Source: a bacterium (GTDB taxonomy: Bacteria; Lernaellota; Lernaellaia; Lernaellales; Lernaellaceae). Taken from it: DNA of 64,000 bases. Positions 1-64,000 of the stretch are shown in pieces. The stretch lies in the NCBI GenBank assembly GCA_036725605.1, contig DAIMDW010000001.1, positions 545,045 through 609,044 on the forward strand, read 5' to 3'. How positions within the stretch are numbered: the stretch's first letter is position 1; each line of letters starts with the position of its first letter. Under the pieces are notes generated by a model. That model did not search any database. It was given only the letters and a program-made list of their open reading frames with translations, and was not told the DNA's origin. The translations under genes were made by a program, and so were the position numbers.

Positions 1-40
1 GATGTTTTGCGATGACGACAATGAACAAACAAAGACCGGA

Positions 41-1648
41 TTACGATTCTTTATTGTCCTTGCGAGTAACATTAGGTTCACATCCTTTCTCAATCGACCA
101 GTTCCCGGATTTATTAGCAATCAATTGATTTTCTTCATATGTGCCTTTGCCCGCTTTATATACACGGATGCCATAATACCGATTCTCTTTGATCCGATTG
201 CGACGCACTATCGGATCGCCATTTTCACTTGTAATTATTCCCGACGATTCATTGCCAAATATTTCATTATCTTCGAACGTGCCCCTGCCGTTCTTGTATA
301 CATAAACACCGCTCTGTTTGCCATTATAAATTCGGTTTCGTCGCACCGTTGGATCGCCATTTTCACTCGTTGCTATTCCCGATAATGCATTGCCAAATAT
401 TTCATTGTCTTCGAACGTGCCCTTGCCGCTCTCGTATACATAAACACCGCTCTGTTTGCCATCATGAATTCGATTGCGGCGCACTATTGGATCGCCGTTT
501 TCCCTCGTTGCTATTCCCGATAATCCATTGCCGAATATTTCGTTATCTTCGAACGTGCCCTTGCCTCTCTCATAAATGAAAACGCCGCTGTAACGACCAT
601 CGTGAATTCGATTTCGCCGAACACGCGGGTCTGCTCCTCCATGTACGGCTAAACAGGCTTGACTTTGACTGGAAATATCACATCCTTCCAGTTCCAAGCA
701 TCCTTGTACAATGTTTACTGAATACCAATTTCCTTCACCGCATTGCCGTAATGTCAAGTTGATCAATCGGCCAAATTCCGTTTGAAATTTCACTACATTC
801 GCTTCGTACGACTCAACAATGATCTCTTCCAATAAACCGTCGCCGATGATTTCCAACGGTTTGTCGATTATCAAACTTTCCTTATACAATCCCGGTCGCA
901 CTAGAATCCTAGTTCCCGGTTCCGCTTGGCGAATGGCTGCACTGATTTTATTGTGGTCCCCTCGTCCGCGCATCGGATCGACAATCAATGTTGGTGGTTC
1001 TTTTCGTTTGACCGGCGCCACATTCGGTTTTTCCTTTTGGATTGTTGAGATTGAAGAGACTTCAGACTGTTCTATATTAACCTTTTTTACCTTTTTCCCA
1101 GTACTTTTCGCTTTTGCTTTCTTCTTGGGAGGCTCAATTCCCGCCTCCACAGCGTCACGGATTTTGATCGCCATTTCGGCCAGTCGTTTGCCTACTTCCG
1201 GACTGGTAAATGGTTCAAAGCGCAGGTTAATCCAATCGATCCACTGTCGCTTGGCGATATCCTCGGCAATCGGATCTTGCTTCCGTTTGGCTTCATCCGT
1301 CAGAGCAGGTGTGTCCACATACAAAATCGGGAAAATCAGGTCGTCGCGTCCAATACTCTTTTCCCATTTCCAGAAAAGTTGGTATTCATTGCGGCATTCC
1401 GGGCGTTTCAAATAGCCTGGAGTAACGACAACAATTAATACAGTTGAGGCATCCAAACCTTCTTCAATACGTTTTCTCCATTGTTTTCCCCATTCGATAT
1501 CTCGTCGATCTTGAAAGATAACAAACGGGTCGCCGCTTTGTACAATAACTTCCTTTTCAAGACGTTCGCGCATAGTGGAAAGCCTGCCACCGTCCTGATC
1601 ATCATTCTGATGGGCATAGCTGAAAAATGCCGCAGGTTTTCTGTCCAT
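41..1648 (-). CDS. TIR-domain protein fused to C-terminal parallel beta-helix (PbH1-like) repeats; candidate NADase/defence effector
   Basis: The N-terminus (FFSYAHQND...IFQD..DIEWG..W...I......VLIVVVTPGYLKRPECRNEYQLF) matches the TIR/TIR_2 fold, including the alphaC Glu in RNEY. A Lys-rich linker follows. Then come about 4.5 tandem repeats of roughly 41 aa (NRIHDGKQSGVYVYESGKGTFEDNEIFGNALSGIATSENGDP) typical of right-handed beta-helix proteins. The ATG at 1648 is preferred over the TTG at 1693. Local GC is lower than in the rest of the window. Confidence 0.6.
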   Translation of the reverse strand: MDRKPAAFFSYAHQNDDQDGGRLSTMRERLEKEVIVQSGDPFVIFQDRRDIEWGKQWRKRIEEGLDASTVLIVVVTPGYLKRPECRNEYQLFWKWEKSIGRDDLIFPILYVDTPALTDEAKRKQDPIAEDIAKRQWIDWINLRFEPFTSPEVGKRLAEMAIKIRDAVEAGIEPPKKKAKAKSTGKKVKKVNIEQSEVSSISTIQKEKPNVAPVKRKEPPTLIVDPMRGRGDHNKISAAIRQAEPGTRILVRPGLYKESLIIDKPLEIIGDGLLEEIIVESYEANVVKFQTEFGRLINLTLRQCGEGNWYSVNIVQGCLELEGCDISSQSQACLAVHGGADPRVRRNRIHDGRYSGVFIYERGKGTFEDNEIFGNGLSGIATRENGDPIVRRNRIHDGKQSGVYVYESGKGTFEDNEIFGNALSGIATSENGDPTVRRNRIYNGKQSGVYVYKNGRGTFEDNEIFGNESSGIITSENGDPIVRRNRIKENRYYGIRVYKAGKGTYEENQLIANKSGNWSIEKGCEPNVTRKDNKES

Positions 1649-1739
1649 AGGGTTAATAACCTTTGGTTGAATTAGGTTGATAACATTTATCAACGTTAAT
1701 AGGAGAGTGTCAATGTGATAAGCCGTCTGTGTTGCTTGC

Positions 1740-3053
1740 TCAATACCCCGCGAACCGCTTTTCGAGCATGATTTTGAGGATCGTCCGGTCCGCTTCGATC
1801 ATCCCCTGGCGGCTGAGCGTGCCGATGTTCTGCGAGGTTTTCTGGAACGACGTACCGATGATCCCCTCGGCCGAATGCACCGTCACTCCCTGCAGCGCGA
1901 ACAGCGCCGCCTGCACCGCCGTGCCCGCCGCCGTCGCCAGCTTGAGCGCGCACGAACCCTTCGCCCCGTCGCAGATCACCCCCGCCAGATCCTCGATCAG
2001 ATTCGAAATCGACCCGGCGATGTGGTGGATGTCGCCGCCCAACAGGTAGGTCACCCCGGCCGCCGCGCCGGCTCCGGCGGCGATCGAACAACCACACACC
2101 GCCGACAGCCGCCCGGTGTGCGCCTTCACATAGGCCGTCACCAGGTGCGAAAAGGCGATCGCCTCCAGCAGCGTTTTCTGCTCGTATTCGATGAAATTCT
2201 TGACCGCGTAAATCGGCAGCACCGCCGTCAGACCGTGGTTGCCGCTGCCCGCCGAGGACATCGCCGGCAGTTTGACGCCCGCCATGCGCGCATCGGAAGC
2301 CGCCGAGGCCAGAATGCGCGCTTCGAGGATCATGTCGCGCTTGAGCAACCGTTGTTTGGCCAGCCGGTCGAAGGTCTTGCCCACGCCCAGCCCCGGCCCG
2401 TGCTTGAGGCCGTACTCGGCCAGGCGCAGATTGAGCGTGATGCTCTCCTGCAAAAAGGTGAAGTCGTCCTCGCTGAGATCGTCGAGCATCTCCAGCAGCG
2501 TTTCGAGCGTGACCGTGCGCAGCCATTCCTCCAGGCGCGCCAACTCGCCGTCGCCTTCCGCTTCGGTACTCACCCCCAGCGCCGTTGCGGCCGGCTGCCC
2601 GTCGAGCGTGAGGGAAACGAGATTGTCATGCACGTCGCGGATGATCGCCTCGCCGACGGACGATCCGTTGCGCACCGTCGCGCGGATGAACAAGCCGATC
2701 TGGTTTTCCAGCAGGTTGACCTTCACGCCTCCCTGCTTGATCAGCCCCTTGGCCAGCCGCACGGTCTGTTCGTCGATCGGATCGAGCACCTCGAGCCGGC
2801 GCGTCGCATCGCCGCCGACCGCGCCCAACGCGGCCGCCATGTCCAGGCCGGTCAGGCCCGGCGCGCCCGGGATCGACACCGCGATGCCGTTTTTATAGAT
2901 GTTGCCGTCGACCCACACTTCGATCGCCTCGATCGTTTTATCCGGCAGCACCAAGGCGGCCGCCGCCGCGCAATAGGCGATCGCCGCCGGCTCGGTGCAA
3001 CCCAACGCCGGCGCCACTTCCATCCGCAGAATGTCTTGTACGCTGAAGGTCAT
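1740..3053 (-). CDS. L-cysteine desulfidase family protein (YhaM/CyuA, serine-dehydratase-like UPF0597)
   Basis: N-terminal VAPALGCTEPAAIAY and the central SAASDARMAGVKLPAMSSAGSGNHGLTAVLP block closely resemble E. coli YhaM, as I recall its sequence. Confidence 0.8.
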   Translation of the reverse strand: MTFSVQDILRMEVAPALGCTEPAAIAYCAAAAALVLPDKTIEAIEVWVDGNIYKNGIAVSIPGAPGLTGLDMAAALGAVGGDATRRLEVLDPIDEQTVRLAKGLIKQGGVKVNLLENQIGLFIRATVRNGSSVGEAIIRDVHDNLVSLTLDGQPAATALGVSTEAEGDGELARLEEWLRTVTLETLLEMLDDLSEDDFTFLQESITLNLRLAEYGLKHGPGLGVGKTFDRLAKQRLLKRDMILEARILASAASDARMAGVKLPAMSSAGSGNHGLTAVLPIYAVKNFIEYEQKTLLEAIAFSHLVTAYVKAHTGRLSAVCGCSIAAGAGAAAGVTYLLGGDIHHIAGSISNLIEDLAGVICDGAKGSCALKLATAAGTAVQAALFALQGVTVHSAEGIIGTSFQKTSQNIGTLSRQGMIEADRTILKIMLEKRFAGY

Positions 3054-3155
3054 TGTCGTTTGTTCCCCGCGCTGTGTGTTTTCAAATTATACGTGGCCCT
3101 TGCCCGGTTGCAACGTGGGCTGCCTTTTGCGATTATTCGATCTTGTGAGGGAACC

Positions 3156-3986
3156 ATGGATAAATACTTAAATGCCAATCGCCGTATGTGGGACGAGCGG
3201 GTTCGAGTGCACCAGAACGATTCCGAGTGCTACCCGGTTTCCGCCTTCAAAGCCGGCGACGAAAAAGCCGTGCCGCCCCTGCCCGACGATATCGGACCGG
3301 TGAACGGAAAATCGATTCTCCATCTGCAATGCCACTTCGGAATGGACAGCCTGGGATGGACGCGCAAAGGAGCGAAGGTCACCGGCGTCGACTTCAGCCC
3401 CGTGGCCATTGCCCAGGCGCGGCAACTCAACGACGAGTTGGGGCTCGATGCGCGTTTCATCGAGACCGACATCGCCGATCTGCCCGCTCATCTGACCGGC
3501 CAATTCGATATCGTCATGACCTATTACGGCACGATTATCTGGCTGCCGGATCTGCGCCGTTGGGCCAAGGTGATCGCCCATTTCCTCAAGCCGGGCGGTT
3601 TTTTCTATCTCGCCGACACGCACCCGACCGCGCTTTGCTTTGATGTGTACGACGACGATGCCGGCCTGCAACTACATTATGATTACTTCACCGACGGTCG
3701 TCCGCTGAAGTTCGAAGACGAAAGCGGATCATACGCCGATCCGACCGCAAAAACCGAAGCCAATCTTTCCTACGAATGGCAGCATTCGCTCGACGAGATC
3801 ATCAACTCGCTGCTCGCCGCCGGTCTGCGCCTCAAATACATCCACGAGTTCCCGTACGCCTTTTTCAATTTGTATTACAAGACGAAACCGGAGTTGATGT
3901 TCAAAGATGAAGCCGGTTGGTGGCGCTTGCGGGAAAAGGCGAACAGCCTGCCCTTGATGTTCTCCCTCTGCGTCGAAAAACCGTAA
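3156..3986 (+). CDS. Class I SAM-dependent methyltransferase
   Basis: Methyltransferase motif I (ILHLQCHFGMDSLGW..GAKVTGVDFS) and later Rossmann-fold motifs are present. The ATG at 3156 is the real start; the upstream part of ORF 1875..3986 is antisense to the desulfidase gene. Confidence 0.7.
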   Translation: MDKYLNANRRMWDERVRVHQNDSECYPVSAFKAGDEKAVPPLPDDIGPVNGKSILHLQCHFGMDSLGWTRKGAKVTGVDFSPVAIAQARQLNDELGLDARFIETDIADLPAHLTGQFDIVMTYYGTIIWLPDLRRWAKVIAHFLKPGGFFYLADTHPTALCFDVYDDDAGLQLHYDYFTDGRPLKFEDESGSYADPTAKTEANLSYEWQHSLDEIINSLLAAGLRLKYIHEFPYAFFNLYYKTKPELMFKDEAGWWRLREKANSLPLMFSLCVEKP

Positions 3987-3990
3987 AAAA

Positions 3991-4017
3991 AGCCCCCGCG
4001 AACAACGGGGGCTTTTT
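3991..4017. terminator. Bidirectional rho-independent terminator between convergent genes
   Basis: AGCCCCCG-cgaacaa-CGGGGGCT hairpin flanked by an A-run and a T-run (aaaaaaAGCCCCCGcgaacaaCGGGGGCTttttt). Confidence 0.65.
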
Positions 4018-4040
4018 CATTCTTTCTCAAGATCGGCGAA

Positions 4041-5891
4041 TTACTCTTCCACCTCGATCTGATCCGGATAGGTGATCTTGATGTACATGTTGTCGCCGAA
4101 ATCCTGCTGGCAGGCGAATTCGGCTTCCTCGCCGTCGGGCCACACGACGCGCAAGGTGCACTCGCAGCTCATCGCGCCCAGGCCGAAGTGCTGTACGCGC
4201 GTGCTTTCCGAGTTGTAGTGGCCCTTGCTCGATTTCTTTTCGCGCATCAGCGTTACGTCGTCGGATTCAAGGTACAGCCGCGCGCCGATCGCGTCGCGGT
4301 TGATGTTCTCGCCGTCGCCTTCCAGCCGCACGGCCAACCAGCGGTTTTCCTGCCCGATGTCGTTGCGCAGCAGGAAATTCGGCCGTCCGCCGCCCAGGTC
4401 GCCCGCGCCGGTGAACAGGTCGAGGTCGCCGTCGTGGTCGATGTCGATCCAGATGTTGTTGCTGGTGCTCTTTGCGCGAATCCACACCGTATCGTCCGGA
4501 TCGTTGATGCCGCTGGCTTCGCCGAAGGATTGGAACGTGCCGTCATCGAGCTGCCGCCACAGGCCGAACCAACCTTTCATATCCCACTCGTAGTAGCGGT
4601 CCTCGTACTTTTTGTCGCGCGACAGGGAAAGGTCGAGTCGACCGTCGTTGTCGAAATCGACCATCGCGCCGTCAATGTCGCCTTCGTTGAAGATCAGGCC
4701 GCGCTCGAGGAACTCGTTGGTGAAGTAAAAGTCCTCGTCGTCGCCGCCGTTGATCAACAGTTGCGTCGGGTCCGACCATTTGCGCAGTTCGTCGGTGTTG
4801 GTCGCGTGCGAAATGGTGGTCAGGAAGATATCCAGGTCGCCGTCGTTGTCCACGTCGCCGCAGTCGATGCCGAAGCCGTTGCTGCCCACGTAGGTGCCCG
4901 GTTCCGCGCCGGGTTCGGGCGCGGTGCCGTGATCGGTGGTCACCAGGTAGTAGTTGCCGGTCGCCAGGCTGGCGAAGCCGCGCTCGACGGCCACGTTGGT
5001 GAAGTTGCCCTCGCCGTCGTTTTCCCACAGATGGTTCAGACCGTTGAGCGTCGAGACGCTGTAGGTCGACACGAAAATATCCAGGTCGCCGTCGTTGTCG
5101 TAATCGGCCGTGATGCACCCGTTGGTCGGCTGGGCAGTCTGGTCGGCCAGGCGGTCGGAGACGTCCTCGAACGTGCCGTCGCCGTTGCCGAAGTACAGCA
5201 GGTCGGTCGCGGCGTACATCGTGTGGCCGTTGCCGACGAACAGGTCGAGGTTCGCGTCGCCGTTGAAGTCGGCGAACAACGCGTTGCCCGCGTAGGTTTT
5301 GTAATTGCCGTCGACGCCCGAGTCGTCCAGGACGGTGAAATGTCCCTCGCCGTCGTTGAGCAATATTTCGCTGCGGTAATCCTCGTAGCGGAAGATATCC
5401 AACCCGGCGAACGCGTCCTGGTCGCCGTCGTTGTCCACGTCGCCGAAGGCGAAGAAGCCGGCCTGAATGTCGCGCAGGCCCGACTCGTCGCTGAAATCGG
5501 TGAACGTGCCGTCGCCGTTGTTGAGGAAAACGAGGTGTTCGAAGGGCACGCCGTTTTGCGCATTGGGGAACAGGCTGTGCATCAACAGGTCGTCGTAACC
5601 GTCGCCGTTGATGTCCGCGCTTTCCACCCGGGCGTGGTCGTTGCGCTGAATGTCTTCGGGCGGATCTTCATAGTAATTGTCCACCCGCATGCCGCTTTGG
5701 TCGGAGATGTCGACGAAGAAATCCGCTTCCGGCTCGACCGGATCGCTCGGATCGCATTCATAGTTGTCGTCGTCATCATCGTCGTCGTCATCGTCGTCAT
5801 CGTCGTCGTCATCGCACGAGCAGGCTCCGATGGCCAGCGACAGCGCGCCGCACAGCAACAACACCAAAAACAGTCGGCTCCAGATTTTCAT
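4041..5891 (-). CDS. Secreted FG-GAP/VCBS repeat lipoprotein with ASPIC/UnbV-like C-terminal domain (CRTAC1-like) and poly-Asp linker
   Basis: Signal peptide with LAIGAC lipobox, followed by a run of about 20 Asp. Multiple D-x-D-x-DG-x-x-D calcium-binding FG-GAP motifs occur (DVDNDGDLDIF, DYDNDGDLDIFV, DFNGDANLDLFV). The C-terminus (RDAIGARLYL...GHYNSES..FGLG) resembles ASPIC/UnbV. Confidence 0.75.
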   Translation of the reverse strand: MKIWSRLFLVLLLCGALSLAIGACSCDDDDDDDDDDDDDDDDNYECDPSDPVEPEADFFVDISDQSGMRVDNYYEDPPEDIQRNDHARVESADINGDGYDDLLMHSLFPNAQNGVPFEHLVFLNNGDGTFTDFSDESGLRDIQAGFFAFGDVDNDGDQDAFAGLDIFRYEDYRSEILLNDGEGHFTVLDDSGVDGNYKTYAGNALFADFNGDANLDLFVGNGHTMYAATDLLYFGNGDGTFEDVSDRLADQTAQPTNGCITADYDNDGDLDIFVSTYSVSTLNGLNHLWENDGEGNFTNVAVERGFASLATGNYYLVTTDHGTAPEPGAEPGTYVGSNGFGIDCGDVDNDGDLDIFLTTISHATNTDELRKWSDPTQLLINGGDDEDFYFTNEFLERGLIFNEGDIDGAMVDFDNDGRLDLSLSRDKKYEDRYYEWDMKGWFGLWRQLDDGTFQSFGEASGINDPDDTVWIRAKSTSNNIWIDIDHDGDLDLFTGAGDLGGGRPNFLLRNDIGQENRWLAVRLEGDGENINRDAIGARLYLESDDVTLMREKKSSKGHYNSESTRVQHFGLGAMSCECTLRVVWPDGEEAEFACQQDFGDNMYIKITYPDQIEVEE

Positions 5892-6001
5892 GTCCTTCTC
5901 CCGTCAATTCAGGTCGCATCCTCTTTAACATTCAATTTTGAATAGAGCAAACCCCTAGCCACGGCCGGTTGACTCGCCTGAATTTCGAAAAAAATGGAAA
6001 A

Positions 6002-6799
6002 CTACTCGATCGCCTGCAAGCCGTATGGCGGCGCGGCGTTGACCAGCACGCCCGGGCGACACTTGAGGCGCGCCTCGGTAAACTGCCGGTCTTCCATATG
6101 TGCCGAGAGCGTGTACTCACCCGGCGGAACGTTGATGAATACGACGCCGCCGTCGCCGGTCGTCTCTTCCAACGTACGCACCGGAATGTCGATGATCGTG
6201 CCGTTGGGCAACTCGAAAATCTGAAAGTAGAACGGCCCCTGCGTCGGCGGCAGTGGCGGATCGATCGTCACCGTCGCCCCGGCGATGCCGCTGGAAAACG
6301 GATTGCCGCCCGCTTCGGTCACCGTCGAGGCGATCTGGCACATGTTCGGATCCAGCGTCTCGAACAGGACCAGCGCCAACGCCCAGACGATCGGTCGCGG
6401 CGGCGCCTGCAAATGAAAATCGTCGATCGTCTCTTCGGTCAGTTCCACCGTGGCCGATTGCGTGGGATAAAAATCGCGATGTTGCGAAATCAGTGTCAGG
6501 TCGTCGCCGACCGCCAGGTTGTCGAAGGAAAATCGTCCTTGTTCATCGGTCGTCACCGCCGGGATTCTCGGCCGCTCGACGATCGAGATTTCCGCTTCCG
6601 GCAGCATGGCGAACGACCAATCGAAGCGCCAGACCGCACCGCCGGCCGCGGTCGTTTCGATAGATGAATGATGTCCGGATTTGCTTGTGGTTTGGCTCAG
6701 CGCAATATCGGCCCACTCGTCGCCGCCTTCGTTTTCGCCGCCGCACGCCGTCAGCAACAACATCGTGACAATCAAAATAAGTATCTTCGCCCGGTCCAC
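6002..6799 (-). CDS. Lipoprotein with carboxypeptidase-regulatory-like beta-sandwich domains (hypothetical)
   Basis: Signal peptide plus LLTACGG lipobox. PGEYTLSA-type strand motifs occur in two roughly 100-aa modules. Confidence 0.5.
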   Translation of the reverse strand: MDRAKILILIVTMLLLTACGGENEGGDEWADIALSQTTSKSGHHSSIETTAAGGAVWRFDWSFAMLPEAEISIVERPRIPAVTTDEQGRFSFDNLAVGDDLTLISQHRDFYPTQSATVELTEETIDDFHLQAPPRPIVWALALVLFETLDPNMCQIASTVTEAGGNPFSSGIAGATVTIDPPLPPTQGPFYFQIFELPNGTIIDIPVRTLEETTGDGGVVFINVPPGEYTLSAHMEDRQFTEARLKCRPGVLVNAAPPYGLQAIE

Positions 6800-6929
6800 T
6801 GCACACCCCTTTCCGGAACAACGGCGGTTCGCCTAAGGTACAAAATCCAAGCAAAGTCAGTCAAGAAAGATCGCACCCGCCGGCGGAAATTCCGGTATGA
6901 TGCGACCACAAACCGACGGAAAAGCGATC

Positions 6930-7412
6930 ATGAGCGATTATCCCATCACCCAGGCGGTGCGCGCGTTGCGACAGTACAAAATCGACTTCACGCCCACGCC
7001 GTACCCCTACGAGGAGCACGGCGGCACCCGGCGCGCGTCGCAGATGCTGCACGTGCCCGAGCACGTCGTCATCAAGACTCTGGTCATGCAGGATGAGAAC
7101 AAAAAACCGCTACTGGTGCTCATGCACGGTGATCGTGAAGTGTCGACCAAGCAACTGGCGCGCGAACTGGGCGTGAAGGCGGTCTCTCCCTGCGAAGAGA
7201 AAATCGCCGAGCGCCTGACCGGCTATAAGGTCGGCGGCATCAGCCCCTTCGGCGTGCGCGCCCAAATGCCCGTGTGCGCCGAAGCGACGATCTTCGAACT
7301 CGAGGCGATCCACATCAACGGCGGCAAACGCGGCTTCCTGGTGCGCATCGACCCGCGCGACATTGAAAAGGCGATGACCGTCCGCCGCGTCAACGTCGCC
7401 GTCGAACCGTAA
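6930..7412 (+). CDS. ybaK: YbaK/ProX-type aminoacyl-tRNA deacylase (Cys-tRNA(Pro) deacylase family)
   Basis: Conserved T.A...L......F........Y pattern at the N-terminus, with KTLV...........L.LMHGDREV..K.L.......K and GY.VGGISPFG typical of the YbaK domain. RBS GGAAAAG lies upstream of the ATG at 6930. Confidence 0.7.
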   Translation: MSDYPITQAVRALRQYKIDFTPTPYPYEEHGGTRRASQMLHVPEHVVIKTLVMQDENKKPLLVLMHGDREVSTKQLARELGVKAVSPCEEKIAERLTGYKVGGISPFGVRAQMPVCAEATIFELEAIHINGGKRGFLVRIDPRDIEKAMTVRRVNVAVEP

Positions 7413-7467
7413 GCTTTTCTCCAACCTCGCCTTTCGCTACACTAGCGAAAAATCCCAAAGGATGCGG

Positions 7468-9288
7468 ATGGAATCGGTCGGCGAAATGTTGGCGCGTTAC
7501 GGCCACCTGTTGGCGCAGGGTTGGTGGTTGCCGCTCGTGTGCTTTGCCGTCGGTCTGATATTGCCCTTCGCGCGCCGTCCCCGCGTCACGCGCTGGGCGC
7601 TGCCTTTGTTGATCGTCGGACTCGGCATCGCGTTCGCGCATCTAAAAACGGCGATGTACGACGACGCCTATTATTCCTTCCGCTGCGCGCACAACCTGAT
7701 CGCCGGCAACGGTCTGGTGTACAACATCGGCGAACGCCTGGAGGTCTACACCAACTTTCTCTGGACGATCTGGCTGGCGCTGTGGATGCGCCTGACCGGG
7801 TTCAACGCGCCGTTCGTTTCCATCGTCTTTACCCTCGCCTGCTTCCTCGGCAATTTGCTGATCGTTTATCGCCTCGGCCTGTTGCTGAGCGCCACGAACA
7901 AAATCGTTCACTATTGGCCGCTGGCCGCATTGTTGCTCGCCGGGCAAAATTCCTTCGCGTCCTTCGCGTCCACCGGGTTGGAAACGATGGCCGGCAGCCT
8001 GTTGGTCAATGTGGGCTTGTTGTTTCTGCTGACCGCCGCCGATACGCGCCGGGCGTTTTTGGCCGGATTCTTTTTCATCCTGGCGACGCTCAACCGCCTC
8101 GACCACAGCCTGTTTTACGTCGCCGGCGCATTCGCTCTGCTCTGGATGAACCGCGGCGCGCTGACCGCCCTTTTGCGCGGCCGCTGGTCGGCCGCCCGCG
8201 CACAGGGGCTCGATCGTTTGCTCGCCTACGCCCTCGCGCTCGTGCCGCTGCTGGCCTACCTGGGCTGGAAACTCGCCTACTACGGCTCGCTGCTGCCCAA
8301 CACCTTTTTCGCCAAGTCGGCGTACATTCCCTATGCCTACCAGGGCTTGCGCTACCTCGCCGCCTTTTACCTGGGCAGCCATTTGTGGGTGGCGCTGCTC
8401 TTGATGCTCGTCTGGTTCCTGCGCCCCACCGACGACGACCGCGTGCGCACGATGAAGACCTTCACCCTCGCCGCGTTCGTTTTGTGGCACGCGTATATTC
8501 TCTGGGTCGGCGGTGACTACCTTTACGGTCGCTTCATGGTCGTGTTCATGCCCTTGGCGCTGCTGGCGGCGGAAAATCTCACCTTCACCGGCCTGCGGCG
8601 CAAATGGGTGATGCACCTGACGGCCGCGTTGCTGGCGGCGACCGCCTGCGGTGTGCAACTGATCACCCCCGGCACCGGCGACTGGTGCATGATGGACGAA
8701 ACCACGCACTCGCCCGACAGCGTGATGCATCTGTACCGGGAACGCGACCAACACGAACTTCGTTTCGCCTGTCTGCTCGGCGCCGGCTTCGCCCCGAAAA
8801 TCCTGGTCGATGGGCGCGACGGCTACACGGTCGCCTTGCCGGCCGTCGATCGCTGGGGGCTGACCGATCCGCAACTCGGCCGGCGACCGCTGACGCAACG
8901 CACTTGCCCGGGCCACGAGAAATACGCATCGCTGGAAGACCTCGTCGCGCGCGACGTGCGCCTGTCGGCCCTGCCGCTGGAGATATTCACCGACCGGCAC
9001 CAAACGGTGAACGATCTGCACCTGCCCTGCGGCGAAGTGAAGATGCTCTTCTATGACCGCGCCTGGCTCGATCGTCTGCAGGCGGCGCTGCCGGAAGTGC
9101 GCTTCGTCGACTTCCCGGCGTTTCTCGACGAATACATCGCGGCCCTGCCCGGCAAAACGCCGCCGGAAGTGGCACAGGATTTGCGCGATTTCCGCCGGTA
9201 CTATTTCGCCGTCAACGACGATCCGCCGCGGCTGCAGGTGTTAATTGATTATCTGACCGCGAAAAATGTTTTGACGCCGTCACCGTAA
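7468..9288 (+). CDS. Polytopic membrane protein, putative GT-C fold glycosyltransferase (ArnT/PMT-like), paralog 1
   Basis: About 12 predicted TM helices. A DDAYYSFRCAHNL..GNG motif sits in the first extracytoplasmic loop, comparable to the DE/DD..RYA catalytic loop of GT-C enzymes. A roughly 200-aa soluble C-terminal domain carries a conserved CPGHEKY motif. Confidence 0.45.
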   Translation: MESVGEMLARYGHLLAQGWWLPLVCFAVGLILPFARRPRVTRWALPLLIVGLGIAFAHLKTAMYDDAYYSFRCAHNLIAGNGLVYNIGERLEVYTNFLWTIWLALWMRLTGFNAPFVSIVFTLACFLGNLLIVYRLGLLLSATNKIVHYWPLAALLLAGQNSFASFASTGLETMAGSLLVNVGLLFLLTAADTRRAFLAGFFFILATLNRLDHSLFYVAGAFALLWMNRGALTALLRGRWSAARAQGLDRLLAYALALVPLLAYLGWKLAYYGSLLPNTFFAKSAYIPYAYQGLRYLAAFYLGSHLWVALLLMLVWFLRPTDDDRVRTMKTFTLAAFVLWHAYILWVGGDYLYGRFMVVFMPLALLAAENLTFTGLRRKWVMHLTAALLAATACGVQLITPGTGDWCMMDETTHSPDSVMHLYRERDQHELRFACLLGAGFAPKILVDGRDGYTVALPAVDRWGLTDPQLGRRPLTQRTCPGHEKYASLEDLVARDVRLSALPLEIFTDRHQTVNDLHLPCGEVKMLFYDRAWLDRLQAALPEVRFVDFPAFLDEYIAALPGKTPPEVAQDLRDFRRYYFAVNDDPPRLQVLIDYLTAKNVLTPSP

Positions 9289-9322
9289 CGCATACAATCC
9301 GTCCGAAGGGGATCACGTCGGC

Positions 9323-11170
9323 ATGCAACAGCCTTTGCACGAAATCGCAGCCATCGCCGCACGGTTCAGCATCCAGCATTGGTGGTTGCTGGTTCTACCG
9401 GCGTTGGCCGGTTTTTTCGCCGCCGGCTGGTCGCGGCCGAAAGAGCGCCGCTGGTTTCATCACCTGCCGACCGTCGTTTTGCTCGTCGCCGGACTGGCGC
9501 TGGTCGTGCGCAACACGGCGATTTTCGACGACGCGTATTACTCCTTCCGTTGCGCGCGCAATCTGGCCGACGGTTACGGCCTGGTGTTCAATCCCGGGCA
9601 GTATTTCGAAATCTACACCAACTTTCTCTGGACGATCTGGCTGGCGCTGTGCCTCAAGCTCAGCGGCCTGAACCTGGAGATCCTCGCCGTTCTCTCCAAT
9701 TACGCCTGTTGGCTCGCCAACATGATCGTCATTTACAAAATCGGCCTCGCCCTCAACGCCAAAAGCAAACATTACTTCCCGCTGGCGGTGCTCGTGTTGG
9801 CGCTGCAGTACTATTTCATGTCCTTCGGCACCTCCGGCCTGGAAACGATGGCCGGCAGTCTGCTGGTGAACCTCGGCGCGTATTTTCTGCTCAGCGAGCG
9901 CACGTATGGTCGCTCGTTCCTGGCCGGATCGTTTTTCATCCTCGCCGTGTTCAACCGGATGGACCACGCGCTGTTTTTCCTCTGCGGCACGGCGGCGCTG
10001 TTGTGGCGCGATCGCTCCCATTGGTCGGCGCTTGTCAGGCGCGATTGGCCGGGCGGCCGCGCCGCCTTGTATCACTTGCTCACCTTCGCCTCACCGCTGC
10101 TGCCGTACGGCGCGTACCTGTTGTGGAAGGTGCACTACTACGGCTCGCTTTTCCCCAGTGCGTTTTACGCCAAGTCGGCCGCCGCGTCGTATTACCATCA
10201 GGGGTTGATCTACACGCTGATGTTCTACCTGGGCTCGCATTTTTACGTGTTGCTGCCGTTGTTGCTGCTGTGGCTGTCGGCCGGCCGTCTGAAAAAGACG
10301 GATGAAACGCCGGGCGCCTCGGTGTTTCGCCTGTTCGCCCTCGCGTCGATCGCCGTCTGGCATTTCTACGTGATCCGCGTCGGCGGCGATTACCTGATCG
10401 GCCGCTTCTACGTCGTCCTGATGCCGTTGATGATCCTCGGCGGCGAGCACTTCATTTTTTCGCAACTGACCAACCGCATGGCGCAGCGGATTCTCGCGGC
10501 CCTGGTCGCCGCCGCCGCGTTCGGCGTACCCTTGCTCGCCGGCATGGAAGGCGCTTATTGCCAGATGGACGGGCACAACCATTACCAGAAATACATTCCG
10601 ACGATCTGGGAAAACCGCAACAATCACGAGCGCACGTTCCCCTGTTTCGCCGAGAAAAGCCTTTCGCCGCTGGTGTTGGCCGACGCGAAATACGGATACG
10701 ACTCAGCGCTGCCGATCATCGATCGCTGGGGCATCACCGATCCGCAATTCAGCCGGAGAAAGGTCGAACATCGCGGCTGCCCCGGCCACGAAAAATATGT
10801 TTCGTTGCAGGAACTGGTCGACCGCGGCATTCGTCTGTCGTTGATTCCCACCGAGCTGTTCGACAATCGCCATCAGGACATCAACGATCTGGTCACGCCC
10901 TGCGGGACGATCGACCTGCTGGTGTACGACCTTACTTTCGTCGACGATCTGCGTGAACATTTGTCTGACGTGACGCTGCCCGACTTCCCCCAATTCCTCG
11001 ACGGCTACCTGGCCGAGTTGACGCAAAAATCGCGCCCCGAAGTGGCCGAGGATTTAAAGAACTTCCAGTTTTATTATTTTAATCTTCATCCGGATCCGGC
11101 GCGCCTGCAGCCGATCCTCGATTACCTCGCGGAGGGTTCGACGGCCAGCGCGGTCAACGCCGCTCCCTGA
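9323..11170 (+). CDS. Polytopic membrane protein, putative GT-C fold glycosyltransferase, paralog 2 (tandem duplicate of 7468..9288)
   Basis: Same architecture and motifs as paralog 1 (DDAYYSFRCARNLADGYG, YTNFLWTIWLAL, CPGHEKYVSLQELVDRGIRLS), about 45% identity by eye. Confidence 0.45.
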   Translation: MQQPLHEIAAIAARFSIQHWWLLVLPALAGFFAAGWSRPKERRWFHHLPTVVLLVAGLALVVRNTAIFDDAYYSFRCARNLADGYGLVFNPGQYFEIYTNFLWTIWLALCLKLSGLNLEILAVLSNYACWLANMIVIYKIGLALNAKSKHYFPLAVLVLALQYYFMSFGTSGLETMAGSLLVNLGAYFLLSERTYGRSFLAGSFFILAVFNRMDHALFFLCGTAALLWRDRSHWSALVRRDWPGGRAALYHLLTFASPLLPYGAYLLWKVHYYGSLFPSAFYAKSAAASYYHQGLIYTLMFYLGSHFYVLLPLLLLWLSAGRLKKTDETPGASVFRLFALASIAVWHFYVIRVGGDYLIGRFYVVLMPLMILGGEHFIFSQLTNRMAQRILAALVAAAAFGVPLLAGMEGAYCQMDGHNHYQKYIPTIWENRNNHERTFPCFAEKSLSPLVLADAKYGYDSALPIIDRWGITDPQFSRRKVEHRGCPGHEKYVSLQELVDRGIRLSLIPTELFDNRHQDINDLVTPCGTIDLLVYDLTFVDDLREHLSDVTLPDFPQFLDGYLAELTQKSRPEVAEDLKNFQFYYFNLHPDPARLQPILDYLAEGSTASAVNAAP

Positions 11171-11613
11171 AGCTCGTAGTGCCGCCATTCATCCTTCGAT
11201 TGTGCGCCGAGGCGGTGGTAGAAATCGATGGCGTTTTCGTTCCACGTCAGCACGCTCCACTCCAACCGGTTGCCGCCGCGCCGCACGGTTTCGCGCGCCA
11301 GACAAGCCAGCATTTTCGTGCCGATCGACAACCGGCGACGCGTCGGATCGACGAACAGGTCTTCGATGTACAAGCCCATCCGCCCCTGGAACGTCGAATA
11401 GATGGAAAAAAACAACGCGAAGCCGACCGGCGTTTCGTCGAGATAGGCGAAGATCACCTCGGCCAACGGACGCTCGCCGAACAGGTGCTCGGCCAACGTT
11501 TCCTCGGTGGCGACCACCGTCTCCAACCGCTTTTCATAGTCCGCCAGCTTGCGGACGAACTCCAGAATCAGCCCGGTTTGCGTGGGTTGAGCCGGACGAA
11601 TGTCGATGTTCAT
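11122..11613 (-). CDS. GNAT family N-acetyltransferase (diamine/spermidine acetyltransferase-like)
   Basis: GNAT motif A region (LYIEDLFVDPTRRRLSIGTKML), about 160 aa. Confidence 0.7.
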   Translation of the reverse strand: MNIDIRPAQPTQTGLILEFVRKLADYEKRLETVVATEETLAEHLFGERPLAEVIFAYLDETPVGFALFFSIYSTFQGRMGLYIEDLFVDPTRRRLSIGTKMLACLARETVRRGGNRLEWSVLTWNENAIDFYHRLGAQSKDEWRHYELQGAALTALAVEPSAR

Positions 11614-11627
11614 CGCTTCCCTTCTCT

Positions 11628-12791
11628 TCAGCGACCGACCAACGAGTCGTGATAGCGACAGCCGCCGGTGTCCAGAATTTCGCGAATCAACCGCGCGGTG
11701 GTCGGCCCCACGCCGCGCAATTCGCGCAGCCGGTTGCGATAGCCGGCGATCGGTTCGGTCAGTTGCGCCACGGAACGTGCCGCGCCGCGATAGGTCGACT
11801 GCCTTCCCTCCGCGGTCAGCATGTAATCGAGGTTTTCCAAAAAGGCGACCACCCGGTCGTTTTCGTCGAGCACGTCGGCGAACAAGGAGGCGGGCATGCG
11901 CCGCGGCATTTCAAGCTTCTTCGCCGCCAGGTTGAACTCCTCGGTGATCGCCGTGTAATACTCGAAGGTCGCCGCGCCCCATTTGTTGCCCGGATAGATG
12001 TTCGCGTATTCCAACTCCAGCTCGGGCCGCACCTCGCGCAGGCGCGATAGAAAGTACTCCTTCTGCCGCCCTTCCTTGAGGGTCATGCCCGAGAAAATCA
12101 CGAAGCGCACGCCGGCCCGTTTCGCCTGGCGCAGCATGGCATCCATCGCCGGCAGCGTGTCGGTGATGAACGGGATGACCGGCATGAGAAAAACGCCCGT
12201 GGCGATGCCCGCCTCGCGCAGGCGGCGCAGCGTGGCCAGGCGTTCCGAAGGCGGCGAAGCGTGCGGCTCGAACTGTTGCGCGGTTTCGTCATCGACGCCG
12301 GAAAAGCTCATGCTGACCACCACCCGGCTGCGGCGGTTGATCTTCTGCAGCAGATCCACGTCGCGCTCGACCAACGACGATTTGGTCAGTACGTGCACCG
12401 GCAATTCCAGATGGGCCAGCAGGTGCAGCACGCGTCGGGTCAAGCCATAGGTTTCCTCCAGCGGCTGGTAGCTGTCGCCGACCCCGCCGCCGAGCAGAAA
12501 AAAAGAACGCTTCAGCGGCGTGCGGCGGCGGCGAACATCCAACTCCCGCGCAAGCACCTCGTCGGCGTTGACCTTGATTTGCACGTCGCGCCCGAAATCG
12601 CAGTCCACGTAATACGATTCGGCGCGACCGTCGCAATAGACGCAGTCATGCGTACAACCGCGATACAGATTCATGCCGTAGCGCGACATGAACCACGAAT
12701 CGAAACGTTTGCGTTTGATCAACACACTCTTGGCTTGCAGTTCGCGTACCACCGCCGTTTCCCATTTTGTATGCCGCCCATCATCGTCCAT
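11628..12791 (-). CDS. Radical SAM protein (SplB-like, COG1533 family) with C-terminal helix-hairpin-helix region
   Basis: CxxxCxxC cluster (CTHDCVYC) near the N-terminus. C-terminal LRELRGVGPTTARLIREIL resembles an HhH. The start is uncertain: ATG at 12791 or 12887. Confidence 0.65.
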   Translation of the reverse strand: MDDDGRHTKWETAVVRELQAKSVLIKRKRFDSWFMSRYGMNLYRGCTHDCVYCDGRAESYYVDCDFGRDVQIKVNADEVLARELDVRRRRTPLKRSFFLLGGGVGDSYQPLEETYGLTRRVLHLLAHLELPVHVLTKSSLVERDVDLLQKINRRSRVVVSMSFSGVDDETAQQFEPHASPPSERLATLRRLREAGIATGVFLMPVIPFITDTLPAMDAMLRQAKRAGVRFVIFSGMTLKEGRQKEYFLSRLREVRPELELEYANIYPGNKWGAATFEYYTAITEEFNLAAKKLEMPRRMPASLFADVLDENDRVVAFLENLDYMLTAEGRQSTYRGAARSVAQLTEPIAGYRNRLRELRGVGPTTARLIREILDTGGCRYHDSLVGR

Positions 12792-12885
12792 TTTGCCGGT
12801 CGACAAAAGATGAAAAACCTCATTGCGGCAGGCGCGCGTCGATGATAGATTTCGCGTCCAGCGACTGAGAACCGACGGGGGCACC

Positions 12886-13638
12886 ATGGATGATCAGCTG
12901 ATGTGGCAGACGTTCATCGAAATCTACACCGATCTGCCGCAACAGGGACCGGGTAACGATGAAAATACGTTAAAAGCGCTGGCCAAACTGCCGTTGCCGC
13001 CGGCGCCGCATATTCTGGACGTCGGCTGCGGCACCGGTCGCCAAACCTTGCAACTGGCGCACGTGACCGGCGGAACGGTCATCGCGGTCGACAATCTCCA
13101 ATCGTATCTTTTCGAATTGCAGGCCAAAGCCAAGCAGGCCGGGCTCGACGAACGCGTGGTCGTGCGGCAGGGAGATATGAACAACCTGCCTTTCGCCCGC
13201 AACTCCTTCGATTTGATCTGGTCCGAGGGCGCGATTTACATCATGGGCTTCGGCAACGGTCTGCAGAAATGGCGCAAACTGCTCAAGCCCGGCGGCTGCC
13301 TGGTGGTGACCGAAATTTCCTGGCTGCGCGAGGACGCGCCGCTGGAGTGCCACAGGTTCTGGCAGCAGGAATATCCGGCCATGGCCACGGTGAAAGAAAA
13401 CCTGCGCACGATCCGGGCCAATGGTTACGAGTTGATCGATCATTTCACGTTGCCGGAAGACGCCTGGTGGGGACCGTATTACCTTCCGCTGGAAGCGCGC
13501 CTGAACATGTTCCGCGAAAAGTACGCGGGCGATAAAGAGCGGTTGCAGGTTGTCGAGATGTCGCAAACCGAAATCGAGCAATACCGCAAGTACAGCGCCT
13601 ATTACGGCTACGTGTTTTACCTGCTGCGCCGGCATTGA
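12886..13638 (+). CDS. Class I SAM-dependent methyltransferase
   Basis: ILDVGCGTGRQT motif I, VIAVD motif II, and an acidic loop after RQGDM. Confidence 0.7.
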   Translation: MDDQLMWQTFIEIYTDLPQQGPGNDENTLKALAKLPLPPAPHILDVGCGTGRQTLQLAHVTGGTVIAVDNLQSYLFELQAKAKQAGLDERVVVRQGDMNNLPFARNSFDLIWSEGAIYIMGFGNGLQKWRKLLKPGGCLVVTEISWLREDAPLECHRFWQQEYPAMATVKENLRTIRANGYELIDHFTLPEDAWWGPYYLPLEARLNMFREKYAGDKERLQVVEMSQTEIEQYRKYSAYYGYVFYLLRRH

Positions 13639-13706
13639 AACAACGATCCGTTGCAAGGCGCAAACGTTCCCTTAAACTTATTCCAATAATATGTTAAGGT
13701 AACGGC

Positions 13707-14234
13707 ATGACGTTTCCCCTGATCACACCTCGTTTACAGTTGCGCCCGCCTACGGTCGACGATTTCGAGGAACTGTATGCCATCATCTGGTCCGACCCGG
13801 CCGTCATGCGGTTCGTGGCCGACGGGCAAACGCGTTCGCGTGAGCGCGCTTGGACCGGCTTTGAAAAAATGTTGGCGATTTACAACGAGAGACGCATGGG
13901 CCCGCTGATGATCGTGGAAGCGACCAACGGACGGCTGGCCGGCGAATGCGGCGTCATGCCGGTCCCCGGCGCCGATGGGGACATCGAACTCTTCTACACC
14001 CTGGGGAAGGATTTTTGGGGGCGCGGCCTGGCCACCGAAGCCGCCCGGGCCGTTTTGGCCTACGCCATGTCGCCCATGGAAGACGGCGGCCTGGGCCTCG
14101 ACCGCCTGATCGGCATCACCTATCCGAACAATCTCGCTTCCCAACGGGTGTTGAGCAAAATCGGCATGCGGCAAGTGGGGCTGACCGACAAGTTCTACGA
14201 CATCCAAAGCGTCTGGTTCGTCATCGAACGATAG
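13707..14234 (+). CDS. GNAT family N-acetyltransferase (RimJ/RimL-like)
   Basis: LRPPTVDDFEELYAI at the N-terminus and a Q/R-x-x-G-x-G/A-like segment (GRGLATEAARAVLAYA). Confidence 0.7.
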   Translation: MTFPLITPRLQLRPPTVDDFEELYAIIWSDPAVMRFVADGQTRSRERAWTGFEKMLAIYNERRMGPLMIVEATNGRLAGECGVMPVPGADGDIELFYTLGKDFWGRGLATEAARAVLAYAMSPMEDGGLGLDRLIGITYPNNLASQRVLSKIGMRQVGLTDKFYDIQSVWFVIER

Positions 14235-14246
14235 GCGCGACGGCCA

Positions 14247-15863
<1,617 letters not shown>

Positions 15864-16279
15864 AGTCCTCCCCGTGCAACAAAACAGTATAAGCGTTCCA
15901 TTTCAAGTTAGTATCGGCTTTTTTCCGGAAAGATTACACTTGTTTTTTGCATCTTCATTCCTTTCTGGAAGAAAAGGTCCATTGCTTTTATCTCGCTGAC
16001 AATCATTTTCGTTTGCCATATATTATCATATGGTTATCGTTTTTTGCCACCCTTGGATTGAAATCGTCGCTCATCGGCTGACGTCGCCCGCCGATCGACG
16101 CGGTCCTTGTCGATGATCGAAGATTTTCATCCCCTCGCTCCCCCTTCTGTCGCAACCATTCCCGCCTCAAATTCCCAAAAAATTAAATCCAGGTACAATG
16201 GCGCTTTTCCGATAAATATCACGAGGGGGATCGTATAGCTCGATTGAGCCCAAAAAAAAATTTCCCAGGGGAAGTGCTA

Positions 16280-18172
16280 ATGAAACTTCGCAATCGGTTA
16301 TTGATATATATCATTTGCAGCATGACTCTTGCCACGCTCCTGTACTATGGGGTTTTTTACTTCTTCGTCTACTACAGCTACCAGAATCTGGAAGATGAAC
16401 TGGCGATTCGAAATTTAAATCGAAGCGCAGCGGCATTGCAGCGCGAAATTGAACAGTTGAGCATTTTCGTTCGAGATTGGGCGACCTGGGACGATTCATG
16501 CCAGTTTCTTATCGATAAAAATGAGAACTTTATAAAATCCAACCTTAGCCAGGTTACCTTTGCGAACAATAAAATTGTATCAATATATTATTATGATAAT
16601 AATGGAAAGCTTGTATGGGGCAGATCCTACGATAGTGAATTCAAAATGGAAATCCCGTTGCCGATGTTGGACGCCCCCGACCAACGGGCGATAGCCCCTC
16701 TGCTTCGTCATAATGATATCGATGACTTCACTTTGGGATTGATGCGGGTTGGCGATAGTATTCTGATGATTGCCTCCTTGCCCATTATCACTTCCGATCG
16801 TAAGGGACCCGTCCGCGGTACGCTGGTTATGGGTCGCCTCCTGACCGATCAGGTCGTGGAACAGCTACGAAAACAAACAGAAGTTCAACTCTTGTACTGG
16901 CCGATCAACTCGACGCTTCTCCCGCAAGACAAGCAATTCATTCTCTCTCAGCTAACCGAGGCAAATTCCATTCACGTGGAACGCAAAAGCAGTTCCATCC
17001 TCAACGCTTATACCGTGCTCAATGACATCTACGGAAAACCCCTGCTGTTGTTGGAAGCGACCACTCCTCGGCACATCACGGCTCAGGGGCGCAATACCTT
17101 ATATTATACGCTTGGTTTCTTGCTCGCTTTCAGCGTTGTGATCATTGCCATTTTCATCCGCATGACCGATCGCCTGGTCACCAAGCCGCTGGAACAATTG
17201 ACGCAATCGGTGTTGACCATCGGCAAAACGGCCGATTTGTCCCTGCCCGTCGCCATGGACCGCGCCGACGAAATGGGCGTGCTGTCGCGCGAATTCGACG
17301 CCATGAACCACAAACTTTATGAAGCGCAAAGGCGTCTGCTGGATCAGTCCTACTATGCCGGCATGTCCGAACTGGCCACGGAGATCCTGCACAACGTCGG
17401 CAACATCCTCACCAGCATCAACACGTCGGTGAACCTGGTGGAGGAAAAACTGGATCAAAGTTCCATCAAAACGCTGCCTAAGGCGGTGGACCTGCTCAAC
17501 GAACACAAAAACGATCTGGCCGATTTCCTCACCAACGACCCCAAGGGACAACGACTGATAGATTATTTTAATAGCCTTGTCGAGCAAACCGAAGTGGAAT
17601 TGCTCATTCTCGAGGAAAACATCGACTCGCTGCAGAAAAACCTGGATCACTCGCAGACGATCATGCAATTGCAGCAGGACCACGCGAAAGCGCCGGGATT
17701 CACCGAACGGATTTCCCTGGAAGAGCTGGTGGAAAACGCGATTAAAATAAACGAGCACGTATTGGCGCGTGAGGCGATCGACGTCGAGCGTAATTACGAA
17801 TCGTTTCCGCCCATGCTGGCTGAAAAGCACCGGATTCAGATGATCCTGATCAACCTGACGCGCAATGCCATCTCGGCCTTGATGGAAAAGAAAAACGGCG
17901 ACCGAACGATTTTATATCGTATCTATCGTCAGTCGCCACAAAGTGTTTCTATTGAAGTCAAGGATACGGGAATTGGTATTGCGAAGCAGAATCTTTCCAA
18001 TATATTCTCCTATGGTTTTACAACCAAGGAACATGGACACGGTTTTGGCTTGCACAGTTCCGCCAACGCCGCAAAAGCCATGGGAGGCAAACTTAAAGTT
18101 GCCAGTGAGGGGATCGACAAGGGCGCTACATTCATTCTTGAAATACCCATTGAGCCTAAATCAAATGAGTAG
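16280..18172 (+). CDS. Sensor histidine kinase with CHASE4-like periplasmic domain paralogous to the neighbouring cyclase sensor
   Basis: The sensor segment aligns with the cyclase sensor (DWATWDDSCQF..KNENFIKSNL versus DWAAWNDTVQF..RNENYINGNL). A HAMP domain follows, then a HisKA-like H-box and an HATPase_c region with N, G1 and G2 boxes (DTGIGI...GFGLHSS). Confidence 0.8.
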   Translation: MKLRNRLLIYIICSMTLATLLYYGVFYFFVYYSYQNLEDELAIRNLNRSAAALQREIEQLSIFVRDWATWDDSCQFLIDKNENFIKSNLSQVTFANNKIVSIYYYDNNGKLVWGRSYDSEFKMEIPLPMLDAPDQRAIAPLLRHNDIDDFTLGLMRVGDSILMIASLPIITSDRKGPVRGTLVMGRLLTDQVVEQLRKQTEVQLLYWPINSTLLPQDKQFILSQLTEANSIHVERKSSSILNAYTVLNDIYGKPLLLLEATTPRHITAQGRNTLYYTLGFLLAFSVVIIAIFIRMTDRLVTKPLEQLTQSVLTIGKTADLSLPVAMDRADEMGVLSREFDAMNHKLYEAQRRLLDQSYYAGMSELATEILHNVGNILTSINTSVNLVEEKLDQSSIKTLPKAVDLLNEHKNDLADFLTNDPKGQRLIDYFNSLVEQTEVELLILEENIDSLQKNLDHSQTIMQLQQDHAKAPGFTERISLEELVENAIKINEHVLAREAIDVERNYESFPPMLAEKHRIQMILINLTRNAISALMEKKNGDRTILYRIYRQSPQSVSIEVKDTGIGIAKQNLSNIFSYGFTTKEHGHGFGLHSSANAAKAMGGKLKVASEGIDKGATFILEIPIEPKSNE

Positions 18173-18184
18173 AGAGGCGATTCA

Positions 18185-21100
18185 ATGAATCGCAGAATTT
18201 TATTGATCGACGATAATCAAAACATTCATTTCGATTTTCGTAAGATCTTTGCTTCCGAGCAGGCGAACCCGGAATTGTCAAAGCTTTCTCAACTGTTGTT
18301 CGACGATTTTCCCCTGCCCGTCAGCAGCATCGAATTTACCATCGATTCCGCTTATCAGGGGATGGAGGGCGCCGAGCTGGCGCGCCAGGCCCGGGCGGAT
18401 AACAATCCCTATGCGATGGCCTTCGTCGACGTGCGGATGCCGCCGGGCTGGGACGGCGTGGAAACCGCAAAACATCTCTGGGAAATCGATCCGGATTTGC
18501 AGCTCGTGCTGTGCACGGCATTTTCCGATTATTCGTTTCGTCAGATCATTCAGCAATTGGGCGTCACCGACCGTCTGTTGATCCTGAAAAAGCCGTTCGA
18601 TTTGATGGAAGTTCGCCAACTGGCCATCTCCATTACCGAGAAATGGAATTTGCAACAAACGGCCAGACAAGCGACCATGGAACTGGAGGCGCATCGCGAT
18701 CGCCTCGATTCTCTGGTGCACGAGCGCACGTCTGAACTTGAACGCACCTACGACGAACTGAAAAAAGAAACCTCGGAACGCGAGCAGATAACCCACCAAC
18801 TGCACAACAACGAATTGCTCTTCCGGTTGTTGACCGACAACATGAACGACCTGGTCGCCATCACCGACGCCAAGGCGGTATTCACCTACGTTAGTCCGTC
18901 CTACGTCGCCGTCCTCGGACATGAGCCCCGGCAGTTGTTGGGAAAATCCTTTTACTCGCTGATTCATCCGGACGACCGCCAGCAGGTCTTCGAAAAGCTG
19001 CAGGACGGCGACCATCTGCGCGATTCTTCCTCCGCCGTCTATCGCATGCAACATCGGGAAGGACACTACCTGTGGTTTGAAACCATCGGGCGTATCGTCG
19101 GGCATGAAGGCGATCTGATGTTCGGCGCCGTTTTCAACACGCGCGAGATCACCGATCGGATTCTGGCCGAGGAAAAAGCCGCATTCACCCGCCAGCGCAT
19201 TCAGCGACAGCAACGGGCCATCGTGAAGATTCTGACCGGCCAGTCGCAGTTCGAAGTGGGATTCCTCGATTCGGTGCGCAAAACGTTGGAAATCGCCACC
19301 AAAGCCTTGCAGGTCGAGCGCAGCGGGATTCTGTTGTTCACCGAAAACCGGGAAGAATTGCAATGCATCAATCTTTTCGATTCCGCGACCAACAGCCATT
19401 CCAAGGGACTGACGATCAACGTTCACGATTGTCCCAATTACTTCGCGGCGGTGCAGAGCAGCCGGGCGATCGACGCCACCAACGCCCGTGAGGATTCGCG
19501 AACCAGGGAGTTATTGGAAAGTCTGTTGATCCCCAATAATATATCCTCGCTCTTGGATGCCGCGATTCGCTCGCACGGCGACGTGGCCGGCGTCGTCTGT
19601 TTTCAGCACACCGGGACGCCGCGCAAATGGGAACCAGATGAAGTCACCTTCGCCGGCGAAGTGGCCGACTACTTGTCGCAAATCCTCATCATCAACAAAC
19701 GAAAACAGGCGGAAAACGCGCTCCGGGAAAGCGAGGAAAGGTTCCGCACGCTGCACGAGGCGTCGTTCGGGGGCATCGGCATTCACGACAATTTCATCTT
19801 GCTCGACGCCAATCGTTCGCTGTGCCGGATGATGGGCTACTCCTATCGGGAGTTGATCAATACCAACGTCCTGCGTTTGATCGCGCCCGAATGGCGGGAA
19901 ATCGTTTCTCAACACATCGAAGAAAAATTACAGAAACCCTACGAAGCGACCGGCATGCGCAAGGACGGTTCACTGTTCCCGTTGGAAATTCAGGGCCGCT
20001 CGTTGCCGTACCAGGGGCGCATCGTCAATGTTACCGAATTCCGCGACATCACCGAACGGGTCGAGGCGGAAAACGAACGCACGCACCTCGAAGCGCAGTT
20101 GCTGCAATCGCAAAAAATGGAAGCCATCGGGCGTCTGGCCGGCGGCGTGGCGCACGATTTCAACAACATCCTGACCGGCATCAACGGCTACGCCGAAATT
20201 CTCCTGGCCAATCTCGACCCCAACGATCCGCTGTACAGCGACATCGAGGAAATCCTCCGCGCCGGCAAGCGGGCCACGGAATTGACCAACCAACTGCTCG
20301 CCTTCAGCCGCAAACAAGTCACGCATCCGAAGATCATTCAAGCCAACCAGATCATCGCCAACGCGCAAAAAATGCTCGCCCGCATCATCGGCGAGGACAT
20401 CGACCTGGTTTTCCGCGAGGATCCGGAACTCTGGCCGATCATGATGGACCCCTCGCAGCTCGACCAGATTCTGGTGAACCTGTCGGTCAATGCGCGCGAC
20501 GCCATGCTGCACGGCGGTAAACTGATTATTGAGACGAAAAATATTGTCATTCCGCCGCAGGATGCGCGTTTTCATGACAGCCGGGAGAACGGGCAATACA
20601 TCTGTCTCAGCGTCATCGACACCGGCCACGGCATGGACGAGGAAACCAAACAGCACCTCTTCGAGCCCTTTTTCACGACCAAGCCCAAAGGCAAAGGCAC
20701 CGGCCTGGGCCTGGCCACCGTGTACGGCATCGTCGAGCAGAACGACGGCATCATCGAGGTCGAATCGACGATCGACAAAGGCACCGAGTTTCACCTCTAC
20801 CTGCCCCGCGCCGGCGAAGCCGTCGAAGACGATTATGTCGAAAAGCCATCGCTCACCATTCCCACCGGCAACGAAACGATCCTGCTCGTCGAGGACGAGG
20901 ATATGGTGCGCAGCCTGGCGAAAAAGATTCTCGAAATGCACAACTACAAAGTGCTGGAGGCGTCCGGAGCGGGCGAAGCGCATTTCATCTGCCAGAACGA
21001 ATTGGAGAATATCGACCTGCTGCTCTCCGACGTGGTCATGCCGCGCATGAGCGGACAGGATTTGTATCACATGCTGCGCAAGAACAAACCGCAATTGAAG

Positions 21101-21235
21101 GCGGTGTTCATGTCTGGCTACACCGAAGACGCCATCGCCAGCCACGGCTCGATGGAACCGGGGACCTGGTTCATCCAAAAGCCGTTCACCATTGAGTCGC
21201 TCGCCCGGAAGGTGCGTGAAGCGCTCGACACTTGA
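18185..21235 (+). CDS. Hybrid sensor histidine kinase/response regulator (REC-PAS-GAF-PAS-HisKA-HATPase-REC)
   Basis: N-terminal receiver (LLIDDN...VDVRMPPGWDG). PAS and GAF segments. H-box HDFNNILTGINGYAEIL. HATPase G-boxes (DTGHGMD, GTGLGLA). C-terminal receiver (LLVEDEDMV...DVVMPRMSG). Confidence 0.85.
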   Translation: MNRRILLIDDNQNIHFDFRKIFASEQANPELSKLSQLLFDDFPLPVSSIEFTIDSAYQGMEGAELARQARADNNPYAMAFVDVRMPPGWDGVETAKHLWEIDPDLQLVLCTAFSDYSFRQIIQQLGVTDRLLILKKPFDLMEVRQLAISITEKWNLQQTARQATMELEAHRDRLDSLVHERTSELERTYDELKKETSEREQITHQLHNNELLFRLLTDNMNDLVAITDAKAVFTYVSPSYVAVLGHEPRQLLGKSFYSLIHPDDRQQVFEKLQDGDHLRDSSSAVYRMQHREGHYLWFETIGRIVGHEGDLMFGAVFNTREITDRILAEEKAAFTRQRIQRQQRAIVKILTGQSQFEVGFLDSVRKTLEIATKALQVERSGILLFTENREELQCINLFDSATNSHSKGLTINVHDCPNYFAAVQSSRAIDATNAREDSRTRELLESLLIPNNISSLLDAAIRSHGDVAGVVCFQHTGTPRKWEPDEVTFAGEVADYLSQILIINKRKQAENALRESEERFRTLHEASFGGIGIHDNFILLDANRSLCRMMGYSYRELINTNVLRLIAPEWREIVSQHIEEKLQKPYEATGMRKDGSLFPLEIQGRSLPYQGRIVNVTEFRDITERVEAENERTHLEAQLLQSQKMEAIGRLAGGVAHDFNNILTGINGYAEILLANLDPNDPLYSDIEEILRAGKRATELTNQLLAFSRKQVTHPKIIQANQIIANAQKMLARIIGEDIDLVFREDPELWPIMMDPSQLDQILVNLSVNARDAMLHGGKLIIETKNIVIPPQDARFHDSRENGQYICLSVIDTGHGMDEETKQHLFEPFFTTKPKGKGTGLGLATVYGIVEQNDGIIEVESTIDKGTEFHLYLPRAGEAVEDDYVEKPSLTIPTGNETILLVEDEDMVRSLAKKILEMHNYKVLEASGAGEAHFICQNELENIDLLLSDVVMPRMSGQDLYHMLRKNKPQLKAVFMSGYTEDAIASHGSMEPGTWFIQKPFTIESLARKVREALDT

Positions 21236-21244
21236 CCGGCGCCG

Positions 21245-22366
21245 TCAATCGCCGGCGACCGCATCCCGCACCGCAAACAGCAACGCGCTCCAGTCCTCGG
21301 TCGATAATTGCCCTTTGTGCTCGCCCAAACGCAGAATCACCAAATCCCTGCTCGGGCTGATGAACAGATACTGCCCCAAGTGGCCCGAGGCGCGGTAATC
21401 CCCCGTCTCCCGATCCATGATCCACCAGCCGTACTGATAGAACCACGCGCTGCCTTGCGTTTCGTCGATTTTCGTGGAGTCGCGCACCCACTGCCGGGGG
21501 ACGAGCTGTCGCCCGTTCCATTCGCCTTCGTGCAGGTACAAGCGGCCGAATTTTAGAAAGTCGATCGCCCGCGCGCTGAGGCAACAGAACGTCTTCTCGA
21601 CGCCCCCGGGTCGATCCGTGCTGTACAGGCCGCCGTATTGCATGCCCAGCGGTTCCCACAACCGCTCCTGCATGTAGGCGGTAATCGTCTTTCCGCCCAA
21701 CGCCCGCGTCAGCGCCAATCCCAATAACTCGTTTTCGCCGCTTTTGTAAGAATAGCGGACGCCCGGTTTTTCCCGTAGCGTCAGGGCGAGGCAATCCTTC
21801 ACCAGATGCTCCGAGTAATAAAAATGCGGGTGCAGGCCGAAGGGATTGTCCGACTCGAAATAGTCCATGCCCGAGGTCATCTGCAATAGATGGCGGATCG
21901 TCACCTGGTCGTATCCGGCGTCGCGTAGCTCGGGCACGAAGTCGGTTACCGGCTGTTCGACCGATTCGATCAGCCCGTCGGCGATGGCGCAACCGATCAG
22001 AATGGACAAAAACGACTTGGCCATTGAAAACGACATCGACGGCGTTTCGCGGCTGTGGCCGTTGTAGTAGCGTTCGGCGATCAACCGATCGTGATGCAGC
22101 ACCAAAAACGCCAGCGTGCCGTTGTCGGCCAGCACCCGATCCAGTTCGACATCGCGATGGGCGGCGAAGGAAATCGTCTTGGGCATCCGCTCGGGATTCT
22201 CCGTCGTCAGCGCAAAGGGTTGCGGCGACGCAAACAACGGACGCGACGAGAAAATGTTGAAGTCGTAAACGCCGGATTCCCCATATTTGACGATCCGCCA
22301 AAACGTGCATCCGGCGATCAGGAGAAGAAGCGCGGCTAAGAAAATCAGAGCGATCTTGCGTTTCAT
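21245..22366 (-). CDS. Beta-lactamase-family serine hydrolase lipoprotein
   Basis: Signal peptide with LIAGC lipobox. S-x-x-K motif (SFSMAKSF). YSN-like YSYKSG. Confidence 0.7.
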   Translation of the reverse strand: MKRKIALIFLAALLLLIAGCTFWRIVKYGESGVYDFNIFSSRPLFASPQPFALTTENPERMPKTISFAAHRDVELDRVLADNGTLAFLVLHHDRLIAERYYNGHSRETPSMSFSMAKSFLSILIGCAIADGLIESVEQPVTDFVPELRDAGYDQVTIRHLLQMTSGMDYFESDNPFGLHPHFYYSEHLVKDCLALTLREKPGVRYSYKSGENELLGLALTRALGGKTITAYMQERLWEPLGMQYGGLYSTDRPGGVEKTFCCLSARAIDFLKFGRLYLHEGEWNGRQLVPRQWVRDSTKIDETQGSAWFYQYGWWIMDRETGDYRASGHLGQYLFISPSRDLVILRLGEHKGQLSTEDWSALLFAVRDAVAGD

Positions 22367-22459
22367 ACCCCTGCTCCCTTGGTGAATCGGCGGAAATTTA
22401 CCACAAAAAAACGGACCGCAGGCAAATACCTTGCGGCCCGTCGTTTCGTTGACGAATGG

Positions 22460-23995
22460 TTACGCGGTAGCCTTGTGATCGTTCTTGTGCGCGTTCTCGG
22501 CGGCGTGGAACAACTTGCGGAAGATGATCAAACCCAACGGCGACAGCGCCGCCATGCCGCCGATCCAGATCCACACCCAATAGTGGTTCGGATACGAGGC
22601 CGCGCCCTCCGGCGTGTAGGTGGCCACCAGCCAACCCGACATCGGACCGGCGATGAACTTGGCGCCGAAATACGGCAGGTACGACAGCGCGATGTAAGAA
22701 CCCTCGCGACCGACCGGCGCGATTTCGGCGGTAAACTGCATCAGCCGCGGCGACCAGATCGACTCGCCCACCGTAAAGGTGAAGATGAACACGATCAGCG
22801 TGAAGAACACCGGCTGCTGCATTTCCGCCGGCACTTTCAGCCAGCGGTTGAAGATCAATTCGGCGAACCAGGTGTTCATCCACGGCGAGAAAATCTCCGC
22901 CGGCATCGTGGCGATAAACACCGACACCGCCGAAATGGTGGTGCCCACCACCATCATTTTGTACGAGCTGATTTTCCGCGTCAGGTAACCGACCAGCGGC
23001 ACCAGGAAGACGATCATCGTCGGGTTGAGCACGCCGTAAATGTTGCCGATCTTCACGCCCTCGCCCAGCACGCGGATGCCGTATTTCGGGAACGTGTAGT
23101 GGAAGTGATAAAACACGAGCCGTACGAAAACCAGAATTCCCAACATGAACAGGAAGTACCAAAAAGCCTTCTCCCGCACGGCCTGTCCGAAAATATTGCC
23201 CGTGTCGCGGACGGCGTTTTTGATCGTCTGCGTCGCCACCGAAAAGGTCGAACCGTGCAATTCTTCCCCTTTCGGATCGATCACGACGCCCTGTTCCTCG
23301 GTCATGCGCACGCGATCGCGCATCAAAATAATGAGAATCAGGTTGGGAATCGAAAGGAAAAAGCCGACCAGGAAGATGATCTGATAGGTCGAGAAGTGAA
23401 CGGCCCCGAACGAGGCGCCGGCATGCTCGCCGAAAATCCCGCGGACCGTATCGAAAATGATGCCGCCCAGCGCCCAACCGACGTTCATCAGCGTGTAGAA
23501 CAGGGCGAAGCCCATCGCCGTTCCTTCTTTGGTTGTAAAGCGCTTGATGCCGACCGAGAGCACCGGACCCATGATGCCCACGCCCAACGCCAACGGAATG
23601 AACCCGAAGATAAAAGCGATCCAGAAATTGCTGGTGAACGGCATGACGATACGCGAAATGATCAACACGATCGTGCCGATCAACAGCGTTTTTTTGATGC
23701 CGATCGCATCGCAAACCGCGCCGACGAAAATGGTCGTCAGCGTCAGGCCCATCGACCAGAAGCCGATGAACGAACCGGCCTCGATGTCGCTCAGCCCCAC
23801 GTCCGAAGACAAATACAGCACGAAGCACATGTTCGTCGCGCCATAGGCCGCATACTCGATGATCTTGGTGATGAACAAGATAAACAATTCGCGCGGACTG
23901 CCCCAGAGCCCGCGAATATAGTTGTACAACAAGTAGACGAATGCGCCCCCGAGGGCGATGCCCACGACCCAAATTGCCAGATTGAGTTTGTCCAT
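22460..23995 (-). CDS. MFS transporter
   Basis: Twelve or more hydrophobic helices, a D-R/K loop motif between TM2 and TM3, and a long central loop. The start is taken at MDKLN (23995). Confidence 0.6.
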   Translation of the reverse strand: MDKLNLAIWVVGIALGGAFVYLLYNYIRGLWGSPRELFILFITKIIEYAAYGATNMCFVLYLSSDVGLSDIEAGSFIGFWSMGLTLTTIFVGAVCDAIGIKKTLLIGTIVLIISRIVMPFTSNFWIAFIFGFIPLALGVGIMGPVLSVGIKRFTTKEGTAMGFALFYTLMNVGWALGGIIFDTVRGIFGEHAGASFGAVHFSTYQIIFLVGFFLSIPNLILIILMRDRVRMTEEQGVVIDPKGEELHGSTFSVATQTIKNAVRDTGNIFGQAVREKAFWYFLFMLGILVFVRLVFYHFHYTFPKYGIRVLGEGVKIGNIYGVLNPTMIVFLVPLVGYLTRKISSYKMMVVGTTISAVSVFIATMPAEIFSPWMNTWFAELIFNRWLKVPAEMQQPVFFTLIVFIFTFTVGESIWSPRLMQFTAEIAPVGREGSYIALSYLPYFGAKFIAGPMSGWLVATYTPEGAASYPNHYWVWIWIGGMAALSPLGLIIFRKLFHAAENAHKNDHKATA

Positions 23996-24321
23996 GTGCA
24001 GTCCCGTGTGATGGTTGGCGGTGGATGGTTTTCTTCCAGCCCCGAATTTGCCAAACCTTAACATAGAACTATCGAAAGAAAAACACCTTTTTTCTTCGAG
24101 GGTTCCGGTCAAATCGAAAATAAAAAGCCGTTGCGCCGTCGGCAATCAAACCGTGTTTTCCGCCGTTCATCGTTGGAATTGTACCTGCGAAGATTCAATG
24201 TGTGACATGCGATCCCGGCTCGACTCAAGTATCGCTATGAATCTCGTCTTCAATAATATCATTGTTATCGTCTTTCTATTTGTTTATAAATATATCATCA
24301 TTCGAAAATCGGAGGCGGGCA

Positions 24322-24942
24322 ATGACACTATTCAACTTTTTAATCTACATCGTACTGCCGGGTGGCTTCGGTGGTTTTGTTTTCGGCCTTTTTTCAAAAA
24401 CGCAGCTCATTCTGAAACTCCCCTGTAAAAAGAAAAGCAAGAAAAACACGGAGAATGGGGAAATCGAATGCAGCGCAACCTGGCCCACCGGATTCCTGGG
24501 GGATATTTCTGTCGGCATCGCGGCGGCGATCGCGATTATCCTTTTTTACCGACTGTTTGGGCTGGAGAATATCTTCGTGGTAAAAAGTCTCGACACCAAT
24601 ACATTGATGATGATCATGTCCATTTCGGTAATCGCCGGATTCGCCGGTAAAAAAATTCTCGATGCGCTGCTCAACAAAATTCTCAAGCAAGTCGAAGATT
24701 TGAATATGAAGATATCCGAGGTTAAAACCGAAAACGAAAAGCAGATGCAAAAAAACGAGAAAGTCTTGCTGGGCAAGATGTTCATGGATTACGGCAAACA
24801 CCTGGGAACGACTCAAGCGGCGCAGGAGCCATTTTCCCTGGCGCGCAAGGCATTCAATGAAGCGTTGTCGATCGATCCCAACTTCGAGGTTTCCCAAAAA
24901 GGCTTGGAATTGATCGAAAAGCTGGAGAGTTCCCCGAAATAA
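24322..24942 (+). CDS. Small membrane protein with C-terminal coiled-coil (hypothetical), in a low-GC island
   Basis: GGAGG RBS 7 nt upstream of the ATG. Two TM helices, then a Lys/Glu-rich helical tail. Local GC is far below the window average. Confidence 0.4.
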   Translation: MTLFNFLIYIVLPGGFGGFVFGLFSKTQLILKLPCKKKSKKNTENGEIECSATWPTGFLGDISVGIAAAIAIILFYRLFGLENIFVVKSLDTNTLMMIMSISVIAGFAGKKILDALLNKILKQVEDLNMKISEVKTENEKQMQKNEKVLLGKMFMDYGKHLGTTQAAQEPFSLARKAFNEALSIDPNFEVSQKGLELIEKLESSPK

Positions 24943-24963
24943 AATACCGGAGCATTGTCGCCG

Positions 24964-25392
24964 CTACGCTCCCTCGATTTCCATCACCCATTCCGGCAGA
25001 CCGAAATACTCGCTGATTTGCTCGCGCACAAAGGCAAAGCCCACTCCCTCGTAAAACGCGATGCCGTTGCGGTTGTCGCGAAACACGTTGACCGTCAGCC
25101 GCTCGTACATGCCCCGCGCGTGATTCACCAGCGCCCGGCCGATGCCCTGGCGATGATACGCCGGATCGACGAACAGTCCGCCGATGTGCTCGCCGATCAG
25201 CGCGATGAATCCGACGATCTCCCCCTCGTTTTCATACAACCACTGCCGCGCCTCGGGGATGGCGTGCTCGATGATTTCCTGCCGGTCCTTCGCCAGTTGC
25301 TCCTCCGATAAAAACGGATGCCCCACCCGCGATGCGGCCAGCCAGATGTCCATCACACGCCCCAAATCCTCGTCCCGATAATCGCGAATCAT
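24964..25392 (-). CDS. GNAT family N-acetyltransferase
   Basis: GGLFVDPAYHRQGIGRALV motif A. Confidence 0.7.
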   Translation of the reverse strand: MIRDYRDEDLGRVMDIWLAASRVGHPFLSEEQLAKDRQEIIEHAIPEARQWLYENEGEIVGFIALIGEHIGGLFVDPAYHRQGIGRALVNHARGMYERLTVNVFRDNRNGIAFYEGVGFAFVREQISEYFGLPEWVMEIEGA

Positions 25393-25522
25393 TTGTATTC
25401 TCCGTCAGTTGTGGGCCGATTATGCACACTTTCGGTAAAATCGGCAAGAAACCTTGCAATTTGGTTGTCAGTCGTTAAGATGCCCGCACGCGAAAACGAC
25501 CTTTACGGAAAGGAAACCGAAA

Positions 25523-25951
25523 ATGTTGAAAAAGAGTTCCTTGATCTTGTTCACGTTGCTCGCTTTTACCTTGTCGCTGCATCTGATCGCTTGCGAAGAG
25601 GACTGCGAGGATTGTGACTGCGATTGTGACGACGACGACGATAGCGCCGACGATGACGATGATGACAACAACTACAACTCGTGCGATCCCAACCAGGAAT
25701 GCGTCAACTGGTACGTCTCCTGCTGGGGCGAAGCCTTCTCCAGCTACGCGGCCGATTTCTGCGGCGTCTACCAGACTCAATTCAACCAGTATTGGGATAC
25801 CAGCAACGCTTGCGTCATCAACGCCGAATGTGAATTTTTCGGCTGCCTGCAAGCCAACCTCACCGATTGCATCGGCACGGATCAGACGCAGGTGCAAACC
25901 GAAATCGACGCCTGTTGGATGGTCTTCGAAGCGACCGCCAACGCCTGCTGA
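25523..25951 (+). CDS. Small secreted Cys- and Asp-rich lipoprotein (hypothetical)
   Basis: Signal peptide with LIAC lipobox, an acidic Cys/Asp tract CEEDCEDCDCDCDDDDDSADDDDDD, then a roughly 90-aa domain with 8 Cys. Confidence 0.5.
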   Translation: MLKKSSLILFTLLAFTLSLHLIACEEDCEDCDCDCDDDDDSADDDDDDNNYNSCDPNQECVNWYVSCWGEAFSSYAADFCGVYQTQFNQYWDTSNACVINAECEFFGCLQANLTDCIGTDQTQVQTEIDACWMVFEATANAC

Positions 25952-26207
25952 TATCGGGATGTTCGTACGGCGTCGGATTCCTCTTGAGGTCCGGCGCCGT
26001 TTCCGGTATACGAAATGACGTACCATCATTCGAATAACGGGAAAACGGAGAAAGCAATGTCTGCCTTTCACCGCCATAACTGAGCGTTGATCCGTAAGGC
26101 CGGTCCGGTCTTTCGGTCAGATTTTGCTCGGCTTCCCGTTCCCTCCGCTTAGGGCGCTTCCCGATCGGACGGCGGCGGGGGCCGTCAACCGATCAAGGAG
26201 GTGCTCG

Positions 26208-27488
26208 ATGTCCGCTGATTATCGTCCGATGTGGCAGCAACTGGGACTGGACCTGAACGCGCACGACGCGCTGCTTGGCGTGCTCGGCCAGGCATACCAG
26301 GAGATATTCCTTTCCCAGGAAAATCGCCCCGAGAACATGGCCTATTTCGATTTCGTTATGAGCGAAGTGCACGGCCTGCGCATCAAGGAACTGATGGACG
26401 CCAAGGCGGAAGGCCGCAAGGTGTTCGGCAGTTTCTGCGTTTTCGTGCCCGAGGAATTCGTGCTCGCCGTCGACGGCGTCTTGGTCGGCCTGTGCGCCGG
26501 CGCGGAATTCGGCTTCGCCGAGGCCGAAAAACTGCTGCCCACCAACACCTGCGCGTTGATCAAAAGCTTCCTGGGCTTCGGCCTGACCAAGGTGTGCCCC
26601 TACCTCGCGGCTTCGGATCTCGTTGTCGGTGAAACGACCTGTGACGGCAAAAAGAAGGCCTATGAAATTTTCGCCGATTACGTCAATCAACTCTACGTCA
26701 TGGATCTGCCGCAGAAGAAAACCGGTGAAGGACGAGCCCTGCTGCGCGGCGAATATCGCAAGTTCATTACCCAGGTCGAAGAGGTTAGCGGCAAAAAAAT
26801 CACCGTCGACAACCTGCGCGAAGCGATCAAAACGGTCAACGCCAAACGACGGGCGATGCAGCGCCTGGCGAAACTGCGCGCCGCCGATCCGACGCCGATT
26901 TCCGGCCTCGACGCGCTGCTGGCCAATCAGGTGTTCTTCTACGACAATCCCCAGCGTTTCACCGCCTCGGTCGAAAAAATCTGCGACGAATTGCAGGCGC
27001 GAATCAAAGACAAAGTCGGCGTTTCCACCAACGGCGCGCCGCGCATTCTGGTTTCCGGCTGCCCGATGGCCGTGCCGAACTGGAAAACCTACATGCTGGT
27101 CGAGCAATCCGGCGCGGTGATCGTCGGCGAGGAATCGTGCGTCGGCGAACGCGGCACGCAGTTCCTGGTCTATGAAAACGCCACGACGATGGACGAGATG
27201 ATCGAAGCGATCGTCGATCGCTACTTCGCCCTCGACTGCGCCGTGTTCACGCCCAATCCCACGCGGCTGGATCATATCAAACAAATGGCGGCCGACTACA
27301 AAGCCGACGGCGTGATCCATTACAACCTGCAGTTCTGCGGTCCCTACCAGGTGGAATCCGGCCCGGTGGCGGCGCAACTGCTGGATGCCGACATTCCCGT
27401 CCTGCGCATTGATACCGATTACGGCATGGGCGACGGCGAACAGCTCAAAACGCGTATCCAGGCGTTCCTTGAGCAAATCGGCAAATAA
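26208..27488 (+). CDS. 2-hydroxyacyl-CoA dehydratase family protein (HgdB/HadC/BadD-like, double-cubane-cluster family)
   Basis: AAGGAGG RBS 7 nt upstream of the ATG at 26208. Conserved Cys positions (TTCDGKKK, SGCPMAV, ESCVGERG, LQFCGPY) fit the HGD-D family. No activator (HgdC-like ATPase) partner is visible in the window. Confidence 0.6.
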   Translation: MSADYRPMWQQLGLDLNAHDALLGVLGQAYQEIFLSQENRPENMAYFDFVMSEVHGLRIKELMDAKAEGRKVFGSFCVFVPEEFVLAVDGVLVGLCAGAEFGFAEAEKLLPTNTCALIKSFLGFGLTKVCPYLAASDLVVGETTCDGKKKAYEIFADYVNQLYVMDLPQKKTGEGRALLRGEYRKFITQVEEVSGKKITVDNLREAIKTVNAKRRAMQRLAKLRAADPTPISGLDALLANQVFFYDNPQRFTASVEKICDELQARIKDKVGVSTNGAPRILVSGCPMAVPNWKTYMLVEQSGAVIVGEESCVGERGTQFLVYENATTMDEMIEAIVDRYFALDCAVFTPNPTRLDHIKQMAADYKADGVIHYNLQFCGPYQVESGPVAAQLLDADIPVLRIDTDYGMGDGEQLKTRIQAFLEQIGK

Positions 27489-27510
27489 TCGATCCTTCCT
27501 TTCCGAGGCC

Positions 27511-27545
27511 AACCCCGTGTCTGTCCGGCGCGGGGTTTTTCTTTA
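27511..27545 (+). terminator. Putative rho-independent terminator
   Basis: aaCCCCG-13 nt-CGGGGttttt located 25 nt after the stop of the HgdB-like gene. Confidence 0.4.
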
Positions 27546-27593
27546 CATTTTCCGTCACTGGATTAATATGCCCCGCAACAGGAGGAACACATC

Positions 27594-28040
27594 ATGGCCG
27601 TCAATAAAGAGATGATCGCTCCCTGCGGCATTTTTTGCGAACCGTGTCCCATGTACCTCGCCCAATTCGACGAAGCGATGCGCCTGACGCTCAGCGAACG
27701 ATTGCAGCGCGATCCGGAATTGTGCTCCTGCGCCGGCTGCCGTCCCACTGCGGGCAGCCCGGCCCCGCTGCTGGGCAAAGTGTGCCCTACCTTTTCCTGT
27801 GCCGAAAACAAAGGGCACGAAACCTGCGGCGAATGCGCCGACTTCCCGTGCAACATGCTGCATCCTGCCGCCGATCGCGCCGCGCAATTGCCGCACAACT
27901 GCAAGGTTTTCAGCCTGCTCGTCCTGCGCCGTGACGGCGTCGAGCGTTGGGCCGAGCAATATCCCCAGATCGGGCGGCGTTATTATCAGGGGCAAATGGT
28001 CATCGGCAGCGGACCGGCGTTGCCCGACGACGAAAAATAA
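27594..28040 (+). CDS. Small Cys-rich metal-binding protein (DUF3795-like)
   Basis: CGIFCEPCP, CSCAGC and CPTFSC..CGECADFPC clusters in 148 aa. Confidence 0.45.
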   Translation: MAVNKEMIAPCGIFCEPCPMYLAQFDEAMRLTLSERLQRDPELCSCAGCRPTAGSPAPLLGKVCPTFSCAENKGHETCGECADFPCNMLHPAADRAAQLPHNCKVFSLLVLRRDGVERWAEQYPQIGRRYYQGQMVIGSGPALPDDEK

Positions 28041-28060
28041 ACCTCCCACTCGGAGGAACG

Positions 28061-28798
28061 TTGAAACTCAAAGACGTTCGCGCGGCGTTGCTGGCCATGC
28101 CGTCGCCCGCATACCCGACCGAGGGGCGGATCGACCTGCCCGCTCCCGCACAACGATATTTCGCTTATGCGCTTCACGGATCGGCCTGCCCGCGTGCGGT
28201 CGGCCTGCACATGCACGGTGAAATTCGCCCCAATCCCAAGGGCGCTTGGCTGCCGTTCACCGCGCGGCAAATCATCGCGCCCGGTCGCGGCTTCGCCTGG
28301 GAGGCGTCGGCCGGTCGCGGCCTGCCGCGGCTGGTCGGTGGAGATTATTACTTCAACAACGAAGCGTGTGTCGCCTTTCGCCTGTGGAACATCCTTCCTG
28401 TCGTGCGCGCCGGCGGGCCGGACATCGCCCGTTCCGCGCGCGGTCGTTTGGCGATGGAATCGATTTTTCTTCCCTCCTCCCTGCGGCACGCCGCGTGGGA
28501 AACGCTCGATGAACATTGCGCGCGCTGCATTCAGCAAATCGACGGAGAGACGATCGCTTTCGATTTGACGGTCGACGAGCGCGGCGTTCCCCGCCACGTC
28601 GACATGCTGCGCTGGAGCGACCAGACCGACGACAAACGTTTCGCCCCGGTGCCCTTTGGCGTGAACATTATCGCTATGCAGCGTTTCGGTGATTGGGAAC
28701 TTCCCGCGCTAGTCAGCGTCGGCTGGCATCGCGGCGAGGAACGTTATGCGACGGGCGAATTTTTCCGCGCCCGCATCACGGCGGCTGAATTTTTCTGA
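28061..28798 (+). CDS. Hypothetical protein (TTG start)
   Basis: GGAGGA RBS 4 nt upstream of the TTG at 28061. The rest of ORF 27947..28798 upstream of this is out-of-frame overlap with the previous gene. Confidence 0.4.
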   Translation: MKLKDVRAALLAMPSPAYPTEGRIDLPAPAQRYFAYALHGSACPRAVGLHMHGEIRPNPKGAWLPFTARQIIAPGRGFAWEASAGRGLPRLVGGDYYFNNEACVAFRLWNILPVVRAGGPDIARSARGRLAMESIFLPSSLRHAAWETLDEHCARCIQQIDGETIAFDLTVDERGVPRHVDMLRWSDQTDDKRFAPVPFGVNIIAMQRFGDWELPALVSVGWHRGEERYATGEFFRARITAAEFF

Positions 28799-28801
28799 AC
28801 G

Positions 28802-29329
28802 TTATTGTTCGCTTTTAAGCAAGCGCAGATCGTCGAGCCAGACATTCCCCTGTCCGTTGATCACCAGGTTGAGTTTAACCCGCCCCAGTATTTTGCCTTG
28901 TGGGACAGTGTAATGCGTTTGCACCGTTTCCCAGTCACTGTTGCCGCTGACGGCATCTTTCTGCCCGCGCGTGACATACTCGCCTTTGGGGCCGAAGTCG
29001 CACCACATTTCCAAGTACGCATTCCCCTTCAGGTCATTTGATTTCATTTTCGCCTGATAGATCAGGATGGTCTTTCCCTTGATCGTCGGTTCGGGCTGCA
29101 CCTCGAACAGCTCGACCGTCATCGGCAGTTTCGCTTCGATCAACAACGCGCCGTTGCCGTCGCTGGAATCCGCCGACACGAAACGCACCACCTCGGGCGT
29201 GATCATGCCCTGCGTATTGTCCAGGGGAAAATGTGCGATTTCGACCGAATCGCTCATGCGGTTGCTTTGACAGGCGAGCGCCGCCATCGCCAGCAGCACG
29301 ATCAGAAAGATCGTCGCGACATGCCTCAT
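28802..29329 (-). CDS. Lipoprotein, hypothetical
   Basis: GGAGG RBS 8 nt upstream of the ATG (MRHV...). Signal peptide with LACQ lipobox. Confidence 0.5.
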   Translation of the reverse strand: MRHVATIFLIVLLAMAALACQSNRMSDSVEIAHFPLDNTQGMITPEVVRFVSADSSDGNGALLIEAKLPMTVELFEVQPEPTIKGKTILIYQAKMKSNDLKGNAYLEMWCDFGPKGEYVTRGQKDAVSGNSDWETVQTHYTVPQGKILGRVKLNLVINGQGNVWLDDLRLLKSEQ

Positions 29330-29345
29330 GCGATCCACCTCCGGT

Positions 29346-30233
29346 TTACAGCGAGGCGGCGAACGCCTCCCGCATGCTTCGTTGCACGTGGAGAAAATCG
29401 TAATCGATGCGATCGTCCCACACGGTGACCTTGTCCTTGCGCTTGAGCATGAGCTTGGGCGCTTCGACCATCAACGCGGTCAGGTTGCGGATCCACAAAA
29501 TGCCGTCGGTGCCGGTGATCTCGATGGAATCGTCCGTCGGCGCACCTTCGCTCATCACTTCCAACTCCGGCGAAAACACCATTTCGTGCACGCCGTAACG
29601 GCTGTCGGCCTTGAATTTATAGGCCTCCATGCGCGCCCGCGGCCCCTCGTAGGTTTTCACCGCGACGATCGGGCCCATCAAATACTCGATCACTTCGCGC
29701 TTGGCGAAGGCCGGATGCGTATCGAACGCCGCCGGTGAAAATTCCCCCGGTTCCAGCCCTGGCCCGAAGCCGCCTTTGCCGCCCAGGTTCGATTTGATGC
29801 GGATCACCTGGATCTCGCCGACCTGGTCGTCGTCGAGCAGCTCTTTCGCCTGCCGCGTGAACGGATGCCGCAACAGCGTGTCCATCACGACCAGCTTGAC
29901 GCCCGATTTCGCGGCCAGACGACGCAACTCCTCGGCTTCCTTTGCGGTCGCCGCCAACGGCGGATTGATCGCGATGTGCTTTTTCCGCGCACACGCCGCT
30001 TCGACGATCGGCCGGTGCATCGACAAGGGCATGTGCACGTCGATCGCCTCGACCTCGTCGGCGGCCAGCATCTCCCGCCAATCCTCAAACGTCTTCGCAC
30101 CGTCAACCTTCTGCCGGTACGCGGCGGTCAGCTCGACGTACTTGAGTTCGCGATAGGCCGCGGCCAGCATCTTCGCCCACGGCTCGACGGCAATCAGTCC
30201 CACGCGTACGATTCGTTTTTGTTTGGCTGCCAT
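29346..30233 (-). CDS. Gfo/Idh/MocA-like protein with degenerate Rossmann motif (possible non-catalytic partner subunit)
   Basis: AGGAGG RBS 4 nt upstream of the ATG. Overall Gfo/Idh/MocA topology (N-terminal Rossmann-like half and C-terminal alpha/beta half), but VGLIAVEPWAKM replaces the GxGxxG motif. Confidence 0.5.
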   Translation of the reverse strand: MAAKQKRIVRVGLIAVEPWAKMLAAAYRELKYVELTAAYRQKVDGAKTFEDWREMLAADEVEAIDVHMPLSMHRPIVEAACARKKHIAINPPLAATAKEAEELRRLAAKSGVKLVVMDTLLRHPFTRQAKELLDDDQVGEIQVIRIKSNLGGKGGFGPGLEPGEFSPAAFDTHPAFAKREVIEYLMGPIVAVKTYEGPRARMEAYKFKADSRYGVHEMVFSPELEVMSEGAPTDDSIEITGTDGILWIRNLTALMVEAPKLMLKRKDKVTVWDDRIDYDFLHVQRSMREAFAASL

Positions 30234-30241
30234 CGTGCCTC

Positions 30242-30514
30242 CTACCACAGCGCGCCGCGCACCAGCGCCTTGAACTGCGCGGGCCGCGCCTCGATGATCA
30301 TCCGGCGCGCCAGCATCGAGCTTTCCGGATCGAGAAAGATTTTCTTCGCATCGCCAAGCACGACGATGTTGAAGTCGTCGGGATTGCGTCGCTCCAAAAA
30401 CCGGATAATGCGGTTGAGCAGCGCGACGAACCGCGCGTCGGACAAATGCGTGATCAGAAAACGCGCCAGCGGCCAGGCCAGCGCGGCAACGATATTGGCA
30501 AATGTTTTCTTCAT
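30242..30514 (-). CDS. Small hypothetical protein (90 aa)
   Basis: Sits between the two oxidoreductase genes with an 8-nt gap downstream and a 4-nt gap upstream, consistent with operon membership. Confidence 0.4.
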   Translation of the reverse strand: MKKTFANIVAALAWPLARFLITHLSDARFVALLNRIIRFLERRNPDDFNIVVLGDAKKIFLDPESSMLARRMIIEARPAQFKALVRGALW

Positions 30515-30518
30515 GATC

Positions 30519-31574
30519 TCACTCGTCGATTTCCGGCGGAGTCACTTCCCGCCCTTCTTTAGCCGAGCGAATGGCCGCGAAGCAGAACTGCTGCACCGCC
30601 TTGGCCTGCTCGCCGGTCAGGAACGGCTCCGTGTCGTTGATGATGCAATCGATGAAATGCCGCGTGGAGTCGATGAAGCTCTGCAGCCAGTCGGACTGCA
30701 TTTTCTCGTAACAGGTTTTCACTCCGTCGCGGTACAGAATCAGCGAAGCCTCGTCGAGCAGTTGCCCAGTGCAGCGCGTCACCCAGATCACGCCCTTGCT
30801 GCCGGTGATCTCCACCCGCTCGTCGGCCGCATAATATTTCGACTTGACGTACAGATGCGGCGAGAACGTCGCGTCGATGCAGCCGACCACGCCGTTTTTC
30901 GCCTGCCAGGTGACGATCGCCGGCGAATCGTTGAGTCCGAAGGACCGGTCGATCCACGCGTGCACGCGCTCGACTTCGCCGCCGTAAAACATGCCGATGG
31001 AAAATTTATGGTAGCCGTCGTCGTAGATCGTCGGCCCGCCGCCCTTGTCGATTTCCGCCAGCCGCCACAGCCAGGTATTCAGCGGCACGTACCATCCGCC
31101 GGCACCGCCCGCGCCCAGGCGAATGCGGATCGACTGTACCTCGCCGATTTCCCCGGCGTCGATCAGTTCCTTCGCCTTGCGATACGGAGGGTAGAACACG
31201 AAGTTCTCGATCACCTTGAACTTCACGCCGGCCTTGCGCGTCGCCGCGATCATCTCGTCGCATTCGCGGATGTTCATGCCCATCGGCTTTTGCAACTGAA
31301 TGTGCTTGCCCGCCGCGGCCGCCTCCAGCACCATCGGATAATGCAGATGATGCGGCGTGTTGATCTCGACCATGTCGATGTCGGGATCGGCGAACACCTC
31401 GCGGTAATCCGTCGTCCACTTGGGCACGCCCCATTCGGCGGCGCGTTTTTTCGCCGTCGCCTGCGAATTGGCGCAAACCATGGCCAACTCGGCCCGCTCG
31501 AAATCTCGATAGGCCGGGTAATGCAGATCGGTGATGCGCCCCGCGCCGATCATGCCGACTCGCACTTTCTTCAA
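30519..31574 (-). CDS. Gfo/Idh/MocA family NAD(P)-dependent oxidoreductase (TTG start)
   Basis: VGMIGAGRI Rossmann motif and an EKP-like catalytic region (QLQKPMGMN). GGGAGA RBS upstream of the TTG at 31574. Confidence 0.75.
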   Translation of the reverse strand: MKKVRVGMIGAGRITDLHYPAYRDFERAELAMVCANSQATAKKRAAEWGVPKWTTDYREVFADPDIDMVEINTPHHLHYPMVLEAAAAGKHIQLQKPMGMNIRECDEMIAATRKAGVKFKVIENFVFYPPYRKAKELIDAGEIGEVQSIRIRLGAGGAGGWYVPLNTWLWRLAEIDKGGGPTIYDDGYHKFSIGMFYGGEVERVHAWIDRSFGLNDSPAIVTWQAKNGVVGCIDATFSPHLYVKSKYYAADERVEITGSKGVIWVTRCTGQLLDEASLILYRDGVKTCYEKMQSDWLQSFIDSTRHFIDCIINDTEPFLTGEQAKAVQQFCFAAIRSAKEGREVTPPEIDE

Positions 31575-31626
31575 GATGTGTCTCCCTGGAAAATTCGCCG
31601 TATTGTCGCGATTAAATAAGTGACCG

Positions 31627-32580
31627 TCAAGCAAAGGGCAGCCGCGCCAAATCGACGTTGCCGCCCGACAAAATAATGCCCACGCGCAAGCCGTTTGCGC
31701 CGATTTTCTTCTTCCACAGCGCGGCCAGCGGCACCGCCGCCGAAGGCTCGATGATGATCTTCATCCGCTCCCACACCAGACGCATCGCCGTAACGATCGC
31801 CTCTTCGCCGACGGTGACGATATCGTCGACGTTTTGCCGGATCGCCGCGAAGGTCAGTTCGCCCAGCGAGGTGCGCAGCCCGTCGGCGATCGTCGCCGGA
31901 TTCTCCACCGGCAACAGCGTCCCAATGTGAAACGACCGGCAGGCATCGTCAGCCCCCGCCGGTTCGCAGCCGATGATCCGCGCCGACGGCGCCAGCGCGC
32001 GACAGGCGATCGCGGTGCCCGAGAGCAATCCGCCGCCGCCCACCGGCGCGAGCACCAGGTCGAGATCCTCCGCCTCCTCCAGCAATTCCACCGCCGCCGT
32101 GCCCTGCCCGGCGATCACCCGCGCGTCGTTGTACGGATGCACGAAATGCGCGCCCGTGCGCGCCACGACCTCGCGCAAACCCTCCTCGCGCGCCGCCAGC
32201 GTCGGCCGGCAAAAGGTGATCACCGCCCCGTACCCGGCCACCGCCGCCTTTTTGCTGGCCGGCGAATTGTCGGGCATGACGATGTACGCGGGCACGCCGC
32301 GATTGCGCGCCGCCAGCGCCAGCGCCTGTGCGTGATTGCCCGACGAATGCGTTGCCACGCCGCGCGCGGCTTGGTCGTCGGTGAGCAGTTGCACCGCGTT
32401 GGTCGCCCCGCGCATCTTGAACGCGCCGACCTTCTGCAGGTTCTCGCATTTGAAAAACAGACTCGCGCCCAGTAGGTCGTCGAGGCTTTGGCAGGTCAGC
32501 ACCGGCGTGCGGTGGATGAACGGTTTGATTCGCTCATGCGCTTGCCGAATGTCATCGACGGTCGGGATCGCCGCATTCAT
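31627..32580 (-). CDS. PLP-dependent threonine/serine dehydratase family enzyme (fold type II)
   Basis: PLP-lysine motif FKMRGA, SGNHAQ, and the Gly-rich GGGGLLSG loop. Confidence 0.75.
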   Translation of the reverse strand: MNAAIPTVDDIRQAHERIKPFIHRTPVLTCQSLDDLLGASLFFKCENLQKVGAFKMRGATNAVQLLTDDQAARGVATHSSGNHAQALALAARNRGVPAYIVMPDNSPASKKAAVAGYGAVITFCRPTLAAREEGLREVVARTGAHFVHPYNDARVIAGQGTAAVELLEEAEDLDLVLAPVGGGGLLSGTAIACRALAPSARIIGCEPAGADDACRSFHIGTLLPVENPATIADGLRTSLGELTFAAIRQNVDDIVTVGEEAIVTAMRLVWERMKIIIEPSAAVPLAALWKKKIGANGLRVGIILSGGNVDLARLPFA

Positions 32581-32583
32581 CGC

Positions 32584-34074
32584 TCAGCAACCACACCCGT
32601 CGTCGTCATTGTCATCGTCATCATCATCATCATCGTCGTCGTCATCGTCATCATCGTCCGTCGCGTCGTCATCGATGGCGTCGTCATCGACGATATCATC
32701 GTCGACGACATCGTCGTCGCTCGCATCGTCGTCGACGGTGTCGTCATCGACCGGCACTTCCATCCATCCGGCGGTGGCCCGTTCCATCGTCACGCAATGC
32801 ACCGCCCCAAGCAGTTCGATGAGCACCTCGGAGTCGATGGGAATCACCTGCACATCGCGTCCCTTGGCGGCGTAAAAGTCCTCGTAGACCTGCAACGCGG
32901 CATCGTCCATGTCGATGTTGTAAATCGGCACCAGCACCTTGTCATTGAGAATCAGCGAATTGGTGTAGCTGCGAAACACCGTCAACTCGCCATAAATGCT
33001 GGAAACCGTGTACTCCGGCGGCATCGGAATACGAATGACGTTGAACGAATTGCCGTCCAGGTTGGTTTCGCCGGCGATCTGCGCGGCCATTTCCTCCAGC
33101 GCCGTGTAGTTGTGCGCCCCGGCCTGATACTGCCCGACGATCACATTTGTCTCGTCCAGCAACTTGGCGGACATATCGATGTGCGTGGTCGCTTCATCCT
33201 CCAGATGCGTAACCATAATATGCTTGGCGCAGCCCATATAATCGTCGAGCGCTTGCGCCAGATTGGCATAGGGCGTGGTGTGGTTGTGCAGCGCCAAACC
33301 GTCCGAGGTGAAACACGTTCCCTCGCCGTCACTCATGTAGTTGCCGCCCTCGAAATTCACGTTCCAGTCATAGGCCGCAATGCCGAACTGCGTAGCCAGC
33401 AACCCGGGCACGGCGTCGTCAATCGGTCGCCCCTGGTAGGTCAGATCGACCAACGATTGCACGGTGTCCTCGCCGGCTTCCTCCTCCAGGAAGATCGGAC
33501 CGTAATCGCGCGTCCAGATCGTCTGGGTGGCCACGGTCAGAATCTCGAAGTTGTCGCCGGTAATGCCCAGCGCATTGAGCGTATTGTTCAGTTGATTTTG
33601 TTGCCAGGCGTTATTAACCAACAGAAAAACGGTCACCGCCGGATCGCCGTCAAGCGTCTGGAGCATCTGGTTGAAAGTAACGCGCTCCCGGTCGTATCCC
33701 AACTCCACCGGATAATGGATGATCACGCCGCTCATGTGCTCGAACTCGGCCGGCGTGCGCACGGCAGCCGTGGGCGGCGTCTGCGGAAGCAGCGGCCGCA
33801 ACGGCGGCTCAAACGGTTGGACGCCCTGCTTCCTCAGCACGGCCGCGGCATAGACGAGTCCTTCGTCGTAGGTCAGACCGAGTTCGGCCAGATGTCCGTT
33901 GCGCTCCATCAAATTCGCATACACCGCCGGATACGCGGGCAGCGCCAACGGCAGGCCGACTTCGCTTTTATTCAAAGAAGACAAGGCACGCTCCAACGAC
34001 TGCTGGTCGGCCAGCGCGGGCACCGTCAACAAAGCGAAAATCAAGACGCAAACGACAAGGCGCAAAGGTTTCAT
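32584..34074 (-). CDS. Secreted agmatine deiminase / porphyromonas-type peptidylarginine deiminase family protein with C-terminal poly-Asp tail ending in GCGC
   Basis: GGAG RBS upstream. Signal peptide. TRDYGPIF, the DWNVNFEGGNYMSDGEGTCF block and the catalytic Cys region GAVHCVTM are all present. The C-terminus has about 60 aa of (DDDxV/A) repeats and then a D-run ending in DDDGCGC. Confidence 0.65.
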   Translation of the reverse strand: MKPLRLVVCVLIFALLTVPALADQQSLERALSSLNKSEVGLPLALPAYPAVYANLMERNGHLAELGLTYDEGLVYAAAVLRKQGVQPFEPPLRPLLPQTPPTAAVRTPAEFEHMSGVIIHYPVELGYDRERVTFNQMLQTLDGDPAVTVFLLVNNAWQQNQLNNTLNALGITGDNFEILTVATQTIWTRDYGPIFLEEEAGEDTVQSLVDLTYQGRPIDDAVPGLLATQFGIAAYDWNVNFEGGNYMSDGEGTCFTSDGLALHNHTTPYANLAQALDDYMGCAKHIMVTHLEDEATTHIDMSAKLLDETNVIVGQYQAGAHNYTALEEMAAQIAGETNLDGNSFNVIRIPMPPEYTVSSIYGELTVFRSYTNSLILNDKVLVPIYNIDMDDAALQVYEDFYAAKGRDVQVIPIDSEVLIELLGAVHCVTMERATAGWMEVPVDDDTVDDDASDDDVVDDDIVDDDAIDDDATDDDDDDDDDDDDDDDDNDDDGCGC

Positions 34075-34137
34075 TCCACTCCCCCGGCAAATGGTGTGGA
34101 GCCAATGGTAGCAGACTTTCACAAACAATGAATAGCG

Positions 34138-34659
34138 TCAGGGCAGGATCTCGATCGGCGTACCTTCGTTCACCCTGGCCCATAACTGGGCCATCTCGAC
34201 GTCGGTCAACGCGATGCAGCCGTGCGTCCAGTCGTACCAACGATGGAAGCGCCCGATCCACCCCAGGCCGTTGGACATGCCGTGAATCATGATATCCCCG
34301 CCCGGGCTGCATCCCCGCTCGGCCGCCGCGGCCACGTCCCCCGCATCGGGATACGACACGTGAAACGAGCGATAGCAACAACTGTCCGGATTGCGCCAAT
34401 CCAGCACGTAACTGCCCTCCGGCGTTTTGCTGTCGCCTTGGCATACCTTGTCGCCGCGCGGCCGGCGTCCCAGCGAAATGGGATAGCGCACCAATTCGCG
34501 CTCGTCGCTCATCACCGCCAAACGCCGCGCGGACTTGTACACGATCAAATGAGTGACCGGCGCATCGGCGGGAATCGGCCGTACCGGCCAAAAGTAATAG
34601 ACGATCGCCGCTGCCGGACAGGCCAGCAACACGCCGACGATAATGGCCAATCGTTTCAT
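34138..34659 (-). CDS. L,D-transpeptidase (YkuD domain) with N-terminal membrane anchor
   Basis: IMIHG...........WTHGCIAL with a catalytic His/Cys pair. N-terminal hydrophobic helix. Confidence 0.65.
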   Translation of the reverse strand: MKRLAIIVGVLLACPAAAIVYYFWPVRPIPADAPVTHLIVYKSARRLAVMSDERELVRYPISLGRRPRGDKVCQGDSKTPEGSYVLDWRNPDSCCYRSFHVSYPDAGDVAAAAERGCSPGGDIMIHGMSNGLGWIGRFHRWYDWTHGCIALTDVEMAQLWARVNEGTPIEILP

Positions 34660-34722
34660 TGGAGCTTCCCGCGTTGAGTGTCGCTGATGTTTAGGACCGA
34701 CACGGCGCGAAGAATGTTCCGA

Positions 34723-35925
34723 CTATTTAACATTTCGCAGGCAACGATACACCGCCAGGCGCAGATCGTGCTGACGCGGATCCTCCCAAACGTCGATGCT
34801 CATTTTGTTCATCACATAGGCGAAGCCAAGCTGCCGGTCGGGATCGGCGAAACCGAACGAGCCGCCGCAGCCCGGCGTGCCGAAGGCGCGGGGGCTGCTA
34901 CCGAAGTTGAACGAGGGAAACGGCCGCAGATAGCCGAGTGAATACGCCGCCTCGACGAACATCACGCGATCGCGCGTGCCCAACACCGGCGTGATCGGCG
35001 GGGCGGTCAGCACGCGCATTGTCTCCTCTTTCAATCCCAGTTCCTTACCGCCCATGGCGAGACAACCGTACGCCTTGGCCAGCGAGCGCGCCGTGCCGAA
35101 GCCGTTGGACGCGGGCATCTGCACGTGACGCCACACCGGCGTAGCGAACTCGACGGGATTATTGATATCGGGATTGCGGAAGGTGCGCGAGGTGATCGAC
35201 TGCGGATCGATAAACGCCAACACCATGCGCAACGACAAGCGGAACGGTTCAAGGACGGTTTCCAGCGGCTTAAAGCCTTTCATTGCCGCGAGGCGCCGCT
35301 CGGGAATGTCGCGCGGCAGACCGATGTAAAAGTCCAGTCCCAGCGGCGCGGCGATTTCCTCCTGAAAAAACTGCCCCAATGTGCGGTGCTCCGGATCAAC
35401 CCGCCGCAACAACTCGCCTTCGTAGAAACCCAGCGACACCGCGTGATAGCCGTGCCGCGCGCCGGGCTGCCACGCCGGTTTTTGCGCGGCGAGAATCTCG
35501 GCGAGCCAATCGTGATCGGCAAGAATCTCCGGCGTCAGCGGCGTGTCGAGACAACACAGCCCGGCCTGATGCGACAGCAGTTGCCGCACGGTGACCTCGG
35601 CCTTGCCGTTCTGGGCAAACTCCGGCCAATACTTGGCTACCTTCGCGTCGTAATCGAGCCGGCCGCGCGAATGCGCCAGCGCCAACGTCGCCGCCGCCAT
35701 GCCCTTGCTCGAGGAAAACACGATCGTCAGCGTGTCCTCTTCCCAGGGCGCTCTGGTCGTTTCGTCGCGCAGCCCGCCCCACAGGTCGACGACCTTCACG
35801 CCGCGATGGTACACCGCCACGGCCGCGCCGATTTCGCGCCCCTTGGCAATGTTGTCGATAAACACATCACGCACTTCGGCAAAAGCCGGATGAACCTCGC
35901 CATGAACCGCCGCTTCGTGCATCAA
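34723..35925 (-). CDS. Beta-lactamase/esterase family serine hydrolase (class C-like)
   Basis: S-x-x-K motif (FSSSKGMAA). The family's usual Tyr motif was not checked. Confidence 0.65.
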   Translation of the reverse strand: MMHEAAVHGEVHPAFAEVRDVFIDNIAKGREIGAAVAVYHRGVKVVDLWGGLRDETTRAPWEEDTLTIVFSSSKGMAAATLALAHSRGRLDYDAKVAKYWPEFAQNGKAEVTVRQLLSHQAGLCCLDTPLTPEILADHDWLAEILAAQKPAWQPGARHGYHAVSLGFYEGELLRRVDPEHRTLGQFFQEEIAAPLGLDFYIGLPRDIPERRLAAMKGFKPLETVLEPFRLSLRMVLAFIDPQSITSRTFRNPDINNPVEFATPVWRHVQMPASNGFGTARSLAKAYGCLAMGGKELGLKEETMRVLTAPPITPVLGTRDRVMFVEAAYSLGYLRPFPSFNFGSSPRAFGTPGCGGSFGFADPDRQLGFAYVMNKMSIDVWEDPRQHDLRLAVYRCLRNVK

Positions 35926-35959
35926 TCTCTCCCGCTCGTTTTGTGCTTGGTAAGGAAAG

Positions 35960-36598
35960 TCATTCGAAAATCAGATAAAAATTGTTCAGCCAGTCGTCGA
36001 AATTAAAGGAGCCCGGCATCGGGGCGAAAGGACTGGGCGGTCCGGTGATGTCGGCGTCGTTGGCCATGCCCAAGTCACGCGACACTAAATAACCGTAGGT
36101 GTAGCCCACGCCGACGCCCTTGTAAACCACCTCGACGCCCAACTCCGAATAGGCATAGCCGGAATAGATGTCGTTGTAGCCGTGAAAACCGACGCCGGAC
36201 AGCGGCAGCGGAGTTTGCCCCGCGCCCACCGTGAAACGCGCCACCGGCCGCACCACGCCGCCCAGCAGACCGTGGTAGCGATAGGTGATCGACTGGCGCA
36301 TCATCGCCGTGCCCAGTTCATCGCCGAACAACGCATCCTGCGAGCCGGCATCGAGTACGCCGACGGTCTGCAGCGTATTCGCCCCCCACGCCAATTGATT
36401 GTAGTAAATGGTCCATTGCAGCGGTTGGTTCGACCACGGGGGCAGCACAGGCTGCGGCGCATTCGTGGTAATCGCCTGCGTTTCGAACGGATTGTTGGTG
36501 AGGGTGATATCCTCGTCGCCGCCGTCGTCATCCTCGGCCAGCGCGACGGTCAAGGGAAGCATCGTCAGCATCAACAAAATGGGGAGCGTTCGCCACAT
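35960..36598 (-). CDS. Secreted hypothetical protein
   Basis: Signal peptide (LTVALAEDDDGGDED) and a Gly/Tyr-rich C-terminal half. No recognisable catalytic motif. Confidence 0.4.
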   Translation of the reverse strand: MWRTLPILLMLTMLPLTVALAEDDDGGDEDITLTNNPFETQAITTNAPQPVLPPWSNQPLQWTIYYNQLAWGANTLQTVGVLDAGSQDALFGDELGTAMMRQSITYRYHGLLGGVVRPVARFTVGAGQTPLPLSGVGFHGYNDIYSGYAYSELGVEVVYKGVGVGYTYGYLVSRDLGMANDADITGPPSPFAPMPGSFNFDDWLNNFYLIFE

Positions 36599-36653
36599 CG
36601 CCTCTTCCCGTTTTAGTCTCCAATTGGAACGGTATGAAAAGACGATGCCGCCG

Positions 36654-37739
36654 TCAAGAAGCGTCGTCAGGCGAGCCTTCGGGCTTCGGCTCCGCCTTCA
36701 CCACCTTTTTTCGTTTCGGCATGCCCAGAATCTGCGGGAAAAAGCGGTTGATGATCTCGACCATCGGCCAAACGACCAACAGCGTGCCGGCGGTGTAAAA
36801 AACCGCCCACAGCGGATCGTGGAAGGTTTCCTTGACGTTGATGCCCAATACCTGTTTGCAGATGGGCAGGAAAATGCCGATTGCCATCACGTGCAAACCC
36901 AGGATGGGTAGCGAGTTGACGCCTACCCACTTGATGACCGGCACGCGGTCAATCAACTGCGAGAAGAGAATGAAAAAGCCCACCGCCGCCAATGCCGCCG
37001 GGTGGAACAGGAAAAACCGGCCGATGTTGTTGTCCATCATGTGGATCTCGGGATTGATCCAGACGAACACCACGCTGATGGCGAACAGCGCCGCCGCCAG
37101 CGGTATCTTTTGCCATAACTTCAGATCCCAGCCCGCGCCCCAGCGTTTATAAAACAAATGCCCCAGACCGTAGTACACGACGATGGTCAGCGCGATGTCC
37201 ATGTTCCACGGCAGGCGGAACGGCAGGATACGCCCGAGAATAAAGCCGATGAACGAAATGACGAACATCCAGGTGATCAGCTTTTTGTTCGACTTGTACT
37301 TCAGGCGCAGCCAATAAAACAGTTGATCGGCGCTGAACAACGCGGTCAAAAACCACAGCGGAATGTTATGCGGAATCAGCGGCGCGGTGCCCCAGAACGT
37401 TCCCAGAATCGGAATGAAAATCAGAATGCAATAACCGCCGCGCTGAAACTCCTGGTTCAACGAGACGAAACCACCGGCGAACACCACCCAGAACGCCAGG
37501 CTGATGAACGAAAAAGCGAAGTACGGCACGACCAGCCGGCGCACGCGTTTTCTGAAGAAATCCTTGTGCGAGGCGTATTTGCCCGCGTCGAAGAAAAAAC
37601 CGGAGGCGAAAAAGAACACCGGAATCAGCACCAACTGCAGGTACTTGGAAACCGTGTCGCCCGGTTTGTTGTGCGCATACATGACCATCAACAAAGCCAG
37701 ACCGCGCATCGTGTCCAGCCAGTCGATTCGCTTTTTCAT
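36654..37739 (-). CDS. Acyltransferase family 3 membrane protein (O-acyltransferase)
   Basis: N-terminal WLDTMRGLALLMV motif and about 10 TM helices. Confidence 0.6.
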   Translation of the reverse strand: MKKRIDWLDTMRGLALLMVMYAHNKPGDTVSKYLQLVLIPVFFFASGFFFDAGKYASHKDFFRKRVRRLVVPYFAFSFISLAFWVVFAGGFVSLNQEFQRGGYCILIFIPILGTFWGTAPLIPHNIPLWFLTALFSADQLFYWLRLKYKSNKKLITWMFVISFIGFILGRILPFRLPWNMDIALTIVVYYGLGHLFYKRWGAGWDLKLWQKIPLAAALFAISVVFVWINPEIHMMDNNIGRFFLFHPAALAAVGFFILFSQLIDRVPVIKWVGVNSLPILGLHVMAIGIFLPICKQVLGINVKETFHDPLWAVFYTAGTLLVVWPMVEIINRFFPQILGMPKRKKVVKAEPKPEGSPDDAS

Positions 37740-37885
37740 CGCCCCTCACTTGAACTGCCGACTTCGAATCCGCATAAAGAAATCGCATCCGGTCCCGGAA
37801 GTCAAGCAGGAACCGCCCCGCCCCTGGCAACCGGATACACTTTTGCTATGATGTGAATAACCATGATCTTTCCCGGAGGGAACCG

Positions 37886-38206
37886 ATGAACATCACCTGT
37901 GTGCATGTCCATGTCAAAGAGGAACGCATCGACGATTTTATCGCCGCCACCATCGCCAATCACGAAGGCGCGATCAAGGAGCCGGGCAACCTGCGCTTCG
38001 ACGCGCTGCAAAGCGCGGACGATCCCACGAAGTTCATGCTCTATGAAGTGTATGAATCCGACGAGGCGGCACAGGCGCACAAGCAAACGGCGCATTATCT
38101 GACCTGGCGTTCGACCGTTGCCGACTGGATGGCCGAACCGCGCGTGGGCAAACCCTACGAGGCGTTGCGCCCGCTGCATCCGGCCGATTGGAAAAGCGGC
38201 AAGTAG
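37886..38206 (+). CDS. Antibiotic-biosynthesis-monooxygenase (ABM) family protein
   Basis: GGAGG RBS 5 nt upstream. Roughly 100-aa ferredoxin-like fold with a conserved T/S-x-x-H-x-x-F region. Confidence 0.55.
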   Translation: MNITCVHVHVKEERIDDFIAATIANHEGAIKEPGNLRFDALQSADDPTKFMLYEVYESDEAAQAHKQTAHYLTWRSTVADWMAEPRVGKPYEALRPLHPADWKSGK

Positions 38207-38333
38207 ATATTGCCGACATATAAAATCATGTTAGAATTCCTTTCGGTGCGGGAATAAACCAATCATCTTTGCTTGCGCATCCGCGAAAAGAATCATTGGT
38301 AAAGAAATACCTTCATTTGGTGGGGAGTATAAA

Positions 38334-39800
38334 ATGAAGCGTATCCATTCAATTACGGCTTTAATTTCCATCGTTCTTCTTGTCGGCGTAATCCTGGCGA
38401 CGCAATTATCGGCCGACGACCTCGAACTGCCTTTCCGGGATTTCGAAAGCGACGGCACGTCCGAAAACCTGATCGAGGATGACGGCGGCTTCGAGCAAAC
38501 GCTGCCGGTGGTTCCCGACAGCTACATCGTTTCGTGCATCGCGCCGAGCCATTACCCGTCGTTTCTGACCGAAATTACGGTCCGTGTCTCCAACTACTTC
38601 GGGCAGAACACGCAGATGGCCGTCTTCACCGACGTCGACGGCGACGGCCCCGACGGCGCGCCGGTGTGGACGTCCTCGACGCTGCAACTGCCTCACCGTC
38701 AGTGGTACAGCCGCAGCCTGATCGGCCAGCCGGGCATGGACATCCCCATCACCGAAGGTTCCTGGTGCATGGGCTTCAAGCAGCTCGATTTCCTGGTTTT
38801 CGAATTGCACGACAGTTCCAGTTCGCATGAACACACGTGGTCGGGCTCGCCGTCGGCGGGATGGCTGAAGCTCGACGCCATTTTCTTTCCCGGCAACGGC
38901 GCCTTCCGTGGCGTGGCCTATTACGCGCCCGAGTTGTGCGGCTGCTACATCGACGACGTTTGCTATGCCGAGGGCGATCTGCATCCCGACAACGACTGCC
39001 TGGTCTGCGATCCCGACGAGTCGGTCACCGACTGGACGCTCAACGACGGCGCGGCCTGCGACGACAACATCTTCTGCAACGGCGAAGACACCTGTCTGTC
39101 GGGCGTGTGCTCGCAACATGCCGGCAATCCGTGCCCGCTCGACGACGGCCTCTACTGCAACGGAACCGAAACCTTCGAGTGCATCGAAGCCACCGACGAG
39201 TGCGGTCACACGGGCAATCCCTGCCCGGTCGACGACGGCCTGTTCTGCAACGGCGATGAAACCGCGCAATGTTTCGAAGCCACCGACGAATGCGGCCACA
39301 CGGGCGATCCCTGCGAAGAGTGGGAAGAATGCATCGAAGCCACCGACGAATGCGTGGAACTCGCCGATGACGACACAGTCGACGACGACACGACCGATGA
39401 TGATACCGCCGATGACGACACGGCTGACGATGACACCGCCGATGACGACACGACCGATGATGATACCGTCGACGACGATACGGTCGACGATGATACCACC
39501 GACGACGATACGGCCGATGACGATACCGTCGATGATGATACCGCCGATGACGACACGGCCGACGACGACACCACTGATGACGACACCGCCGATGACGACA
39601 CGGCCGATGACGATATCACTGACGACGACACCGCCGATGACGATATCACTGACGACGACACCGTCGATGACGATTCCGCCGATGACGACGAAGATATCGA
39701 CGACGATGACGACGGCAGCGATTCGATCCTCGATGACGACGACGATGACGACCTGGATCGCGGCGGCGACGACGATGATGGCGGCGGCTGCGCCTGCTGA
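38334..39800 (+). CDS. Secreted protein with Cys-rich CNG-x-E-TC repeat modules and a long C-terminal DDDTx pentapeptide repeat tail ending in GGGCAC
   Basis: Signal peptide. Five repeats of C-x-DG-x-x-C-N-G-x-E-x-C (DDNIFCNGEDTC, DDGLYCNGTETFEC, DDGLFCNGDETAQC). About 22 tandem DDDTx units. Confidence 0.6.
   Translation: MKRIHSITALISIVLLVGVILATQLSADDLELPFRDFESDGTSENLIEDDGGFEQTLPVVPDSYIVSCIAPSHYPSFLTEITVRVSNYFGQNTQMAVFTDVDGDGPDGAPVWTSSTLQLPHRQWYSRSLIGQPGMDIPITEGSWCMGFKQLDFLVFELHDSSSSHEHTWSGSPSAGWLKLDAIFFPGNGAFRGVAYYAPELCGCYIDDVCYAEGDLHPDNDCLVCDPDESVTDWTLNDGAACDDNIFCNGEDTCLSGVCSQHAGNPCPLDDGLYCNGTETFECIEATDECGHTGNPCPVDDGLFCNGDETAQCFEATDECGHTGDPCEEWEECIEATDECVELADDDTVDDDTTDDDTADDDTADDDTADDDTTDDDTVDDDTVDDDTTDDDTADDDTVDDDTADDDTADDDTTDDDTADDDTADDDITDDDTADDDITDDDTVDDDSADDDEDIDDDDDGSDSILDDDDDDDLDRGGDDDDGGGCAC
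39367..39696 (+). repeat. 15-nt tandem coding repeat (gac gac gac acc gcc variants), about 22 copies, encoding DDDTx
   Basis: Periodic GATGACGACACSRCC units are visible directly in the sequence. Confidence 0.85.
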
Positions 39801-39814
39801 CCGATTAAAAAGAA

Positions 39815-39846
39815 ACGGCCGGCTCGCGATGAGTCGGCCATTTTTC
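39815..39846. terminator. Putative bidirectional rho-independent terminator
   Basis: aaaaagaaacGGCCGg-12 nt-CGGCCattttt between convergent genes. Confidence 0.45.
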
Positions 39847-39862
39847 TATCCGCGAAATTCGC

Positions 39863-41110
39863 TTACCAGGTGGCGGTGACCCTATTGCCGTAGTGGTCCG
39901 ACAGCCGCGACTCCACCTCGTCATCGTCCACCGTCAGCATGATCGGCTCGGTAAAAACACGCTCCGCCGCGAAATCCGGCGTACCGAATCCGCCGAAGAA
40001 CAGGTGGTCGATGATCGTATCGTTCGTGTCCTCGTCGTTGAGCGGATTTTCCGAACAGTATGTGCACAGATCCGGATGCTGCGCCACGTACGGATCGGTC
40101 ATCCCGGCGGCGATCAACGCGGCGTAGTTGGCCGGAAATTCATCCGGATCGCCCCCGACGCCCGGTCCGTTGTTGAAATCGCCCATCAACACCACCGGCT
40201 CGCCGTCCGACGTATCCTCGACCCAATCCAGCAACGCGTCGATCTGCGCCGCCTGTTCGGCCTCATAGGACGGATAATCGCCGTTGTAAGGCAAAATACT
40301 GATCGCCGCGGTCAGGTGCGTGCAATACAAATGAACCGGCCCGGATTCAGTCTGCACCTTGGCGTGCAGCGCCACGCGCACGGTGAGGAAGAAATCGAGT
40401 TGCAGCATTTCGGTGTCGGTCAGTTCCAGATTCGACGCCAGAATCAATCCGTTGGACCCGGTGTACGACAACGGCGGCGGATTCGGATTGGTGCAGTAAT
40501 CGACCATGTCGTCGAAGGGCTGGTCGATCTGGCTGGCCAGACACTCGATGCAGTCGAAGCCGGTCAAGATCAGCGGCAACAGGCAATTGTCGATCACGCA
40601 ATCCAGGAGACCCTCGACCTCGTTGACGTCGCAATTGGTTTCCGCACAGGAAATCAGGTTGTCCAGATCGCCGCAGCGCGCTTCGCTTTCCGGCGGCTGG
40701 TCGGCGAAATCCTCGATGCTGTTGTGCTTGTAAATGTACGGCAGCACGTCGGCCAGCGCGTCAACCATGCCGTCACGATCGTCCTCGTACCAGACCTCCT
40801 GCAGGCACAGCGCGTCGACGTCAAGTTCCGGCACCGCCTCGTAAAGCTCGGGCAGGCGCTCCTCGGCCAGCGGCACGAAACCGTAGGCCAGCCCCGCGTT
40901 GTAAGTGGCGAAGGACATCGTTGTGCTCGTCGGCGTCGTATCGTCATCGTCGTCGTCGATGTCGTCGTCGGCCGTGTCATCGTCGGTGGTATCGTCATCG
41001 ACCGGCGTGCCGTCGTCGTTGTCGTCATCGTCATCGTCGCCGCAGGCGAGCGGCATCATTGCCATTATAATAACTAAAATTAACAGAACAAAACCATGGT
41101 TAGTTTTCAT
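39863..41110 (-). CDS. Endonuclease/exonuclease/phosphatase (EEP) family lipoprotein with N-terminal D/T-rich acidic linker
   Basis: GGAGGAGG RBS upstream. Signal peptide with LAC lipobox followed by GDDDDDDNDDGTPVDDDTTDDDTADDDIDDDDDD. EEP motifs: LCLQEVW (N-terminal Mg-binding Glu), GDFNNGP, and C-terminal SDHYGN. Confidence 0.65.
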   Translation of the reverse strand: MKTNHGFVLLILVIIMAMMPLACGDDDDDDNDDGTPVDDDTTDDDTADDDIDDDDDDTTPTSTTMSFATYNAGLAYGFVPLAEERLPELYEAVPELDVDALCLQEVWYEDDRDGMVDALADVLPYIYKHNSIEDFADQPPESEARCGDLDNLISCAETNCDVNEVEGLLDCVIDNCLLPLILTGFDCIECLASQIDQPFDDMVDYCTNPNPPPLSYTGSNGLILASNLELTDTEMLQLDFFLTVRVALHAKVQTESGPVHLYCTHLTAAISILPYNGDYPSYEAEQAAQIDALLDWVEDTSDGEPVVLMGDFNNGPGVGGDPDEFPANYAALIAAGMTDPYVAQHPDLCTYCSENPLNDEDTNDTIIDHLFFGGFGTPDFAAERVFTEPIMLTVDDDEVESRLSDHYGNRVTATW

Positions 41111-41276
41111 GACCTCCTCCCATTTTTTATGTTCTTCGGATTCCTGCCCCTTTACTCTCCGACAAATCACGGCGCTTGGCAACTGGGCAAGCGAAAACGA
41201 GCTGTCCGATTCCTGTTGAAATTGAACCAGTTATGCATTAAAAATGCGCGAAACCGATCACCCGTGGAAGGGAAAA

Positions 41277-42581
41277 ATGGCGAGCGTACACACCACCGAA
41301 CGAGACTACTACATCGATTTCGCCAAGGGCATCGCGGTGTTCATCATGGCCTGGGGCCACACCATGTATTACACGCAGTGGCTGCCCCATAACACCGTCG
41401 AATACGCCTTTCTATGGGCTTTTTCCGAACTGAGCATGCCGATCTTCGTCCTGGCCTCGGGGATGAACGTGGTCAGCCAGGTCAAGCGGATGAAGGCCGA
41501 TTCGTCGTGGCGGCCCACCCTGGCCTTCCTCGGCTCGATCGCCTGGCTGTTTATGCTCGGTTTCATTTACAACATCAACCGGCGCAGCCTGGGCCTGATG
41601 GACCTGTTCCACATGGTGGCCATGGGCACCGCGCTGGCGTTCATCGTGTCGCGTCGCGAGTGGCCGACCTGGTCGATCATCGGCCTTTCGGCGGGCATCT
41701 TCGGCGTTTCGGCCGTACTGAGCCTCGACGCCATTCCGATCAGCACGGAAATTCTGAAAAACTTCGACTACACGCGTTTCCTCAAACGGCCGAGCGATCC
41801 GTTTATCGCGCAGGCGGTGACCAACATCACCATGGGCGAATTGAAAAAGAAGGCGGTGCTCGAATTTCCCTTGTGGCGGCGTATCTTGCACATCCACTTC
41901 GCGCTGATTCCCTGGGCGGGATTTTTCCTGACGGGCGTGGTGCTCAAGCGCCTGCGCAACACCATGTGGGAATGGGTGCTGGTCGGCGTTTCCCTCGCTC
42001 TGTTCGTGGTAACGTTCCTCACGCTGCCCACCTTCGTGCCCGTCGACGATTTCGGCTTCTACCAGCGCAGCCGCGCCGATTACATCGCGCGTTTGCTGTT
42101 CACCGGCGTGCTGGCGATGGTCTTGCTGTCACGTTACTACCACCGGGCCAAAGGGGCTTTCGCCAAAGCGGCGGAACTGGCCGGGCGCGAATCGTTCATC
42201 TTTTTCGTCTGCCACTGGGGCGTGATCTGGATCTCCGCCAGCTTCTCGAACATCTTCTTGCACAACTTCAATTACTGGAAGGTCTGGGTGATCCAGATTC
42301 CGCTGAACCTGTTCCTGTCGTATAAATTTACGCAACTCATGGCCTGGTGGCGCGACAAGACGATCATCAATCCGGGCTATGCGAAAACCTGGCTGAGCAT
42401 CCTGATCATCTGCGCCCTGATCGCCGTGCGGGCCGACGCGCGCGGCAACATCTTTTTACTTAAAGTATTCAGCTTCCCCGCTTCGGTCGCCGTGGCGATG
42501 GTCTGGCCGGTCGGCCGCAACTTCATTCGCGGCCTGGTCTATCGTCGGCAGATCAACGCCGCTAAAAAGGCCGCCGAATAA
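41277..42581 (+). CDS. Polytopic membrane protein, putative acyltransferase-3/DUF1624-like, paralog A
   Basis: At least 10 TM helices, N-terminal ERDYYIDFAKGIAVFIMAWGH. Tandem duplicate of the next gene. Confidence 0.45.
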   Translation: MASVHTTERDYYIDFAKGIAVFIMAWGHTMYYTQWLPHNTVEYAFLWAFSELSMPIFVLASGMNVVSQVKRMKADSSWRPTLAFLGSIAWLFMLGFIYNINRRSLGLMDLFHMVAMGTALAFIVSRREWPTWSIIGLSAGIFGVSAVLSLDAIPISTEILKNFDYTRFLKRPSDPFIAQAVTNITMGELKKKAVLEFPLWRRILHIHFALIPWAGFFLTGVVLKRLRNTMWEWVLVGVSLALFVVTFLTLPTFVPVDDFGFYQRSRADYIARLLFTGVLAMVLLSRYYHRAKGAFAKAAELAGRESFIFFVCHWGVIWISASFSNIFLHNFNYWKVWVIQIPLNLFLSYKFTQLMAWWRDKTIINPGYAKTWLSILIICALIAVRADARGNIFLLKVFSFPASVAVAMVWPVGRNFIRGLVYRRQINAAKKAAE

Positions 42582-42672
42582 CCTGAAGTGTATCCAGCCC
42601 GCTTGTAAGTGATTGCATTAGTGATCCTTTTTGTGTAATCCTTCCCGAAATTTCTATGAGATGGAAGGATTC

Positions 42673-44001
42673 ATGGCTGCCGTTCACACTACCCAACGCG
42701 ACTACTATATCGACTACGCCAAGGGCGTCGCGGTTTTCTTCATGGCCTGGGGCCATACGATGTACTTCACGCAGTGGCTGCCGCATCAGACGCTCCATTA
42801 CGCCTTGCTCTGGGCGCTCACCGAATTGAGCATGCCGATCTTCGTGCTGGCCTCGGGCATCAACGTGGTCAACCAGGTCGAGCGGATGAAAAGCGACACC
42901 TCCGCCCGCCCCACCATCGCTTTTCTGGGGTCGATCGCCTGGCTCTTCCTGCTCGGCTTCGTCTACTGCATCAACCGGCGCAGCCTGGGCCTGATGGACC
43001 TGTTCCACACCGTCGCCATGGGCACCGCGCTGGCGTATATCGTCACGCGCCGCCAGTGGCCGACCTGGGCGATCGCCGCCGTGGCCTTCGGCATTTTCAG
43101 CGTGGGCGCGGTGTTGAGCGTCGACGCCATCCCGGTCAGCAGCGATCTGCTGAGGAACTTCGACTTCTCGGGCTTCCGGAATCGCCCGCAGAATCCGTTC
43201 TTCGCCGACGCGGTGACCTACCTCACCATCGGCGAGATCAAACGCCGGGCGGTGCTCGAATACCCGCTGTGGCGGCGTATTCTGCACGTTCACTTCGCGT
43301 TGATTCCCTGGTCGGGCTACTTCCTGCTGGGCGTGTTGCTCAAGCGCATCGAGCGCACCAAGTGGGAATACGTGCTGCTGGGCGGCACCTTCTTTTTGTT
43401 CGCCCTGACCTTCTTCGCCTTTCCGCGTTTCGTGCCGCTCGACGATTTCGGTTTCTTCCTGCGCAGCAAGCCCGATTACACCGCCCGGCACATTTTCACC
43501 GGCCCGCTGATGATGATTCTGCTGGCGCGCTATTACAAACAGGGCGTCTCCAAGCTGGCCGTGGCGGCGGAGCTGGCCGGCAAGGAATCGTTTCTTTTCT
43601 TCGTCTGTCACTGGCTGGTCATCTGGAGTTCGGCGACGATCTCCAATATCTTCCTGCACAACATCAGCTATTGGTACGTGTGGGCGGTGCAGATTCCGCT
43701 GAACATTTACCTTGCTTACAAACTCACTCAGCTCATGGCGCTCTGGCGCGACCGTACGATCAACAAGCGCTATTACATTCCAATGTGGTTCGGCATCATG
43801 TTCATCGGCGGATTCCTGGCTTTGCGGGCCGACGCACACGGCAACATCTTCCTGATGAAGGTGTTGAGCTTCCCCGCGTCGATCGCCGTGGCGATGGTCT
43901 GGCCGATCGGACGCAATTTCATTCGCGCCCTGGTCTATCGCAAGCAGATTGCCGCGATGAAAAAAGCGGCCAAAGCGAAAAAGGCGGCCGAAGCCGCCTG
44001 A
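42673..44001 (+). CDS. Polytopic membrane protein, putative acyltransferase-3/DUF1624-like, paralog B
   Basis: About 60% identical to paralog A over the full length (QRDYYIDYAKGVAVFFMAWGH...). Confidence 0.45.
   Translation: MAAVHTTQRDYYIDYAKGVAVFFMAWGHTMYFTQWLPHQTLHYALLWALTELSMPIFVLASGINVVNQVERMKSDTSARPTIAFLGSIAWLFLLGFVYCINRRSLGLMDLFHTVAMGTALAYIVTRRQWPTWAIAAVAFGIFSVGAVLSVDAIPVSSDLLRNFDFSGFRNRPQNPFFADAVTYLTIGEIKRRAVLEYPLWRRILHVHFALIPWSGYFLLGVLLKRIERTKWEYVLLGGTFFLFALTFFAFPRFVPLDDFGFFLRSKPDYTARHIFTGPLMMILLARYYKQGVSKLAVAAELAGKESFLFFVCHWLVIWSSATISNIFLHNISYWYVWAVQIPLNIYLAYKLTQLMALWRDRTINKRYYIPMWFGIMFIGGFLALRADAHGNIFLMKVLSFPASIAVAMVWPIGRNFIRALVYRKQIAAMKKAAKAKKAAEAA
43977..44001 (+). repeat. Direct repeat copy 1 (GAAAAAGGCGGCCGAAGCCGCCTGA), comprising the last 8 codons plus stop of paralog B
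   Basis: Exact 25-nt identity with 44194..44218. Contains a GGCGGC-cgaa-GCCGCC hairpin. Confidence 0.8.
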
Positions 44002-44056
44002 TGGACCGGGCACAACCAAAATGATTGTCCCTTTTCCGGATGTTGTATCCGCGATT

Positions 44057-44155
44057 CGGTGGCACTGATACGCCGAACGCAGTGAGGCTTATCAGTGCCT
44101 GCCATGAACACTGATAAACTCGTTCGCCTTGCTCGCTCGTGTATCAGTGCCACCG
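44057..44155. repeat. About 100-nt nested inverted-repeat element (candidate MITE core or structured sRNA)
   Basis: Three inverted-repeat pairs form one long interrupted stem: GGTGGCACTGATAC/GTATCAGTGCCACC, CCGAACG/CGTTCG, and GCTTATCAGTG/CACTGATAAAC. Confidence 0.45.
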
Positions 44156-44193
44156 CGTCTTGGTCAGGCTGTTTCGAGGAAACAACCAAAAAT

Positions 44194-44218
44194 GAAAAAG
44201 GCGGCCGAAGCCGCCTGA
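44194..44218 (+). repeat. Direct repeat copy 2 (GAAAAAGGCGGCCGAAGCCGCCTGA)
   Basis: Exact duplicate of 43977..44001. On the minus strand it reads TCAGGCGGCttcgGCCGCCTTTTTC, a canonical terminator placed 4 nt after the stop of the ArfB-like gene. Confidence 0.8.
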
Positions 44219-44222
44219 TTCA

Positions 44223-44576
44223 TCACCAAGCGCCGTCCGCCGGCTCGCGACGGACGGCTTTCTTGGCCGCTTGTTTTTTCTTCTCCTCCAACCGCTTTTC
44301 CTTGGCGGCGCGCGACGGCTTGGTCGGCTTGCGCTCGACCGGCACGAAGTTCAACTCTTCGAGCTTCGCCGCCAGGCGCTCGTACGCCACGTCCAGGTTG
44401 CGTGCCTGGCTGCGGCGTTCGACGGCCGTCACGATCACGCCGGACGGCAGATGGCGCAGCCGCACGGCCGTTTCCCGCTTGTTGCGATGCTGACCGCCCG
44501 GGCCGGTCGCCTTGAAAAACTCCACCTCGACTTCGCGTTCCAGCGTTTCACGGTCGGTGGCAAAGGGTTCGTTCAT
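44223..44576 (-). CDS. Peptidyl-tRNA hydrolase ArfB-like (RF-1 domain, GGQ motif) protein
   Basis: ATGPGGQHRNKRETAVRLRH GGQ loop and a basic C-terminal tail (KPTKPSRAAKEKRLEEKKKQAAKKA). Its ATG overlaps the stop of the upstream gene (TAATG). Confidence 0.65.
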   Translation of the reverse strand: MNEPFATDRETLEREVEVEFFKATGPGGQHRNKRETAVRLRHLPSGVIVTAVERRSQARNLDVAYERLAAKLEELNFVPVERKPTKPSRAAKEKRLEEKKKQAAKKAVRREPADGAW

Positions 44577-46711
44577 TATTTCGTTTCGCCATCCCAAGCG
44601 AAGACGAAGTCCAGTTCGGTATCGCCTTCGATCAAAATGTTGTTGCAATACTCCAGGTGGTCGTCGACGTTGATCATGGCCAGGTTCATCGAGCCTTCGT
44701 TCACCGGCAGACTGTAATAGCCCGTTGCATCCCAAATGATCGAAGTGATGAACATGAACGGTTCGCTTTGGTCGGAACTGGTGATGTGTTCCAGCGTGTT
44801 GGTTCCCATGATCGTCGTCGGCACCGCCGGGGTCACGCCGTCGCTCATGAAAATGTTGCCGGTCAGATGATGCATCGTCAGATTGAAATTCTGCGTCTGT
44901 TTGTCTTCGCTAAGGGTGATTTCGGCGAACTCCTCGTCCTCGATAAAGAAGTAGGTGTCAAAGCCGATGATGGCGTCCATCGACATGGTCAGCGTGTAGC
45001 TGCCCGGCAAGGCGGTGACCGAATAGCTGCCGTCCGAGTCCATTTCGCCGTAATACTCGATGCCGTACTGATCGACCAGATAAAGGTCGCCGAACACGAA
45101 CAGCGAACTGAAGAACAACAGCGGCGTCGTGTCGTTGATCGTGATCGTGCCTTCCAGCGTGGCCGTGGTGCCCACGAACTGGTAATCATGCGTCAGGGTC
45201 TCGCTCACGACAACGCCCGCTTCGCGTTCGCGAACCAGGTCTTCCTCGTAATACGGATTGTAGTACAGGTCATACGTGCCCGCCGGCAGCATCAAGTTAT
45301 AGACGCCGGTCTCGTCGGTGTAGTTGTACGCCTCGAAGGTCGCGCCGTCGGCCACCGATACGGCCTTGACCAGCACATCCTCCAGCGTCGCGCCCTCCGG
45401 ATCGGTGATCGTGCCGGTGACTTCGATCAACGGAACCTCGATCAACACATTCTCCTTGGTCGGTGCGGTCACTGTAATCTGCTGCGTGTCGTCGAAATAC
45501 TTGGTGTACTGATACACATTGTAAGAAATGGATCGATAATCGATGACCACATCGTAGGTGCCCGCCGGCAGCACGATGTCCACGAAGCTGTATCCGCCCT
45601 CGAATTCGGCGACATAGAAATCGCTGCCCGCGGTGAAGGTCATCGAGCCGCTGGCGCCCAAGCCCAGATCGTAGTACCAGGACGAGCCGTCGTTGGTCAA
45701 TTTCACCCGCGTTTCATAGCCGGTGACGGGGAACTGGAAGTCGTGATTCATGTGCGTGGTCACGGCCACCGGGTTCTCGCTCGCCTGCGGCAATGACGTG
45801 CTCAACAACGGCGAATAGCGGAACGTATAATTGTCGAAAGCTGGTAAAAAGACCATGTAGGCGTCGGCTTCCATGGTGAATTCGACTTCCAGGGCAAAGG
45901 TCGTCGGATCCTCTTTAACCTCATCGCCGCCGGTGATCAGAATGGTTGTTCCTTCCACCGGATTTTCTTCCGGATCGGTAATCGAACCATCAATTGAATA
46001 CAGTGTCAGGGCGATGTCCTGCGTCACCGTTTCGGCGCCGACCACCAGGTCCTCGACAATGTAGGAGTTGCGGTAGGTCCAGAAGAAGTCCTCGCCGTCG
46101 TAAACCAGAATTTCGATTTCGACGTTGTAGGTGCCCGCCATCACGTACGGTGCGCGATAGGAACCGTCGGTGTCGACGTTGGCCAGGAAGGAATCGCCTT
46201 TGCTTTCGCTCCAGAATTTCAGCATCACATCGGCTTGGTTGTAGGCGGCGAAATACGTCGTGATGGGCGTTTCGTTGACCGTCACCGCGCCGGTGACAAG
46301 CACGCCCTCGGGCTCGTGCAAAGTCGTATCGTCGTCGCCGGTGTCATCGTCGGTCGTATCGTCGTCGGTGGTGTCATCGTCGGTGGTGTCGTCGTCGGTC
46401 GTATCGTCGTCGGTTGTGTCATCGTCGGTGGTGTCATCGTCCGTGGTGTCATCGTCCGTGGTGTCGTCATCGGTCGTGTCATCATCGGTTGTATCATCAT
46501 CCGTTGTATCGTCGTCGGTCGTGTCGTCGTCCGTGGTGTCGTCATCAGTGGTGTCGTCGTCATCGTCGTCGCTCGCGTCGTCGTCGGCGTCATCGTCATC
46601 GGACGGGCAACGCGGACAGTCGTCGTCATCGTCGTCGCAGCCGAAAGCGCCCGCCAACAGCGGAATCAACAACAATGACAAACAAAGCATCAGGTAAACC
46701 GATTTCTTCAT
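44576..46711 (-). CDS. Large lipoprotein with N-terminal (DDDTT)n repeat linker and multiple carboxypeptidase-regulatory/Cna-B-like beta-sandwich domains
   Basis: AAGGAG RBS. Signal peptide ending LAGAFGC, then CDDDDDDCPRCP and about 17 DDDTT units. Downstream are repeated GTYxV/GSYTL strand motifs in roughly 90-aa modules. Confidence 0.55.
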   Translation of the reverse strand: MKKSVYLMLCLSLLLIPLLAGAFGCDDDDDDCPRCPSDDDDADDDASDDDDDDTTDDDTTDDDTTDDDTTDDDTTDDDTTDDDTTDDDTTDDDTTDDDTTDDDTTDDDTTDDDTTDDDTTDDDTGDDDTTLHEPEGVLVTGAVTVNETPITTYFAAYNQADVMLKFWSESKGDSFLANVDTDGSYRAPYVMAGTYNVEIEILVYDGEDFFWTYRNSYIVEDLVVGAETVTQDIALTLYSIDGSITDPEENPVEGTTILITGGDEVKEDPTTFALEVEFTMEADAYMVFLPAFDNYTFRYSPLLSTSLPQASENPVAVTTHMNHDFQFPVTGYETRVKLTNDGSSWYYDLGLGASGSMTFTAGSDFYVAEFEGGYSFVDIVLPAGTYDVVIDYRSISYNVYQYTKYFDDTQQITVTAPTKENVLIEVPLIEVTGTITDPEGATLEDVLVKAVSVADGATFEAYNYTDETGVYNLMLPAGTYDLYYNPYYEEDLVREREAGVVVSETLTHDYQFVGTTATLEGTITINDTTPLLFFSSLFVFGDLYLVDQYGIEYYGEMDSDGSYSVTALPGSYTLTMSMDAIIGFDTYFFIEDEEFAEITLSEDKQTQNFNLTMHHLTGNIFMSDGVTPAVPTTIMGTNTLEHITSSDQSEPFMFITSIIWDATGYYSLPVNEGSMNLAMINVDDHLEYCNNILIEGDTELDFVFAWDGETK
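46325..46575 (-). repeat. 15-nt tandem coding repeat encoding DDDTT, about 17 copies (plus strand shows GGTGGTGTCATCGTC units)
   Basis: Near-perfect periodicity is visible in the sequence. All three plus-strand frames give low-complexity ORFs, which are artefacts. Confidence 0.85.
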
Positions 46712-46763
46712 CTTCCCACTCCTTGCGAAGGTTTCCAAAAAATCTGGTTGGCCGTATTATTAT

Positions 46764-48467
46764 TTATTTATTGATGATAATCAAATCGATGCGCGTGTTT
46801 TTCAATTGCCCGTTCGGCGTGTCGTCGGCCGTGATCGGCACCGTGTCGCCCATCCCTTCGGCGGTCAGACGCGCCGCATCGATTTTTTGGCTCAGCAGAT
46901 AATTGCGCACCGCCTGCGCCCGCGCTTCGCTCAACGCCTGCGCCTCGGTCACCGCCGAGGAAACGTGCCCCTCGATCCGCACGGCCACGGTTGGATATTC
47001 CTGCAGCAATGCCGCCAGATCGGCGAGCATCGTTTTGTCGTAATCGGACAGGTTCGAGCCGCGCGGACCGTCGAAGGTCAGCGCCGCCGGCAGCACGAAC
47101 TGCCCCTCGAACATCATCACGCCGCTCGGCTTGCGCGCCAGCACCACTTCGGGCACGCCGTCGTCGTCGAGGTACCCGTTAAAGGTTTCCGGCTCCAGCG
47201 GCGCGCCGTCGAGGTTATCGGGCACCTGGTCCTCGTCGCTGTCGACGCTCAGCGGATTGGTGCGCAGCTCGCCGACTTCCTGCGCGTCCGAAAGCGTGTC
47301 GCCGTCGCTGTCGATCTGGCGCGGATTGGTGCCGTACAGACGCACTTCGGCCGCGTCCGACAAGCCGTCGCCGTCGCTGTCGGCCTGCGTGGGATCGGTG
47401 CCGTATTGTTTGACCTCGATGCCGTCGGACAAGCCGTCGCCGTCGCTGTCCGGGTTGGCCGGGTCGGTTTTGAACAGCCGCGTTTCGTCGTAGTTGGTCA
47501 GGCCGTCGCGGTCGGAGTCGTCGGTGCGGCTGTCGGCCCCGGCCATGGCCGAAACGGCCTTCGGCTCACGATCGAGTTCCGGCCAGGTGACGCCGATGGC
47601 CGCAAAGCCCCGATACACCGGATTGCCGATGCCCGCGTTGATGCCCATGCCGCCGCCGGCGGTGAAATGCATCGGTCCGGCAAACGCCCGCACGGCGACC
47701 AGCGCCTCGGCGGGGAATTCCGCATCCAGATTTTCCACCTGGTAATCGACCGTGCGCCCGTAAATCTCGGCCAGAATATCCAGGTGCTTGTGCGCCATGA
47801 TGCTCACGCCCGCACCGACCTCCGCCCGGCCGGACGGATCGAAGCCGCTTTCGTCGTCGCCCCGGTTTCCCATATACAGATAACCGCCATTAACGACGAT
47901 GTTCACGCGCTCGAACCGCTTGTCCACCGCCAGGCGCACGCCCGCGTTGGTCGCCTCCGTGCCGAAGTAATGATCCGGATCACCGCTGGGAAATTCGCCC
48001 AGGCCGATCAGCGCGATGCCGATCGAACCGGGCCGGTTTCGCAACAAACGGAACTTCATCGCGCCGCGCAGATCGCCCAGGCCCGCGCCGCTTTCATCGC
48101 CCGTGTCGGGGAAATCCAGGCCCGTGTCGATGTCCATGTCCTTGCCGGAAACCGAGTTGTAGCTGCCGGCGAAACCGAACTCGGCGAAATTGAACAGACC
48201 GATCGAGCCGCGCAATTCGGCGGTCAGCATCTGCTCGACGATCTTGAATTCCTCGTCGTTGCCGGCGAACTCGATGGTAAACGGATCCTGGGCGAAGTTG
48301 GCCGTCGTCGCGAAGCCGAATTGTCCGAAGGCCGGCACGTTGGAAGAATACAACGTCACCAGGTTGTCCACGCCGATCGCCGGCTGAAAGTTTTGCACGT
48401 CGATCGCCCAGGCGGCCGAACCGCCCGCTATCGTCAACAACGCCAGTATGATGATTAGTTTCTTCAC
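46764..48467 (-). CDS. OmpA-family outer-membrane protein with thrombospondin type-3 (Ca-binding) repeats (GTG start)
   Basis: AAAGGGGA RBS plus GTG. Signal peptide, N-terminal beta-barrel-like region, six D-x-D-x-DG-x-x-D TSP3 repeats (DSDGDGLSDGIE...), and a C-terminal OmpA_C domain (TVAVRIEGHVSS...NRRIDLIII). Confidence 0.75.
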   Translation of the reverse strand: MKKLIIILALLTIAGGSAAWAIDVQNFQPAIGVDNLVTLYSSNVPAFGQFGFATTANFAQDPFTIEFAGNDEEFKIVEQMLTAELRGSIGLFNFAEFGFAGSYNSVSGKDMDIDTGLDFPDTGDESGAGLGDLRGAMKFRLLRNRPGSIGIALIGLGEFPSGDPDHYFGTEATNAGVRLAVDKRFERVNIVVNGGYLYMGNRGDDESGFDPSGRAEVGAGVSIMAHKHLDILAEIYGRTVDYQVENLDAEFPAEALVAVRAFAGPMHFTAGGGMGINAGIGNPVYRGFAAIGVTWPELDREPKAVSAMAGADSRTDDSDRDGLTNYDETRLFKTDPANPDSDGDGLSDGIEVKQYGTDPTQADSDGDGLSDAAEVRLYGTNPRQIDSDGDTLSDAQEVGELRTNPLSVDSDEDQVPDNLDGAPLEPETFNGYLDDDGVPEVVLARKPSGVMMFEGQFVLPAALTFDGPRGSNLSDYDKTMLADLAALLQEYPTVAVRIEGHVSSAVTEAQALSEARAQAVRNYLLSQKIDAARLTAEGMGDTVPITADDTPNGQLKNTRIDLIIINK

Positions 48468-48486
48468 GCCAGTCCCCTTTTCCGGC

Positions 48487-49452
48487 TCACTCGCACGGAT
48501 CGTCCGGAATCTTGAAACCGTAGGCTTCCAACTCGGCAACCTCGAAACTGTACTTGCCGGTGAATACCGCGTTCGGCCGGTTGCTTTCATGCAGGAAAAG
48601 AAACACCCAGCGCCCTTCCACCGGAGCATCTTCCAGATCGATGCTGTTGTTTTGGATGTCCAGGTCCGCCGCCTGCTCGACGGTTTCCAACAACACGTAA
48701 CCGTAGTCGGCCGGGTCCTCGACTCCCAGTTCATGAGGCATCTTGGCCACGTTGTCGTTGGTGTTCAGATAAACGTCGAACTTGGTGCCGTACTCGTAAT
48801 CGCCGGACAGGGCATCGCGCCCCCAATGGATTTCGACGCGGTTGATCCAGTATTCCTGCTGCATCTTCACGCCGATCCACTGCGGCTGGTAATCGGCGCC
48901 CTCATTGATCGGATTGGTCGTGTTTTCCCACCAGGTGAGATAGTTGCCGTCGATCGCCTTGTCGGCGGTGTTGTTCGGCTTGGTGGAACTGGTACTACTG
49001 ACCTCGACCGTGGAACTCAACGAATAATTGTCGGTGTGTTGCTCGATGACGACCGATGAACTGTCGCTGCGATTGCCCGCGGCGTCCTCGGCGACGAACT
49101 GCAAGGTGTTCACCACCTCCGGCTGCAACGCGACCTTCACGCAAAATTCGCCGTCGGCGTTCGTCTGCGCTTCCGCGTCGGCCAGCCCGCCGGTCACGTA
49201 GATCAACGATCCGGCTTCGGCGGCGCCGTGAATGCTCTGATACGACAATCCCGTGGGGCTGGTCGGATCGTCCACCTCCGGCGCATCGGGCGGCGTGGTG
49301 TCGGGCGGACCGTCATCATCATCGTCGGGCGCGGCGGTGTCGTCATCATCGGCGATGGGGGCATCGACTGTGGAAGAAGTGTCGCAAAAGAAAAGCGGCG
49401 TGCACATCAGCAACACAAAAACCAGCAGAAGGATAGACCGGCCTGCGTGCAT
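48487..49452 (-). CDS. Secreted protein with acidic D/P/T linker, Ig-like domain and F5/8 type C (discoidin) domain
   Basis: Signal peptide, then DDDDTAAPDDDDDGPPDTTPP. C-terminal AIDGNYLTWWEN...WIGV...I.RVEIHW is typical of discoidin domains. Confidence 0.55.
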   Translation of the reverse strand: MHAGRSILLLVFVLLMCTPLFFCDTSSTVDAPIADDDDTAAPDDDDDGPPDTTPPDAPEVDDPTSPTGLSYQSIHGAAEAGSLIYVTGGLADAEAQTNADGEFCVKVALQPEVVNTLQFVAEDAAGNRSDSSSVVIEQHTDNYSLSSTVEVSSTSSTKPNNTADKAIDGNYLTWWENTTNPINEGADYQPQWIGVKMQQEYWINRVEIHWGRDALSGDYEYGTKFDVYLNTNDNVAKMPHELGVEDPADYGYVLLETVEQAADLDIQNNSIDLEDAPVEGRWVFLFLHESNRPNAVFTGKYSFEVAELEAYGFKIPDDPCE

Positions 49453-49581
49453 GCTCTCCCTCCTGATTGCGGCTCTGGTTCATTAACGCGGAATTATATT
49501 TCGATGGTAGGGCCAACCCTTGAGGGCGTCAAGGTTCTCTTGCGGTAACGCGACCGAATTTATGCAAATTAATATTGTCGT

Positions 49582-50532
49582 TCAGCCCAATTCGGGCGGC
49601 TCGGCGATCGATATGTGATGGTCGCGGCAGAAGGTCGGCCAGCCGATGACCGTGCCGCCCATGAAGGTCATGCGCACCGCCTCGGCCGGGCAATTGTTGA
49701 TGCACCCGCAACAGAGGATGCACCGTTCGCGGTCGATCAGCAGTTCCGCCGGATCGATCGCCCCCACCGGGCATGTCGCCGCGCACGTACCGCACTTGAT
49801 GCACACGTCGTGATCGACGTGGTGTTCGCCGGTCAATTTTTTCATCCACCACATCGGCTTGAAAGCCGTGAGCATCCCCGAAAAATCGCACTCGTGATCG
49901 ATCGCCGTGACCTGATTGGCGCGCACGTGCTCCAGCAGGTCGCGGGCGAATTGCCGACAGCGTTCGTAGGTTTCCGTATCGGGCAGATGCTTGAAGCGCA
50001 ACGTGCGTTTCGCGCCCGAGCCGGTCAGCGAAGGGGCGAAGGTGTTCATGTTGCTGAACGCGCTCATGCCCACCGGCACGCCGCCCTTGGCCGTCAGCAG
50101 TTCCACCAGATTCCAGCCGGTGTTGATCGGATTGGAACCCTTGTTGCCGTAGGTCACCCACGCGGCGACCGGCACTCGCGACAGCGACGGCAGCGTGGTC
50201 AGCCGGTCAACGACGTTGGGCGGCACGTCCATGTAATGCACCGGCACACCGATCACCACCAGGTCGAAATTCGCCGCCGTGCTCAAATCGAAATCGCGTA
50301 GCGGCGCGGCGGTTGTTTGCAGCCCTTCGGTTTCAAAGGTCTTGGCCAGCAAGCGCCCCAGACGCTGCGTGTGGCCGGTCTGGCCGTACCAGAGCACCAG
50401 CGCCGATTGCGGATCGTTGCTGCGCATCTTCACCGGCGCGATCGACCGGGCGTTGCACGTGTCGGCGCAACCGGCCGCTCCGCCCACCAGCGCGGCGCCG
50501 GCCCCGACGAGAAACTGACGACGATCAAGCAT
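49582..50532 (-). CDS. Tat-exported flavodoxin-like / 2x[4Fe-4S] ferredoxin fusion protein
   Basis: Twin-arginine motif RRQFLVGAGA. Flavodoxin-like LVLWYGQTGHT. Two ferredoxin Cys clusters: CIKCGTCAATCP and CILCCGCINNCP. Confidence 0.6.
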   Translation of the reverse strand: MLDRRQFLVGAGAALVGGAAGCADTCNARSIAPVKMRSNDPQSALVLWYGQTGHTQRLGRLLAKTFETEGLQTTAAPLRDFDLSTAANFDLVVIGVPVHYMDVPPNVVDRLTTLPSLSRVPVAAWVTYGNKGSNPINTGWNLVELLTAKGGVPVGMSAFSNMNTFAPSLTGSGAKRTLRFKHLPDTETYERCRQFARDLLEHVRANQVTAIDHECDFSGMLTAFKPMWWMKKLTGEHHVDHDVCIKCGTCAATCPVGAIDPAELLIDRERCILCCGCINNCPAEAVRMTFMGGTVIGWPTFCRDHHISIAEPPELG

Positions 50533-50657
50533 GGTGTATTCCCTTTCGTTGCCTGACTTTATGCCCATGAAACGTCGCTGGCAACCAGCGCGATGCTTTA
50601 CATCCGACGGCAATCCGGCTAAAGGAGAACGACAAAACCAATGATGAGGATGTCGCG

Positions 50658-52115
50658 ATGCCGCAACCGGTATATACACCTCGGGAAATTATCGAGATGG
50701 ACGCCACCGCCGTTCTGGCCGCCTATCGCGCCGGCACGCTGCTGCCCAGCCAGGCCGTCGACGCCTACATCGCCCATCAGCAGCGGTTCAACGGCAAGCT
50801 CAACGCGATCGTCGACGAGCGCTACGCGGCCGCGCGGGCCGATGCGGCGCGGTGCGACGAGTTGCTGGCGCAGGGAAAACCCGAGGGCGCGTTGTTCGGC
50901 GTGCCCATGTCGATCAAGGAAGGCTTTGACGTCGTGGGCATGCACACCACCGGAGGGCTGGTGGAAAACCGCAACCGCATCGCCCACACCGACGCCAACG
51001 CGGTGGTCCGGCTCAAACGCGCGGGCGCGATCATCCTGAACAAAACCAACACGCCGGAACTTTGCTTCTGCCAGGAGACCGACAACAACCTCTTCGGGCG
51101 CTCGAACAACCCGTGGAACCTCGCCCGCACCACCGGCGGTTCGTCGGGTGGCGAAGCGGCGCTGATGGCCGTGGGCGGCGCGGCGGTCGGCTTCGGCTCG
51201 GACATCGGCGGCTCGATCCGTCTGCCCGCGCATTTTTGCGGCGTGGTCGGCTTCAAACCCGGCGCCTTCGCCTACCCGTCCGGTGGTCATTACGCGGGCA
51301 AAACGGCCGAGCATCAGGAAATGCTCATCGGCTACGGACCGCTCGCCAAATCGGTGCGCGATGCGATGCTCGTGTACGCGGCCGTACATCCGTCGTTCCG
51401 GCCGCCGCGCGACGCATCGCTGCCGTCGCGCCTGCCGGTGATCAGCTTCGCTTCCTTCGAGCGGACAATCTGCTCGCGCGAAACGTCACGCATCCATTTT
51501 CAGGCGCAGGAACTGCTGCGTGAACGAGACGCGGCGATCGACACCCGCCCGCCGGTATTCATGCGCCGCGTCGCCGACGCCTGGCAATTGATCATGAGCG
51601 AAGACAAAGGCAGCGGCGTGGTCGACGAGGTGTACCCGGGACGGCCCCGCGCCTACCTGCACGATCTGTTGCGCGCCAAGCTCGGCCGGCGCGCCGACCA
51701 TCATCCGTTTCTGACCTGGGGCATTCTGGGCACGCAACTGTTTCCGCCCAACGACAAACAACTGCGCTGGGCGGTCGATTTCGCCAAGGACAGCACGCGG
51801 CAGTTGGCCGAAACGCTCGGTGAAACCGGCGTGCTGCTCACTCCGGCCTATCCGACGCCCGCGAAAAAACACGGGCAGGTGTACGGCGAGATTTTCAGCA
51901 TCACGATGTCGTTTCGCAAGGTGATGCCCTTCATGGCGCTGGGCAATGTGCTGGGGCTGGCCTCGCTGATCGTGCCGTGCGGATTTTCCGACGACGGTCT
52001 GCCCATCGGTCTGCAGGTGGCGACGCCGGTGGGCAATGAGGCGACGATGTTCCGCGTCGCTTTGTTGTTGGAAAAAGCGTTCGGCGGCTACCGACGCAAC
52101 ACACAGTACGATTAA
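50658..52115 (+). CDS. Amidase (amidase-signature family)
   Basis: GGSSGGEAA signature, with catalytic Lys/Ser context in KEGFDVVGMHTTGG and GSDIGGSIRLPA. Confidence 0.8.
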   Translation: MPQPVYTPREIIEMDATAVLAAYRAGTLLPSQAVDAYIAHQQRFNGKLNAIVDERYAAARADAARCDELLAQGKPEGALFGVPMSIKEGFDVVGMHTTGGLVENRNRIAHTDANAVVRLKRAGAIILNKTNTPELCFCQETDNNLFGRSNNPWNLARTTGGSSGGEAALMAVGGAAVGFGSDIGGSIRLPAHFCGVVGFKPGAFAYPSGGHYAGKTAEHQEMLIGYGPLAKSVRDAMLVYAAVHPSFRPPRDASLPSRLPVISFASFERTICSRETSRIHFQAQELLRERDAAIDTRPPVFMRRVADAWQLIMSEDKGSGVVDEVYPGRPRAYLHDLLRAKLGRRADHHPFLTWGILGTQLFPPNDKQLRWAVDFAKDSTRQLAETLGETGVLLTPAYPTPAKKHGQVYGEIFSITMSFRKVMPFMALGNVLGLASLIVPCGFSDDGLPIGLQVATPVGNEATMFRVALLLEKAFGGYRRNTQYD

Positions 52116-53224
52116 TCGAAGTCGAATCCGTCCTCATAAAACAGTTGCAGGCAGGCGTCGACGACCGCCGCGTCGTACTGCACGCCCTTTTTCGCCGAGA
52201 TGTCCTCCAGCGCCGACGCCAGTCCCTGCCCCGGCCGATAAGGTCGATGATAGGCCATCGCCTCGACCACGTCGGAGACCGAGATGATCTTCGTTTCCAA
52301 CAAAATCTTGCTGTCGCTCAATCCTTGCGGATACCCCGAGCCGTCGATGCGCTCATGATGCTGCAACACGATCTCGGCGATGTGCTTGGGTAGATTCGTT
52401 TTATGCAGAATATCATAACCGACCTGCGGATGCTTGCGCACCAACGCGAGTTCCTCGCTGGACAGCTCGCCCGGGCGCGCCAGGATTTCCGCCGGCACGG
52501 TCATCTTGCCCAGGTCGTGAATCAACCCGGCCATGTACAGCAGCCGAATGCGATCCTCCGCCAGGCCCATTTTCTCGGCGATGCGCCGGGCCAGTTTGGC
52601 CACCCGCAGTTGATGGCCGGCCGTGTACGGATCGCGTTTTTCGATCGTCTCGGACATGATATGAATGATGTCCTCGTTCGCTTTGGCCAACTCGTCCAGC
52701 GACCGTTGCAGTTCCTCCTGTACCTCGGCGCGCTCCTGAATTTCCAACTCCAACCGTTTGTTGGCCTCGATGAGCATGGCGGTGCGTTCGTCCACCAGCC
52801 GTTCCAGATGCTTCTGATAACGGAAATTTTCCTCTTCGAGCCGTTGCTTCTCGTCGCTGAGTTGCTTGATGCGGGCGGCGCCGACCACGACCTTGCGGAT
52901 GTCCCGCCCACTGACTGGCTTGGCCAGATAATCGAAGGCGCCGGCGCGCACCGCTTCGGAAGCCGTTTCCACCGTCGGCTCGCCGGTGATCATGATCACC
53001 TGGATGTTCTTCGATATCTTGCGGATCTCGCCAAGCAACTCGATACCGTTCATCCGCGGCAGAATGATGTCGCTGACCACCACGTCGAATTGGTCGGACT
53101 TGATCAACTCCAACGCACTGATGGCGTTGTCGGCCATGGACACGTCATGCATATCCTGTTTCAAAAAGGCATTGAACGTATGACGGATACTTTCTTCATC
53201 GTCGACAATGAGGACTTTAGCCAT
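52112..53224 (-). CDS. Response regulator with HD-GYP c-di-GMP phosphodiesterase domain
   Basis: GAGGAG RBS. REC domain (VLIVDDEES...VVSDIILPRMNG). The H..HD...K..HHER.DGSGYP signature is present as HHERIDGSGYP. Confidence 0.8.
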   Translation of the reverse strand: MAKVLIVDDEESIRHTFNAFLKQDMHDVSMADNAISALELIKSDQFDVVVSDIILPRMNGIELLGEIRKISKNIQVIMITGEPTVETASEAVRAGAFDYLAKPVSGRDIRKVVVGAARIKQLSDEKQRLEEENFRYQKHLERLVDERTAMLIEANKRLELEIQERAEVQEELQRSLDELAKANEDIIHIMSETIEKRDPYTAGHQLRVAKLARRIAEKMGLAEDRIRLLYMAGLIHDLGKMTVPAEILARPGELSSEELALVRKHPQVGYDILHKTNLPKHIAEIVLQHHERIDGSGYPQGLSDSKILLETKIISVSDVVEAMAYHRPYRPGQGLASALEDISAKKGVQYDAAVVDACLQLFYEDGFDFD

Positions 53225-56200
53225 GATTGGGCTCCTCGTGTTCGCTGCCGTTGTCGTCACCCTTCAATGACCAACCGGGGTCGATCGGCAGGTCTATATA
53301 AAAACGTGTAAATCTCATTTTTTCACTTTCAACCCGAATTCTTCCTTTATGTTCATTTATTATCCCATGACTGACCGAAAGTCCCAGTCCGGTGCCCGCA
53401 TCGCGCGTTTTGGTCGTGAAAAACGGATCGAAAATCCGGTGCCTGATTTCCTCGTCGATCCCCTCGCCGTGATCTTCGACCACCGTGCGAATCCACTTTC
53501 GTTCATCCTCTTCGAACAGATGGGCGTCGATCCTGAGCACTTTTTCTTCATTGAATGCCGGATAACGATGATTCAGCGAGTCGCGGGCGTTGGCGATCAG
53601 GTTGATGAACACCTGCTGCAATTGTTGGCTGCGGCATTTGATCGAGGGCAAATCGCGCGATACGTCGACCTGTAAGGTGATTTGATCCTTGCGCAAAACG
53701 GTTTCCATCAGCCCCAGGGAGGCCTCGATGATGTCGGCGAGCACCGCCGGGCTGTGCCGCTCCTTATCCTGCCGGGCAAAGGACAGCAAATTGTGAACGA
53801 TCTTGGCCACCCGTTTGCTTTCCTCGATGATTTTCTCCGTATAAACCATCGAGTCATCGCCGGAGGCGAGATGGTCCTGGATCAGCTCGGCGAAATTCAT
53901 GATGCCGTTGAGCGGATTGTTGATTTCGTGGGCGATGCCGCTGGCCAGGGTGCCGATCGATTCCAGTTTCTGTTGTTGCCGCAATTGCGCCTCCAGGTTT
54001 TCCCGCACCGCTTCATTGCGTTGATGCGCCAGAACGTGCGTGAACAAGTCGGCGACGGTTTTCAAAAATTCCACGTCCACCTCGAGCCAGCGCCGCGCTT
54101 CGACGATCGTCTCCAGGCCGAGGAAGCCCACCAGGTCGCCATGGTGGGCAACCGGCACAATCAGAATCGATTGAACGTCCTCACGGTCGAGTTCATCCCG
54201 CAGCGCGTTCGCCTCGGGAGGCAACGAGTCGACGTCGTCCACCATGATCGGCTGAAAAACGCGCAATTGTTTCAACAACCAGGAATGATCTTCATAAGGG
54301 AGGTTTTTTTGATTTTCTTTTCGCGTGGCGACACCCCCGCAACACCATTCATGCGTCGTGGCGAAGGTTTGTTTGGCCTCGTCGGTTTGGCAGAGGAAAG
54401 CACGCTCGACATCCTTGAATTGGCCGATTTTCGCCAGCGAGGATTCAATGGTCCGATCGATTTCCTCCAACGATCCGGCCACGAAATCGGCGGAGATCTC
54501 ACCGATCATCTGGTCGGTGCGCATCCGTTCCACCAACTCCCGACGCGCCTTTCTTCGTTCGGTGATGTCGTTGGCGTACACGGCGATGCGCGTGACCTCT
54601 TTCTGCTCGTCGAACACCGGATACAAACTCGTGTCCATGATCCGCGTTCGCCACGCCGTCTCCCAGCGTAACGGCCGACCGGATTCAATTACTTTGCGGA
54701 TTTCTTCCTCGGCGACGATCTCCTGTTCCGGCGCCAGGTGGTCGTAAATCGATTGGCCGATGATTTTCTCCGGCGTTCTTTCCAGGTATTCCGCCGCCAC
54801 GGAATTCAACGCCAATACGTCGCCTTGCGCATCGATCAACAAAGCGGCGTTCGTTGTTGCATTCAGTAGCGCGCGGGCGGTTTCCTCGCTCTCGCGCAAC
54901 GCCTTTTCCGCTCGCACGCGATCGGTGATGTCGGTCAACACGGCGATGACGCCGATCAGATTGTCCGCGCCGTCGCGCTTGTATCGCCAATCGACCTGCA
55001 CCTCCCGAATCAGCCCGTTCTTGTCTTTGATCCGGTCGAAATACACGGTTGGTTCAGGCTCGTTTGTGATTATATCGCTGAAATATTGTTCCGATTTACC
55101 ACGGATAATATCGTCGGCCGCGGTATCGAAAATCGTCATGCCGATCATCTCTTCCGGCGAATACTGGAAAATATTGCGGCAGGCCTGGTTGGTAAAAACA
55201 AAGCGTCCCTTCAAATCGATTTCCTGCACCACGTGGGGCAGCAACTGCAACAGATGGTGATATCTCTCCTCGCTGGCTTTGAGCGCCCGTTCGCTTTGTT
55301 GCAAATCGGTTACGTCCAGAATCATTCCGACCAGGCCGTTGATCTTGCCCGCCACATTATGAAAGGCCGCTTTATAAAAGATAACCTGACGCTCCTGCCC
55401 CTGGGCATTCATGACCGAGCCTTCGCGCACCAGTCGCCCGCCGCTTTCCAGCAAGCGGCGATCGTCCGCTTCCTTCTGGTCGATGTACTTGAGCGGAATG
55501 ACCTCATCGATGTTCCGGTTCGACAGTTCGTCCTTGCCAACGCCGATCAACCGTTCGAAGGCTTGATTGCAGCCCAAAAAGCGTCTCTCGATATCAACAT
55601 AATAAATGGGGTTGGGCATGTTGTTGATCAGTGTACTGAGAAACTCGACCGATTCTTTCAAGGAGATTTCCGCCTGCTTTTTTTCGGTCACCTGGTCGTA
55701 AACGGCGACGATTTCCCCGGAAGGCAATCTATAGACAAAATTCTTGTACCAGTTTTGCAGTTTATTGTCCGTATAAAAGGAAACCGGATGATGCTCCGGC
55801 TCGCCGGTTCGCCACACGCGTTTGAACACGTCGAGCAAACCGAACTCAACGATGCCGGGATGCACCTCCGTCACATTCCGGCCGATGATCTTCTCGCGCG
55901 TTGTGTTGTCGATGCGCAGCCCGGTCAGGTTGATGTCCTTGAAGAAAAACTGTTCGCCGTTCTCACGGACTTCGTAAACGGCCACGCCGCTGCTCATGTG
56001 GTCGAACAATCCCTTGTAGCGCCGTTCGCTATCGCGCACTCGCTCTTCCAGCCGTTTGCGGTCGTCGATATCCAATTGCATGCCGGCCATGCGCAACGGC
56101 TCGCCGTATTTGTCCCAATCAACGATCCGCCCCTGCACCGCCACCCATTTCCAGGCGCCGTCCCCGGTTTTCATCCGATGTTCCGAGCTGAAAAACTGCT

Positions 56201-57407
56201 TCATTCCCGCCAGATGACGATCGATTTTTCGCCGCACCTCCGGCAAGTCGTCCGGATGAATCAACGATGACCAAGGATTTTCGATGTGCTCGAGTTCCTC
56301 GTCGCTGTAATTGAGCAATTCCCCCCAATGATTGTTCAACGTGATGGAATCGGATTCGAGGTTCCAGTCCCACGAACCGAACCGGCCGCCCTTTTGAATC
56401 ATCGAAAGGTTCTCGTTGGTCGAACGCAGGGCCGTTTCAATACCGCGCCGCTCCAGGAAGGCCAACGCCGCGCCCAGCGTCGGAACGGCAATGATTGTCA
56501 AATAGATCGCCGTCAGAATCATTGTTTCCAAACCGGTCGGCAACAGCAGCGGTCCTTGCCCCGCCAGGGTGAAATAAACCGACAAACCGGCCGTGATCAC
56601 GATCGCCAACGACGCGCTGAACAAGTCGAAGCGTAGGGCGATGTAAATCAAAATCGGTATGACGACAAACTCGAAATGAAACAGCGGCGTATGACCGAAA
56701 AATCCGATCGAGTGCCGTAACAGGGAAACGTTGACGACAATCAAAACAATGAACGCAAGCAGTTGTTCAATCCGGCGCCAAGGGGTTCGTTTCACCACCG
56801 CCGGCGTTGACTGCGATAACAAAACGGGAGTGGTCACCAAAATGCCGCTGAAGGCGCTCAACCACCACGCCAGCCAGACGAACGGAACCTCGTTCAAGGA
56901 CGTCAGCCGTCCCCAGACGAAGCCGAACATACCGATCGTCGCCAAGATCGTCGCGCCGATAATCGCCCCGAAAAAGAGAAACCTGACCAGGAAAAACATC
57001 GAATCGAACCGGCGGCTTCCGGTCGTTTGCCGCAACAATGAGGCGCTGACGAGCGCCGCCAGCGCGGCTCCCAGGCCGATGGTCATCGCCGTCGGCAACG
57101 CGCCGTCCGTCAGGCGGCTTGTCCAGAGACTCGCCGTCGCCGCGCCGATAAAAATTCCCGGCAACAACCGGTAACCGAAGACCAAAACCGCGGCCAGCGC
57201 CAAGCCCGACAACACGCACGCCGGCGCCGCCAGTGAGAGGGGAATGGATAATTGCCTCGCCCCCATCGCGACAATCCAATAAGCGGCAATCAGCGCCGCA
57301 TTGGCGGCCGGCATAACCGGTTTGGATAATTTAATAACCTGGACGGATTTCATTCCCGCTTTTTTCCTCGGATTTTTTTGATCGCGTACTTTTTTTATGC
57401 GCTGCAC
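53217..57407 (-). CDS. Multi-sensor histidine kinase (N-terminal multi-TM MASE1-like region, four or more PAS/PAC modules, GAF, HisKA, HATPase_c)
   Basis: H-box HEINNPLNGIMNFAELI. N, G1 and G2 boxes (NLIANARDS, DHGEGID, GTGLGLS). The 3' end overlaps the downstream RR start by 8 nt. The exact start (57407 or 57353) is uncertain. Confidence 0.8.
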   Translation of the reverse strand: MQRIKKVRDQKNPRKKAGMKSVQVIKLSKPVMPAANAALIAAYWIVAMGARQLSIPLSLAAPACVLSGLALAAVLVFGYRLLPGIFIGAATASLWTSRLTDGALPTAMTIGLGAALAALVSASLLRQTTGSRRFDSMFFLVRFLFFGAIIGATILATIGMFGFVWGRLTSLNEVPFVWLAWWLSAFSGILVTTPVLLSQSTPAVVKRTPWRRIEQLLAFIVLIVVNVSLLRHSIGFFGHTPLFHFEFVVIPILIYIALRFDLFSASLAIVITAGLSVYFTLAGQGPLLLPTGLETMILTAIYLTIIAVPTLGAALAFLERRGIETALRSTNENLSMIQKGGRFGSWDWNLESDSITLNNHWGELLNYSDEELEHIENPWSSLIHPDDLPEVRRKIDRHLAGMKQFFSSEHRMKTGDGAWKWVAVQGRIVDWDKYGEPLRMAGMQLDIDDRKRLEERVRDSERRYKGLFDHMSSGVAVYEVRENGEQFFFKDINLTGLRIDNTTREKIIGRNVTEVHPGIVEFGLLDVFKRVWRTGEPEHHPVSFYTDNKLQNWYKNFVYRLPSGEIVAVYDQVTEKKQAEISLKESVEFLSTLINNMPNPIYYVDIERRFLGCNQAFERLIGVGKDELSNRNIDEVIPLKYIDQKEADDRRLLESGGRLVREGSVMNAQGQERQVIFYKAAFHNVAGKINGLVGMILDVTDLQQSERALKASEERYHHLLQLLPHVVQEIDLKGRFVFTNQACRNIFQYSPEEMIGMTIFDTAADDIIRGKSEQYFSDIITNEPEPTVYFDRIKDKNGLIREVQVDWRYKRDGADNLIGVIAVLTDITDRVRAEKALRESEETARALLNATTNAALLIDAQGDVLALNSVAAEYLERTPEKIIGQSIYDHLAPEQEIVAEEEIRKVIESGRPLRWETAWRTRIMDTSLYPVFDEQKEVTRIAVYANDITERRKARRELVERMRTDQMIGEISADFVAGSLEEIDRTIESSLAKIGQFKDVERAFLCQTDEAKQTFATTHEWCCGGVATRKENQKNLPYEDHSWLLKQLRVFQPIMVDDVDSLPPEANALRDELDREDVQSILIVPVAHHGDLVGFLGLETIVEARRWLEVDVEFLKTVADLFTHVLAHQRNEAVRENLEAQLRQQQKLESIGTLASGIAHEINNPLNGIMNFAELIQDHLASGDDSMVYTEKIIEESKRVAKIVHNLLSFARQDKERHSPAVLADIIEASLGLMETVLRKDQITLQVDVSRDLPSIKCRSQQLQQVFINLIANARDSLNHRYPAFNEEKVLRIDAHLFEEDERKWIRTVVEDHGEGIDEEIRHRIFDPFFTTKTRDAGTGLGLSVSHGIINEHKGRIRVESEKMRFTRFYIDLPIDPGWSLKGDDNGSEHEEPNHG

Positions 57408-57567
57408 TTCTTTATAAACTAATGATTTCCTCCAAACAAAACAACGAAGGATAATTTTTAATCCTCCGTCCGGCCGGTCCCTGCGGGAGTTATCCCACGC
57501 GGCGGTCTATACTTTTTTGTTGGGTAATGATAATCCTTTATGCTCAGTCGTTGCCGAAAGGAATTGT

Positions 57568-60342
57568 ATGTCGCAACCATCGCAGATGAACTGGCGCATG
57601 AAACTGCTCGCCAAATGGGGAGCTTTTTGTCACGATAACGCATGGTTACTGGTCATCGTCATCGTGGCGATTTCCTTGTTTTTCGCCTACTTCGCCATGA
57701 CCATCGAGCTTAACCTCGGTTATCTCGCCTTGCTCGACGACCGCGAACCGGTTGTGCAGCGCGTCAACGACGCCAATGAAAATTTCGGCGGACTCGATTA
57801 CCTGACCATCGCCCTGGTCACGCCCCGCGATCAGCCGCCCGACAAGGAACGGCTGATCCGCTACGCGTCAAAGCTCGCGCCGAAAATTCGCGACCACCCC
57901 GAGCTGGTCAGCCGCCTGGTCGAAAAAGTGGATCTGGATCAGATGATCCGCTGGGCGCCGCTGTTTTTGGACGACAAGGACCTCGATGATTTCATCGACG
58001 AATCCACCAAACGTAAAGACGATCTGGCGCGCGTATTCCGCGATCTGCATCTGCCGCGCTTCCTGACCGAATTCAACCGCATCATCGAAAACGAGATCAT
58101 CGAAGAGGACGAAATCGCCGACGAGAAAGAAGCGCTCGATCAACTGCGCTCCCTGGATAAATTCTTCACCACCGCCCAGTCCTTTCTGACCAGCGAGGAG
58201 GAATGGGACGCCGGTTCGGTCAAGCGGTCGATCCACCGTCTGATGCTGCCCGCCGGCGACGAGGACGATTTTCCCGAGGACGATTATTTTCTATTCGACG
58301 GCGGCCGCATGCTCATCCTGCGCCTGATGTCGGTCGATCCGGACATCGATTACGAGTATTGCCGGCAAGTACTGACCATGATCGAAAACGTCGCGGCCGA
58401 AGTCTCCCAGGAGGTGCCGGGCGTCCAAATGCTGCTGGCCGGCAACATTCCGGTCATGCACGACGAATACAACGCCCTGGTTTTCGACGTGCAACTGGCG
58501 ACGGTTCTTTCGATGATCGCCGTGCTGCTGATCTTCGTTTTCGTCTTTCGCAAATTCACCGACCTGCTGCTTATCGGTCTATGCCTGTTGTCCGGTCTGG
58601 CGATCACCTTCGGTCTGACCCAGTTCGTCATCGGCTACCTCAGCCTGCTGACCGCCTTCTTCGGCTCGATCATGATCGGTCTGGGCATCGACTTCGCCAT
58701 CCATTTCATCAGCCGCTATGGCGAAAACATCCGCCGGGGCGAAACCGTGCGCCAAAGCGTCATCAATTCGATGGCCGGCGCCGGCCCGGGCATCATCACC
58801 GGCGGCGCCACCACGGCGGCGGCGTTTCTGGTGCTGATGATCGCCCGCTTCAAGGGCCTGTCGGAACTGGGCTTCGTCTCCGGCGTCGGCATTTTGGTCA
58901 TGCTGGCCTTGATGTTCTCGTTGTTGCCCGCGATGGTTTGCCTGCGCGATCGGCGCAAGGTGGCCGCCGAACTGACCATCAAGAGCATCGGCGACTCGAT
59001 TCCCCTGGGGCGCCTCGCCGACTTCGCGGTCCACTCCCCGCGGCTCAGCGGCATTTTTATCGTCTTGATCAGCGCCGCCGCCCTGTACGGCACGCTGCAT
59101 ACGTCCTTCAATTATGACTATCGCAGCCTCGAACCGCGCAATTCGATCGCCATCAAGCACATCGAGGAGGTCGAGGCGCGCCTGGGCAAGGGCATCGACT
59201 ACGGTTTGTTCATCGCCGATTCGGTGGAAAAAAGCCGCCAATTGACCAACCAGGCGAAAAAGCTCTCCACCGTCGAGGACGCCGAATCGATCGCCGATTT
59301 CATCCCCGAAAATCAGGCCGACAAAAACGAACGCATTAAATCGTTGGCCCCGGTATTCAACGCCATTCAGGTGGAAAACCGGCCGGCCGGCGAGACGCCT
59401 TTTTCCGGCGACGAGCTGGCCGCCTACGCCGAAGCCGTGCGCGGCAGCGCCCGCGTAACGCGCGCCGTGCTGCAATTGGCCATCCTGGGCGGGCATTTCG
59501 AATTGATCGACCTGGCCCGGGCCGTCGCCGAACGCCTCGACGCTTTCGCCGCCTTGTTGACCGCCGAGCAGCCGCCCCAATTCGCCGCCCGCGCCGGACG
59601 CTACCAGCGCATCGTCGCCGACGAAATGAATCATTTGCTCGCCAGTCTGCAACTCGCGACCAAGGGCGAACAATTGACCGTCGATGCCCTGCCCGAAGCG
59701 ATCCGCGAAAACTACATCGGCAAAGACGGGCGGATGGTCGTGTACACCTACCCCAACGGCAACATCTGGAACGAACTGTTCATGCGCAAACACAACGCCG
59801 AGTTGTACTCCCTCGATCAATCGGCCATCTCCATTCCCATTTTGTTCGAGCGCGTGGTCGACAGCATCAAGGTGGATTTCCGCAGTTCGATCTGGTTTTC
59901 ACTGGCGGCCGTGTGCCTGTTGGTGCTGCTGGATTTCCGCCGGCCGTTGACGGCGTTGCTGGCGATGATTCCCCTGCTGGTCGGTTCGTTGTGGATGGTC
60001 GGGATCATGCCGCTGCTCGGCATGCAATTCAATTTGGTGAACGTGGCGATCGTGCCTTTGATTCTGGGCATCGGCATCGACAACGGGGTGCACATTCTGC
60101 ATCGCTACCGCATGGAAAAGTCGCGCCGCGTGCACTTCGCGGTCGAGCATACGGGCAAGGCGATTTTACTTTCCGCGCTCACGACCATGGCCGGCTTCGG
60201 CATGTTGGGCTTGGCCACTTATGTCGCCATCGGCACCCTGGGACAGTTGTTGCTGGTCGGTGTGGGGTTCTGCTTTTTCACGTCGGTTTTCGTTTTGCCG
60301 TTGATCCTGGCCATCTTCGAAAAAAACGATTGGAAAGTATAA
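57568..60342 (+). CDS. MMPL/RND-superfamily exporter (HpnN-like)
   Basis: Two 6-TM bundles, each followed by a large periplasmic domain. GLGIDFAIH and GIGIDNGVH pseudo-repeat motifs. Confidence 0.65.
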   Translation: MSQPSQMNWRMKLLAKWGAFCHDNAWLLVIVIVAISLFFAYFAMTIELNLGYLALLDDREPVVQRVNDANENFGGLDYLTIALVTPRDQPPDKERLIRYASKLAPKIRDHPELVSRLVEKVDLDQMIRWAPLFLDDKDLDDFIDESTKRKDDLARVFRDLHLPRFLTEFNRIIENEIIEEDEIADEKEALDQLRSLDKFFTTAQSFLTSEEEWDAGSVKRSIHRLMLPAGDEDDFPEDDYFLFDGGRMLILRLMSVDPDIDYEYCRQVLTMIENVAAEVSQEVPGVQMLLAGNIPVMHDEYNALVFDVQLATVLSMIAVLLIFVFVFRKFTDLLLIGLCLLSGLAITFGLTQFVIGYLSLLTAFFGSIMIGLGIDFAIHFISRYGENIRRGETVRQSVINSMAGAGPGIITGGATTAAAFLVLMIARFKGLSELGFVSGVGILVMLALMFSLLPAMVCLRDRRKVAAELTIKSIGDSIPLGRLADFAVHSPRLSGIFIVLISAAALYGTLHTSFNYDYRSLEPRNSIAIKHIEEVEARLGKGIDYGLFIADSVEKSRQLTNQAKKLSTVEDAESIADFIPENQADKNERIKSLAPVFNAIQVENRPAGETPFSGDELAAYAEAVRGSARVTRAVLQLAILGGHFELIDLARAVAERLDAFAALLTAEQPPQFAARAGRYQRIVADEMNHLLASLQLATKGEQLTVDALPEAIRENYIGKDGRMVVYTYPNGNIWNELFMRKHNAELYSLDQSAISIPILFERVVDSIKVDFRSSIWFSLAAVCLLVLLDFRRPLTALLAMIPLLVGSLWMVGIMPLLGMQFNLVNVAIVPLILGIGIDNGVHILHRYRMEKSRRVHFAVEHTGKAILLSALTTMAGFGMLGLATYVAIGTLGQLLLVGVGFCFFTSVFVLPLILAIFEKNDWKV

Positions 60343-60415
60343 GACAACTGCCCGCTTAAACGCATCGAGCCCGCCAACCGGCGGGCCCGAACGACCAGAC
60401 TCCTTGTGTTCAGGT

Positions 60416-61277
60416 TTACTGTTTCACATAGTTGTCCTGATCATAGGGATCCTCGGGATCGTCGGTGAATTCGCCTTCATCGCCACCGTCGATGATCTCG
60501 AGCTGCTCTTCCAGCATCTTCTTCTTGCTGGTGATGAAGAACGTATCGGGGTAGTAACCGTCGCCCGGGACCACCAGTTCGTTCTTGGAGGCCACTTCGT
60601 CGTCGTTGAACACGGTCGGGGCGCCGACGATGTTGTCTTCCCACAGCTCTTTCTTTTCCATCTCGATGTCTTTCACGTTTTCCGTGAAGTCCGAGCCGCC
60701 CTTCGAAGCGATCTCATCGTCGTTGAACATGGTCGGGGCGCCGACAATGTTGTCTTCCCACAGTTCTTTCTTTTCCATCTCGGCGTCTTTGATGCCTTCA
60801 TCGAAATCGCCGCCGCTTTCTTTCGAGGCGATTTCATCGTCGTTGAACAGCATCGGCGAGCCAACGACGTTCTCTTCCCACACTTCTTTCTTGGTCATTT
60901 CAGAGTCTTTGACGCTTTCGCCGAATTCGTCGCCGCCCTTCGAGGCGATTTCATCGTCGTTGAACATGGCCGGAGCGCCAACAATATTGTCTTCCCACAG
61001 CTCTTTTTTGTCCATGTCAGCGTCTTTGACGCCTTCGCCGAATTCACCGGCGCCGTCTTTCGAAGCTACTTCATCATTGTTGAACATGGTCGGAGCGCCA
61101 ACGATGTTTTCTTCCCACAGGCCTTTCTTGACCATCTCGACGTCCTTGAGTTCCTGATCGGAACCATCGGTGTACGCCGACAGGGAATCTTCATCGGTGT
61201 CGGTGTCTTCATATTCGCCGCAGCCGGCGGCCAGGAACAATAGAAAAATTACGGTGATGGAAAGTGCCAGTTTCTTC
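60416..61277 (-). CDS. Lipoprotein built from six tandem 33-aa repeats (hypothetical)
   Basis: Signal peptide with LAAGC lipobox. Repeat consensus KD-x-EM-x-KKELWEDNIVGAPTMFNDDEIASKGG-x-EF-x-E-x-V occurs six times. Confidence 0.55.
60548..61145 (-). repeat. 99-nt tandem coding repeat, 6 copies
   Basis: Periodic recurrence of GGCGCCGACAATGTTGTCTTCCCACAGCTCTTT-like units, about 80-90% nucleotide identity between copies. Confidence 0.7.
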
Positions 61278-61618
61278 ATGGTTAGTTCCCTCCAGTTTGC
61301 CAAATCGGTTAGCATTTTGAGGGAACGGTCTTGGCGAGACCGTTCCTTCGGCAGCTGAGCCATCTCCTTGCGGAGACCTCATGCTTTGCGCCACCGCCTC
61401 ACGACGGTTTTGCCTTTGTCACGGAACGTGCTTTCTAGGTTTTTCAATGAACTCATTTAAACGTTTCGTCAGATGTCTTACAATTCATAAGGATTTTTTT
61501 TCACAATTTCATTTTTTCCGATTTTTTATTATGTCTTTTTTTCCAGGTAGACAAAAAATAATAAGAGATGTATACAGTCCATCCGAAGTGAAACGTCAAA
61601 AAAGGGCCGGTTTTCGCC

Positions 61619-63469
61619 ATGTTAGCCGAATTGATTGTACGACTTGATGACAGCGGAATCGAAATTGTCCATCATGAACAATCCCCATGGTTCGGAAAAG
61701 CACTTGCCGCCCGACGGGTCATGCAATCCGAAAATCCCGATGCGACAATTTACCTATCCGGCTACACGCCATTAGCGGCCTCCGGGCTTGGTTTCGCTGG
61801 AAAATTGAATATTTACGGCACAAGCCTCCTGGGCAACAACCTGCAGGGAAGCCGGTCCGGCGGATTGATCACGCGGAATCTGACCCGTATGGGCATTTTA
61901 GGGATTCAGATCGAAGGACAATCCTCTTCCCCCCTGGTTTTGCACCTGGCGGCGGATGGCTCACCTCGCCTCATTCCTTTAAAGGAATATGGGGACGATC
62001 TTCGCGGAACCTACCGCTTCGCCGAGGCAATTTATCAAAAGCACGGTAAAAACATAGGGTTGGCGATTACCGATCCCGCCTCGACCGGTTTTTTGTTCAA
62101 TGCCATCGCCTGCAACGCCCAACCCGGCGAGCCGCCGCATCGAGTAGCCGGGCGCGGCACAAACCGTTTAGGTCACAACGGCCTGGTCGGCGTGGTGGTC
62201 GAGCGCTCCCCCGAACCGCTGCACGGACTTTCCTTTAATAAGAAGGCTGTGGCGGAGATATTACGCAAGTTGCACCAGACCAAGTGGAACAAAGGCCTGA
62301 CCGGCAGCGCCGATGAGCAGAATCCTTCGTTGGGCGGCACCTATGGCGCGGCGGCCAAGGGGCGGTTCGATGCCGGTCACGGTCTGACCAACCTTTTCCG
62401 CAGCGCGCACATTCCCGATGAGTATTATCAAACCGTACTGCCCGAAACCATCGTCCGCGACCAATTGCGCCTGGCGCAGGAAAACGATCTGGCCATCAGC
62501 CGCCACTCCTGCCTGCCCGGCTGTCCGAACAAATGCAGCCAGACGATCATCATGGCCGACGACGGCGAATACAAAATTTTCAAAGCCGGCGAATGGGAAA
62601 CCTATCAGGGAGCCATCAACCTGGGCATCTTCGAGCAGGCCGTGCCCTTCACCACCTGGGTGACGCGACACTCCAACGATTTCGCCTACGATCATATCGA
62701 AGGACTGGTCACCCTCGCCGCGCTGGCGTTGGTCACCGAAAGCAAGGTCGACACCGGCGTGCGTTACGGCGACGCCGAATCCATGAAACGCTGCCTGCGC
62801 GAGGCGGTCGCCGGCGATACGGACCTGGGACAATTGTTCCGGCGCGGCGCGGCGGCGGTCGAGCAACATTACGGCCTCGAACGCCACTTCACCGTCGGCG
62901 GACATGCTCTGGCCTTCCACAACGGACGCAGCATGGTCCAAACCGGCGTCGGCCTGAGTTGGACCTACGGCCGTCACGGCGAATGCTGCGCGGGACCGGG
63001 CCGCCTCAACTTCCTCGGCCTGCCCTACAATCCCGCCGACCATACGCTCGAAGCGCGCACCCACGTACTCAACAGCGTGCACGGGATGGTCATGTACGGC
63101 GCGGTCGACGAACACGGCATGTGTTTTTTCATCGGTCCCAGCCTCGACACCCTCGTCGACAGCGAGATGATCCTCAACACGATGGGCCTGCCGGGCGACG
63201 CTCGCGAGATGATCCGCCACTCCGCCGAGTTGATTTTGCGGATCCATGATTTCAACGAACAACGCGGCGTGCGCATCCAATCGCTGCCGAAAACCTTCTA
63301 CGACCAGCCTACGCGCGGCAATCGACAAACGGATGACGAGGCGGTGGCCTTCAACGTGCCCTTCGCCGAGGTGCGCGATTACGGCCGCGAGGTGTTCGCC
63401 GACGTCGCCTCGGGCCGCGTGACCGTTCCCGACGAATTGCTGGCCAAATCGCGCGGACGTTATCAATAA
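61619..63469 (+). CDS. Aldehyde:ferredoxin oxidoreductase (AOR) family tungsten/molybdopterin enzyme
   Basis: AOR N-terminal domain (IVRLDDSGIEIV...GGLITRNL...GILGIQIEG). Conserved C-terminal E..H and Cys motifs (GHALAFHNG, CAGPGRLNFLGL, and so on). Confidence 0.75.
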   Translation: MLAELIVRLDDSGIEIVHHEQSPWFGKALAARRVMQSENPDATIYLSGYTPLAASGLGFAGKLNIYGTSLLGNNLQGSRSGGLITRNLTRMGILGIQIEGQSSSPLVLHLAADGSPRLIPLKEYGDDLRGTYRFAEAIYQKHGKNIGLAITDPASTGFLFNAIACNAQPGEPPHRVAGRGTNRLGHNGLVGVVVERSPEPLHGLSFNKKAVAEILRKLHQTKWNKGLTGSADEQNPSLGGTYGAAAKGRFDAGHGLTNLFRSAHIPDEYYQTVLPETIVRDQLRLAQENDLAISRHSCLPGCPNKCSQTIIMADDGEYKIFKAGEWETYQGAINLGIFEQAVPFTTWVTRHSNDFAYDHIEGLVTLAALALVTESKVDTGVRYGDAESMKRCLREAVAGDTDLGQLFRRGAAAVEQHYGLERHFTVGGHALAFHNGRSMVQTGVGLSWTYGRHGECCAGPGRLNFLGLPYNPADHTLEARTHVLNSVHGMVMYGAVDEHGMCFFIGPSLDTLVDSEMILNTMGLPGDAREMIRHSAELILRIHDFNEQRGVRIQSLPKTFYDQPTRGNRQTDDEAVAFNVPFAEVRDYGREVFADVASGRVTVPDELLAKSRGRYQ

Positions 63470-63539
63470 CGTCGTCTTGCCATTCCGCCATCGACTTCGT
63501 AGTATGCTTTCATTCGGATAATCCATAAGGAGGCATGCC

Positions 63540-64000
63540 ATGAAAAAGCGATGGTTTTTCTATTTCATCGTTGTCCTCACCGTTGTGTCGATAGCCGGCG
63601 GCCTCTACGCCGCCCTCTCGCCGGCCGATGAATACCGGGCCGCGCGGGCGAAACTCACCGACGCCGACTGCGCCACGCGCCTGGGAGCGGACCTCTCCTT
63701 GACTGAGAAGGAACAGGCGGTCGATGAATATTTGTCCACGCTGCGTTCGCGCATTACCTTGGCTCACATGTTGGAACACAACTTTCCGCCGGCGAAAATG
63801 TTCTACCAGGTGAAAACCCAAATCGAGGAAGATTGGGTTTTCCAACTCCTCAAAACCATGCCCAAAGGCGGCGCGTTGCATGTGCATTCCAGCGCTTCAG
63901 GCACGGCCGAATGGGTCGTCGATACCGCGATGGAAACGGAAAACACTTGTTTGTGCTGGCAAAATAGCTGTACCTACAACGAGGATGACTATCCGAAGGG
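63540..64000 (+). CDS. Secreted adenosine deaminase-like protein (ADGF/ADA2 family), 5' partial in window
   Basis: AAGGAGG RBS. Signal peptide. MPKGGALHVHSSASGT resembles the ADGF metal-binding MPKGALLHVH motif. The gene runs off the window end. Confidence 0.45.
   Translation, partial: MKKRWFFYFIVVLTVVSIAGGLYAALSPADEYRAARAKLTDADCATRLGADLSLTEKEQAVDEYLSTLRSRITLAHMLEHNFPPAKMFYQVKTQIEEDWVFQLLKTMPKGGALHVHSSASGTAEWVVDTAMETENTCLCWQNSCTYNEDDYPK

What the first reader, a model, noticed from the sequence alone, without database searches (positions are those of the whole stretch)
41..1693. TIR domain fused to a parallel beta-helix repeat domain in a low-GC patch at the contig edge
The N-terminal roughly 170 aa has the bacterial TIR signature, including the alphaC glutamate (RNEY) needed for NAD+ hydrolysis. 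The C-terminal half is 4-5 near-identical 41-aa beta-helix (PbH1-like) coils joined by a poly-Lys linker. Bacterial TIR proteins are typically antiphage NADase effectors (Thoeris, CBASS, pAgo-associated), but a TIR/beta-helix fusion is not a described architecture. The lower GC suggests horizontal acquisition. Partner genes may lie just left of the window.
Basis: partly seen in the sequence, partly recalled or inferred. Interest (0 to 1): 0.7.

Follow-up and report, generated by a model that had tools for sequence, protein, structure and literature searches.

The report
Lone TIR–beta-helix gene, recently inserted
A single horizontally acquired gene encodes an NAD-cleaving-type TIR domain tethered to a beta-helix repeat domain; it belongs to a large, widespread but unstudied family that probably acts alone as a sensor-plus-effector, most likely in defence.

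Summary
It has a TIR domain (residues 1-172), a 45-aa Lys-rich disordered linker, and a right-handed parallel beta-helix (218-535). HMMs and AlphaFold/Foldseek support both domains. The catalytic-type Glu (E88) is invariant in 77/77 relatives.

The architecture is not rare. There are >1,500 full-length homologs at 42-54% identity, in about 235 of 185,579 species genomes, across many bacterial phyla and several archaea. I found no paper describing it.

No partner gene exists. A relative (L083) has the empty site, and the insert (window 13-1739) carries only this gene. It is bracketed by a 96-nt duplication of the 3' end of the upstream SDH_alpha-family gene. Across 81 loci no neighbour is conserved, and most contexts are housekeeping.

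Both halves are swappable modules. This TIR subtype also pairs with WD40 and CobT-vWA domains. This beta-helix also follows a protein kinase. One beta-helix face is hypervariable.

Best reading (about 0.5): a stand-alone sensor-effector in which ligand binding by the beta-helix clusters TIR domains and triggers NAD+ cleavage. Defence is plausible but untested. It is a new variant of a known kind.

The parts
41..1648 (-). TIR-beta-helix gene: 535 codons plus the stop codon at 41-43.
   Evidence: P0001 is 100% identical and 535 aa; all homologs start at the equivalent Met.
1133..1648 (-). TIR domain, residues 1-172. It comprises betaA-betaE and alphaA-alphaE plus a conserved C-terminal helical extension (DWxxLRFEPFTSP...).
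   Evidence: Pfam TIR_2 1e-11. A PDB profile search hits L6, AtTIR, PdTIR, Cat1, TcpB and AbTIR. The TIR-only AF2 model has pLDDT 88.4 and pTM 0.87. Top Foldseek hits are RPS4, RPP1, SPARTA, L6, AbTir and SARM1 TIRs.
1385..1387 (-). Codon of Glu88 (E103 in the 550-aa numbering), the catalytic-type glutamate at the start of helix alphaC (motif C-R-N-E).
   Evidence: It aligns to the Glu of WCxxEL in L6 and AtTIR. It is invariant in 30/30 and 77/77. The helix spans 83-98 in the model.
998..1132 (-). Disordered Lys-rich linker, residues 173-217 (13 Lys in 45 aa). Its length and sequence vary among homologs.
   Evidence: pLDDT is 25-50. See also the composition and alignment columns 215-270.
44..997 (-). 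Right-handed parallel beta-helix, residues 218-535: an N-terminal cap, about 13 coils and a C-terminal cap.
   Evidence: Pfam Beta_helix 1e-44 and NosD 6e-24. pLDDT is 94-99. Foldseek hits AlgE4/AlgE6/AlgG, polysaccharide lyases and tailspikes.
195..634 (-). Tandem 138-nt (46-aa) units of the beta-helix: three similar copies and a degenerate fourth.
   Evidence: TRF gives period 138, 2.7 copies and 87% matches. See also repeat finder D1 and the unit identities.
13..1739 (.). Inserted low-GC DNA, 1,727 nt: a 91-nt leader, the gene and a 28-nt tail. It is absent from the related locus L083.
1740..1835 (-). Direct-repeat copy 1: the last 96 nt (31 codons plus TGA) of the SDH_alpha-family gene.
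   Evidence: the repeat finder D2, 95/96 identical. See also the junction alignment.
1..12 (-). First 12 nt of direct-repeat copy 2. The other 84 nt lie to the left of the window (L001 11649-11732).
1740..3053 (-). Insertion target: an SDH_alpha-family (serine dehydratase alpha-like) gene, 437 aa. It is intact.
   Evidence: Pfam SDH_alpha 2.5e-56. L083 carries a 95% identical ortholog.
1676..1694 (-). Perfect 8-3-8 palindrome GTTGATAA-ATG-TTATCAAC in the leader, 28 nt upstream of the start codon. A TTGACA hexamer lies at 1713-1708. It may be an operator or promoter, read by eye only.
   Evidence: Sequence. The consensus promoter scan was not above shuffle expectation.

Best explanation
The gene encodes a cytoplasmic, stand-alone sensor-effector.

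Effector: the N-terminal TIR domain is of the NAD+-cleaving kind, with the catalytic Glu retained.

Sensor: the C-terminal beta-helix is a ligand-binding repeat domain. One of its faces varies between homologs.

Proposed mechanism (inferred): the beta-helix binds a multivalent or polymeric target, most plausibly a component of an invading phage or other foreign element. Binding brings several molecules together. The long flexible Lys-rich linker then lets the TIR domains assemble into the composite active site that TIR enzymes need. NAD+ is hydrolysed, and growth stops (abortive infection).

No partner gene is required.

The gene arrived by horizontal transfer as a one-gene unit. It sits immediately after the stop codon of an SDH_alpha-family gene, whose last 96 nt are duplicated on the far side of the insert.

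Shown here: the domain identities, the conserved Glu, the absence of conserved partners, the modularity of both halves, and the recent single-gene insertion.

Inferred: NADase activity, activation by ligand-induced clustering, and the defence role.
For: TIR identity and catalytic residue:
- establish the TIR domain and fold.
- E88 is invariant in 30/30 and 77/77 relatives.

Beta-helix fold.

No conserved neighbour:
- The commonest neighbour cluster occurs in 8 of 81 loci and is lineage synteny for housekeeping genes.
- The insert in this genome holds only this gene, and a relative has the empty site.

Modularity, as in immune sensor-effectors:
- The same TIR subtype has 1,817 representatives at E<=1e-30.
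- It is fused to the beta-helix in 22 of 77 scanned representatives and to WD40 in 5 of 77. Tandem TIRs also occur.
- It is fused to a CobT-type vWA domain on an Agrobacterium plasmid, beside a DUF262 gene, another TIR gene and an integrase.
- The same beta-helix, including its non-repetitive cap, follows a Ser/Thr kinase in P0003 and a divergent TIR in P0070.

A variable surface: one face of the 46-aa unit is hypervariable (>=2 bits) while the other two are nearly invariant. The number of repeat units also varies among homologs.

Accessory-gene behaviour:
- It is present in about 235 of 185,579 species genomes, across many bacterial phyla and in Methanosarcinales, Methanoperedens, Methanothrix and Hadesarchaea, at 42-53% identity.
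- Its GC is >5 points below the flanks in 30 of 81 loci.
- Some genomes hold 2-3 paralogs: L027, L033 and L042 in one Streptomyces genome.

Established knowledge (mine): TIR NADases such as SARM1, AbTir, TIR-STING, TIR-SAVED, SPARTA and Cat1 require the alphaC Glu and are switched on by oligomerisation.
Against: - There is no experimental evidence for NADase activity or for phage defence.
- No PADLOC model covers the protein. It gives only weak TIR-only hits, the best being PDC-S66 at 8e-7.
- The neighbours are mostly housekeeping genes. Only a handful of the 150 immediate neighbours hit defence models.
- No homolog was found on phages, on IMG/VR contigs or full-length on plasmids. The usual mobilome and defence-island signatures are therefore missing.
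- In Pyrinomonadaceae the gene sits in conserved synteny, as if vertically inherited. That would also fit a physiological role.
- High conservation (about 50% identity across phyla) on two faces of the beta-helix is unusual for a receptor in an arms race.
- The ligand is unknown.
Confidence: 0.5

Rival explanations
1. Physiological (non-immune) regulator. The beta-helix senses an endogenous polymer or metabolite, such as a cell-envelope precursor, a storage polysaccharide or a nucleic-acid state. The TIR domain then adjusts NAD+ or nucleotide pools, or makes a signal, for dormancy, development or stress responses.
For: - Genomic contexts are housekeeping.
- Synteny is conserved within Pyrinomonadaceae.
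- Two beta-helix faces are strongly conserved across phyla.
- The family is enriched in developmentally complex or soil lineages (Streptomyces, Acidobacteriota, Chloroflexota).
- It is absent from phages and plasmids.
Against: - The distribution is patchy, at about 0.1% of species.
- GC anomalies are frequent.
- This genome shows a recent presence/absence polymorphism.
- Repeat number is variable and one face is hypervariable.
- Both modules are shuffled with other partners.
All of these are typical of accessory conflict genes and not of core physiology.
Confidence: 0.22
2. Signal-producing TIR of a split, Thoeris-like pathway. On activation the TIR makes a cADPR-isomer or similar messenger, which is read by an effector encoded elsewhere in the genome.
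For: - The TIR has weak similarity to ThsB-type models: ThsB_TIR 0.0089 and ThsB1 0.05.
- Plant-type TIRs, its closest solved relatives, are signal generators.
Against: - No ThsA, SLOG, Macro or SIR2 gene is adjacent here or conserved across 81 loci.
- The gene transfers alone. An unlinked effector would not travel with it.
- The ThsB_TIR score is below Pfam's cut-off (16.9 against 21.2).
Confidence: 0.12
3. Carbohydrate-active enzyme with a TIR accessory domain. The beta-helix would be a lyase, epimerase or hydrolase acting on a polysaccharide.
For: The closest solved folds and sequences are alginate C5-epimerases (AlgG, AlgE4/6), polysaccharide lyases and tailspike depolymerases. NCBIfam gives weak AlgG and NosD hits.
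Against: - The AlgG catalytic DPHD segment aligns to Y-V-Y-E, so the motif is absent.
- Scores are far below the family cut-offs: AlgG 40 against 700, NosD 64 against 300.
- By inspection of the N-terminus, the protein starts directly with TIR strand betaA and has no signal peptide, whereas such enzymes act outside the cytoplasm.
- The coils are unusually regular, with no elaborated loops forming a groove.
Confidence: 0.05
4. Non-catalytic scaffold. The TIR acts only as a protein-protein interaction module, as in animal TLR adaptors.
For: TIR domains can be pure adaptors. Foldseek also lists TLR TIRs.
Against: The Glu, the preceding Cys, and the FxSY, FQD and W..W motifs are invariant or nearly invariant across 77 diverse representatives. 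That argues for an enzymatic site.
Confidence: 0.05

Closest known systems
Single-chain TIR effector-sensor proteins activated by oligomerisation (SARM1, AbTir, TIR-SAVED, TIR-STING, SPARTA TIR-APAZ, Cat1)
   Same: It has the TIR fold with the alphaC catalytic Glu. The effector domain is tethered to a separate sensing module. No downstream partner seems needed for the proposed NAD+ depletion.
   Different: The sensor is a parallel beta-helix and not SAVED, STING, APAZ/pAgo, CARF or ARM-SAM. No nucleotide-signal synthase, Argonaute or CRISPR locus is adjacent. Activity is untested.
Thoeris (ThsB TIR + ThsA)
   Same: Both involve a bacterial TIR with the catalytic Glu, and there is weak similarity to ThsB models.
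   Different: There is no ThsA-type partner here or in 81 homolog loci. The ThsB_TIR HMM scores below its cut-off. The TIR is fused to a large repeat domain.
[quoted passage not shown]
   Same: It has the same logic and falls in the same general class. The very same TIR subtype is also found with WD40 propellers.
   Different: The repeat domain here is a PbH1/CASH-type beta-helix. I could not find this combination described with TIR.
FBXO11/FBXO10 CASH-domain beta-helices (eukaryotic SCF substrate receptors)
   Same: JGI annotates many homologs as 'F-box protein 11' because of the similar, very regular PbH1 coils. In FBXO11 this domain recognises protein substrates (my knowledge; abstracts listed).
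   Different: Pfam finds no F-box and no UBR zinc finger. The protein is prokaryotic. The beta-helix is coupled to TIR and not to ubiquitin ligation.
C-terminal displacement / homology-facilitated illegitimate recombination scars (rhs loci, T6SS effector-immunity arrays; PMC5361080)
   Same: New DNA is inserted after a conserved upstream coding region. The displaced 3' end of that gene is left downstream as a non-functional copy.
   Different: Here the upstream genes are ordinary housekeeping genes (an SDH_alpha-like gene, an aminoacyl-tRNA synthetase and PreA). The cargo is an unrelated stand-alone gene and not a new C-terminus of the same gene.

Membership tests
TIR domain superfamily (Pfam TIR_2, PF13676) | HMM match above the curated gathering score | tested here: met
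   TIR_2 scores 45.8 bits against a cut-off of 28. TIR (PF01582) scores 27.1 against 21.3.
TIR domain superfamily | Flavodoxin-like betaA-betaE / alphaA-alphaE fold | tested here: met
   The AF2 model has pLDDT 88.4 and pTM 0.87. The top Foldseek PDB hits are all TIR domains, with TM 0.55-0.63.
Enzymatic (NADase-type) TIRs | Conserved catalytic Glu at the start of alphaC | tested here: met
   E88 aligns with the Glu of WCxxEL in L6 and AtTIR. It is invariant in 30/30 and 77/77 relatives.
Enzymatic (NADase-type) TIRs | NAD+ hydrolase or cyclase activity | not testable with these tools
   This needs a biochemical assay.
Thoeris | ThsB-type TIR HMM match | tested here: not met
   ThsB_TIR scores 16.9 bits, below the 21.2 cut-off. 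PADLOC ThsB1 gives E 0.05.
Thoeris | Adjacent ThsA (SIR2, Macro or SLOG effector) | tested here: not met
   None is within 10 kb in L001. None is conserved across 81 loci. The insert holds one gene.
CBASS/Pycsar TIR effectors (TIR-SAVED, TIR-STING) | SAVED or STING sensor domain and a neighbouring CD-NTase or cyclase | tested here: not met
   Pfam finds only TIR and beta-helix. No cyclase is among the neighbours.
SPARTA / short pAgo TIR-APAZ | APAZ domain and an adjacent short pAgo | tested here: not met
   PADLOC Aga_TIR models match only the TIR residues 59-123, at E about 1e-3. No Argonaute is a neighbour.
STAND/NLR-like (Avs, TIR-NLR) | Central NACHT or NB-ARC NTPase domain | tested here: not met
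   Pfam and NCBIfam find no P-loop domain. A 45-aa disordered linker joins the TIR directly to the beta-helix.
Right-handed parallel beta-helix (Pfam Beta_helix PF13229; PbH1/CASH repeats) | HMM match and beta-helix fold | tested here: met
   Beta_helix 1e-44 and four TIGR03804 repeats. pLDDT is 94-99, and Foldseek hits AlgE4, AlgG, lyases and tailspikes.
Alginate C5-epimerase / polysaccharide lyase enzymes | Catalytic motif (AlgG DPHD) and family-level score | tested here: not met
   The DPHD segment aligns to YVYE. NF038177 AlgG scores 40 bits against a cut-off of 700.
NosD (N2O reductase maturation) | Family-level HMM score | tested here: not met
   TIGR04247 scores 63.9 bits against a cut-off of 300. 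No nos genes are nearby.
FBXO11 | F-box and UBR-type zinc finger flanking the CASH repeats | tested here: not met
   Neither domain is found by Pfam. The name comes from JGI's automatic annotation.
FxsC (FxSxx-COOH system TIR-like protein) | Family-level HMM score | tested here: not met
   NF040588 scores 36.8 bits against a cut-off of 130.
Site-specific integrative element (island at a gene 3' end) | Flanking direct repeats that reconstitute the target gene | tested here: met
   The 96-nt repeat ends at the stop codon and the gene is intact. Analogous repeats occur in L026 and in Pyrinomonadaceae loci.
Site-specific integrative element | Integrase or recombinase encoded in the element | tested here: not met
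   The 1,727-nt insert has one ORF. No integrase Pfam hit is within 10 kb.

The most novel reading that the evidence does not exclude
TIR-beta-helix proteins are a widespread, previously unrecognised single-gene innate-immune receptor family of bacteria and archaea. In it, a CASH/PbH1 beta-helix (the fold that FBXO11 uses for substrate recognition) serves as the pattern-recognition domain that switches on a TIR NADase. These genes also spread as bare one-gene units, landing behind housekeeping genes by one-sided homologous recombination that leaves a displaced gene 3' end as a scar.
Probability: 0.35. Interest if true: 0.7.

Novelty: new variant of a known kind. Interest (0 to 1): 0.5.

Why it matters
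If the protein is a ligand-activated NADase, it would add the parallel beta-helix to the short list of sensor folds used by prokaryotic TIR immunity. It would also give a simple, one-protein, partner-free model for how repeat-domain binding is converted into TIR assembly.

The family is large: more than 1,500 proteins, found in bacteria and archaea. It is currently hidden under generic 'beta-helix repeat' or 'F-box protein 11' annotations, so a functional assignment would re-annotate many genomes.

The clean occupied and empty site pair, together with the recurrent displaced 3' ends, gives a concrete example of how a single accessory gene can enter a housekeeping locus without any recombinase of its own.

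Tried and rejected
- The exact 550-aa ORF is not in the contig index. The 535-aa form is.
- IMG/VR scans with the protein and with the alignment found no relatives. tblastn against phages found none. tblastn against plasmids found only domain-level hits and none full length.
- An exact-pattern metagenome scan for the repeat/downstream junction found nothing. The protein-based scan for the upstream gene then found the empty site.
- The sigma-70 promoter and terminator scan was no better than shuffles.
- A protein-level (six-frame) search for further flanking duplications was too noisy in high-GC loci. Mock controls reached 54 bits, so only L026 and L001 stood out. The DNA-level test with mock-insert controls was used instead.
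- I compared the cassette ends of the three independent insertions by eye and found no shared end motif.
- A conserved partner gene was rejected.
- Membership of Thoeris, CBASS, SPARTA, STAND, NosD, AlgG and FxsC was rejected.
- Six literature searches for TIR plus beta-helix or CASH found no description of the fusion.
Full report
**1. What is there**

The ORF at window 41..1693 on the minus strand is real.
- Pfam finds a TIR domain (TIR_2 1e-11, 45.8 bits against a cut-off of 28) and a right-handed beta-helix (Beta_helix 1e-44; NosD 6e-24).
- NCBIfam finds four parallel beta-helix repeats.
The gene is therefore 41..1648 and the protein has 535 residues.

The AlphaFold2 model built on 30 homologs has mean pLDDT 85.6. 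It shows three parts:
- a TIR domain (1-172);
- a disordered linker (173-217, pLDDT 25-50, 13 Lys in 45 residues);
- a very confident beta-helix (218-535, pLDDT 94-99).

The beta-helix matches alginate epimerases, polysaccharide lyases and phage tailspikes by fold.

The TIR domain modelled alone has pLDDT 88.4 and pTM 0.87. Its top matches are RPS4, RPP1, SPARTA TIR-APAZ, L6, AbTir, SARM1 and Cat1 TIR domains.

A profile of the TIR half hits solved plant and bacterial TIRs by sequence (L6 at 5e-9; also AtTIR, PdTIR, Cat1, TcpB and AbTIR). It places Glu88 on the catalytic Glu of the WCxxEL motif. Glu88 and Cys85 are invariant in 30 full-length homologs and in 77 diverse representatives of the TIR subtype.

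The internal repeat has a period of 138 nt, or 46 aa (two 23-residue coils). There are three good copies and a degenerate fourth, not 41-aa units.

**2. The architecture is common but unstudied**

A word-indexed search returned more than 1,500 hits. The best 120 are all full-length TIR plus beta-helix proteins at 44-54% identity, apart from one kinase fusion. They are annotated only as 'right-handed parallel beta-helix repeat-containing protein' or 'F-box protein 11'.

In one genome per species (185,579 species), 235 loci encode a relative. The best 80 span:
- Acidobacteriota, Chloroflexota, Actinomycetota (many Streptomyces), Alpha-, Beta-, Gamma- and Deltaproteobacteria, Cyanobacteria, Bacteroidota, Verrucomicrobiota, Gemmatimonadota and Armatimonadota;
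- the archaea Methanosarcinales, Methanoperedens, Methanothrix and Hadesarchaea.

All are at 42-53% identity. Some genomes hold two or three copies.

Six literature searches found no description of a TIR/beta-helix (CASH, PbH1) fusion. [quoted passage not shown]

**3. It came in alone, recently**

The DNA to the left of the window was recovered from a 361-kb JGI contig (L001).

The low-GC stretch begins exactly after the stop codon of the upstream SDH_alpha-family gene. The last 96 nt of that gene, including TGA, recur 1,823 nt downstream at 95/96 identity.
- Copy 1 is window 1740-1835.
- Copy 2 starts at window 12..1 and continues to the left of the window.
- Between the copies lie 1,727 nt: a 91-nt leader, the gene and a 28-nt tail.

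A related organism (L083) has a 95% identical SDH_alpha protein and about 87% nucleotide identity over 7 kb. It has one copy of the 96-nt segment running straight into the same downstream region and gene. This is an empty site.

The genes to the left of the window are therefore native, not partners. They are a 386-aa hydrolase-like protein, a 150-aa membrane protein, a lipid A acyltransferase and a nitroreductase.

**4. No conserved partner, and mostly housekeeping contexts**

I clustered all ORFs within 5 kb of the gene in 81 loci. No neighbour family occurs in more than 8 loci.

The top clusters are housekeeping genes that reflect synteny within lineages: SDR dehydrogenase, ABCE1, nitrilase, PreA, NAD(P)HX dehydratase and DnaX.

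Of 150 immediate neighbours, the commonest Pfam families are Fer4/DHO_dh (6-7 members), Peptidase_M16 (4) and FAD_binding_3 (4). PADLOC models hit only a handful: DpdF, PsyrT, PDC-S21, PDC-S70 and a TIR effector (one each), plus ATPase-type hits that are probably unspecific.

No full-length homolog was found on 72,556 plasmids, in 50,697 phage records or in IMG/VR.

**5. Both halves are swappable modules**

The TIR subtype:
- It has 1,817 cluster representatives at E<=1e-30.
- Of 77 longer representatives, 22 carry the beta-helix and 5 carry WD40 propellers. Some are tandem TIRs or have the TIR at the C-terminus.
- On Agrobacterium plasmid pAtCG920 the same subtype is fused to a CobT-type vWA domain (CobT_C 1e-49). 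It lies beside a DUF262 gene, another TIR gene and an integrase.

The beta-helix:
- The same beta-helix, including its non-repetitive N-terminal cap, follows a Ser/Thr kinase in P0003.
- It follows a divergent canonical TIR in P0070.

Within the 46-aa unit two faces are nearly invariant (RRNRIHDG and GTLEDNDIFGN; their alternating charges would stack as salt-bridge ladders, which is my inference). The third strand and its turns are hypervariable, at 2 bits or more. The number of units differs among homologs. The AlgG catalytic DPHD segment aligns to YVYE, so an epimerase-type active site is absent.

**6. Mechanism proposed**

Established knowledge of TIR enzymes (SARM1, AbTir, TIR-STING, TIR-SAVED, SPARTA, Cat1) is that the alphaC Glu is catalytic and that activity needs TIR-TIR assembly.

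The features found here are:
- a retained catalytic Glu;
- a flexible linker;
- a repeat domain with one variable face;
- no partner gene;
- modular shuffling of both halves;
- accessory-gene behaviour.

Given these, the best-supported reading is a stand-alone sensor-effector. Binding of a multivalent target by the beta-helix would cluster the TIR domains and trigger NAD+ cleavage. A defence (abortive infection) role is the most likely biological setting.

The defence role rests on analogy only. There is no defence-island support, and the conserved synteny in Pyrinomonadaceae leaves room for a physiological role. My confidence is about 0.5.

**7. The flanking repeat**

The same kind of scar occurs in at least two further independent lineages.
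- In a Methanosarcinales contig (L026) the last roughly 106 nt of a class-I aminoacyl-tRNA synthetase gene recur 95 nt after the TIR-beta-helix stop codon.
- In four Pyrinomonadaceae loci the last 20-45 nt of preA recur 26-46 nt after it.

In every case copy 1 ends at the stop codon of the same-strand upstream gene. Copy 2 also ends in a stop codon, sometimes a different one.

The differences between the copies are mostly synonymous:
- L004: 9 synonymous, 0 non-synonymous, in 15 codons;
- L026: 7 synonymous, 3 non-synonymous, in 36 codons;
- L001: 1 synonymous.

Mock insert positions reach comparable alignment scores in 0.5% of trials, against 5 of 80 real loci.

The downstream copy therefore derives from a functional orthologous 3' end.

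The simplest explanation is one-sided homologous recombination. The upstream gene acts as the anchor, and there is an illegitimate join just after the cargo, which displaces the recipient's own 3' end. This is the process proposed for rhs and T6SS 'C-terminal displacement' (PMC5361080).

An integrase-less element mobilised in trans by a site-specific recombinase is the rival. No integrase lies within 10 kb, and the target genes differ between lineages.

In L001 both copies carry the host lineage's own variants, so the donor must have been a very close relative.

**8. Verdict**

- Supported: the TIR with its catalytic Glu, the beta-helix, and horizontal acquisition.
- Not supported: the hoped-for partner genes, which do not exist, and the rarity of the architecture, which is not rare.
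- Not evidenced: the defence role, which is plausible only.

It is a new variant of a known kind (TIR plus repeat sensor). It is of moderate interest, with a concrete experimental path.

Noticed in passing
window 1-12 and 1740-1835; L001 9814-9909 and 11637-11732; empty site at L083 7219-7314: A 96-nt direct repeat (95/96 identical) brackets the one-gene insert. It is the 3' end of the SDH_alpha-family gene, including its stop codon. A related metagenomic contig has the empty site.
   Followed up: yes
L026 1275-1380 vs 3089-3194; L004 7889-7927 vs 9931-9969; L007 7908-7936 vs 9958-9986; L050 7892-7928 vs 9521-9557: The same scar occurs in other lineages: a displaced copy of the upstream gene's 3' end, ending in a stop codon, with mostly synonymous differences. 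The upstream genes are an archaeal aminoacyl-tRNA synthetase and preA in Pyrinomonadaceae. The mechanism is unresolved, either homology-facilitated illegitimate recombination or an integrase acting in trans.
   Followed up: partly
window 1676-1694 (minus strand): A perfect 8-3-8 palindrome, GTTGATAA-ATG-TTATCAAC, lies in the leader of the inserted gene, with a TTGACA hexamer at 1713-1708. It could be an operator or promoter carried by the cassette.
   Followed up: no
L084 4986-6458 (Agrobacterium tumefaciens plasmid pAtCG920, NZ_CP116698.1): An ORF not listed in the PLSDB gene table (which is incomplete) encodes the same TIR subtype fused to a CobT-type vWA domain. It lies next to a DUF262 gene, a second TIR protein, an integrase and a Phd/YefM antitoxin, which looks like a defence islet.
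   Followed up: partly
P0003 (948 aa, JGI metagenome): A Ser/Thr protein kinase is fused to the same beta-helix module, including the N-terminal cap. This suggests the beta-helix is a general input domain used with different output enzymes.
   Followed up: partly
L027, L033, L042 (Streptomyces sp. NPDC002889); L034, L044 (MAG MFD05580.bin.2.24): Single genomes hold three and two paralogous TIR-beta-helix genes respectively, at different loci.
   Followed up: no
window 4041-5891 (minus strand): A 616-aa predicted lipoprotein has a run of about 18 consecutive Asp residues after the signal/lipobox region. It also has many DxDxDGDxD (FG-GAP/VCBS-like) calcium-binding-type repeats. No Pfam hit is on record for it in the JGI annotation.
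   Followed up: no
L085 4992-6458 and 7801-9750 (Caballeronia plasmid p1): A 488-aa protein of the same TIR subtype has an unassigned C-terminal half. It sits upstream of a serine protease and a gene annotated as DUF4231. DUF4231 also appears next to two of the 75 TIR-beta-helix loci whose neighbours were scanned.
   Followed up: no

Follow-up and report, generated by a model that had tools for sequence, protein, structure and literature searches.

Acidic tracts beside the terminal cysteines of exported proteins and a candidate helix-free C-terminal anchoring tag in a Lernaellota lineage

We examined a window of 64,000 nucleotides (the whole stretch of DNA that was analyzed) from a metagenome-assembled genome (MAG) that originated in an anaerobic digester, an anoxic habitat (NCBI locus tags PKW95_). 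Relatives close to this MAG include MAGs named FEN-1099 (= Ca. Lernaellota) by their submitters, and other related MAGs carry the submitter label "Deltaproteobacteria bacterium." A first-pass annotation had described recurring acidic tracts in seven exported proteins, and all were present: translation confirmed 7 of 7 open reading frames (ORFs) with their tracts (Table 1). In a six-frame scan of the window, every Asp run fell in the true frame of one of the seven genes, apart from one DDDD at 57652-57663. The maxima were 16 consecutive Asp residues and 21 DDDxx units, and chance is therefore no explanation for the tracts.

Table 1. Genes with acidic tracts, C-terminal tags, and further acidic exported proteins in the window.
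Feature	Coordinates	Strand	Anatomy	Evidence
FG-GAP/ASPIC lipoprotein	4041..5891	-	lipobox ...AIGAC-SC followed by an Asp run of 16 residues (5760-5813)	translation, Asp-run scan
Small Cys-rich lipoprotein	25523..25951	+	lipobox LIAC, then EEDCEDCDCDC DDDDDSADDDDDD; Asp runs 25628-25672	
Secreted PAD_porph-family deiminase	32584..34074	-	signal-peptidase-I-type signal ALA|DQ; C-terminal acidic tract 32599-32748	
Deiminase C-terminal tag G-C-G-C	32587..32598	-	TGA stop 32584-32586	
Secreted Cys-repeat protein with an N-terminal domain before the repeats	38334..39800	+	CNGxETC-type Cys repeats ~38930-39360	
Cys-repeat protein C-terminal tag G-G-G-C-A-C	39780..39797	+	TGA stop 39798-39800	
EEP (endonuclease/exonuclease/phosphatase-family) lipoprotein	39863..41110	-	lipobox PLAC, then GDDDDDDNDD...DDDTTDDDTADDDIDDDDDD (40934-41038)	Pfam Exo_endo_phos
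711-aa lipoprotein, CarboxypepD_reg domain	44576..46711	-	lipobox FGC, then DDDDDD...; Asp tracts 46322-46636	
Exported Big_6 + F5/8-type-C (discoidin) protein	48487..49452	-	D/T/P-rich N-terminal linker; Asp runs 49312-49326, 49339-49350	
Further lipoprotein	60416..61279	-	acidic N-terminal linker AAGC-GEYEDTDTDEDS, without Asp run	
Further exported protein	35960..36598	-	acidic mature N-terminus ALA-EDDDGGDEDITL	

The tracts occupied two mirror-image settings. In the N-terminal setting, a lipobox Cys was followed by Gly or Ser, an Asp run, and a DDDxx spacer, and in the C-terminal setting a signal-peptidase-I protein ended in a DDDxx spacer, an Asp run, G-C-[G/A]-C, and the stop. Signal peptides and lipoboxes were assigned by heuristic rules rather than by a trained predictor; compared with the pattern [LVI][ASTVI][GAS]-C, LIAC and IGAC were canonical, PLAC and FGC were loose, and LFFC of the discoidin protein was atypical and doubtful. 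Relatives of the EEP lipoprotein had the lipoboxes LPFAC or LPLGC. The FG-GAP/ASPIC lipoprotein matched FG-GAP_3 (1e-27) and UnbV_ASPIC in Pfam, and none of the seven tract proteins matched TSP3_bac or RTX models. TSP3_bac did match the neighboring OmpA protein (46764-48467).

The deiminase and the Cys-repeat protein formed the C-terminal setting in the window; in a correction to the first-pass annotation, their signal peptides are of the signal-peptidase-I type and have no lipobox. In the deiminase (PAD_porph, 4e-46, residues 106-431), the tract consists of six DDDxx units and then an Asp run. Its stop (DDDGCGC*) is genuine, and the next gene, encoding a PALP-family enzyme, begins 4 nt later. 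The Cys-repeat protein has 21 DDDxx units (39366-39692) with more Asp runs to 39779, a terminator-like hairpin lies 3' of its stop, and the tag was kept in 4 of 4 full-length members of its cluster. No hydrophobic segment followed either tag in any frame. When the ORFs of 60 aa or more in the window were screened for a CxC or CC ending, these two were the only called genes found, the other eight being short ORFs outside the gene calls.

Tracts went with export and lay next to a terminal Cys; they were not equally frequent in cytoplasmic proteins. In the window, 7 of 27 genes with a signal peptide or membrane segment carried a tract, and none of the 17 genes lacking a signal peptide did so (Fisher p=0.03). 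The same held in ~580 kb of loci from related MAGs, which were chosen by the tail pattern itself and from which tag-bearing genes were left out for this count (39/148 exported versus 2/140; p=9e-11). Both of the nonexported carriers look like miscalled starts. In the related loci, an Asp tract was present in 25 of 47 nontagged lipoproteins and began 1 to 5 residues past the lipobox Cys in 16 of these 25, with Gly at position +2 in 10 of 18. The acidic region had a median length of 44 aa at the N terminus and 43 aa at the C terminus.

The repeats are kept at the level of the peptide, not at that of the DNA. They had been described as near-perfect 15-nt DNA repeats, which does not hold, the units showing only 74 to 84% matches (TRF). 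In the array of the 711-aa lipoprotein (16 units, 15 of them DDDTT), the 15 identical DDDTT units are written in 13 different 15-mers, and exact identity at a lag of 15 extends over no more than 23 nt. The suggested variation in repeat length was real but modest. Among proteins >90% identical, strain variants of the Cys-repeat protein (478, 488, 494, and 504 aa) differed solely in the number of DDDxx units, short tracts varied by 1 to 2 aa, and that of the EEP protein varied by 0. Length differences among close relatives of the small Cys-rich lipoprotein were confined to the acidic tract, and indels among relatives of the discoidin protein were located in the linker. Because the units are 15 nt long, changes in copy number stay in frame and produce no on/off switching, and the phase-like part of the suggestion fell away. 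We likewise rejected slipped-strand contingency repeats of the phase-variable kind, as the units are only 74 to 84% identical and the changes never shift the frame.

We scanned DNA across GTDB for the pattern D4-x(0-5)-G-C-[G/A]-C-stop, which matched at least 98 loci. Among the matches listed, in-frame tails (at least 97, at at least 88 loci) occurred only in nine related MAGs, two of which were named FEN-1099 or FEN by their submitters, and the 10 matches in other taxa were out-of-frame chance matches. The tracts thus appear specific to one uncultured lineage, as first suggested, as far as the scan reached into the collection. The richest related MAG had at least 25 tail loci, and a single 22-kb locus held four tail proteins and three Asp-tract lipoproteins. 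The DNA pattern had no match in IMG/VR viral contigs.

Tails in the related loci read ...D(n)-[D/S/G]-G-C-G-C, and >50 tag-bearing proteins were found in protein databases. Of 79 database proteins with an acidic C terminus, 77 had a Cys within the last 8 residues, 71 had at least two Cys, and 30 had three, with CxC the dominant form. G-C fell within the last 6 residues of 10 of the 12 incidental genes with a C-terminal Asp tract, and 56 of 120 homologues retrieved via other regions of the Cys-repeat protein ended in G-x?-C(C)-[GAS]-C. The tag is conserved independently of how its carriers were found. No Pfam or NCBIfam model matched the tag, and we found no published description of it in the literature.

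The tag is modular. Fifty-five tail proteins matched at least 49 Pfam families, among which peptidases, phosphatases, and propellers predominated (including peptidases M14, S8, C1, and M28, trypsin-like peptidases, purple acid phosphatase, Kelch, BNR, and PKD). It is also nearly exclusive with a lipobox: tails occurred on 54 signal-peptidase-I proteins versus 4 lipoproteins (odds ratio among Asp-tract genes, 0.056; p=3e-8). One of the four proteins that carry both, a 65-aa ORF (L067), consists of a lipobox, an Asp linker, and GGGCGC, and nothing else.

Within one family, the two anchors were exchanged. One form (L012:4261-5844 and L089) has a lipobox and an N-terminal tract and no tail, whereas the other (L015, L024, and L050) has a signal-peptidase-I signal, a C-terminal tract, and GCGC; the forms are homologous (blastp, 6e-66; 32% identity over 444 aa). 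Homologues of the deiminase showed what can stand at the position of the tag. Eight of the nine closest ended in an Asp tract and GCGC, ACGC, SCGC, or GCCG. At the same position, more distant homologues had G-C-S-C, a helix, and an Arg cluster, a bona fide MYXO-CTERM (P0158, P0168, and P0190 pass the TIGR03901.2 cutoff with 21.9 to 24.6 bits), and others had Por_Secre_tail (PF18962, the type IX secretion C-terminal domain) or dockerin. Because the Gly/Cys ending is modular, nearly exclusive with a lipobox, exchanged with it in one family, and equivalent in position to such signals, the comparison lends strong support to the first-pass idea of an uncharacterized sorting signal or a putative acylation signal.

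We propose, with about even confidence, that the acidic tracts are one modular polyanionic tether and that the end tag is a helix-less, Cys-type surface-anchoring signal, with the chemistry of the Cys predicted. A disordered acidic tether would sit between the folded domain of an exported protein and a terminal Cys that serves as the attachment point. The first class would be ordinary lipoproteins (signal peptide, lipobox Cys, Gly/Ser, Asp run, DDDxx repeats, and domain), in which the Asp run could act like the motifs it matches, which divert lipoproteins from the default Lol route to the cell surface. In the second class (signal-peptidase-I signal peptide, domain, DDDxx repeats, and Asp run), G-C-(C)-[G/A/S]-C at the free C terminus would correspond to the GCGC of MYXO-CTERM, the gene itself already lacking the helix and Arg cluster that are normally cut off by myxosortase. 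The terminal Cys would carry a modification, most probably a lipid, and a spacer would hold the protein on the cell surface, a spacer with a median of ~43 residues. Covalent modification, surface localization, and the export route are thus predictions of this model. Since the tag has neither a transmembrane helix nor an Arg cluster, it lacks the step that would retain the protein at the inner membrane until lipidation, and we know of no alternative to the helix-based holding of MYXO-CTERM before lipidation. The window had no sortase, CPBP-family protease (myxosortase), rhomboid, or type II secretion (T2SS) gene, and in the related loci no nontail family recurred beside tail genes and no recurrent neighbor was sortase-like. 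Three Acyl_transf_3 genes flank the tail genes of the window and did not recur at ~90 other tail loci. We counted two further observations against anchoring: the norm of at least two Cys (71/79) also suits a metal or disulfide role, and four proteins have both lipobox and tail.

One alternative, which we consider unlikely, is that the tail is a module for binding metals or minerals, with poly-Asp for Ca2+, Mg2+, Fe, or minerals and CxC or CCxC thiolates for Zn, Ni, Cu, or Fe-S. The tails would then attach enzymes noncovalently to LPS bridged by cations, to exopolysaccharide, or to sulfide minerals, or would serve to scavenge metals in anoxic sludge. CxC and CGC motifs do bind metals, as in metallothioneins and the CXXCGC site of HypB, and the multiple Cys of most tails (at least two in 71/79, three in 30/79), their extreme charge density, and the anoxic digester habitat are consistent with such a role. 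However, it leaves unexplained the spacer after the lipobox Cys, the near exclusion of lipobox and tail, their exchange within a family, and the sorting signals of homologues at the tail position, and the tracts match no known Ca-binding repeat (TSP3 or RTX).

It is decidedly improbable, in our judgment, that the tails are disulfide or metal-bridged hooks, pairing with one another or with a lipid-anchored adaptor so that secreted enzymes are anchored indirectly or form surface networks. The 65-aa ORF would make such an adaptor, three other proteins also combine lipobox and tail, and CxC is the dominant form of the tail, but only one such adaptor was found among at least 97 tails, a reducing habitat disfavors disulfides, and the anchor exchange and MYXO-CTERM equivalence suit direct anchoring more simply.

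Highly doubtful, too, is a role of the Asp run and GCxC as a signal by which T2SS or another system recognizes proteins to be moved across the outer membrane, a signal that is removed or left unmodified and anchors nothing. The cargo consists of typical exo-enzymes, and type IX secretion C-terminal domains stand at the same position in homologues. To our knowledge, though, T2SS substrates generally have no linear C-terminal signal, and the equivalence with lipobox-anchored forms would go unexplained. Nonadaptive low-complexity expansion by replication slippage can hardly account for the tracts: copy number does differ among close relatives, with indels clustered in tracts, but this reading is contradicted by the positional and synonymous-site evidence, as the tracts are strictly placed beside the terminal Cys of exported proteins only, the amino acid sequence is kept although its synonymous codons are shuffled, and hundreds of proteins share an unvarying end motif.

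Several known systems resemble the proposed tether and anchor in part. On the lipoprotein side, acidic residues adjoining the Cys that bears the lipid direct proteins to the surface or into the T2SS route (PMC5080379, PMC6222051, PMC12802150). The lipoprotein export signal (LES) of Bacteroidota (C-X-K-(D/E)2 or C-S-(D/E)2) places acidic residues at +3/+4 after the acylated Cys of degradative-enzyme lipoproteins, as do the window lipoproteins, with C-G-DDDDDD, C-DDDDDD, and C-S-C-D16. Unlike the LES, the tracts comprise 5 to 16 Asp plus up to ~100 aa of DDDxx, belong to another phylum, and have a mirror C-terminal version; the likeness is one of sequence. The Pseudomonas "GDD" Lol avoidance signal and the Gly/Asp motif of surface lipoproteins that depend on T2SS (GspN) (PMC12802150) have in common with the proteins described here a G-D-D at positions +2 to +4 counted from the lipobox Cys, but the tracts described here reach far beyond these short motifs; MYXO-CTERM proteins are likewise proposed T2SS cargo. 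Outer membrane lipoproteins of Escherichia coli have a disordered linker directly after the lipidated Cys (10.1101/2021.01.05.425367); such linkers are not known to consist of polyanionic repeats or to have a counterpart at the C terminus.

At the C terminus, the closest likeness is to MYXO-CTERM (TIGR03901; myxosortase MrtX; Myxococcota). Both are C-terminal Cys signatures (GCGC) on Sec-exported proteins, and MYXO-CTERM likewise occurs dozens of times per genome on surface proteins, after a disordered region and often after Cys-rich repeats (TraA). Unlike MYXO-CTERM, the tag lacks a transmembrane helix and an Arg cluster, the stop standing directly behind the Cys motif, is preceded by poly-Asp, and belongs to FEN-1099/Lernaellota, not Myxococcota; window proteins, isolated tails, and P0137 gave no match to TIGR03901.2 (cutoff, 20 bits). 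Rab-type prenylation at a C-terminal CXC or CC offers an analogy, with the Cys motif at the very end of the protein and no CaaX-protease step: Rab tails would relate to Rce1-processed CaaX proteins as the tag does to MYXO-CTERM, which is processed by the Rce1-like myxosortase, although Rab prenylation takes place in the cytosol of eukaryotes and draws on prenyl donors. In MYXO-CTERM, the generic motif is GCGC with an invariant Cys required for processing, and lipidation is proposed to precede myxosortase cleavage distal to the Cys and then T2SS export (10.1101/2023.06.07.544157; PMC11980579). The encoded end of the tag resembles the product of that cleavage, and by its sequence the tag looks like a relative of the MYXO-CTERM surface-sorting tag, one that lacks the membrane helix and is as yet undescribed.

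The window lies on a 361-kb contig of JGI metagenome 3300010350, and its proteins are identical to those of an NCBI MAG (locus tags PKW95_). All seven open reading frames (ORFs) that the first-pass annotation had listed as carrying acidic tracts translated as it stated, and a Pfam search confirmed that their products are mutually unrelated (see table). In a six-frame scan of the window, Asp runs occurred only in the true frames of these seven genes, plus one DDDD. Five of the seven proteins have a lipobox-like signal peptide followed by the acidic tract within 1 to 12 residues (class 1; the lipobox of the Big_6 protein is doubtful). The deiminase and the Cys-repeat protein have a signal-peptidase-I-type signal and a C-terminal tract (class 2), and they end in DDDGCGC and GGGCAC, respectively. 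We call the C-terminal Asp tract with its G-C-[G/A]-C end the tail, or tag. The stop codons of both genes are genuine, and no hydrophobic segment is encoded downstream. A recoded stop or selenocysteine after GCGC was ruled out, the 3' DNA being the next gene or a terminator. An AlphaFold model of 38334-39368, built on a 7-sequence alignment, had a mean pLDDT of 41, too low for use.

Features of the window (bare coordinates) and of loci from related MAGs (L numbers), with Pfam families where matched
Position	Strand	Feature	Family or architecture
		Tract protein	FG-GAP/ASPIC
		Tract protein, small, Cys-rich	No family
32584-34074		Tract protein, deiminase	PAD_porph
38334-39800		Tract protein, Cys-repeat	No family
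		Tract protein, EEP	Exo_endo_phos
44576-46711		Tract protein, DDDTT array	CarboxypepD_reg
48487-49452		Tract protein	Big_6 + F5/8-type-C
57652		Single DDDD	
41-1693	-	550-aa protein	N-terminal TIR domain (TIR_2, 1e-11) + right-handed beta-helix/NosD repeats
195-571		138-nt tandem repeat encoding the repeats of the 550-aa protein	Lower-GC region
7462-9288	+	608-aa membrane protein	No Pfam match
9323-11170	+	615-aa membrane protein	No Pfam match
36654-37739		Membrane acyltransferase	Acyl_transf_3/HGSNAT-like
41244-42581		Membrane acyltransferase	Acyl_transf_3/HGSNAT-like
42661-44001		Membrane acyltransferase	Acyl_transf_3/HGSNAT-like
44223-44576	-	117-aa protein	RF-1 domain
46764-48467	-	OmpA/TSP3 protein	OmpA family with bacterial TSP3 repeats
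60416-61279	-	Acidic lipoprotein	No Pfam family
60584-61149		Five tandem 39-aa repeats of the acidic lipoprotein	117-nt period
L067:1181-1399	-	65-aa ORF	Lipobox signal peptide, Asp-rich linker, GGGCGC
L080:753-1922	-	Glycosidase-like protein	Ends GGSGGCGG, hydrophobic stretch, RRKK
L010	-	Echo tail	
L014:143-271	+	Echo tail	
L057	+	Echo tail	
L059	+	Echo tail	
L076:5286-5402	+	Echo tail	
L080:535-636	+	Echo tail	
L101	-	Echo tail	

Simple gene calls for the window and ∼580 kb of related loci were classed by a heuristic test for signal peptides and lipoboxes. Among genes without a tail, an Asp tract was found in 25 of 47 lipoproteins, in 19 of 126 other signal-peptide or membrane proteins, and in 2 of 157 genes without a signal peptide, both of which probably have wrong starts. 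With the window genes omitted, the tract was present in 39/148 signal-peptide or membrane genes versus 2/140 genes without a signal peptide (Fisher p = 9e-11). The earlier proposal of a lineage-specific tether on exported proteins was right in its main lines, and the pattern extends far past the window.

The lipoprotein and tail arrangements mirror each other. In 16 of the 25 tract lipoproteins, the tract begins 1 to 5 residues past the lipobox Cys (consensus, C-G/S-DDDDD), and in tail proteins the pure Asp run directly adjoins G-C-G-C; the median length of the acidic region is 44 aa in the former and 43 aa in the latter. By the heuristic calls, 54 tail proteins were of the signal-peptidase-I type versus 4 with a lipobox, and the odds ratio of lipobox against tail among Asp-tract genes was 0.056 (p = 3e-8). 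The 65-aa ORF at L067 consists only of a lipobox signal peptide (IIAC), the linker, and the Gly/Cys end, and it is possibly a doubly anchored peptide or adaptor.

The C-terminal tag is widespread, no Pfam or NCBIfam model covers it, and literature searches returned no description of it. The suggestion of an uncharacterized Cys-type C-terminal signal was likewise right in its main lines. We listed 120 homologues of the Cys-repeat protein, found via its N-domain, Cys repeats, or Asp repeats and having many different architectures. An acidic stretch followed by G-x?-C(C)-[G/A/S]-C, no more than 2 residues from the C-terminus, was present in 56 of them, and one sub-type ends in WPEGxVTGGCCGC. Among database proteins whose C-terminus is rich in acidic residues, 77 of 79 have a Cys within the last eight residues. 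We scanned GTDB at the DNA level, with one genome for each species, and the pattern D4-x(0-5)-G-C-[G/A]-C-stop matched at least 98 loci. Among the matches listed, at least 88 loci with at least 97 in-frame tails came from nine MAGs (including "FR-FEN-1099-1" and "HK-STAS-FEN-2"; NCBI label, "Deltaproteobacteria bacterium"), two of which had at least 25 and at least 19 loci. The 10 other matches listed (Enterovibrio, Dietzia, Lachnospiraceae, and others) were out of frame and due to chance, and the tag is thus restricted to this lineage among the matches listed. The pattern had no match in IMG/VR, and a protein search with a 66-aa tail as the query scored 0 of 210 candidates. Proteins of DAINPV, one of the tail MAGs, are 84 to 93% identical to those of the window, which places the window organism in the same group; the name Ca. 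Lernaellota has been given to FEN-1099 (PMC9324843). In 55 tail proteins, 49 Pfam families were represented, with peptidases, phosphatases, propellers, and PKD domains predominating.

One protein family occurs in both forms. Two MAGs encode a lipobox form, in which the Asp tract is N-terminal and the C-terminus is plain, and in three other MAGs the same domain has a signal-peptidase-I signal and a C-terminal Asp tract with GCGC (blastp, 6e-66; 32% identity over 444 aa). Among the nine closest relatives of the window deiminase (34 to 88% identity), eight end in an Asp tract with GCGC, ACGC, SCGC, or GCCG. More distant secreted homologues have G-C-S-C, then a hydrophobic helix, then RRR, and three of these exceed the cut-off of the curated MYXO-CTERM model TIGR03901.2 (a myxobacterial surface-sorting tag); still others have a dockerin or a type IX secretion domain (Por_Secre_tail). 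The position of the tag is therefore one that cell-surface sorting signals hold elsewhere, and the tag shares its Cys motif with one of them. Together, this anchor swap and the deiminase relatives point to anchoring; against it stands the fact that the tag has no helix to hold it in the membrane. Three other deiminase homologues (P0151, P0152, and P0157) have helix-less Cys endings without poly-Asp context (...SSGCSCAFID and ...AAGCSCATVAF, each then a stop), and these may be short-tailed derivatives of MYXO-CTERM-like signals in further lineages. By eye, the end of the glycosidase-like protein at L080, from the same lineage as the tag, resembles a Cys-type sorting signal with all three parts, but it matches none of the NCBIfam C-terminal models.

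We propose that both classes would be exo-proteins tethered at the surface, in which the polyanionic DDDxx array would serve as an extended spacer, the pure Asp run adjoining the terminal Cys would determine sorting, and that Cys would be the attachment point. In class 1, attachment would be through the classical N-terminal lipid; in class 2, it would be through a C-terminal Cys modified in some way. We give this mechanism as a whole roughly even chances. A more specific form, which we advance tentatively and consider rather doubtful, is that FEN-1099/Lernaellota have "mirror-image lipoproteins," Sec-exported enzymes anchored via a lipid or other covalent group on the Cys of G-C-x-C-COOH, without a transmembrane segment or sortase-type cleavage. 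If true, such anchoring would be the bacterial and extracytoplasmic equivalent of Rab-type CXC lipidation, and the tag would be a naturally "pre-cleaved" MYXO-CTERM in which the Cys-modifying step stands isolated.

A further argument against the proposed mechanism is the lack of an enzyme candidate. No gene for a sortase, a CPBP protease, or the T2SS is present in the window. The recurrent neighbor families of tail genes (4 to 14 members) all bear tails, and tail-free families have at most 3 members. Genes for three membrane acyltransferases, including a pair of paralogues with 68% identity, flank the window's two tail genes; we dropped the idea that such Acyl_transf_3 genes modify the tail because they do not recur at ∼90 other tail loci.

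Among rival readings of the tail, binding of metal or mineral by poly-Asp and CxC is unlikely, a "hook" that holds an adaptor by a disulfide or a metal is distinctly so, and a tail that is purely a secretion signal is slightly harder still to credit. Non-adaptive slippage is very improbable, being contradicted by the position of the tracts and by the synonymous sites.

The repeats were not near-perfect at the DNA level, as had been claimed, since TRF gave matches of only 74 to 84%. The array of the CarboxypepD_reg protein has 16 units, 15 of which are identical DDDTT peptides; it uses 13 different 15-mers, and at a lag of 15 nt exact identity extends over at most 23 nt. Because the units are identical while synonymous positions are scrambled, selection acts on the peptide. 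In the 90% cluster of the Cys-repeat protein, members of 478, 488, 494, and 504 aa differ only by whole DDDxx units, and another tail protein from the same MAG differs by seven units from one relative and is elsewhere 100% identical. Short tracts have indels of 1 to 2 residues, every one inside the acidic tract, and the EEP protein has no indels among its relatives. All copy-number changes are in frame, so the variation is length polymorphism and not the phase-like variation suggested in the first pass. An exact 30-mer flanking the DDDTT array had no match in a metagenome scan, and a protein-based metagenome search with this lipoprotein found no relatives, its own 90% cluster having a single member.

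Seven tail genes, all from the MAGs DAIPLW and DAINPV, share a further element that we call the echo tail. Directly 3' of ...DGCGC-stop (TAA or TGA) is a conserved ∼40-nt ACGATTGAGCGnAGCGAAATCCCGCC-nnnn-GGCGGGA with a hairpin, followed by 0 to 10 Asp codons, GGC TGC GGn TGC, and a second stop. It is in frame with the first stop in 6 of 7 (54 to 87 nt), reading xKRLSxAKSRQRR(D)nGCGC and a stop, and its left-hand part varies in 3-nt steps. This could reflect stop-codon readthrough or a small insertion with target duplication. An Rfam search gave chance-level matches only, and the element is absent from the window. Within the window, the product with the TIR domain could be a defence-type protein, and the neighboring 608- and 615-aa membrane proteins have similar N-termini and are possibly paralogues. 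The TraB model NF033763 and the OmpA/TSP3 protein can be aligned from end to end (6e-25) and are similar in architecture; the protein was rejected as a TraB orthologue at 87 bits versus a cut-off of 700.

Runs of acidic residues are reported to destabilize translating ribosomes, especially close to the N-terminus (10.1101/2021.02.02.429294; 10.1101/2022.01.27.477990). Despite this, many proteins in the lineage have 5 to 16 consecutive Asp at approximately residues 25 to 45, which poses a challenge for translation. The RF-1-domain protein is possibly, by its length and domain, an ArfB/YaeJ-type ribosome-rescue factor. Its gene shares 1 nt with the stop codon of the gene for the 711-aa lipoprotein with 15 DDDTT units; the overlap is intriguing given this destabilization, and it may be coincidence. 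The tag also offers a simple predictor of the surface proteome in an uncultured phylum of polymer degraders (digesters, anoxic lakes).

To our knowledge, every described prokaryotic C-terminal sorting signal has three parts (motif, transmembrane helix, and basic cluster) and is processed by a dedicated membrane protease. The tag retains the Cys motif alone, yet it is found on dozens of exo-enzymes per genome, and it would achieve surface display in a new way. MYXO-CTERM is such a tripartite signal; its signature is generically GCGC, and its processing requires the invariant Cys. In the current model, an enzyme not yet identified (PMC11980579) lipidates the Cys, myxosortase cuts just distal to it, and T2SS then takes the protein to the surface (10.1101/2023.06.07.544157; PMC11980579). 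The window tags equal this signature but end there; they lack two of the three defining parts and fail the HMM, and they are therefore not members. They look like the post-cleavage MYXO-CTERM end, directly encoded. Because the tag separates Cys chemistry from proteolysis, the Cys-modifying step of MYXO-CTERM could become easier to study. The Asp run beside the lipidated Cys in class 1 resembles the Bacteroidota lipoprotein export signal (PMC5080379, PMC6222051), the Gly/Asp motif of T2SS-dependent surface lipoproteins, and the GDD Lol-avoidance signal of Pseudomonas (PMC12802150). We regard the tag and the tracts as variants of signals of known kinds, namely C-terminal sorting signals with a Cys and acidic motifs that sort lipoproteins.

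Follow-up and report, generated by a model that had tools for sequence, protein, structure and literature searches.

Tandem AftB-like proteins predicted to be GT-C_A membrane glycosyltransferases with a periplasmic cap

Two adjacent genes in the 64-kb stretch of bacterial DNA analysed here (the window), ORF A and ORF B, encode 'hypothetical proteins' that are distant relatives of the mycobacterial cell-wall arabinofuranosyltransferase AftB, and for which predicted catalytic, donor-phosphate and acceptor-side residues can be named. They represent a branch, as yet uncharacterised, of an enzyme type already known, and not a new kind of system. We assign a probability of roughly 0.8 to the explanation as a whole, namely that the pair arose when an inner-membrane GT-C_A glycosyltransferase was duplicated in tandem within this lineage, that the family to which it belongs is large, uncharacterised and distantly homologous to AftB over its whole length, and that the C-terminal domain is a cap that would hold the acceptor.

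Results

A tandem pair of paralogous genes

7462..9288, + strand: ORF A, predicted AftB-like GT-C_A glycosyltransferase paralogue, 608 aa from 7462 (likely true start 7468)
9289..9322, + strand: intergenic spacer of 34 bp, with GAAGGGGA 5' of the ORF B start
9323..11170, + strand: ORF B, the second, faster-diverging paralogue, 615 aa

The original prediction of two adjacent paralogues of ~610 aa was borne out. Both ORFs lie on the + strand, ORF A encoding 606 or 608 aa and ORF B 615 aa, and the proteins share about 46-47% identity over 604 aa (BLASTP, E = 0), a similarity far above chance expectation. Identity to any outgroup is at most 41% for ORF A and 34% for ORF B, and the same pair occurs on a related contig (P0003 and P0004). 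The sequence AAGGA lies 5 nt 5' of the second ATG of ORF A and thus favours the start at 7468 (606 aa), which is also where the NCBI/JGI annotation of this gene begins (606 aa, P0001). Residue numbers used here refer to the 608-aa frame from 7462; those of the annotated 606-aa protein are lower by two. The two genes are probably co-transcribed. A promoter and terminator scan was uninformative, returning one promoter-like site, no more than expected by chance, and terminator-like matches that all fell inside coding sequence.

A GT-C_A membrane module with the donor site of AftB

7462..8643, + strand: ORF A transmembrane GT-C module, residues 1-394 (from AF2 secondary structure, hydropathy, K+R bias and hhalign to AftB)
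7660..7689, + strand: DDAYYSFRCA, the DD motif at the start of juxtamembrane (JM) helix 1, ORF A residues 67-76 (from alignment and PMC12041299)
7975..7986, + strand: GLET, in which E174 aligns with McAftB E172, a donor sugar contact
8092..8106, + strand: NRLDH, in which R212 (family motif RPD) aligns by profile with McAftB R221 (RPE), a donor phosphate ligand
8278..8304, + strand: YYGSLLPNT, in which T281 aligns with McAftB T274, a donor sugar contact
8509..8535, + strand: GGDYLYGRF, in which R357 aligns with McAftB R372, a donor phosphate ligand
9527..9556, + strand: ORF B DD motif, D69-D70 (residues 69-78), from sequence

Sequence, profile and structural comparisons all led to AftB. A phmmer search of PDB sequences with either ORF returned only AftB (9dlf/9dlh; ORF A, E 8.7e-9 over residues 39-367; ORF B, E 5.4e-5), and the sole family matched was the NCBIfam model for AftB, NF041481, through the N-terminal half only. 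When the profile of the whole family was aligned with that of AftB by hhalign, the match extended over 466 columns, from TM1 through GLTD..PGHEK, with a probability of 99.9% and an E value of 2.5e-37. The AF2 model (pLDDT 92.1, pTM 0.92) has two juxtamembrane helices between TM1 and TM2 of a multi-TM module, the arrangement by which GT-C_A enzymes are recognized, and a Foldseek search with this model placed AftB at the top (E 1.1e-10), with only GT-C_A enzymes below it. The ORF A module comprises 11 core TM helices with the juxtamembrane helices, together with an extra N-terminal TM helix that is specific to this clade. The Pfam scan, by comparison, found no family at E <= 10 for ORF A, one irrelevant 13-bit match for ORF B and nothing useful for nine diverse relatives. 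NCBI applies the name 'ZomB' to fragments of AftB, but this lead was discarded: the ZomB described from Vibrio and Shewanella has a single transmembrane segment.

The donor site of AftB is recognizable in the alignment, with D62, T91, E172, R221, T274 and R372 of McAftB corresponding to D68, T97, E174, R212, T281 and R357 of ORF A. D62 of McAftB is experimentally essential, and mutation of D62, R221 or R372 abolishes activity (PMC12041299). D67, D68, E174 and R357 are invariant in 29 of 29 family members, while R212 is found in 28, T97 in 27 and T281 in 26 of them; the pairing of R212 with R221 comes from the profile alignment (RPD with RPE), the pairwise phmmer alignment pairing R212 differently. 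The motif DDAYYSFRCA(H/R)NL is present in both proteins, as had been noted, and its identification as the GT-C aspartate motif is supported by the alignment of D68 with the catalytic D62. Lys plus Arg make up 11 of 49 residues in loops assigned to the cytoplasm versus 9 of 115 in those assigned to the periplasm, and from this charge bias the DD motif and the donor-site residues are predicted to face the periplasm. No transporter family was matched. Taken together, the AftB matches, the model and the conserved donor site support the proposal that ORFs A and B are GT-C_A membrane glycosyltransferase homologues, and the conserved phosphate-binding residues R212 and R357 suggest that the donor would be a lipid-phosphate-linked sugar.

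An AftB-type periplasmic cap

8644..9285, + strand: ORF A periplasmic C-terminal cap domain (predicted), residues 395-608 (from hhalign and joint alignment to AftB)
8692..8712, + strand: MDETTHS, counterpart of AftB VDERRFY, with H416 and S417 at the positions of F448 and Y449 (joint alignment)
8845..8871, + strand: VDRWGLTDP, counterpart of AftB IDQIGLANP, with D463 at D541; G466 is invariant (159/159)
8905..8946, + strand: CPGHEKYASLEDLV, counterpart of AftB RIGHDKNLFPDW, ORF A residues 482-495, with C482 at R560 and H485 at H563
10517..11167, + strand: ORF B periplasmic cap domain (predicted), residues 399-615 (joint alignment)
10565..10585, + strand: MDGHNHY, in the ORF B cap
10718..10744, + strand: IDRWGITDP, in the ORF B cap
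10778..10819, + strand: CPGHEKYVSLQELV, ORF B residues 486-499, in the cap

The soluble C-terminal region (214 aa in ORF A, 217 aa in ORF B) had not been assignable, in the original prediction, to any known family. A profile of this domain indeed retrieved only noise from PDB sequences (E >= 0.07). When it was aligned by hhalign with the periplasmic domain of AftB, however, the E value was 9.6e-5 with 16 sequences and 4.9e-7 with 158 (probability 92.5%), which makes the alpha/beta lobe of the ORF A cap (residues ~395-524) a homologue of lobe 1 of the AftB domain, collinear with it after TM11. The helical lobe (~525-608) aligned neither to AftB nor to anything else, and cap homology is thus shown only for a core of ~70-130 residues. 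A PAFLDE/PAYLDE match within the helical lobe is only possible and is unsupported by the joint alignment.

The CPGHEK loop corresponds to GRIGHDK in AftB, where R560 and H563 are predicted to contact the acceptor. In the joint alignment of 159 sequences, H485 occupies the H563 position in all, D463 the D541 position as Asp or Glu in 158, and the position of Y449 is Tyr in 128. F448 and Y449, which are essential acceptor residues in AftB (PMC12041299), are replaced by His and Ser in ORF A, and by His and Tyr in ORF B. The position of R560 is Arg in 115 of the 159 members and Cys (C482) in ORFs A and B. The longer motif CPGHEKY(A/V)SL(E/Q)(D/E)LV, which the original prediction called invariant, is therefore so only in the two proteins and their close orthologues (P0002-P0004); across the 159 members G484 and H485 alone are invariant, E486 and K487 are nearly so and Y488 is variable, the Cys and Tyr being features of this clade. 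Together with C409, C437 and C523, C482 makes up a quartet of cysteines limited to six of the 159 sequences, all in this clade, and these may form periplasmic disulfides. By analogy with AftB, the cap motifs would lie close to the cavity that contains D68.

Divergence between the paralogues

The catalytic and phosphate-binding residues are retained in both proteins. The sugar-contact positions N280 and T281 of ORF A, in contrast, are Ser and Ala in ORF B, so that Ala stands at the position equivalent to T274 and Ser replaces the Asn before it, and the acceptor positions E413 and S417 are Gly and Tyr. In view of these differences, ORFs A and B probably differ in substrate or catalyse consecutive steps.

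A large family with variable gene neighbourhoods

The family comprises at least 3,745 clusters at 50% identity from many phyla, and was found at no fewer than 585 genome loci in Myxococcota, Planctomycetota, Ignavibacteria, Acidobacteriota, Leptospira and other phyla. In nearly all of the best 150 of the 3,745 clusters the C-terminal domain occupies residues ~380-630 of a ~600-aa protein, and the shorter hits among these 150 look like fragments. Cultured bacteria with a family member include Chondromyces apiculatus DSM 436, a Polyangium sp. and Leptospira ainazelensis. Fusions of family members to CapA-like PGA_cap domains recur. JGI labels many relatives 'arabinofuranosyltransferase', and PF26371, a Pfam model of the AftB C-terminus that precomputed annotation assigns to AftBs, is on none of the 120 relatives listed.

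No conserved partner gene was found across 82 homologous loci. The best non-family neighbour cluster, of Ser/Thr kinases, occurs at 9 of these and a GT2-plus-TM synthase-like cluster at 5, and the gene contexts of P0001, P0006 and P0021 have nothing in common. Neither a polyprenyl-phosphate-sugar synthase nor a UbiA-type DPPR synthase nor DprE1/E2 is encoded in the window; genes of DPA synthesis or of arabinogalactan are absent from the window and do not recur in the 82 loci. The contig carries a lipid A acyltransferase gene upstream and the window an OmpA-family gene, so that the organism appears to be diderm. Lipoprotein genes adjoin the ORF A/B pair. The poly-Asp lipoproteins encoded in the window had been suggested as targets of the two enzymes, a proposal that gained no support; gene context yields no acceptor. 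We know of no GT-C enzyme for which Asp side chains serve as acceptor.

Discussion

Homology to AftB suggests how the two proteins would work. The donor, a polyprenyl-monophosphate-linked sugar, would come in from the outer leaflet of the cytoplasmic membrane; R212 and R357, together with T97, would clamp its phosphate, and E174 and N280/T281 would place the sugar. The catalytic carboxylate would be that of D68, at the start of juxtamembrane helix 1. The periplasmic C-terminal cap would hold the acceptor, most probably the glycan of an envelope polymer or glycolipid, through the conserved DE..(F/Y)Y segment, the acidic residue that precedes GLTD and the (R)xGHEK loop, of which 'CPGHEKY' would be the version in this clade, with the usual Arg replaced by Cys.

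Because AftB ranks first in the sequence, profile and structure comparisons alike, it could be proposed that ORFs A and B are true AftB orthologues, that is, terminal beta-(1->2)-D-arabinofuranosyltransferases with decaprenyl- or polyprenyl-phospho-D-arabinofuranose as donor and an arabinan as acceptor. The conservation in ORF A of E172 and T274, which contact the Araf ring, and the JGI label of many relatives fit this proposal. It should be emphasized, however, that identity to AftB is only ~21%, that ORFs A and B score 42.8 and 32.3 bits against the NF041481 equivalog cutoff of 1050, and that the 120 relatives lack PF26371. Moreover, F448, Y449 and R560 of the AftB acceptor site are His, Ser and Cys in ORF A, DPA-pathway genes neither occur in the window nor recur near homologues, and the hosts are diderm lineages outside the Corynebacteriales with no known arabinan. 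We thus consider orthology very unlikely. The same holds for the view, closer to the original prediction, that the pair resembles ArnT or PMT and modifies lipid A with L-Ara4N, or mannosylates Ser/Thr of proteins, for instance the lipoproteins encoded nearby. The apparently diderm host, with its lipid A acyltransferase and OmpA-family genes, and the lipoprotein genes next door would suit such activities, but the PMT, PMT_2/ArnT-type and DUF2029 Pfam models (GT39, GT83 and GT87, respectively) gave no hit at E <= 10, AftB scored higher and aligned over 437 residues versus 332-372, the cap is of the AftB type and not a PMT MIR domain, and an arnBCADTEF-type context is absent.

The C-terminal domain could also be an independent module of a new family carried on a GT-C anchor, for example a His/Glu/Lys hydrolase or a metal site. 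That its profile had no Pfam or PDB sequence hit, and that the Cys quartet and nearby His residues in this clade could bind metal, are points in favour of this idea. We nevertheless regard it as highly improbable, since the conserved residues of the domain match, one-for-one, those predicted to contact the acceptor in the AftB cap, the domain is collinear with AftB and keeps its place in the ~600-aa protein in nearly all of the best 150 of the 3,745 clusters, and the Cys quartet is found in only 6 of 159 sequences.

On the AftB-like reading of ORFs A and B, the AftB architecture, including the periplasmic cap and its GH(D/E)K loop, extends beyond mycobacteria, and AftB is the tip of a large, uncharacterised multi-phylum family. 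The finding has value for annotation because no tested Pfam model detects the family, and it may inform thinking about the evolution of the AftB acceptor site. A more speculative proposal, which we hold to be improbable, is that the family is a widespread AftB-type transferase that, in diderms, uses a polyprenyl-phospho-pentofuranose or other unusual lipid-linked donor to modify an envelope or capsular polymer, with the acceptor site remodelled in this clade and the paralogues sharing the work. If so, the replacement of Arg by Cys within the Cys quartet, and of FY by HS or HY, would have adapted the enzymes to a new class of acceptor. The recurrent CapA-like PGA_cap fusions fit a role in decorating such polymers.

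With respect to known systems, ArnT (GT83), PMT1/2/4 (GT39), PglB/STT3 (GT66) and ALG9/ALG12 gave no sequence-profile match and have different soluble domains. A literature search found no characterised AftB-like enzyme from outside the actinobacteria. TfpW of Pseudomonas aeruginosa provides a Gram-negative precedent for D-arabinofuranose transfer in the periplasm (bioRxiv 10.1101/2020.04.19.049825); TfpW modifies protein and is tied to a pilin gene cluster, whereas the window has no pilin context. The closest known relative is AftB (Rv3805c family, a GT89-type terminal beta-(1->2)-arabinofuranosyltransferase; NF041481; 9dlf/9dlh; PMC12041299). The clade of ORFs A and B differs from it in the extra N-terminal TM helix, in H/S (A) or H/Y (B) for F448/Y449 and Cys for R560, in the lack of a ~45-residue Pro-rich insertion present in the AftB cap, and in its non-actinobacterial hosts and a gene context without DPA or arabinogalactan genes. 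Common to both, at ~21% identity, are the DD motif with the catalytic Asp positioned at the start of JM1, equivalents of T91, E172, R221 (RPE/RPD), T274 and R372, and counterparts of the cap motifs DE..FY, (I/V)D..GL.(D/N)P and GR.GH(D/E)K.

A tandem pair of AftB-like membrane proteins

The original prediction described two adjacent paralogues of about 610 aa, and this was borne out by same-strand ORFs whose products are 47% identical over 604 residues (BLASTP). Both motifs it quoted, DDAYYSFRCA(H/R)NL in a loop and CPGHEKY(A/V)SL(E/Q)(D/E)LV in the C-terminal domain, lie in each protein where it had placed them.

7462..9288, + strand, ORF A, 608 aa from the first ATG
9323..11170, + strand, ORF B, 615 aa

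Sequence inspection revealed AAGGA 5 nt ahead of the second ATG of ORF A, which favours a start at 7468 and a protein of 606 aa, as in the original prediction and the NCBI/JGI record (P0001, 'hypothetical protein PKW95_02260 [bacterium]', 606 aa); residue numbers here follow the 608-aa frame. As only 34 bp separate the genes they are probably co-transcribed. A scan for promoter and terminator signals around the pair returned nothing above chance. A sigma-70-like site on the + strand (9271-9298; TTGACG, 16-nt spacer, TACAAT; 10/12 matches), which lies across the end of ORF A and immediately ahead of ORF B, might serve as an internal promoter, but the number of such sites is no greater than the shuffled expectation.

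In a Pfam scan at E ≤ 10 no family was found for ORF A and only an irrelevant 13-bit match for ORF B; the GT83, GT39 and DUF2029 profiles that had been suggested thus matched neither. The sole curated family matched was the AftB equivalog NCBIfam NF041481 (43 bits for A, 32 bits for B), with the match limited to the N-terminal half and both scores far below the 1050-bit cutoff. Similarly, the sole significant PDB sequence match of both ORFs was AftB of Mycobacterium chubuense (McAftB), solved by cryo-EM (9dlf/9dlh), at E 8.7e-9 for ORF A (residues 39-367) and 5.4e-5 for ORF B. AlphaFold2, run on an alignment of 29 family sequences, gave a very confident model (pLDDT 92.1, pTM 0.92), and Foldseek searches with it returned AftB at the top (E 1.1e-10), the hits below it all being GT-C_A enzymes (STT3, ALG9, EmbB, ArnT and PglB). 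Profile–profile comparison (hhalign) of the family alignment, A1, with ten AftB orthologues, A3, gave a probability of 99.9% (E 2.5e-37, 466 aligned columns). These matches uphold the proposed GT-C kind, which is best narrowed to 'AftB-like'. Many relatives carry the JGI label 'arabinofuranosyltransferase'; a literature search found no characterised non-actinobacterial member of the AftB-like family.

Donor site and topology

In AftB the essential catalytic residue is D62, in the DD motif at the tip of JM helix 1; R221 and R372 are essential donor-phosphate ligands, and T91, E172 and T274 make additional donor contacts (PMC12041299). McAftB residues 33-380 were reassembled from the printed alignment, with numbering that agrees with PMC12041299. 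In the A1–A3 alignment McAftB D62, T91, E172, R221 (RPE), T274 and R372 correspond to ORF A D68, T97, E174, R212 (RPD in the family), T281 and R357, positions that are invariant or almost so across 29 diverse members; Asn280-Thr281 is replaced by Ser-Ala in ORF B alone. With the model helices taken as transmembrane segments, Lys plus Arg amount to 11/49 in loops assigned as cytoplasmic and 9/115 in periplasmic loops, a bias by which, on the modelled topology, the DD motif, E174, R212, R357 and the C-terminal domain all lie on the non-cytoplasmic side. A transporter-family match or a cytoplasmic DD motif, either of which was to count against the glycosyltransferase reading, did not emerge from the profile searches or the loop bias. 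The ORF A/B clade has one extra N-terminal transmembrane helix, missing in distant relatives.

The C-terminal domain

The C-terminal domain, previously considered unplaceable in any family, is identified as an AftB-type periplasmic cap by hhalign and by a joint alignment that sets 159 domains of the family against those of AftB. The full-length A1–A3 alignment passes unbroken through the GLTD..GHEK / GLANP..GHDK block, where the family consensus is ...IDxxGLTDxxxARxPxxxRGRPGHEKxxxxxYL... and that of AftB ...VIDQIGLANPLAAHTARLxDGRIGHDKNLFPDW.... Domain-only comparison with AftB periplasmic domains gave E 9.6e-5 with 16 sequences, and E 4.9e-7 with a 158-sequence profile (probability 92.5%, 68 columns, ORF A 438-505). 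The residues predicted to position the acceptor in the AftB cap are F448, Y449, T524, D541, R560 and H563, and F448 and Y449 mutants are inactive (PMC12041299). In orthologues with McAftB spacing these residues are located in DERRFY, FFTNLG, VIDQIG and GRIGHDK. AftB D564 and K565 align with ORF A E486 and K487.

Acceptor-positioning residues of AftB in the joint alignment (counts from 159 family domains)
AftB F448: A H416, B H420; family F 44, Y 32, V 28, I 15, H 13
AftB Y449: A S417, B Y421; family Y 128
AftB D541: A D463, B D467; family D 122, E 36
AftB R560: A C482, B C486; family R 115, K 10, C 6
AftB H563: A H485, B H489; family H 159

In the helical lobe, 'FPAFLDEY' (ORF A ~547-553, window 9100-9120 region) resembles 'VPAYLDEGW' of AftB lobe 2; the joint alignment leaves the two unpaired.

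Distribution, fusions and duplication

An exhaustive HMMER search with the domain profile matched at least 3,745 representative clusters (50% identity) at E ≤ 1e-3, 430 of them at ≤ 1e-30, and in nearly all of the best 150 of these 3,745 the domain occupies positions ~380-630 of a ~600-aa protein. None of the Pfam models tested, a set without PF26371, matched this family; PF26371, which covers the AftB C-terminal region only, is attached to no listed member in precomputed annotations. Species-representative genomes hold at least 585 confirmed relatives, hosts among the matches listed including Myxococcota (with Chondromyces apiculatus DSM 436 and Polyangium), Planctomycetota, Ignavibacteria, Zixibacteria, Eisenbacteria, Acidobacteriota, Acidimicrobiia, Leptospira ainazelensis, Chloroflexia, Kiritimatiellae and others. 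Five of nine unusually long members carry PGA_cap (PF09587, CapA-like capsule synthesis) at either end, and one of the nine a C-terminal Sulfatase/LtaS-type domain (PF00884); the long fusion relatives comprise P0191, P0201 and P0229 (N-terminal fusions), P0146 and P0156 (C-terminal) and P0161. These fusions may point to a family role in envelope or capsular polymer chemistry. Many partial mycobacterial AftBs (for example, P0271, P0274, P0276 and P0342) bear the NCBI name 'flagellar motor control protein ZomB', which looks like a propagated misannotation since the protein described as ZomB in Vibrio and Shewanella has a single transmembrane segment.

ORF A and ORF B are mutually nearest (46% identity in this comparison, with identity to outgroups at most 41% for A and 34% for B) and the pair recurs on a related contig (P0003 and P0004); the duplication is therefore lineage-specific yet old. 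ORF B is the faster-evolving copy; its Gly at the position of ORF A E413, together with the N280/T281 change, fits a divergence in substrate. Cysteines 409, 437, 482 and 523 (413, 441, 486 and 527 in ORF B) occur together only in the two ORFs and in P0001-P0004, their close orthologues; in most of the family the domain has 0-2 Cys. Being in a periplasmic domain, the four may form two disulfides. Local duplication recurs in other lineages (Krumholzibacteriota, Acidimicrobiales and Planctomycetota), with adjacent family pairs in tandem at loci L058 (7911-11272) and L061 (7395-11314) and divergent at L031 (5690-9644) and L032 (5632-9608).

Gene context

41-1693, −, TIR-domain and right-handed beta-helix (NosD-like) protein, low-GC stretch
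4041-5891, −, FG-GAP/ASPIC (UnbV) repeat lipoprotein, ~16-Asp run right after the lipobox Cys (…GACSCDDDD…NYEC)
6897-7412, +, YbaK-like aminoacyl-tRNA editing-domain protein, directly upstream of ORF A
14247-15863, −, and 16244-18172, +, divergent CHASE4-HAMP sensors, one a GGDEF diguanylate cyclase and one a histidine kinase
18185-21235, large hybrid PAS/GAF kinase, next to the CHASE4-HAMP pair
34138-34659, −, YkuD L,D-transpeptidase
36654-37739, −, and 41244-42581, +, Acyl_transf_3-type membrane acyltransferases
57517-60342, +, MMPL/RND-type transporter

A convergent GNAT acetyltransferase lies downstream of the pair, and FG-GAP/ASPIC and CarboxypepD_reg lipoproteins neighbour it on the opposite strand. 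Neither these nor the YbaK-like gene showed a functional link to glycosyltransferases. The 4041-5891 product is the 'poly-Asp lipoprotein' once proposed as a target, and nothing connects it with ORF A or ORF B. The gene upstream of relative P0006 encodes YqeY (GatB-like; L002 9502-9996); that small tRNA-related genes precede both it and ORF A is probably coincidence. None of the envelope-related genes (acyltransferases, L,D-transpeptidase, MMPL/RND transporter) adjoins the pair. The 41-1693 stretch (GC 0.47 against ~0.60 elsewhere; GC3 0.42) may be horizontally acquired and defence-related; GC is also lower, 0.49-0.51, around the CHASE4-HAMP sensors. Clustering of all ORFs of 82 homologous loci yielded no recurrent neighbour, and the 64-kb window contains no lipid-linked-sugar synthesis genes.

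Relationship to AftB

ORF A and ORF B are very unlikely to be AftB orthologues: they score far short of the equivalog cutoff, PF26371 is attached to no listed family member, some of the acceptor residues are changed, and no supporting gene context was found in the window or at the 82 loci. Most likely they work in the manner of AftB, with a polyprenyl-phosphate donor supplying the sugar and a periplasmic glycan receiving it. ORF A shares the donor-site residues with AftB, and ORF B all but T274 (Ala). In the cap, D541 and H563 are conserved in both; at the positions of F448, Y449 and R560, ORF A has His, Ser and Cys and ORF B has His, Tyr and Cys.
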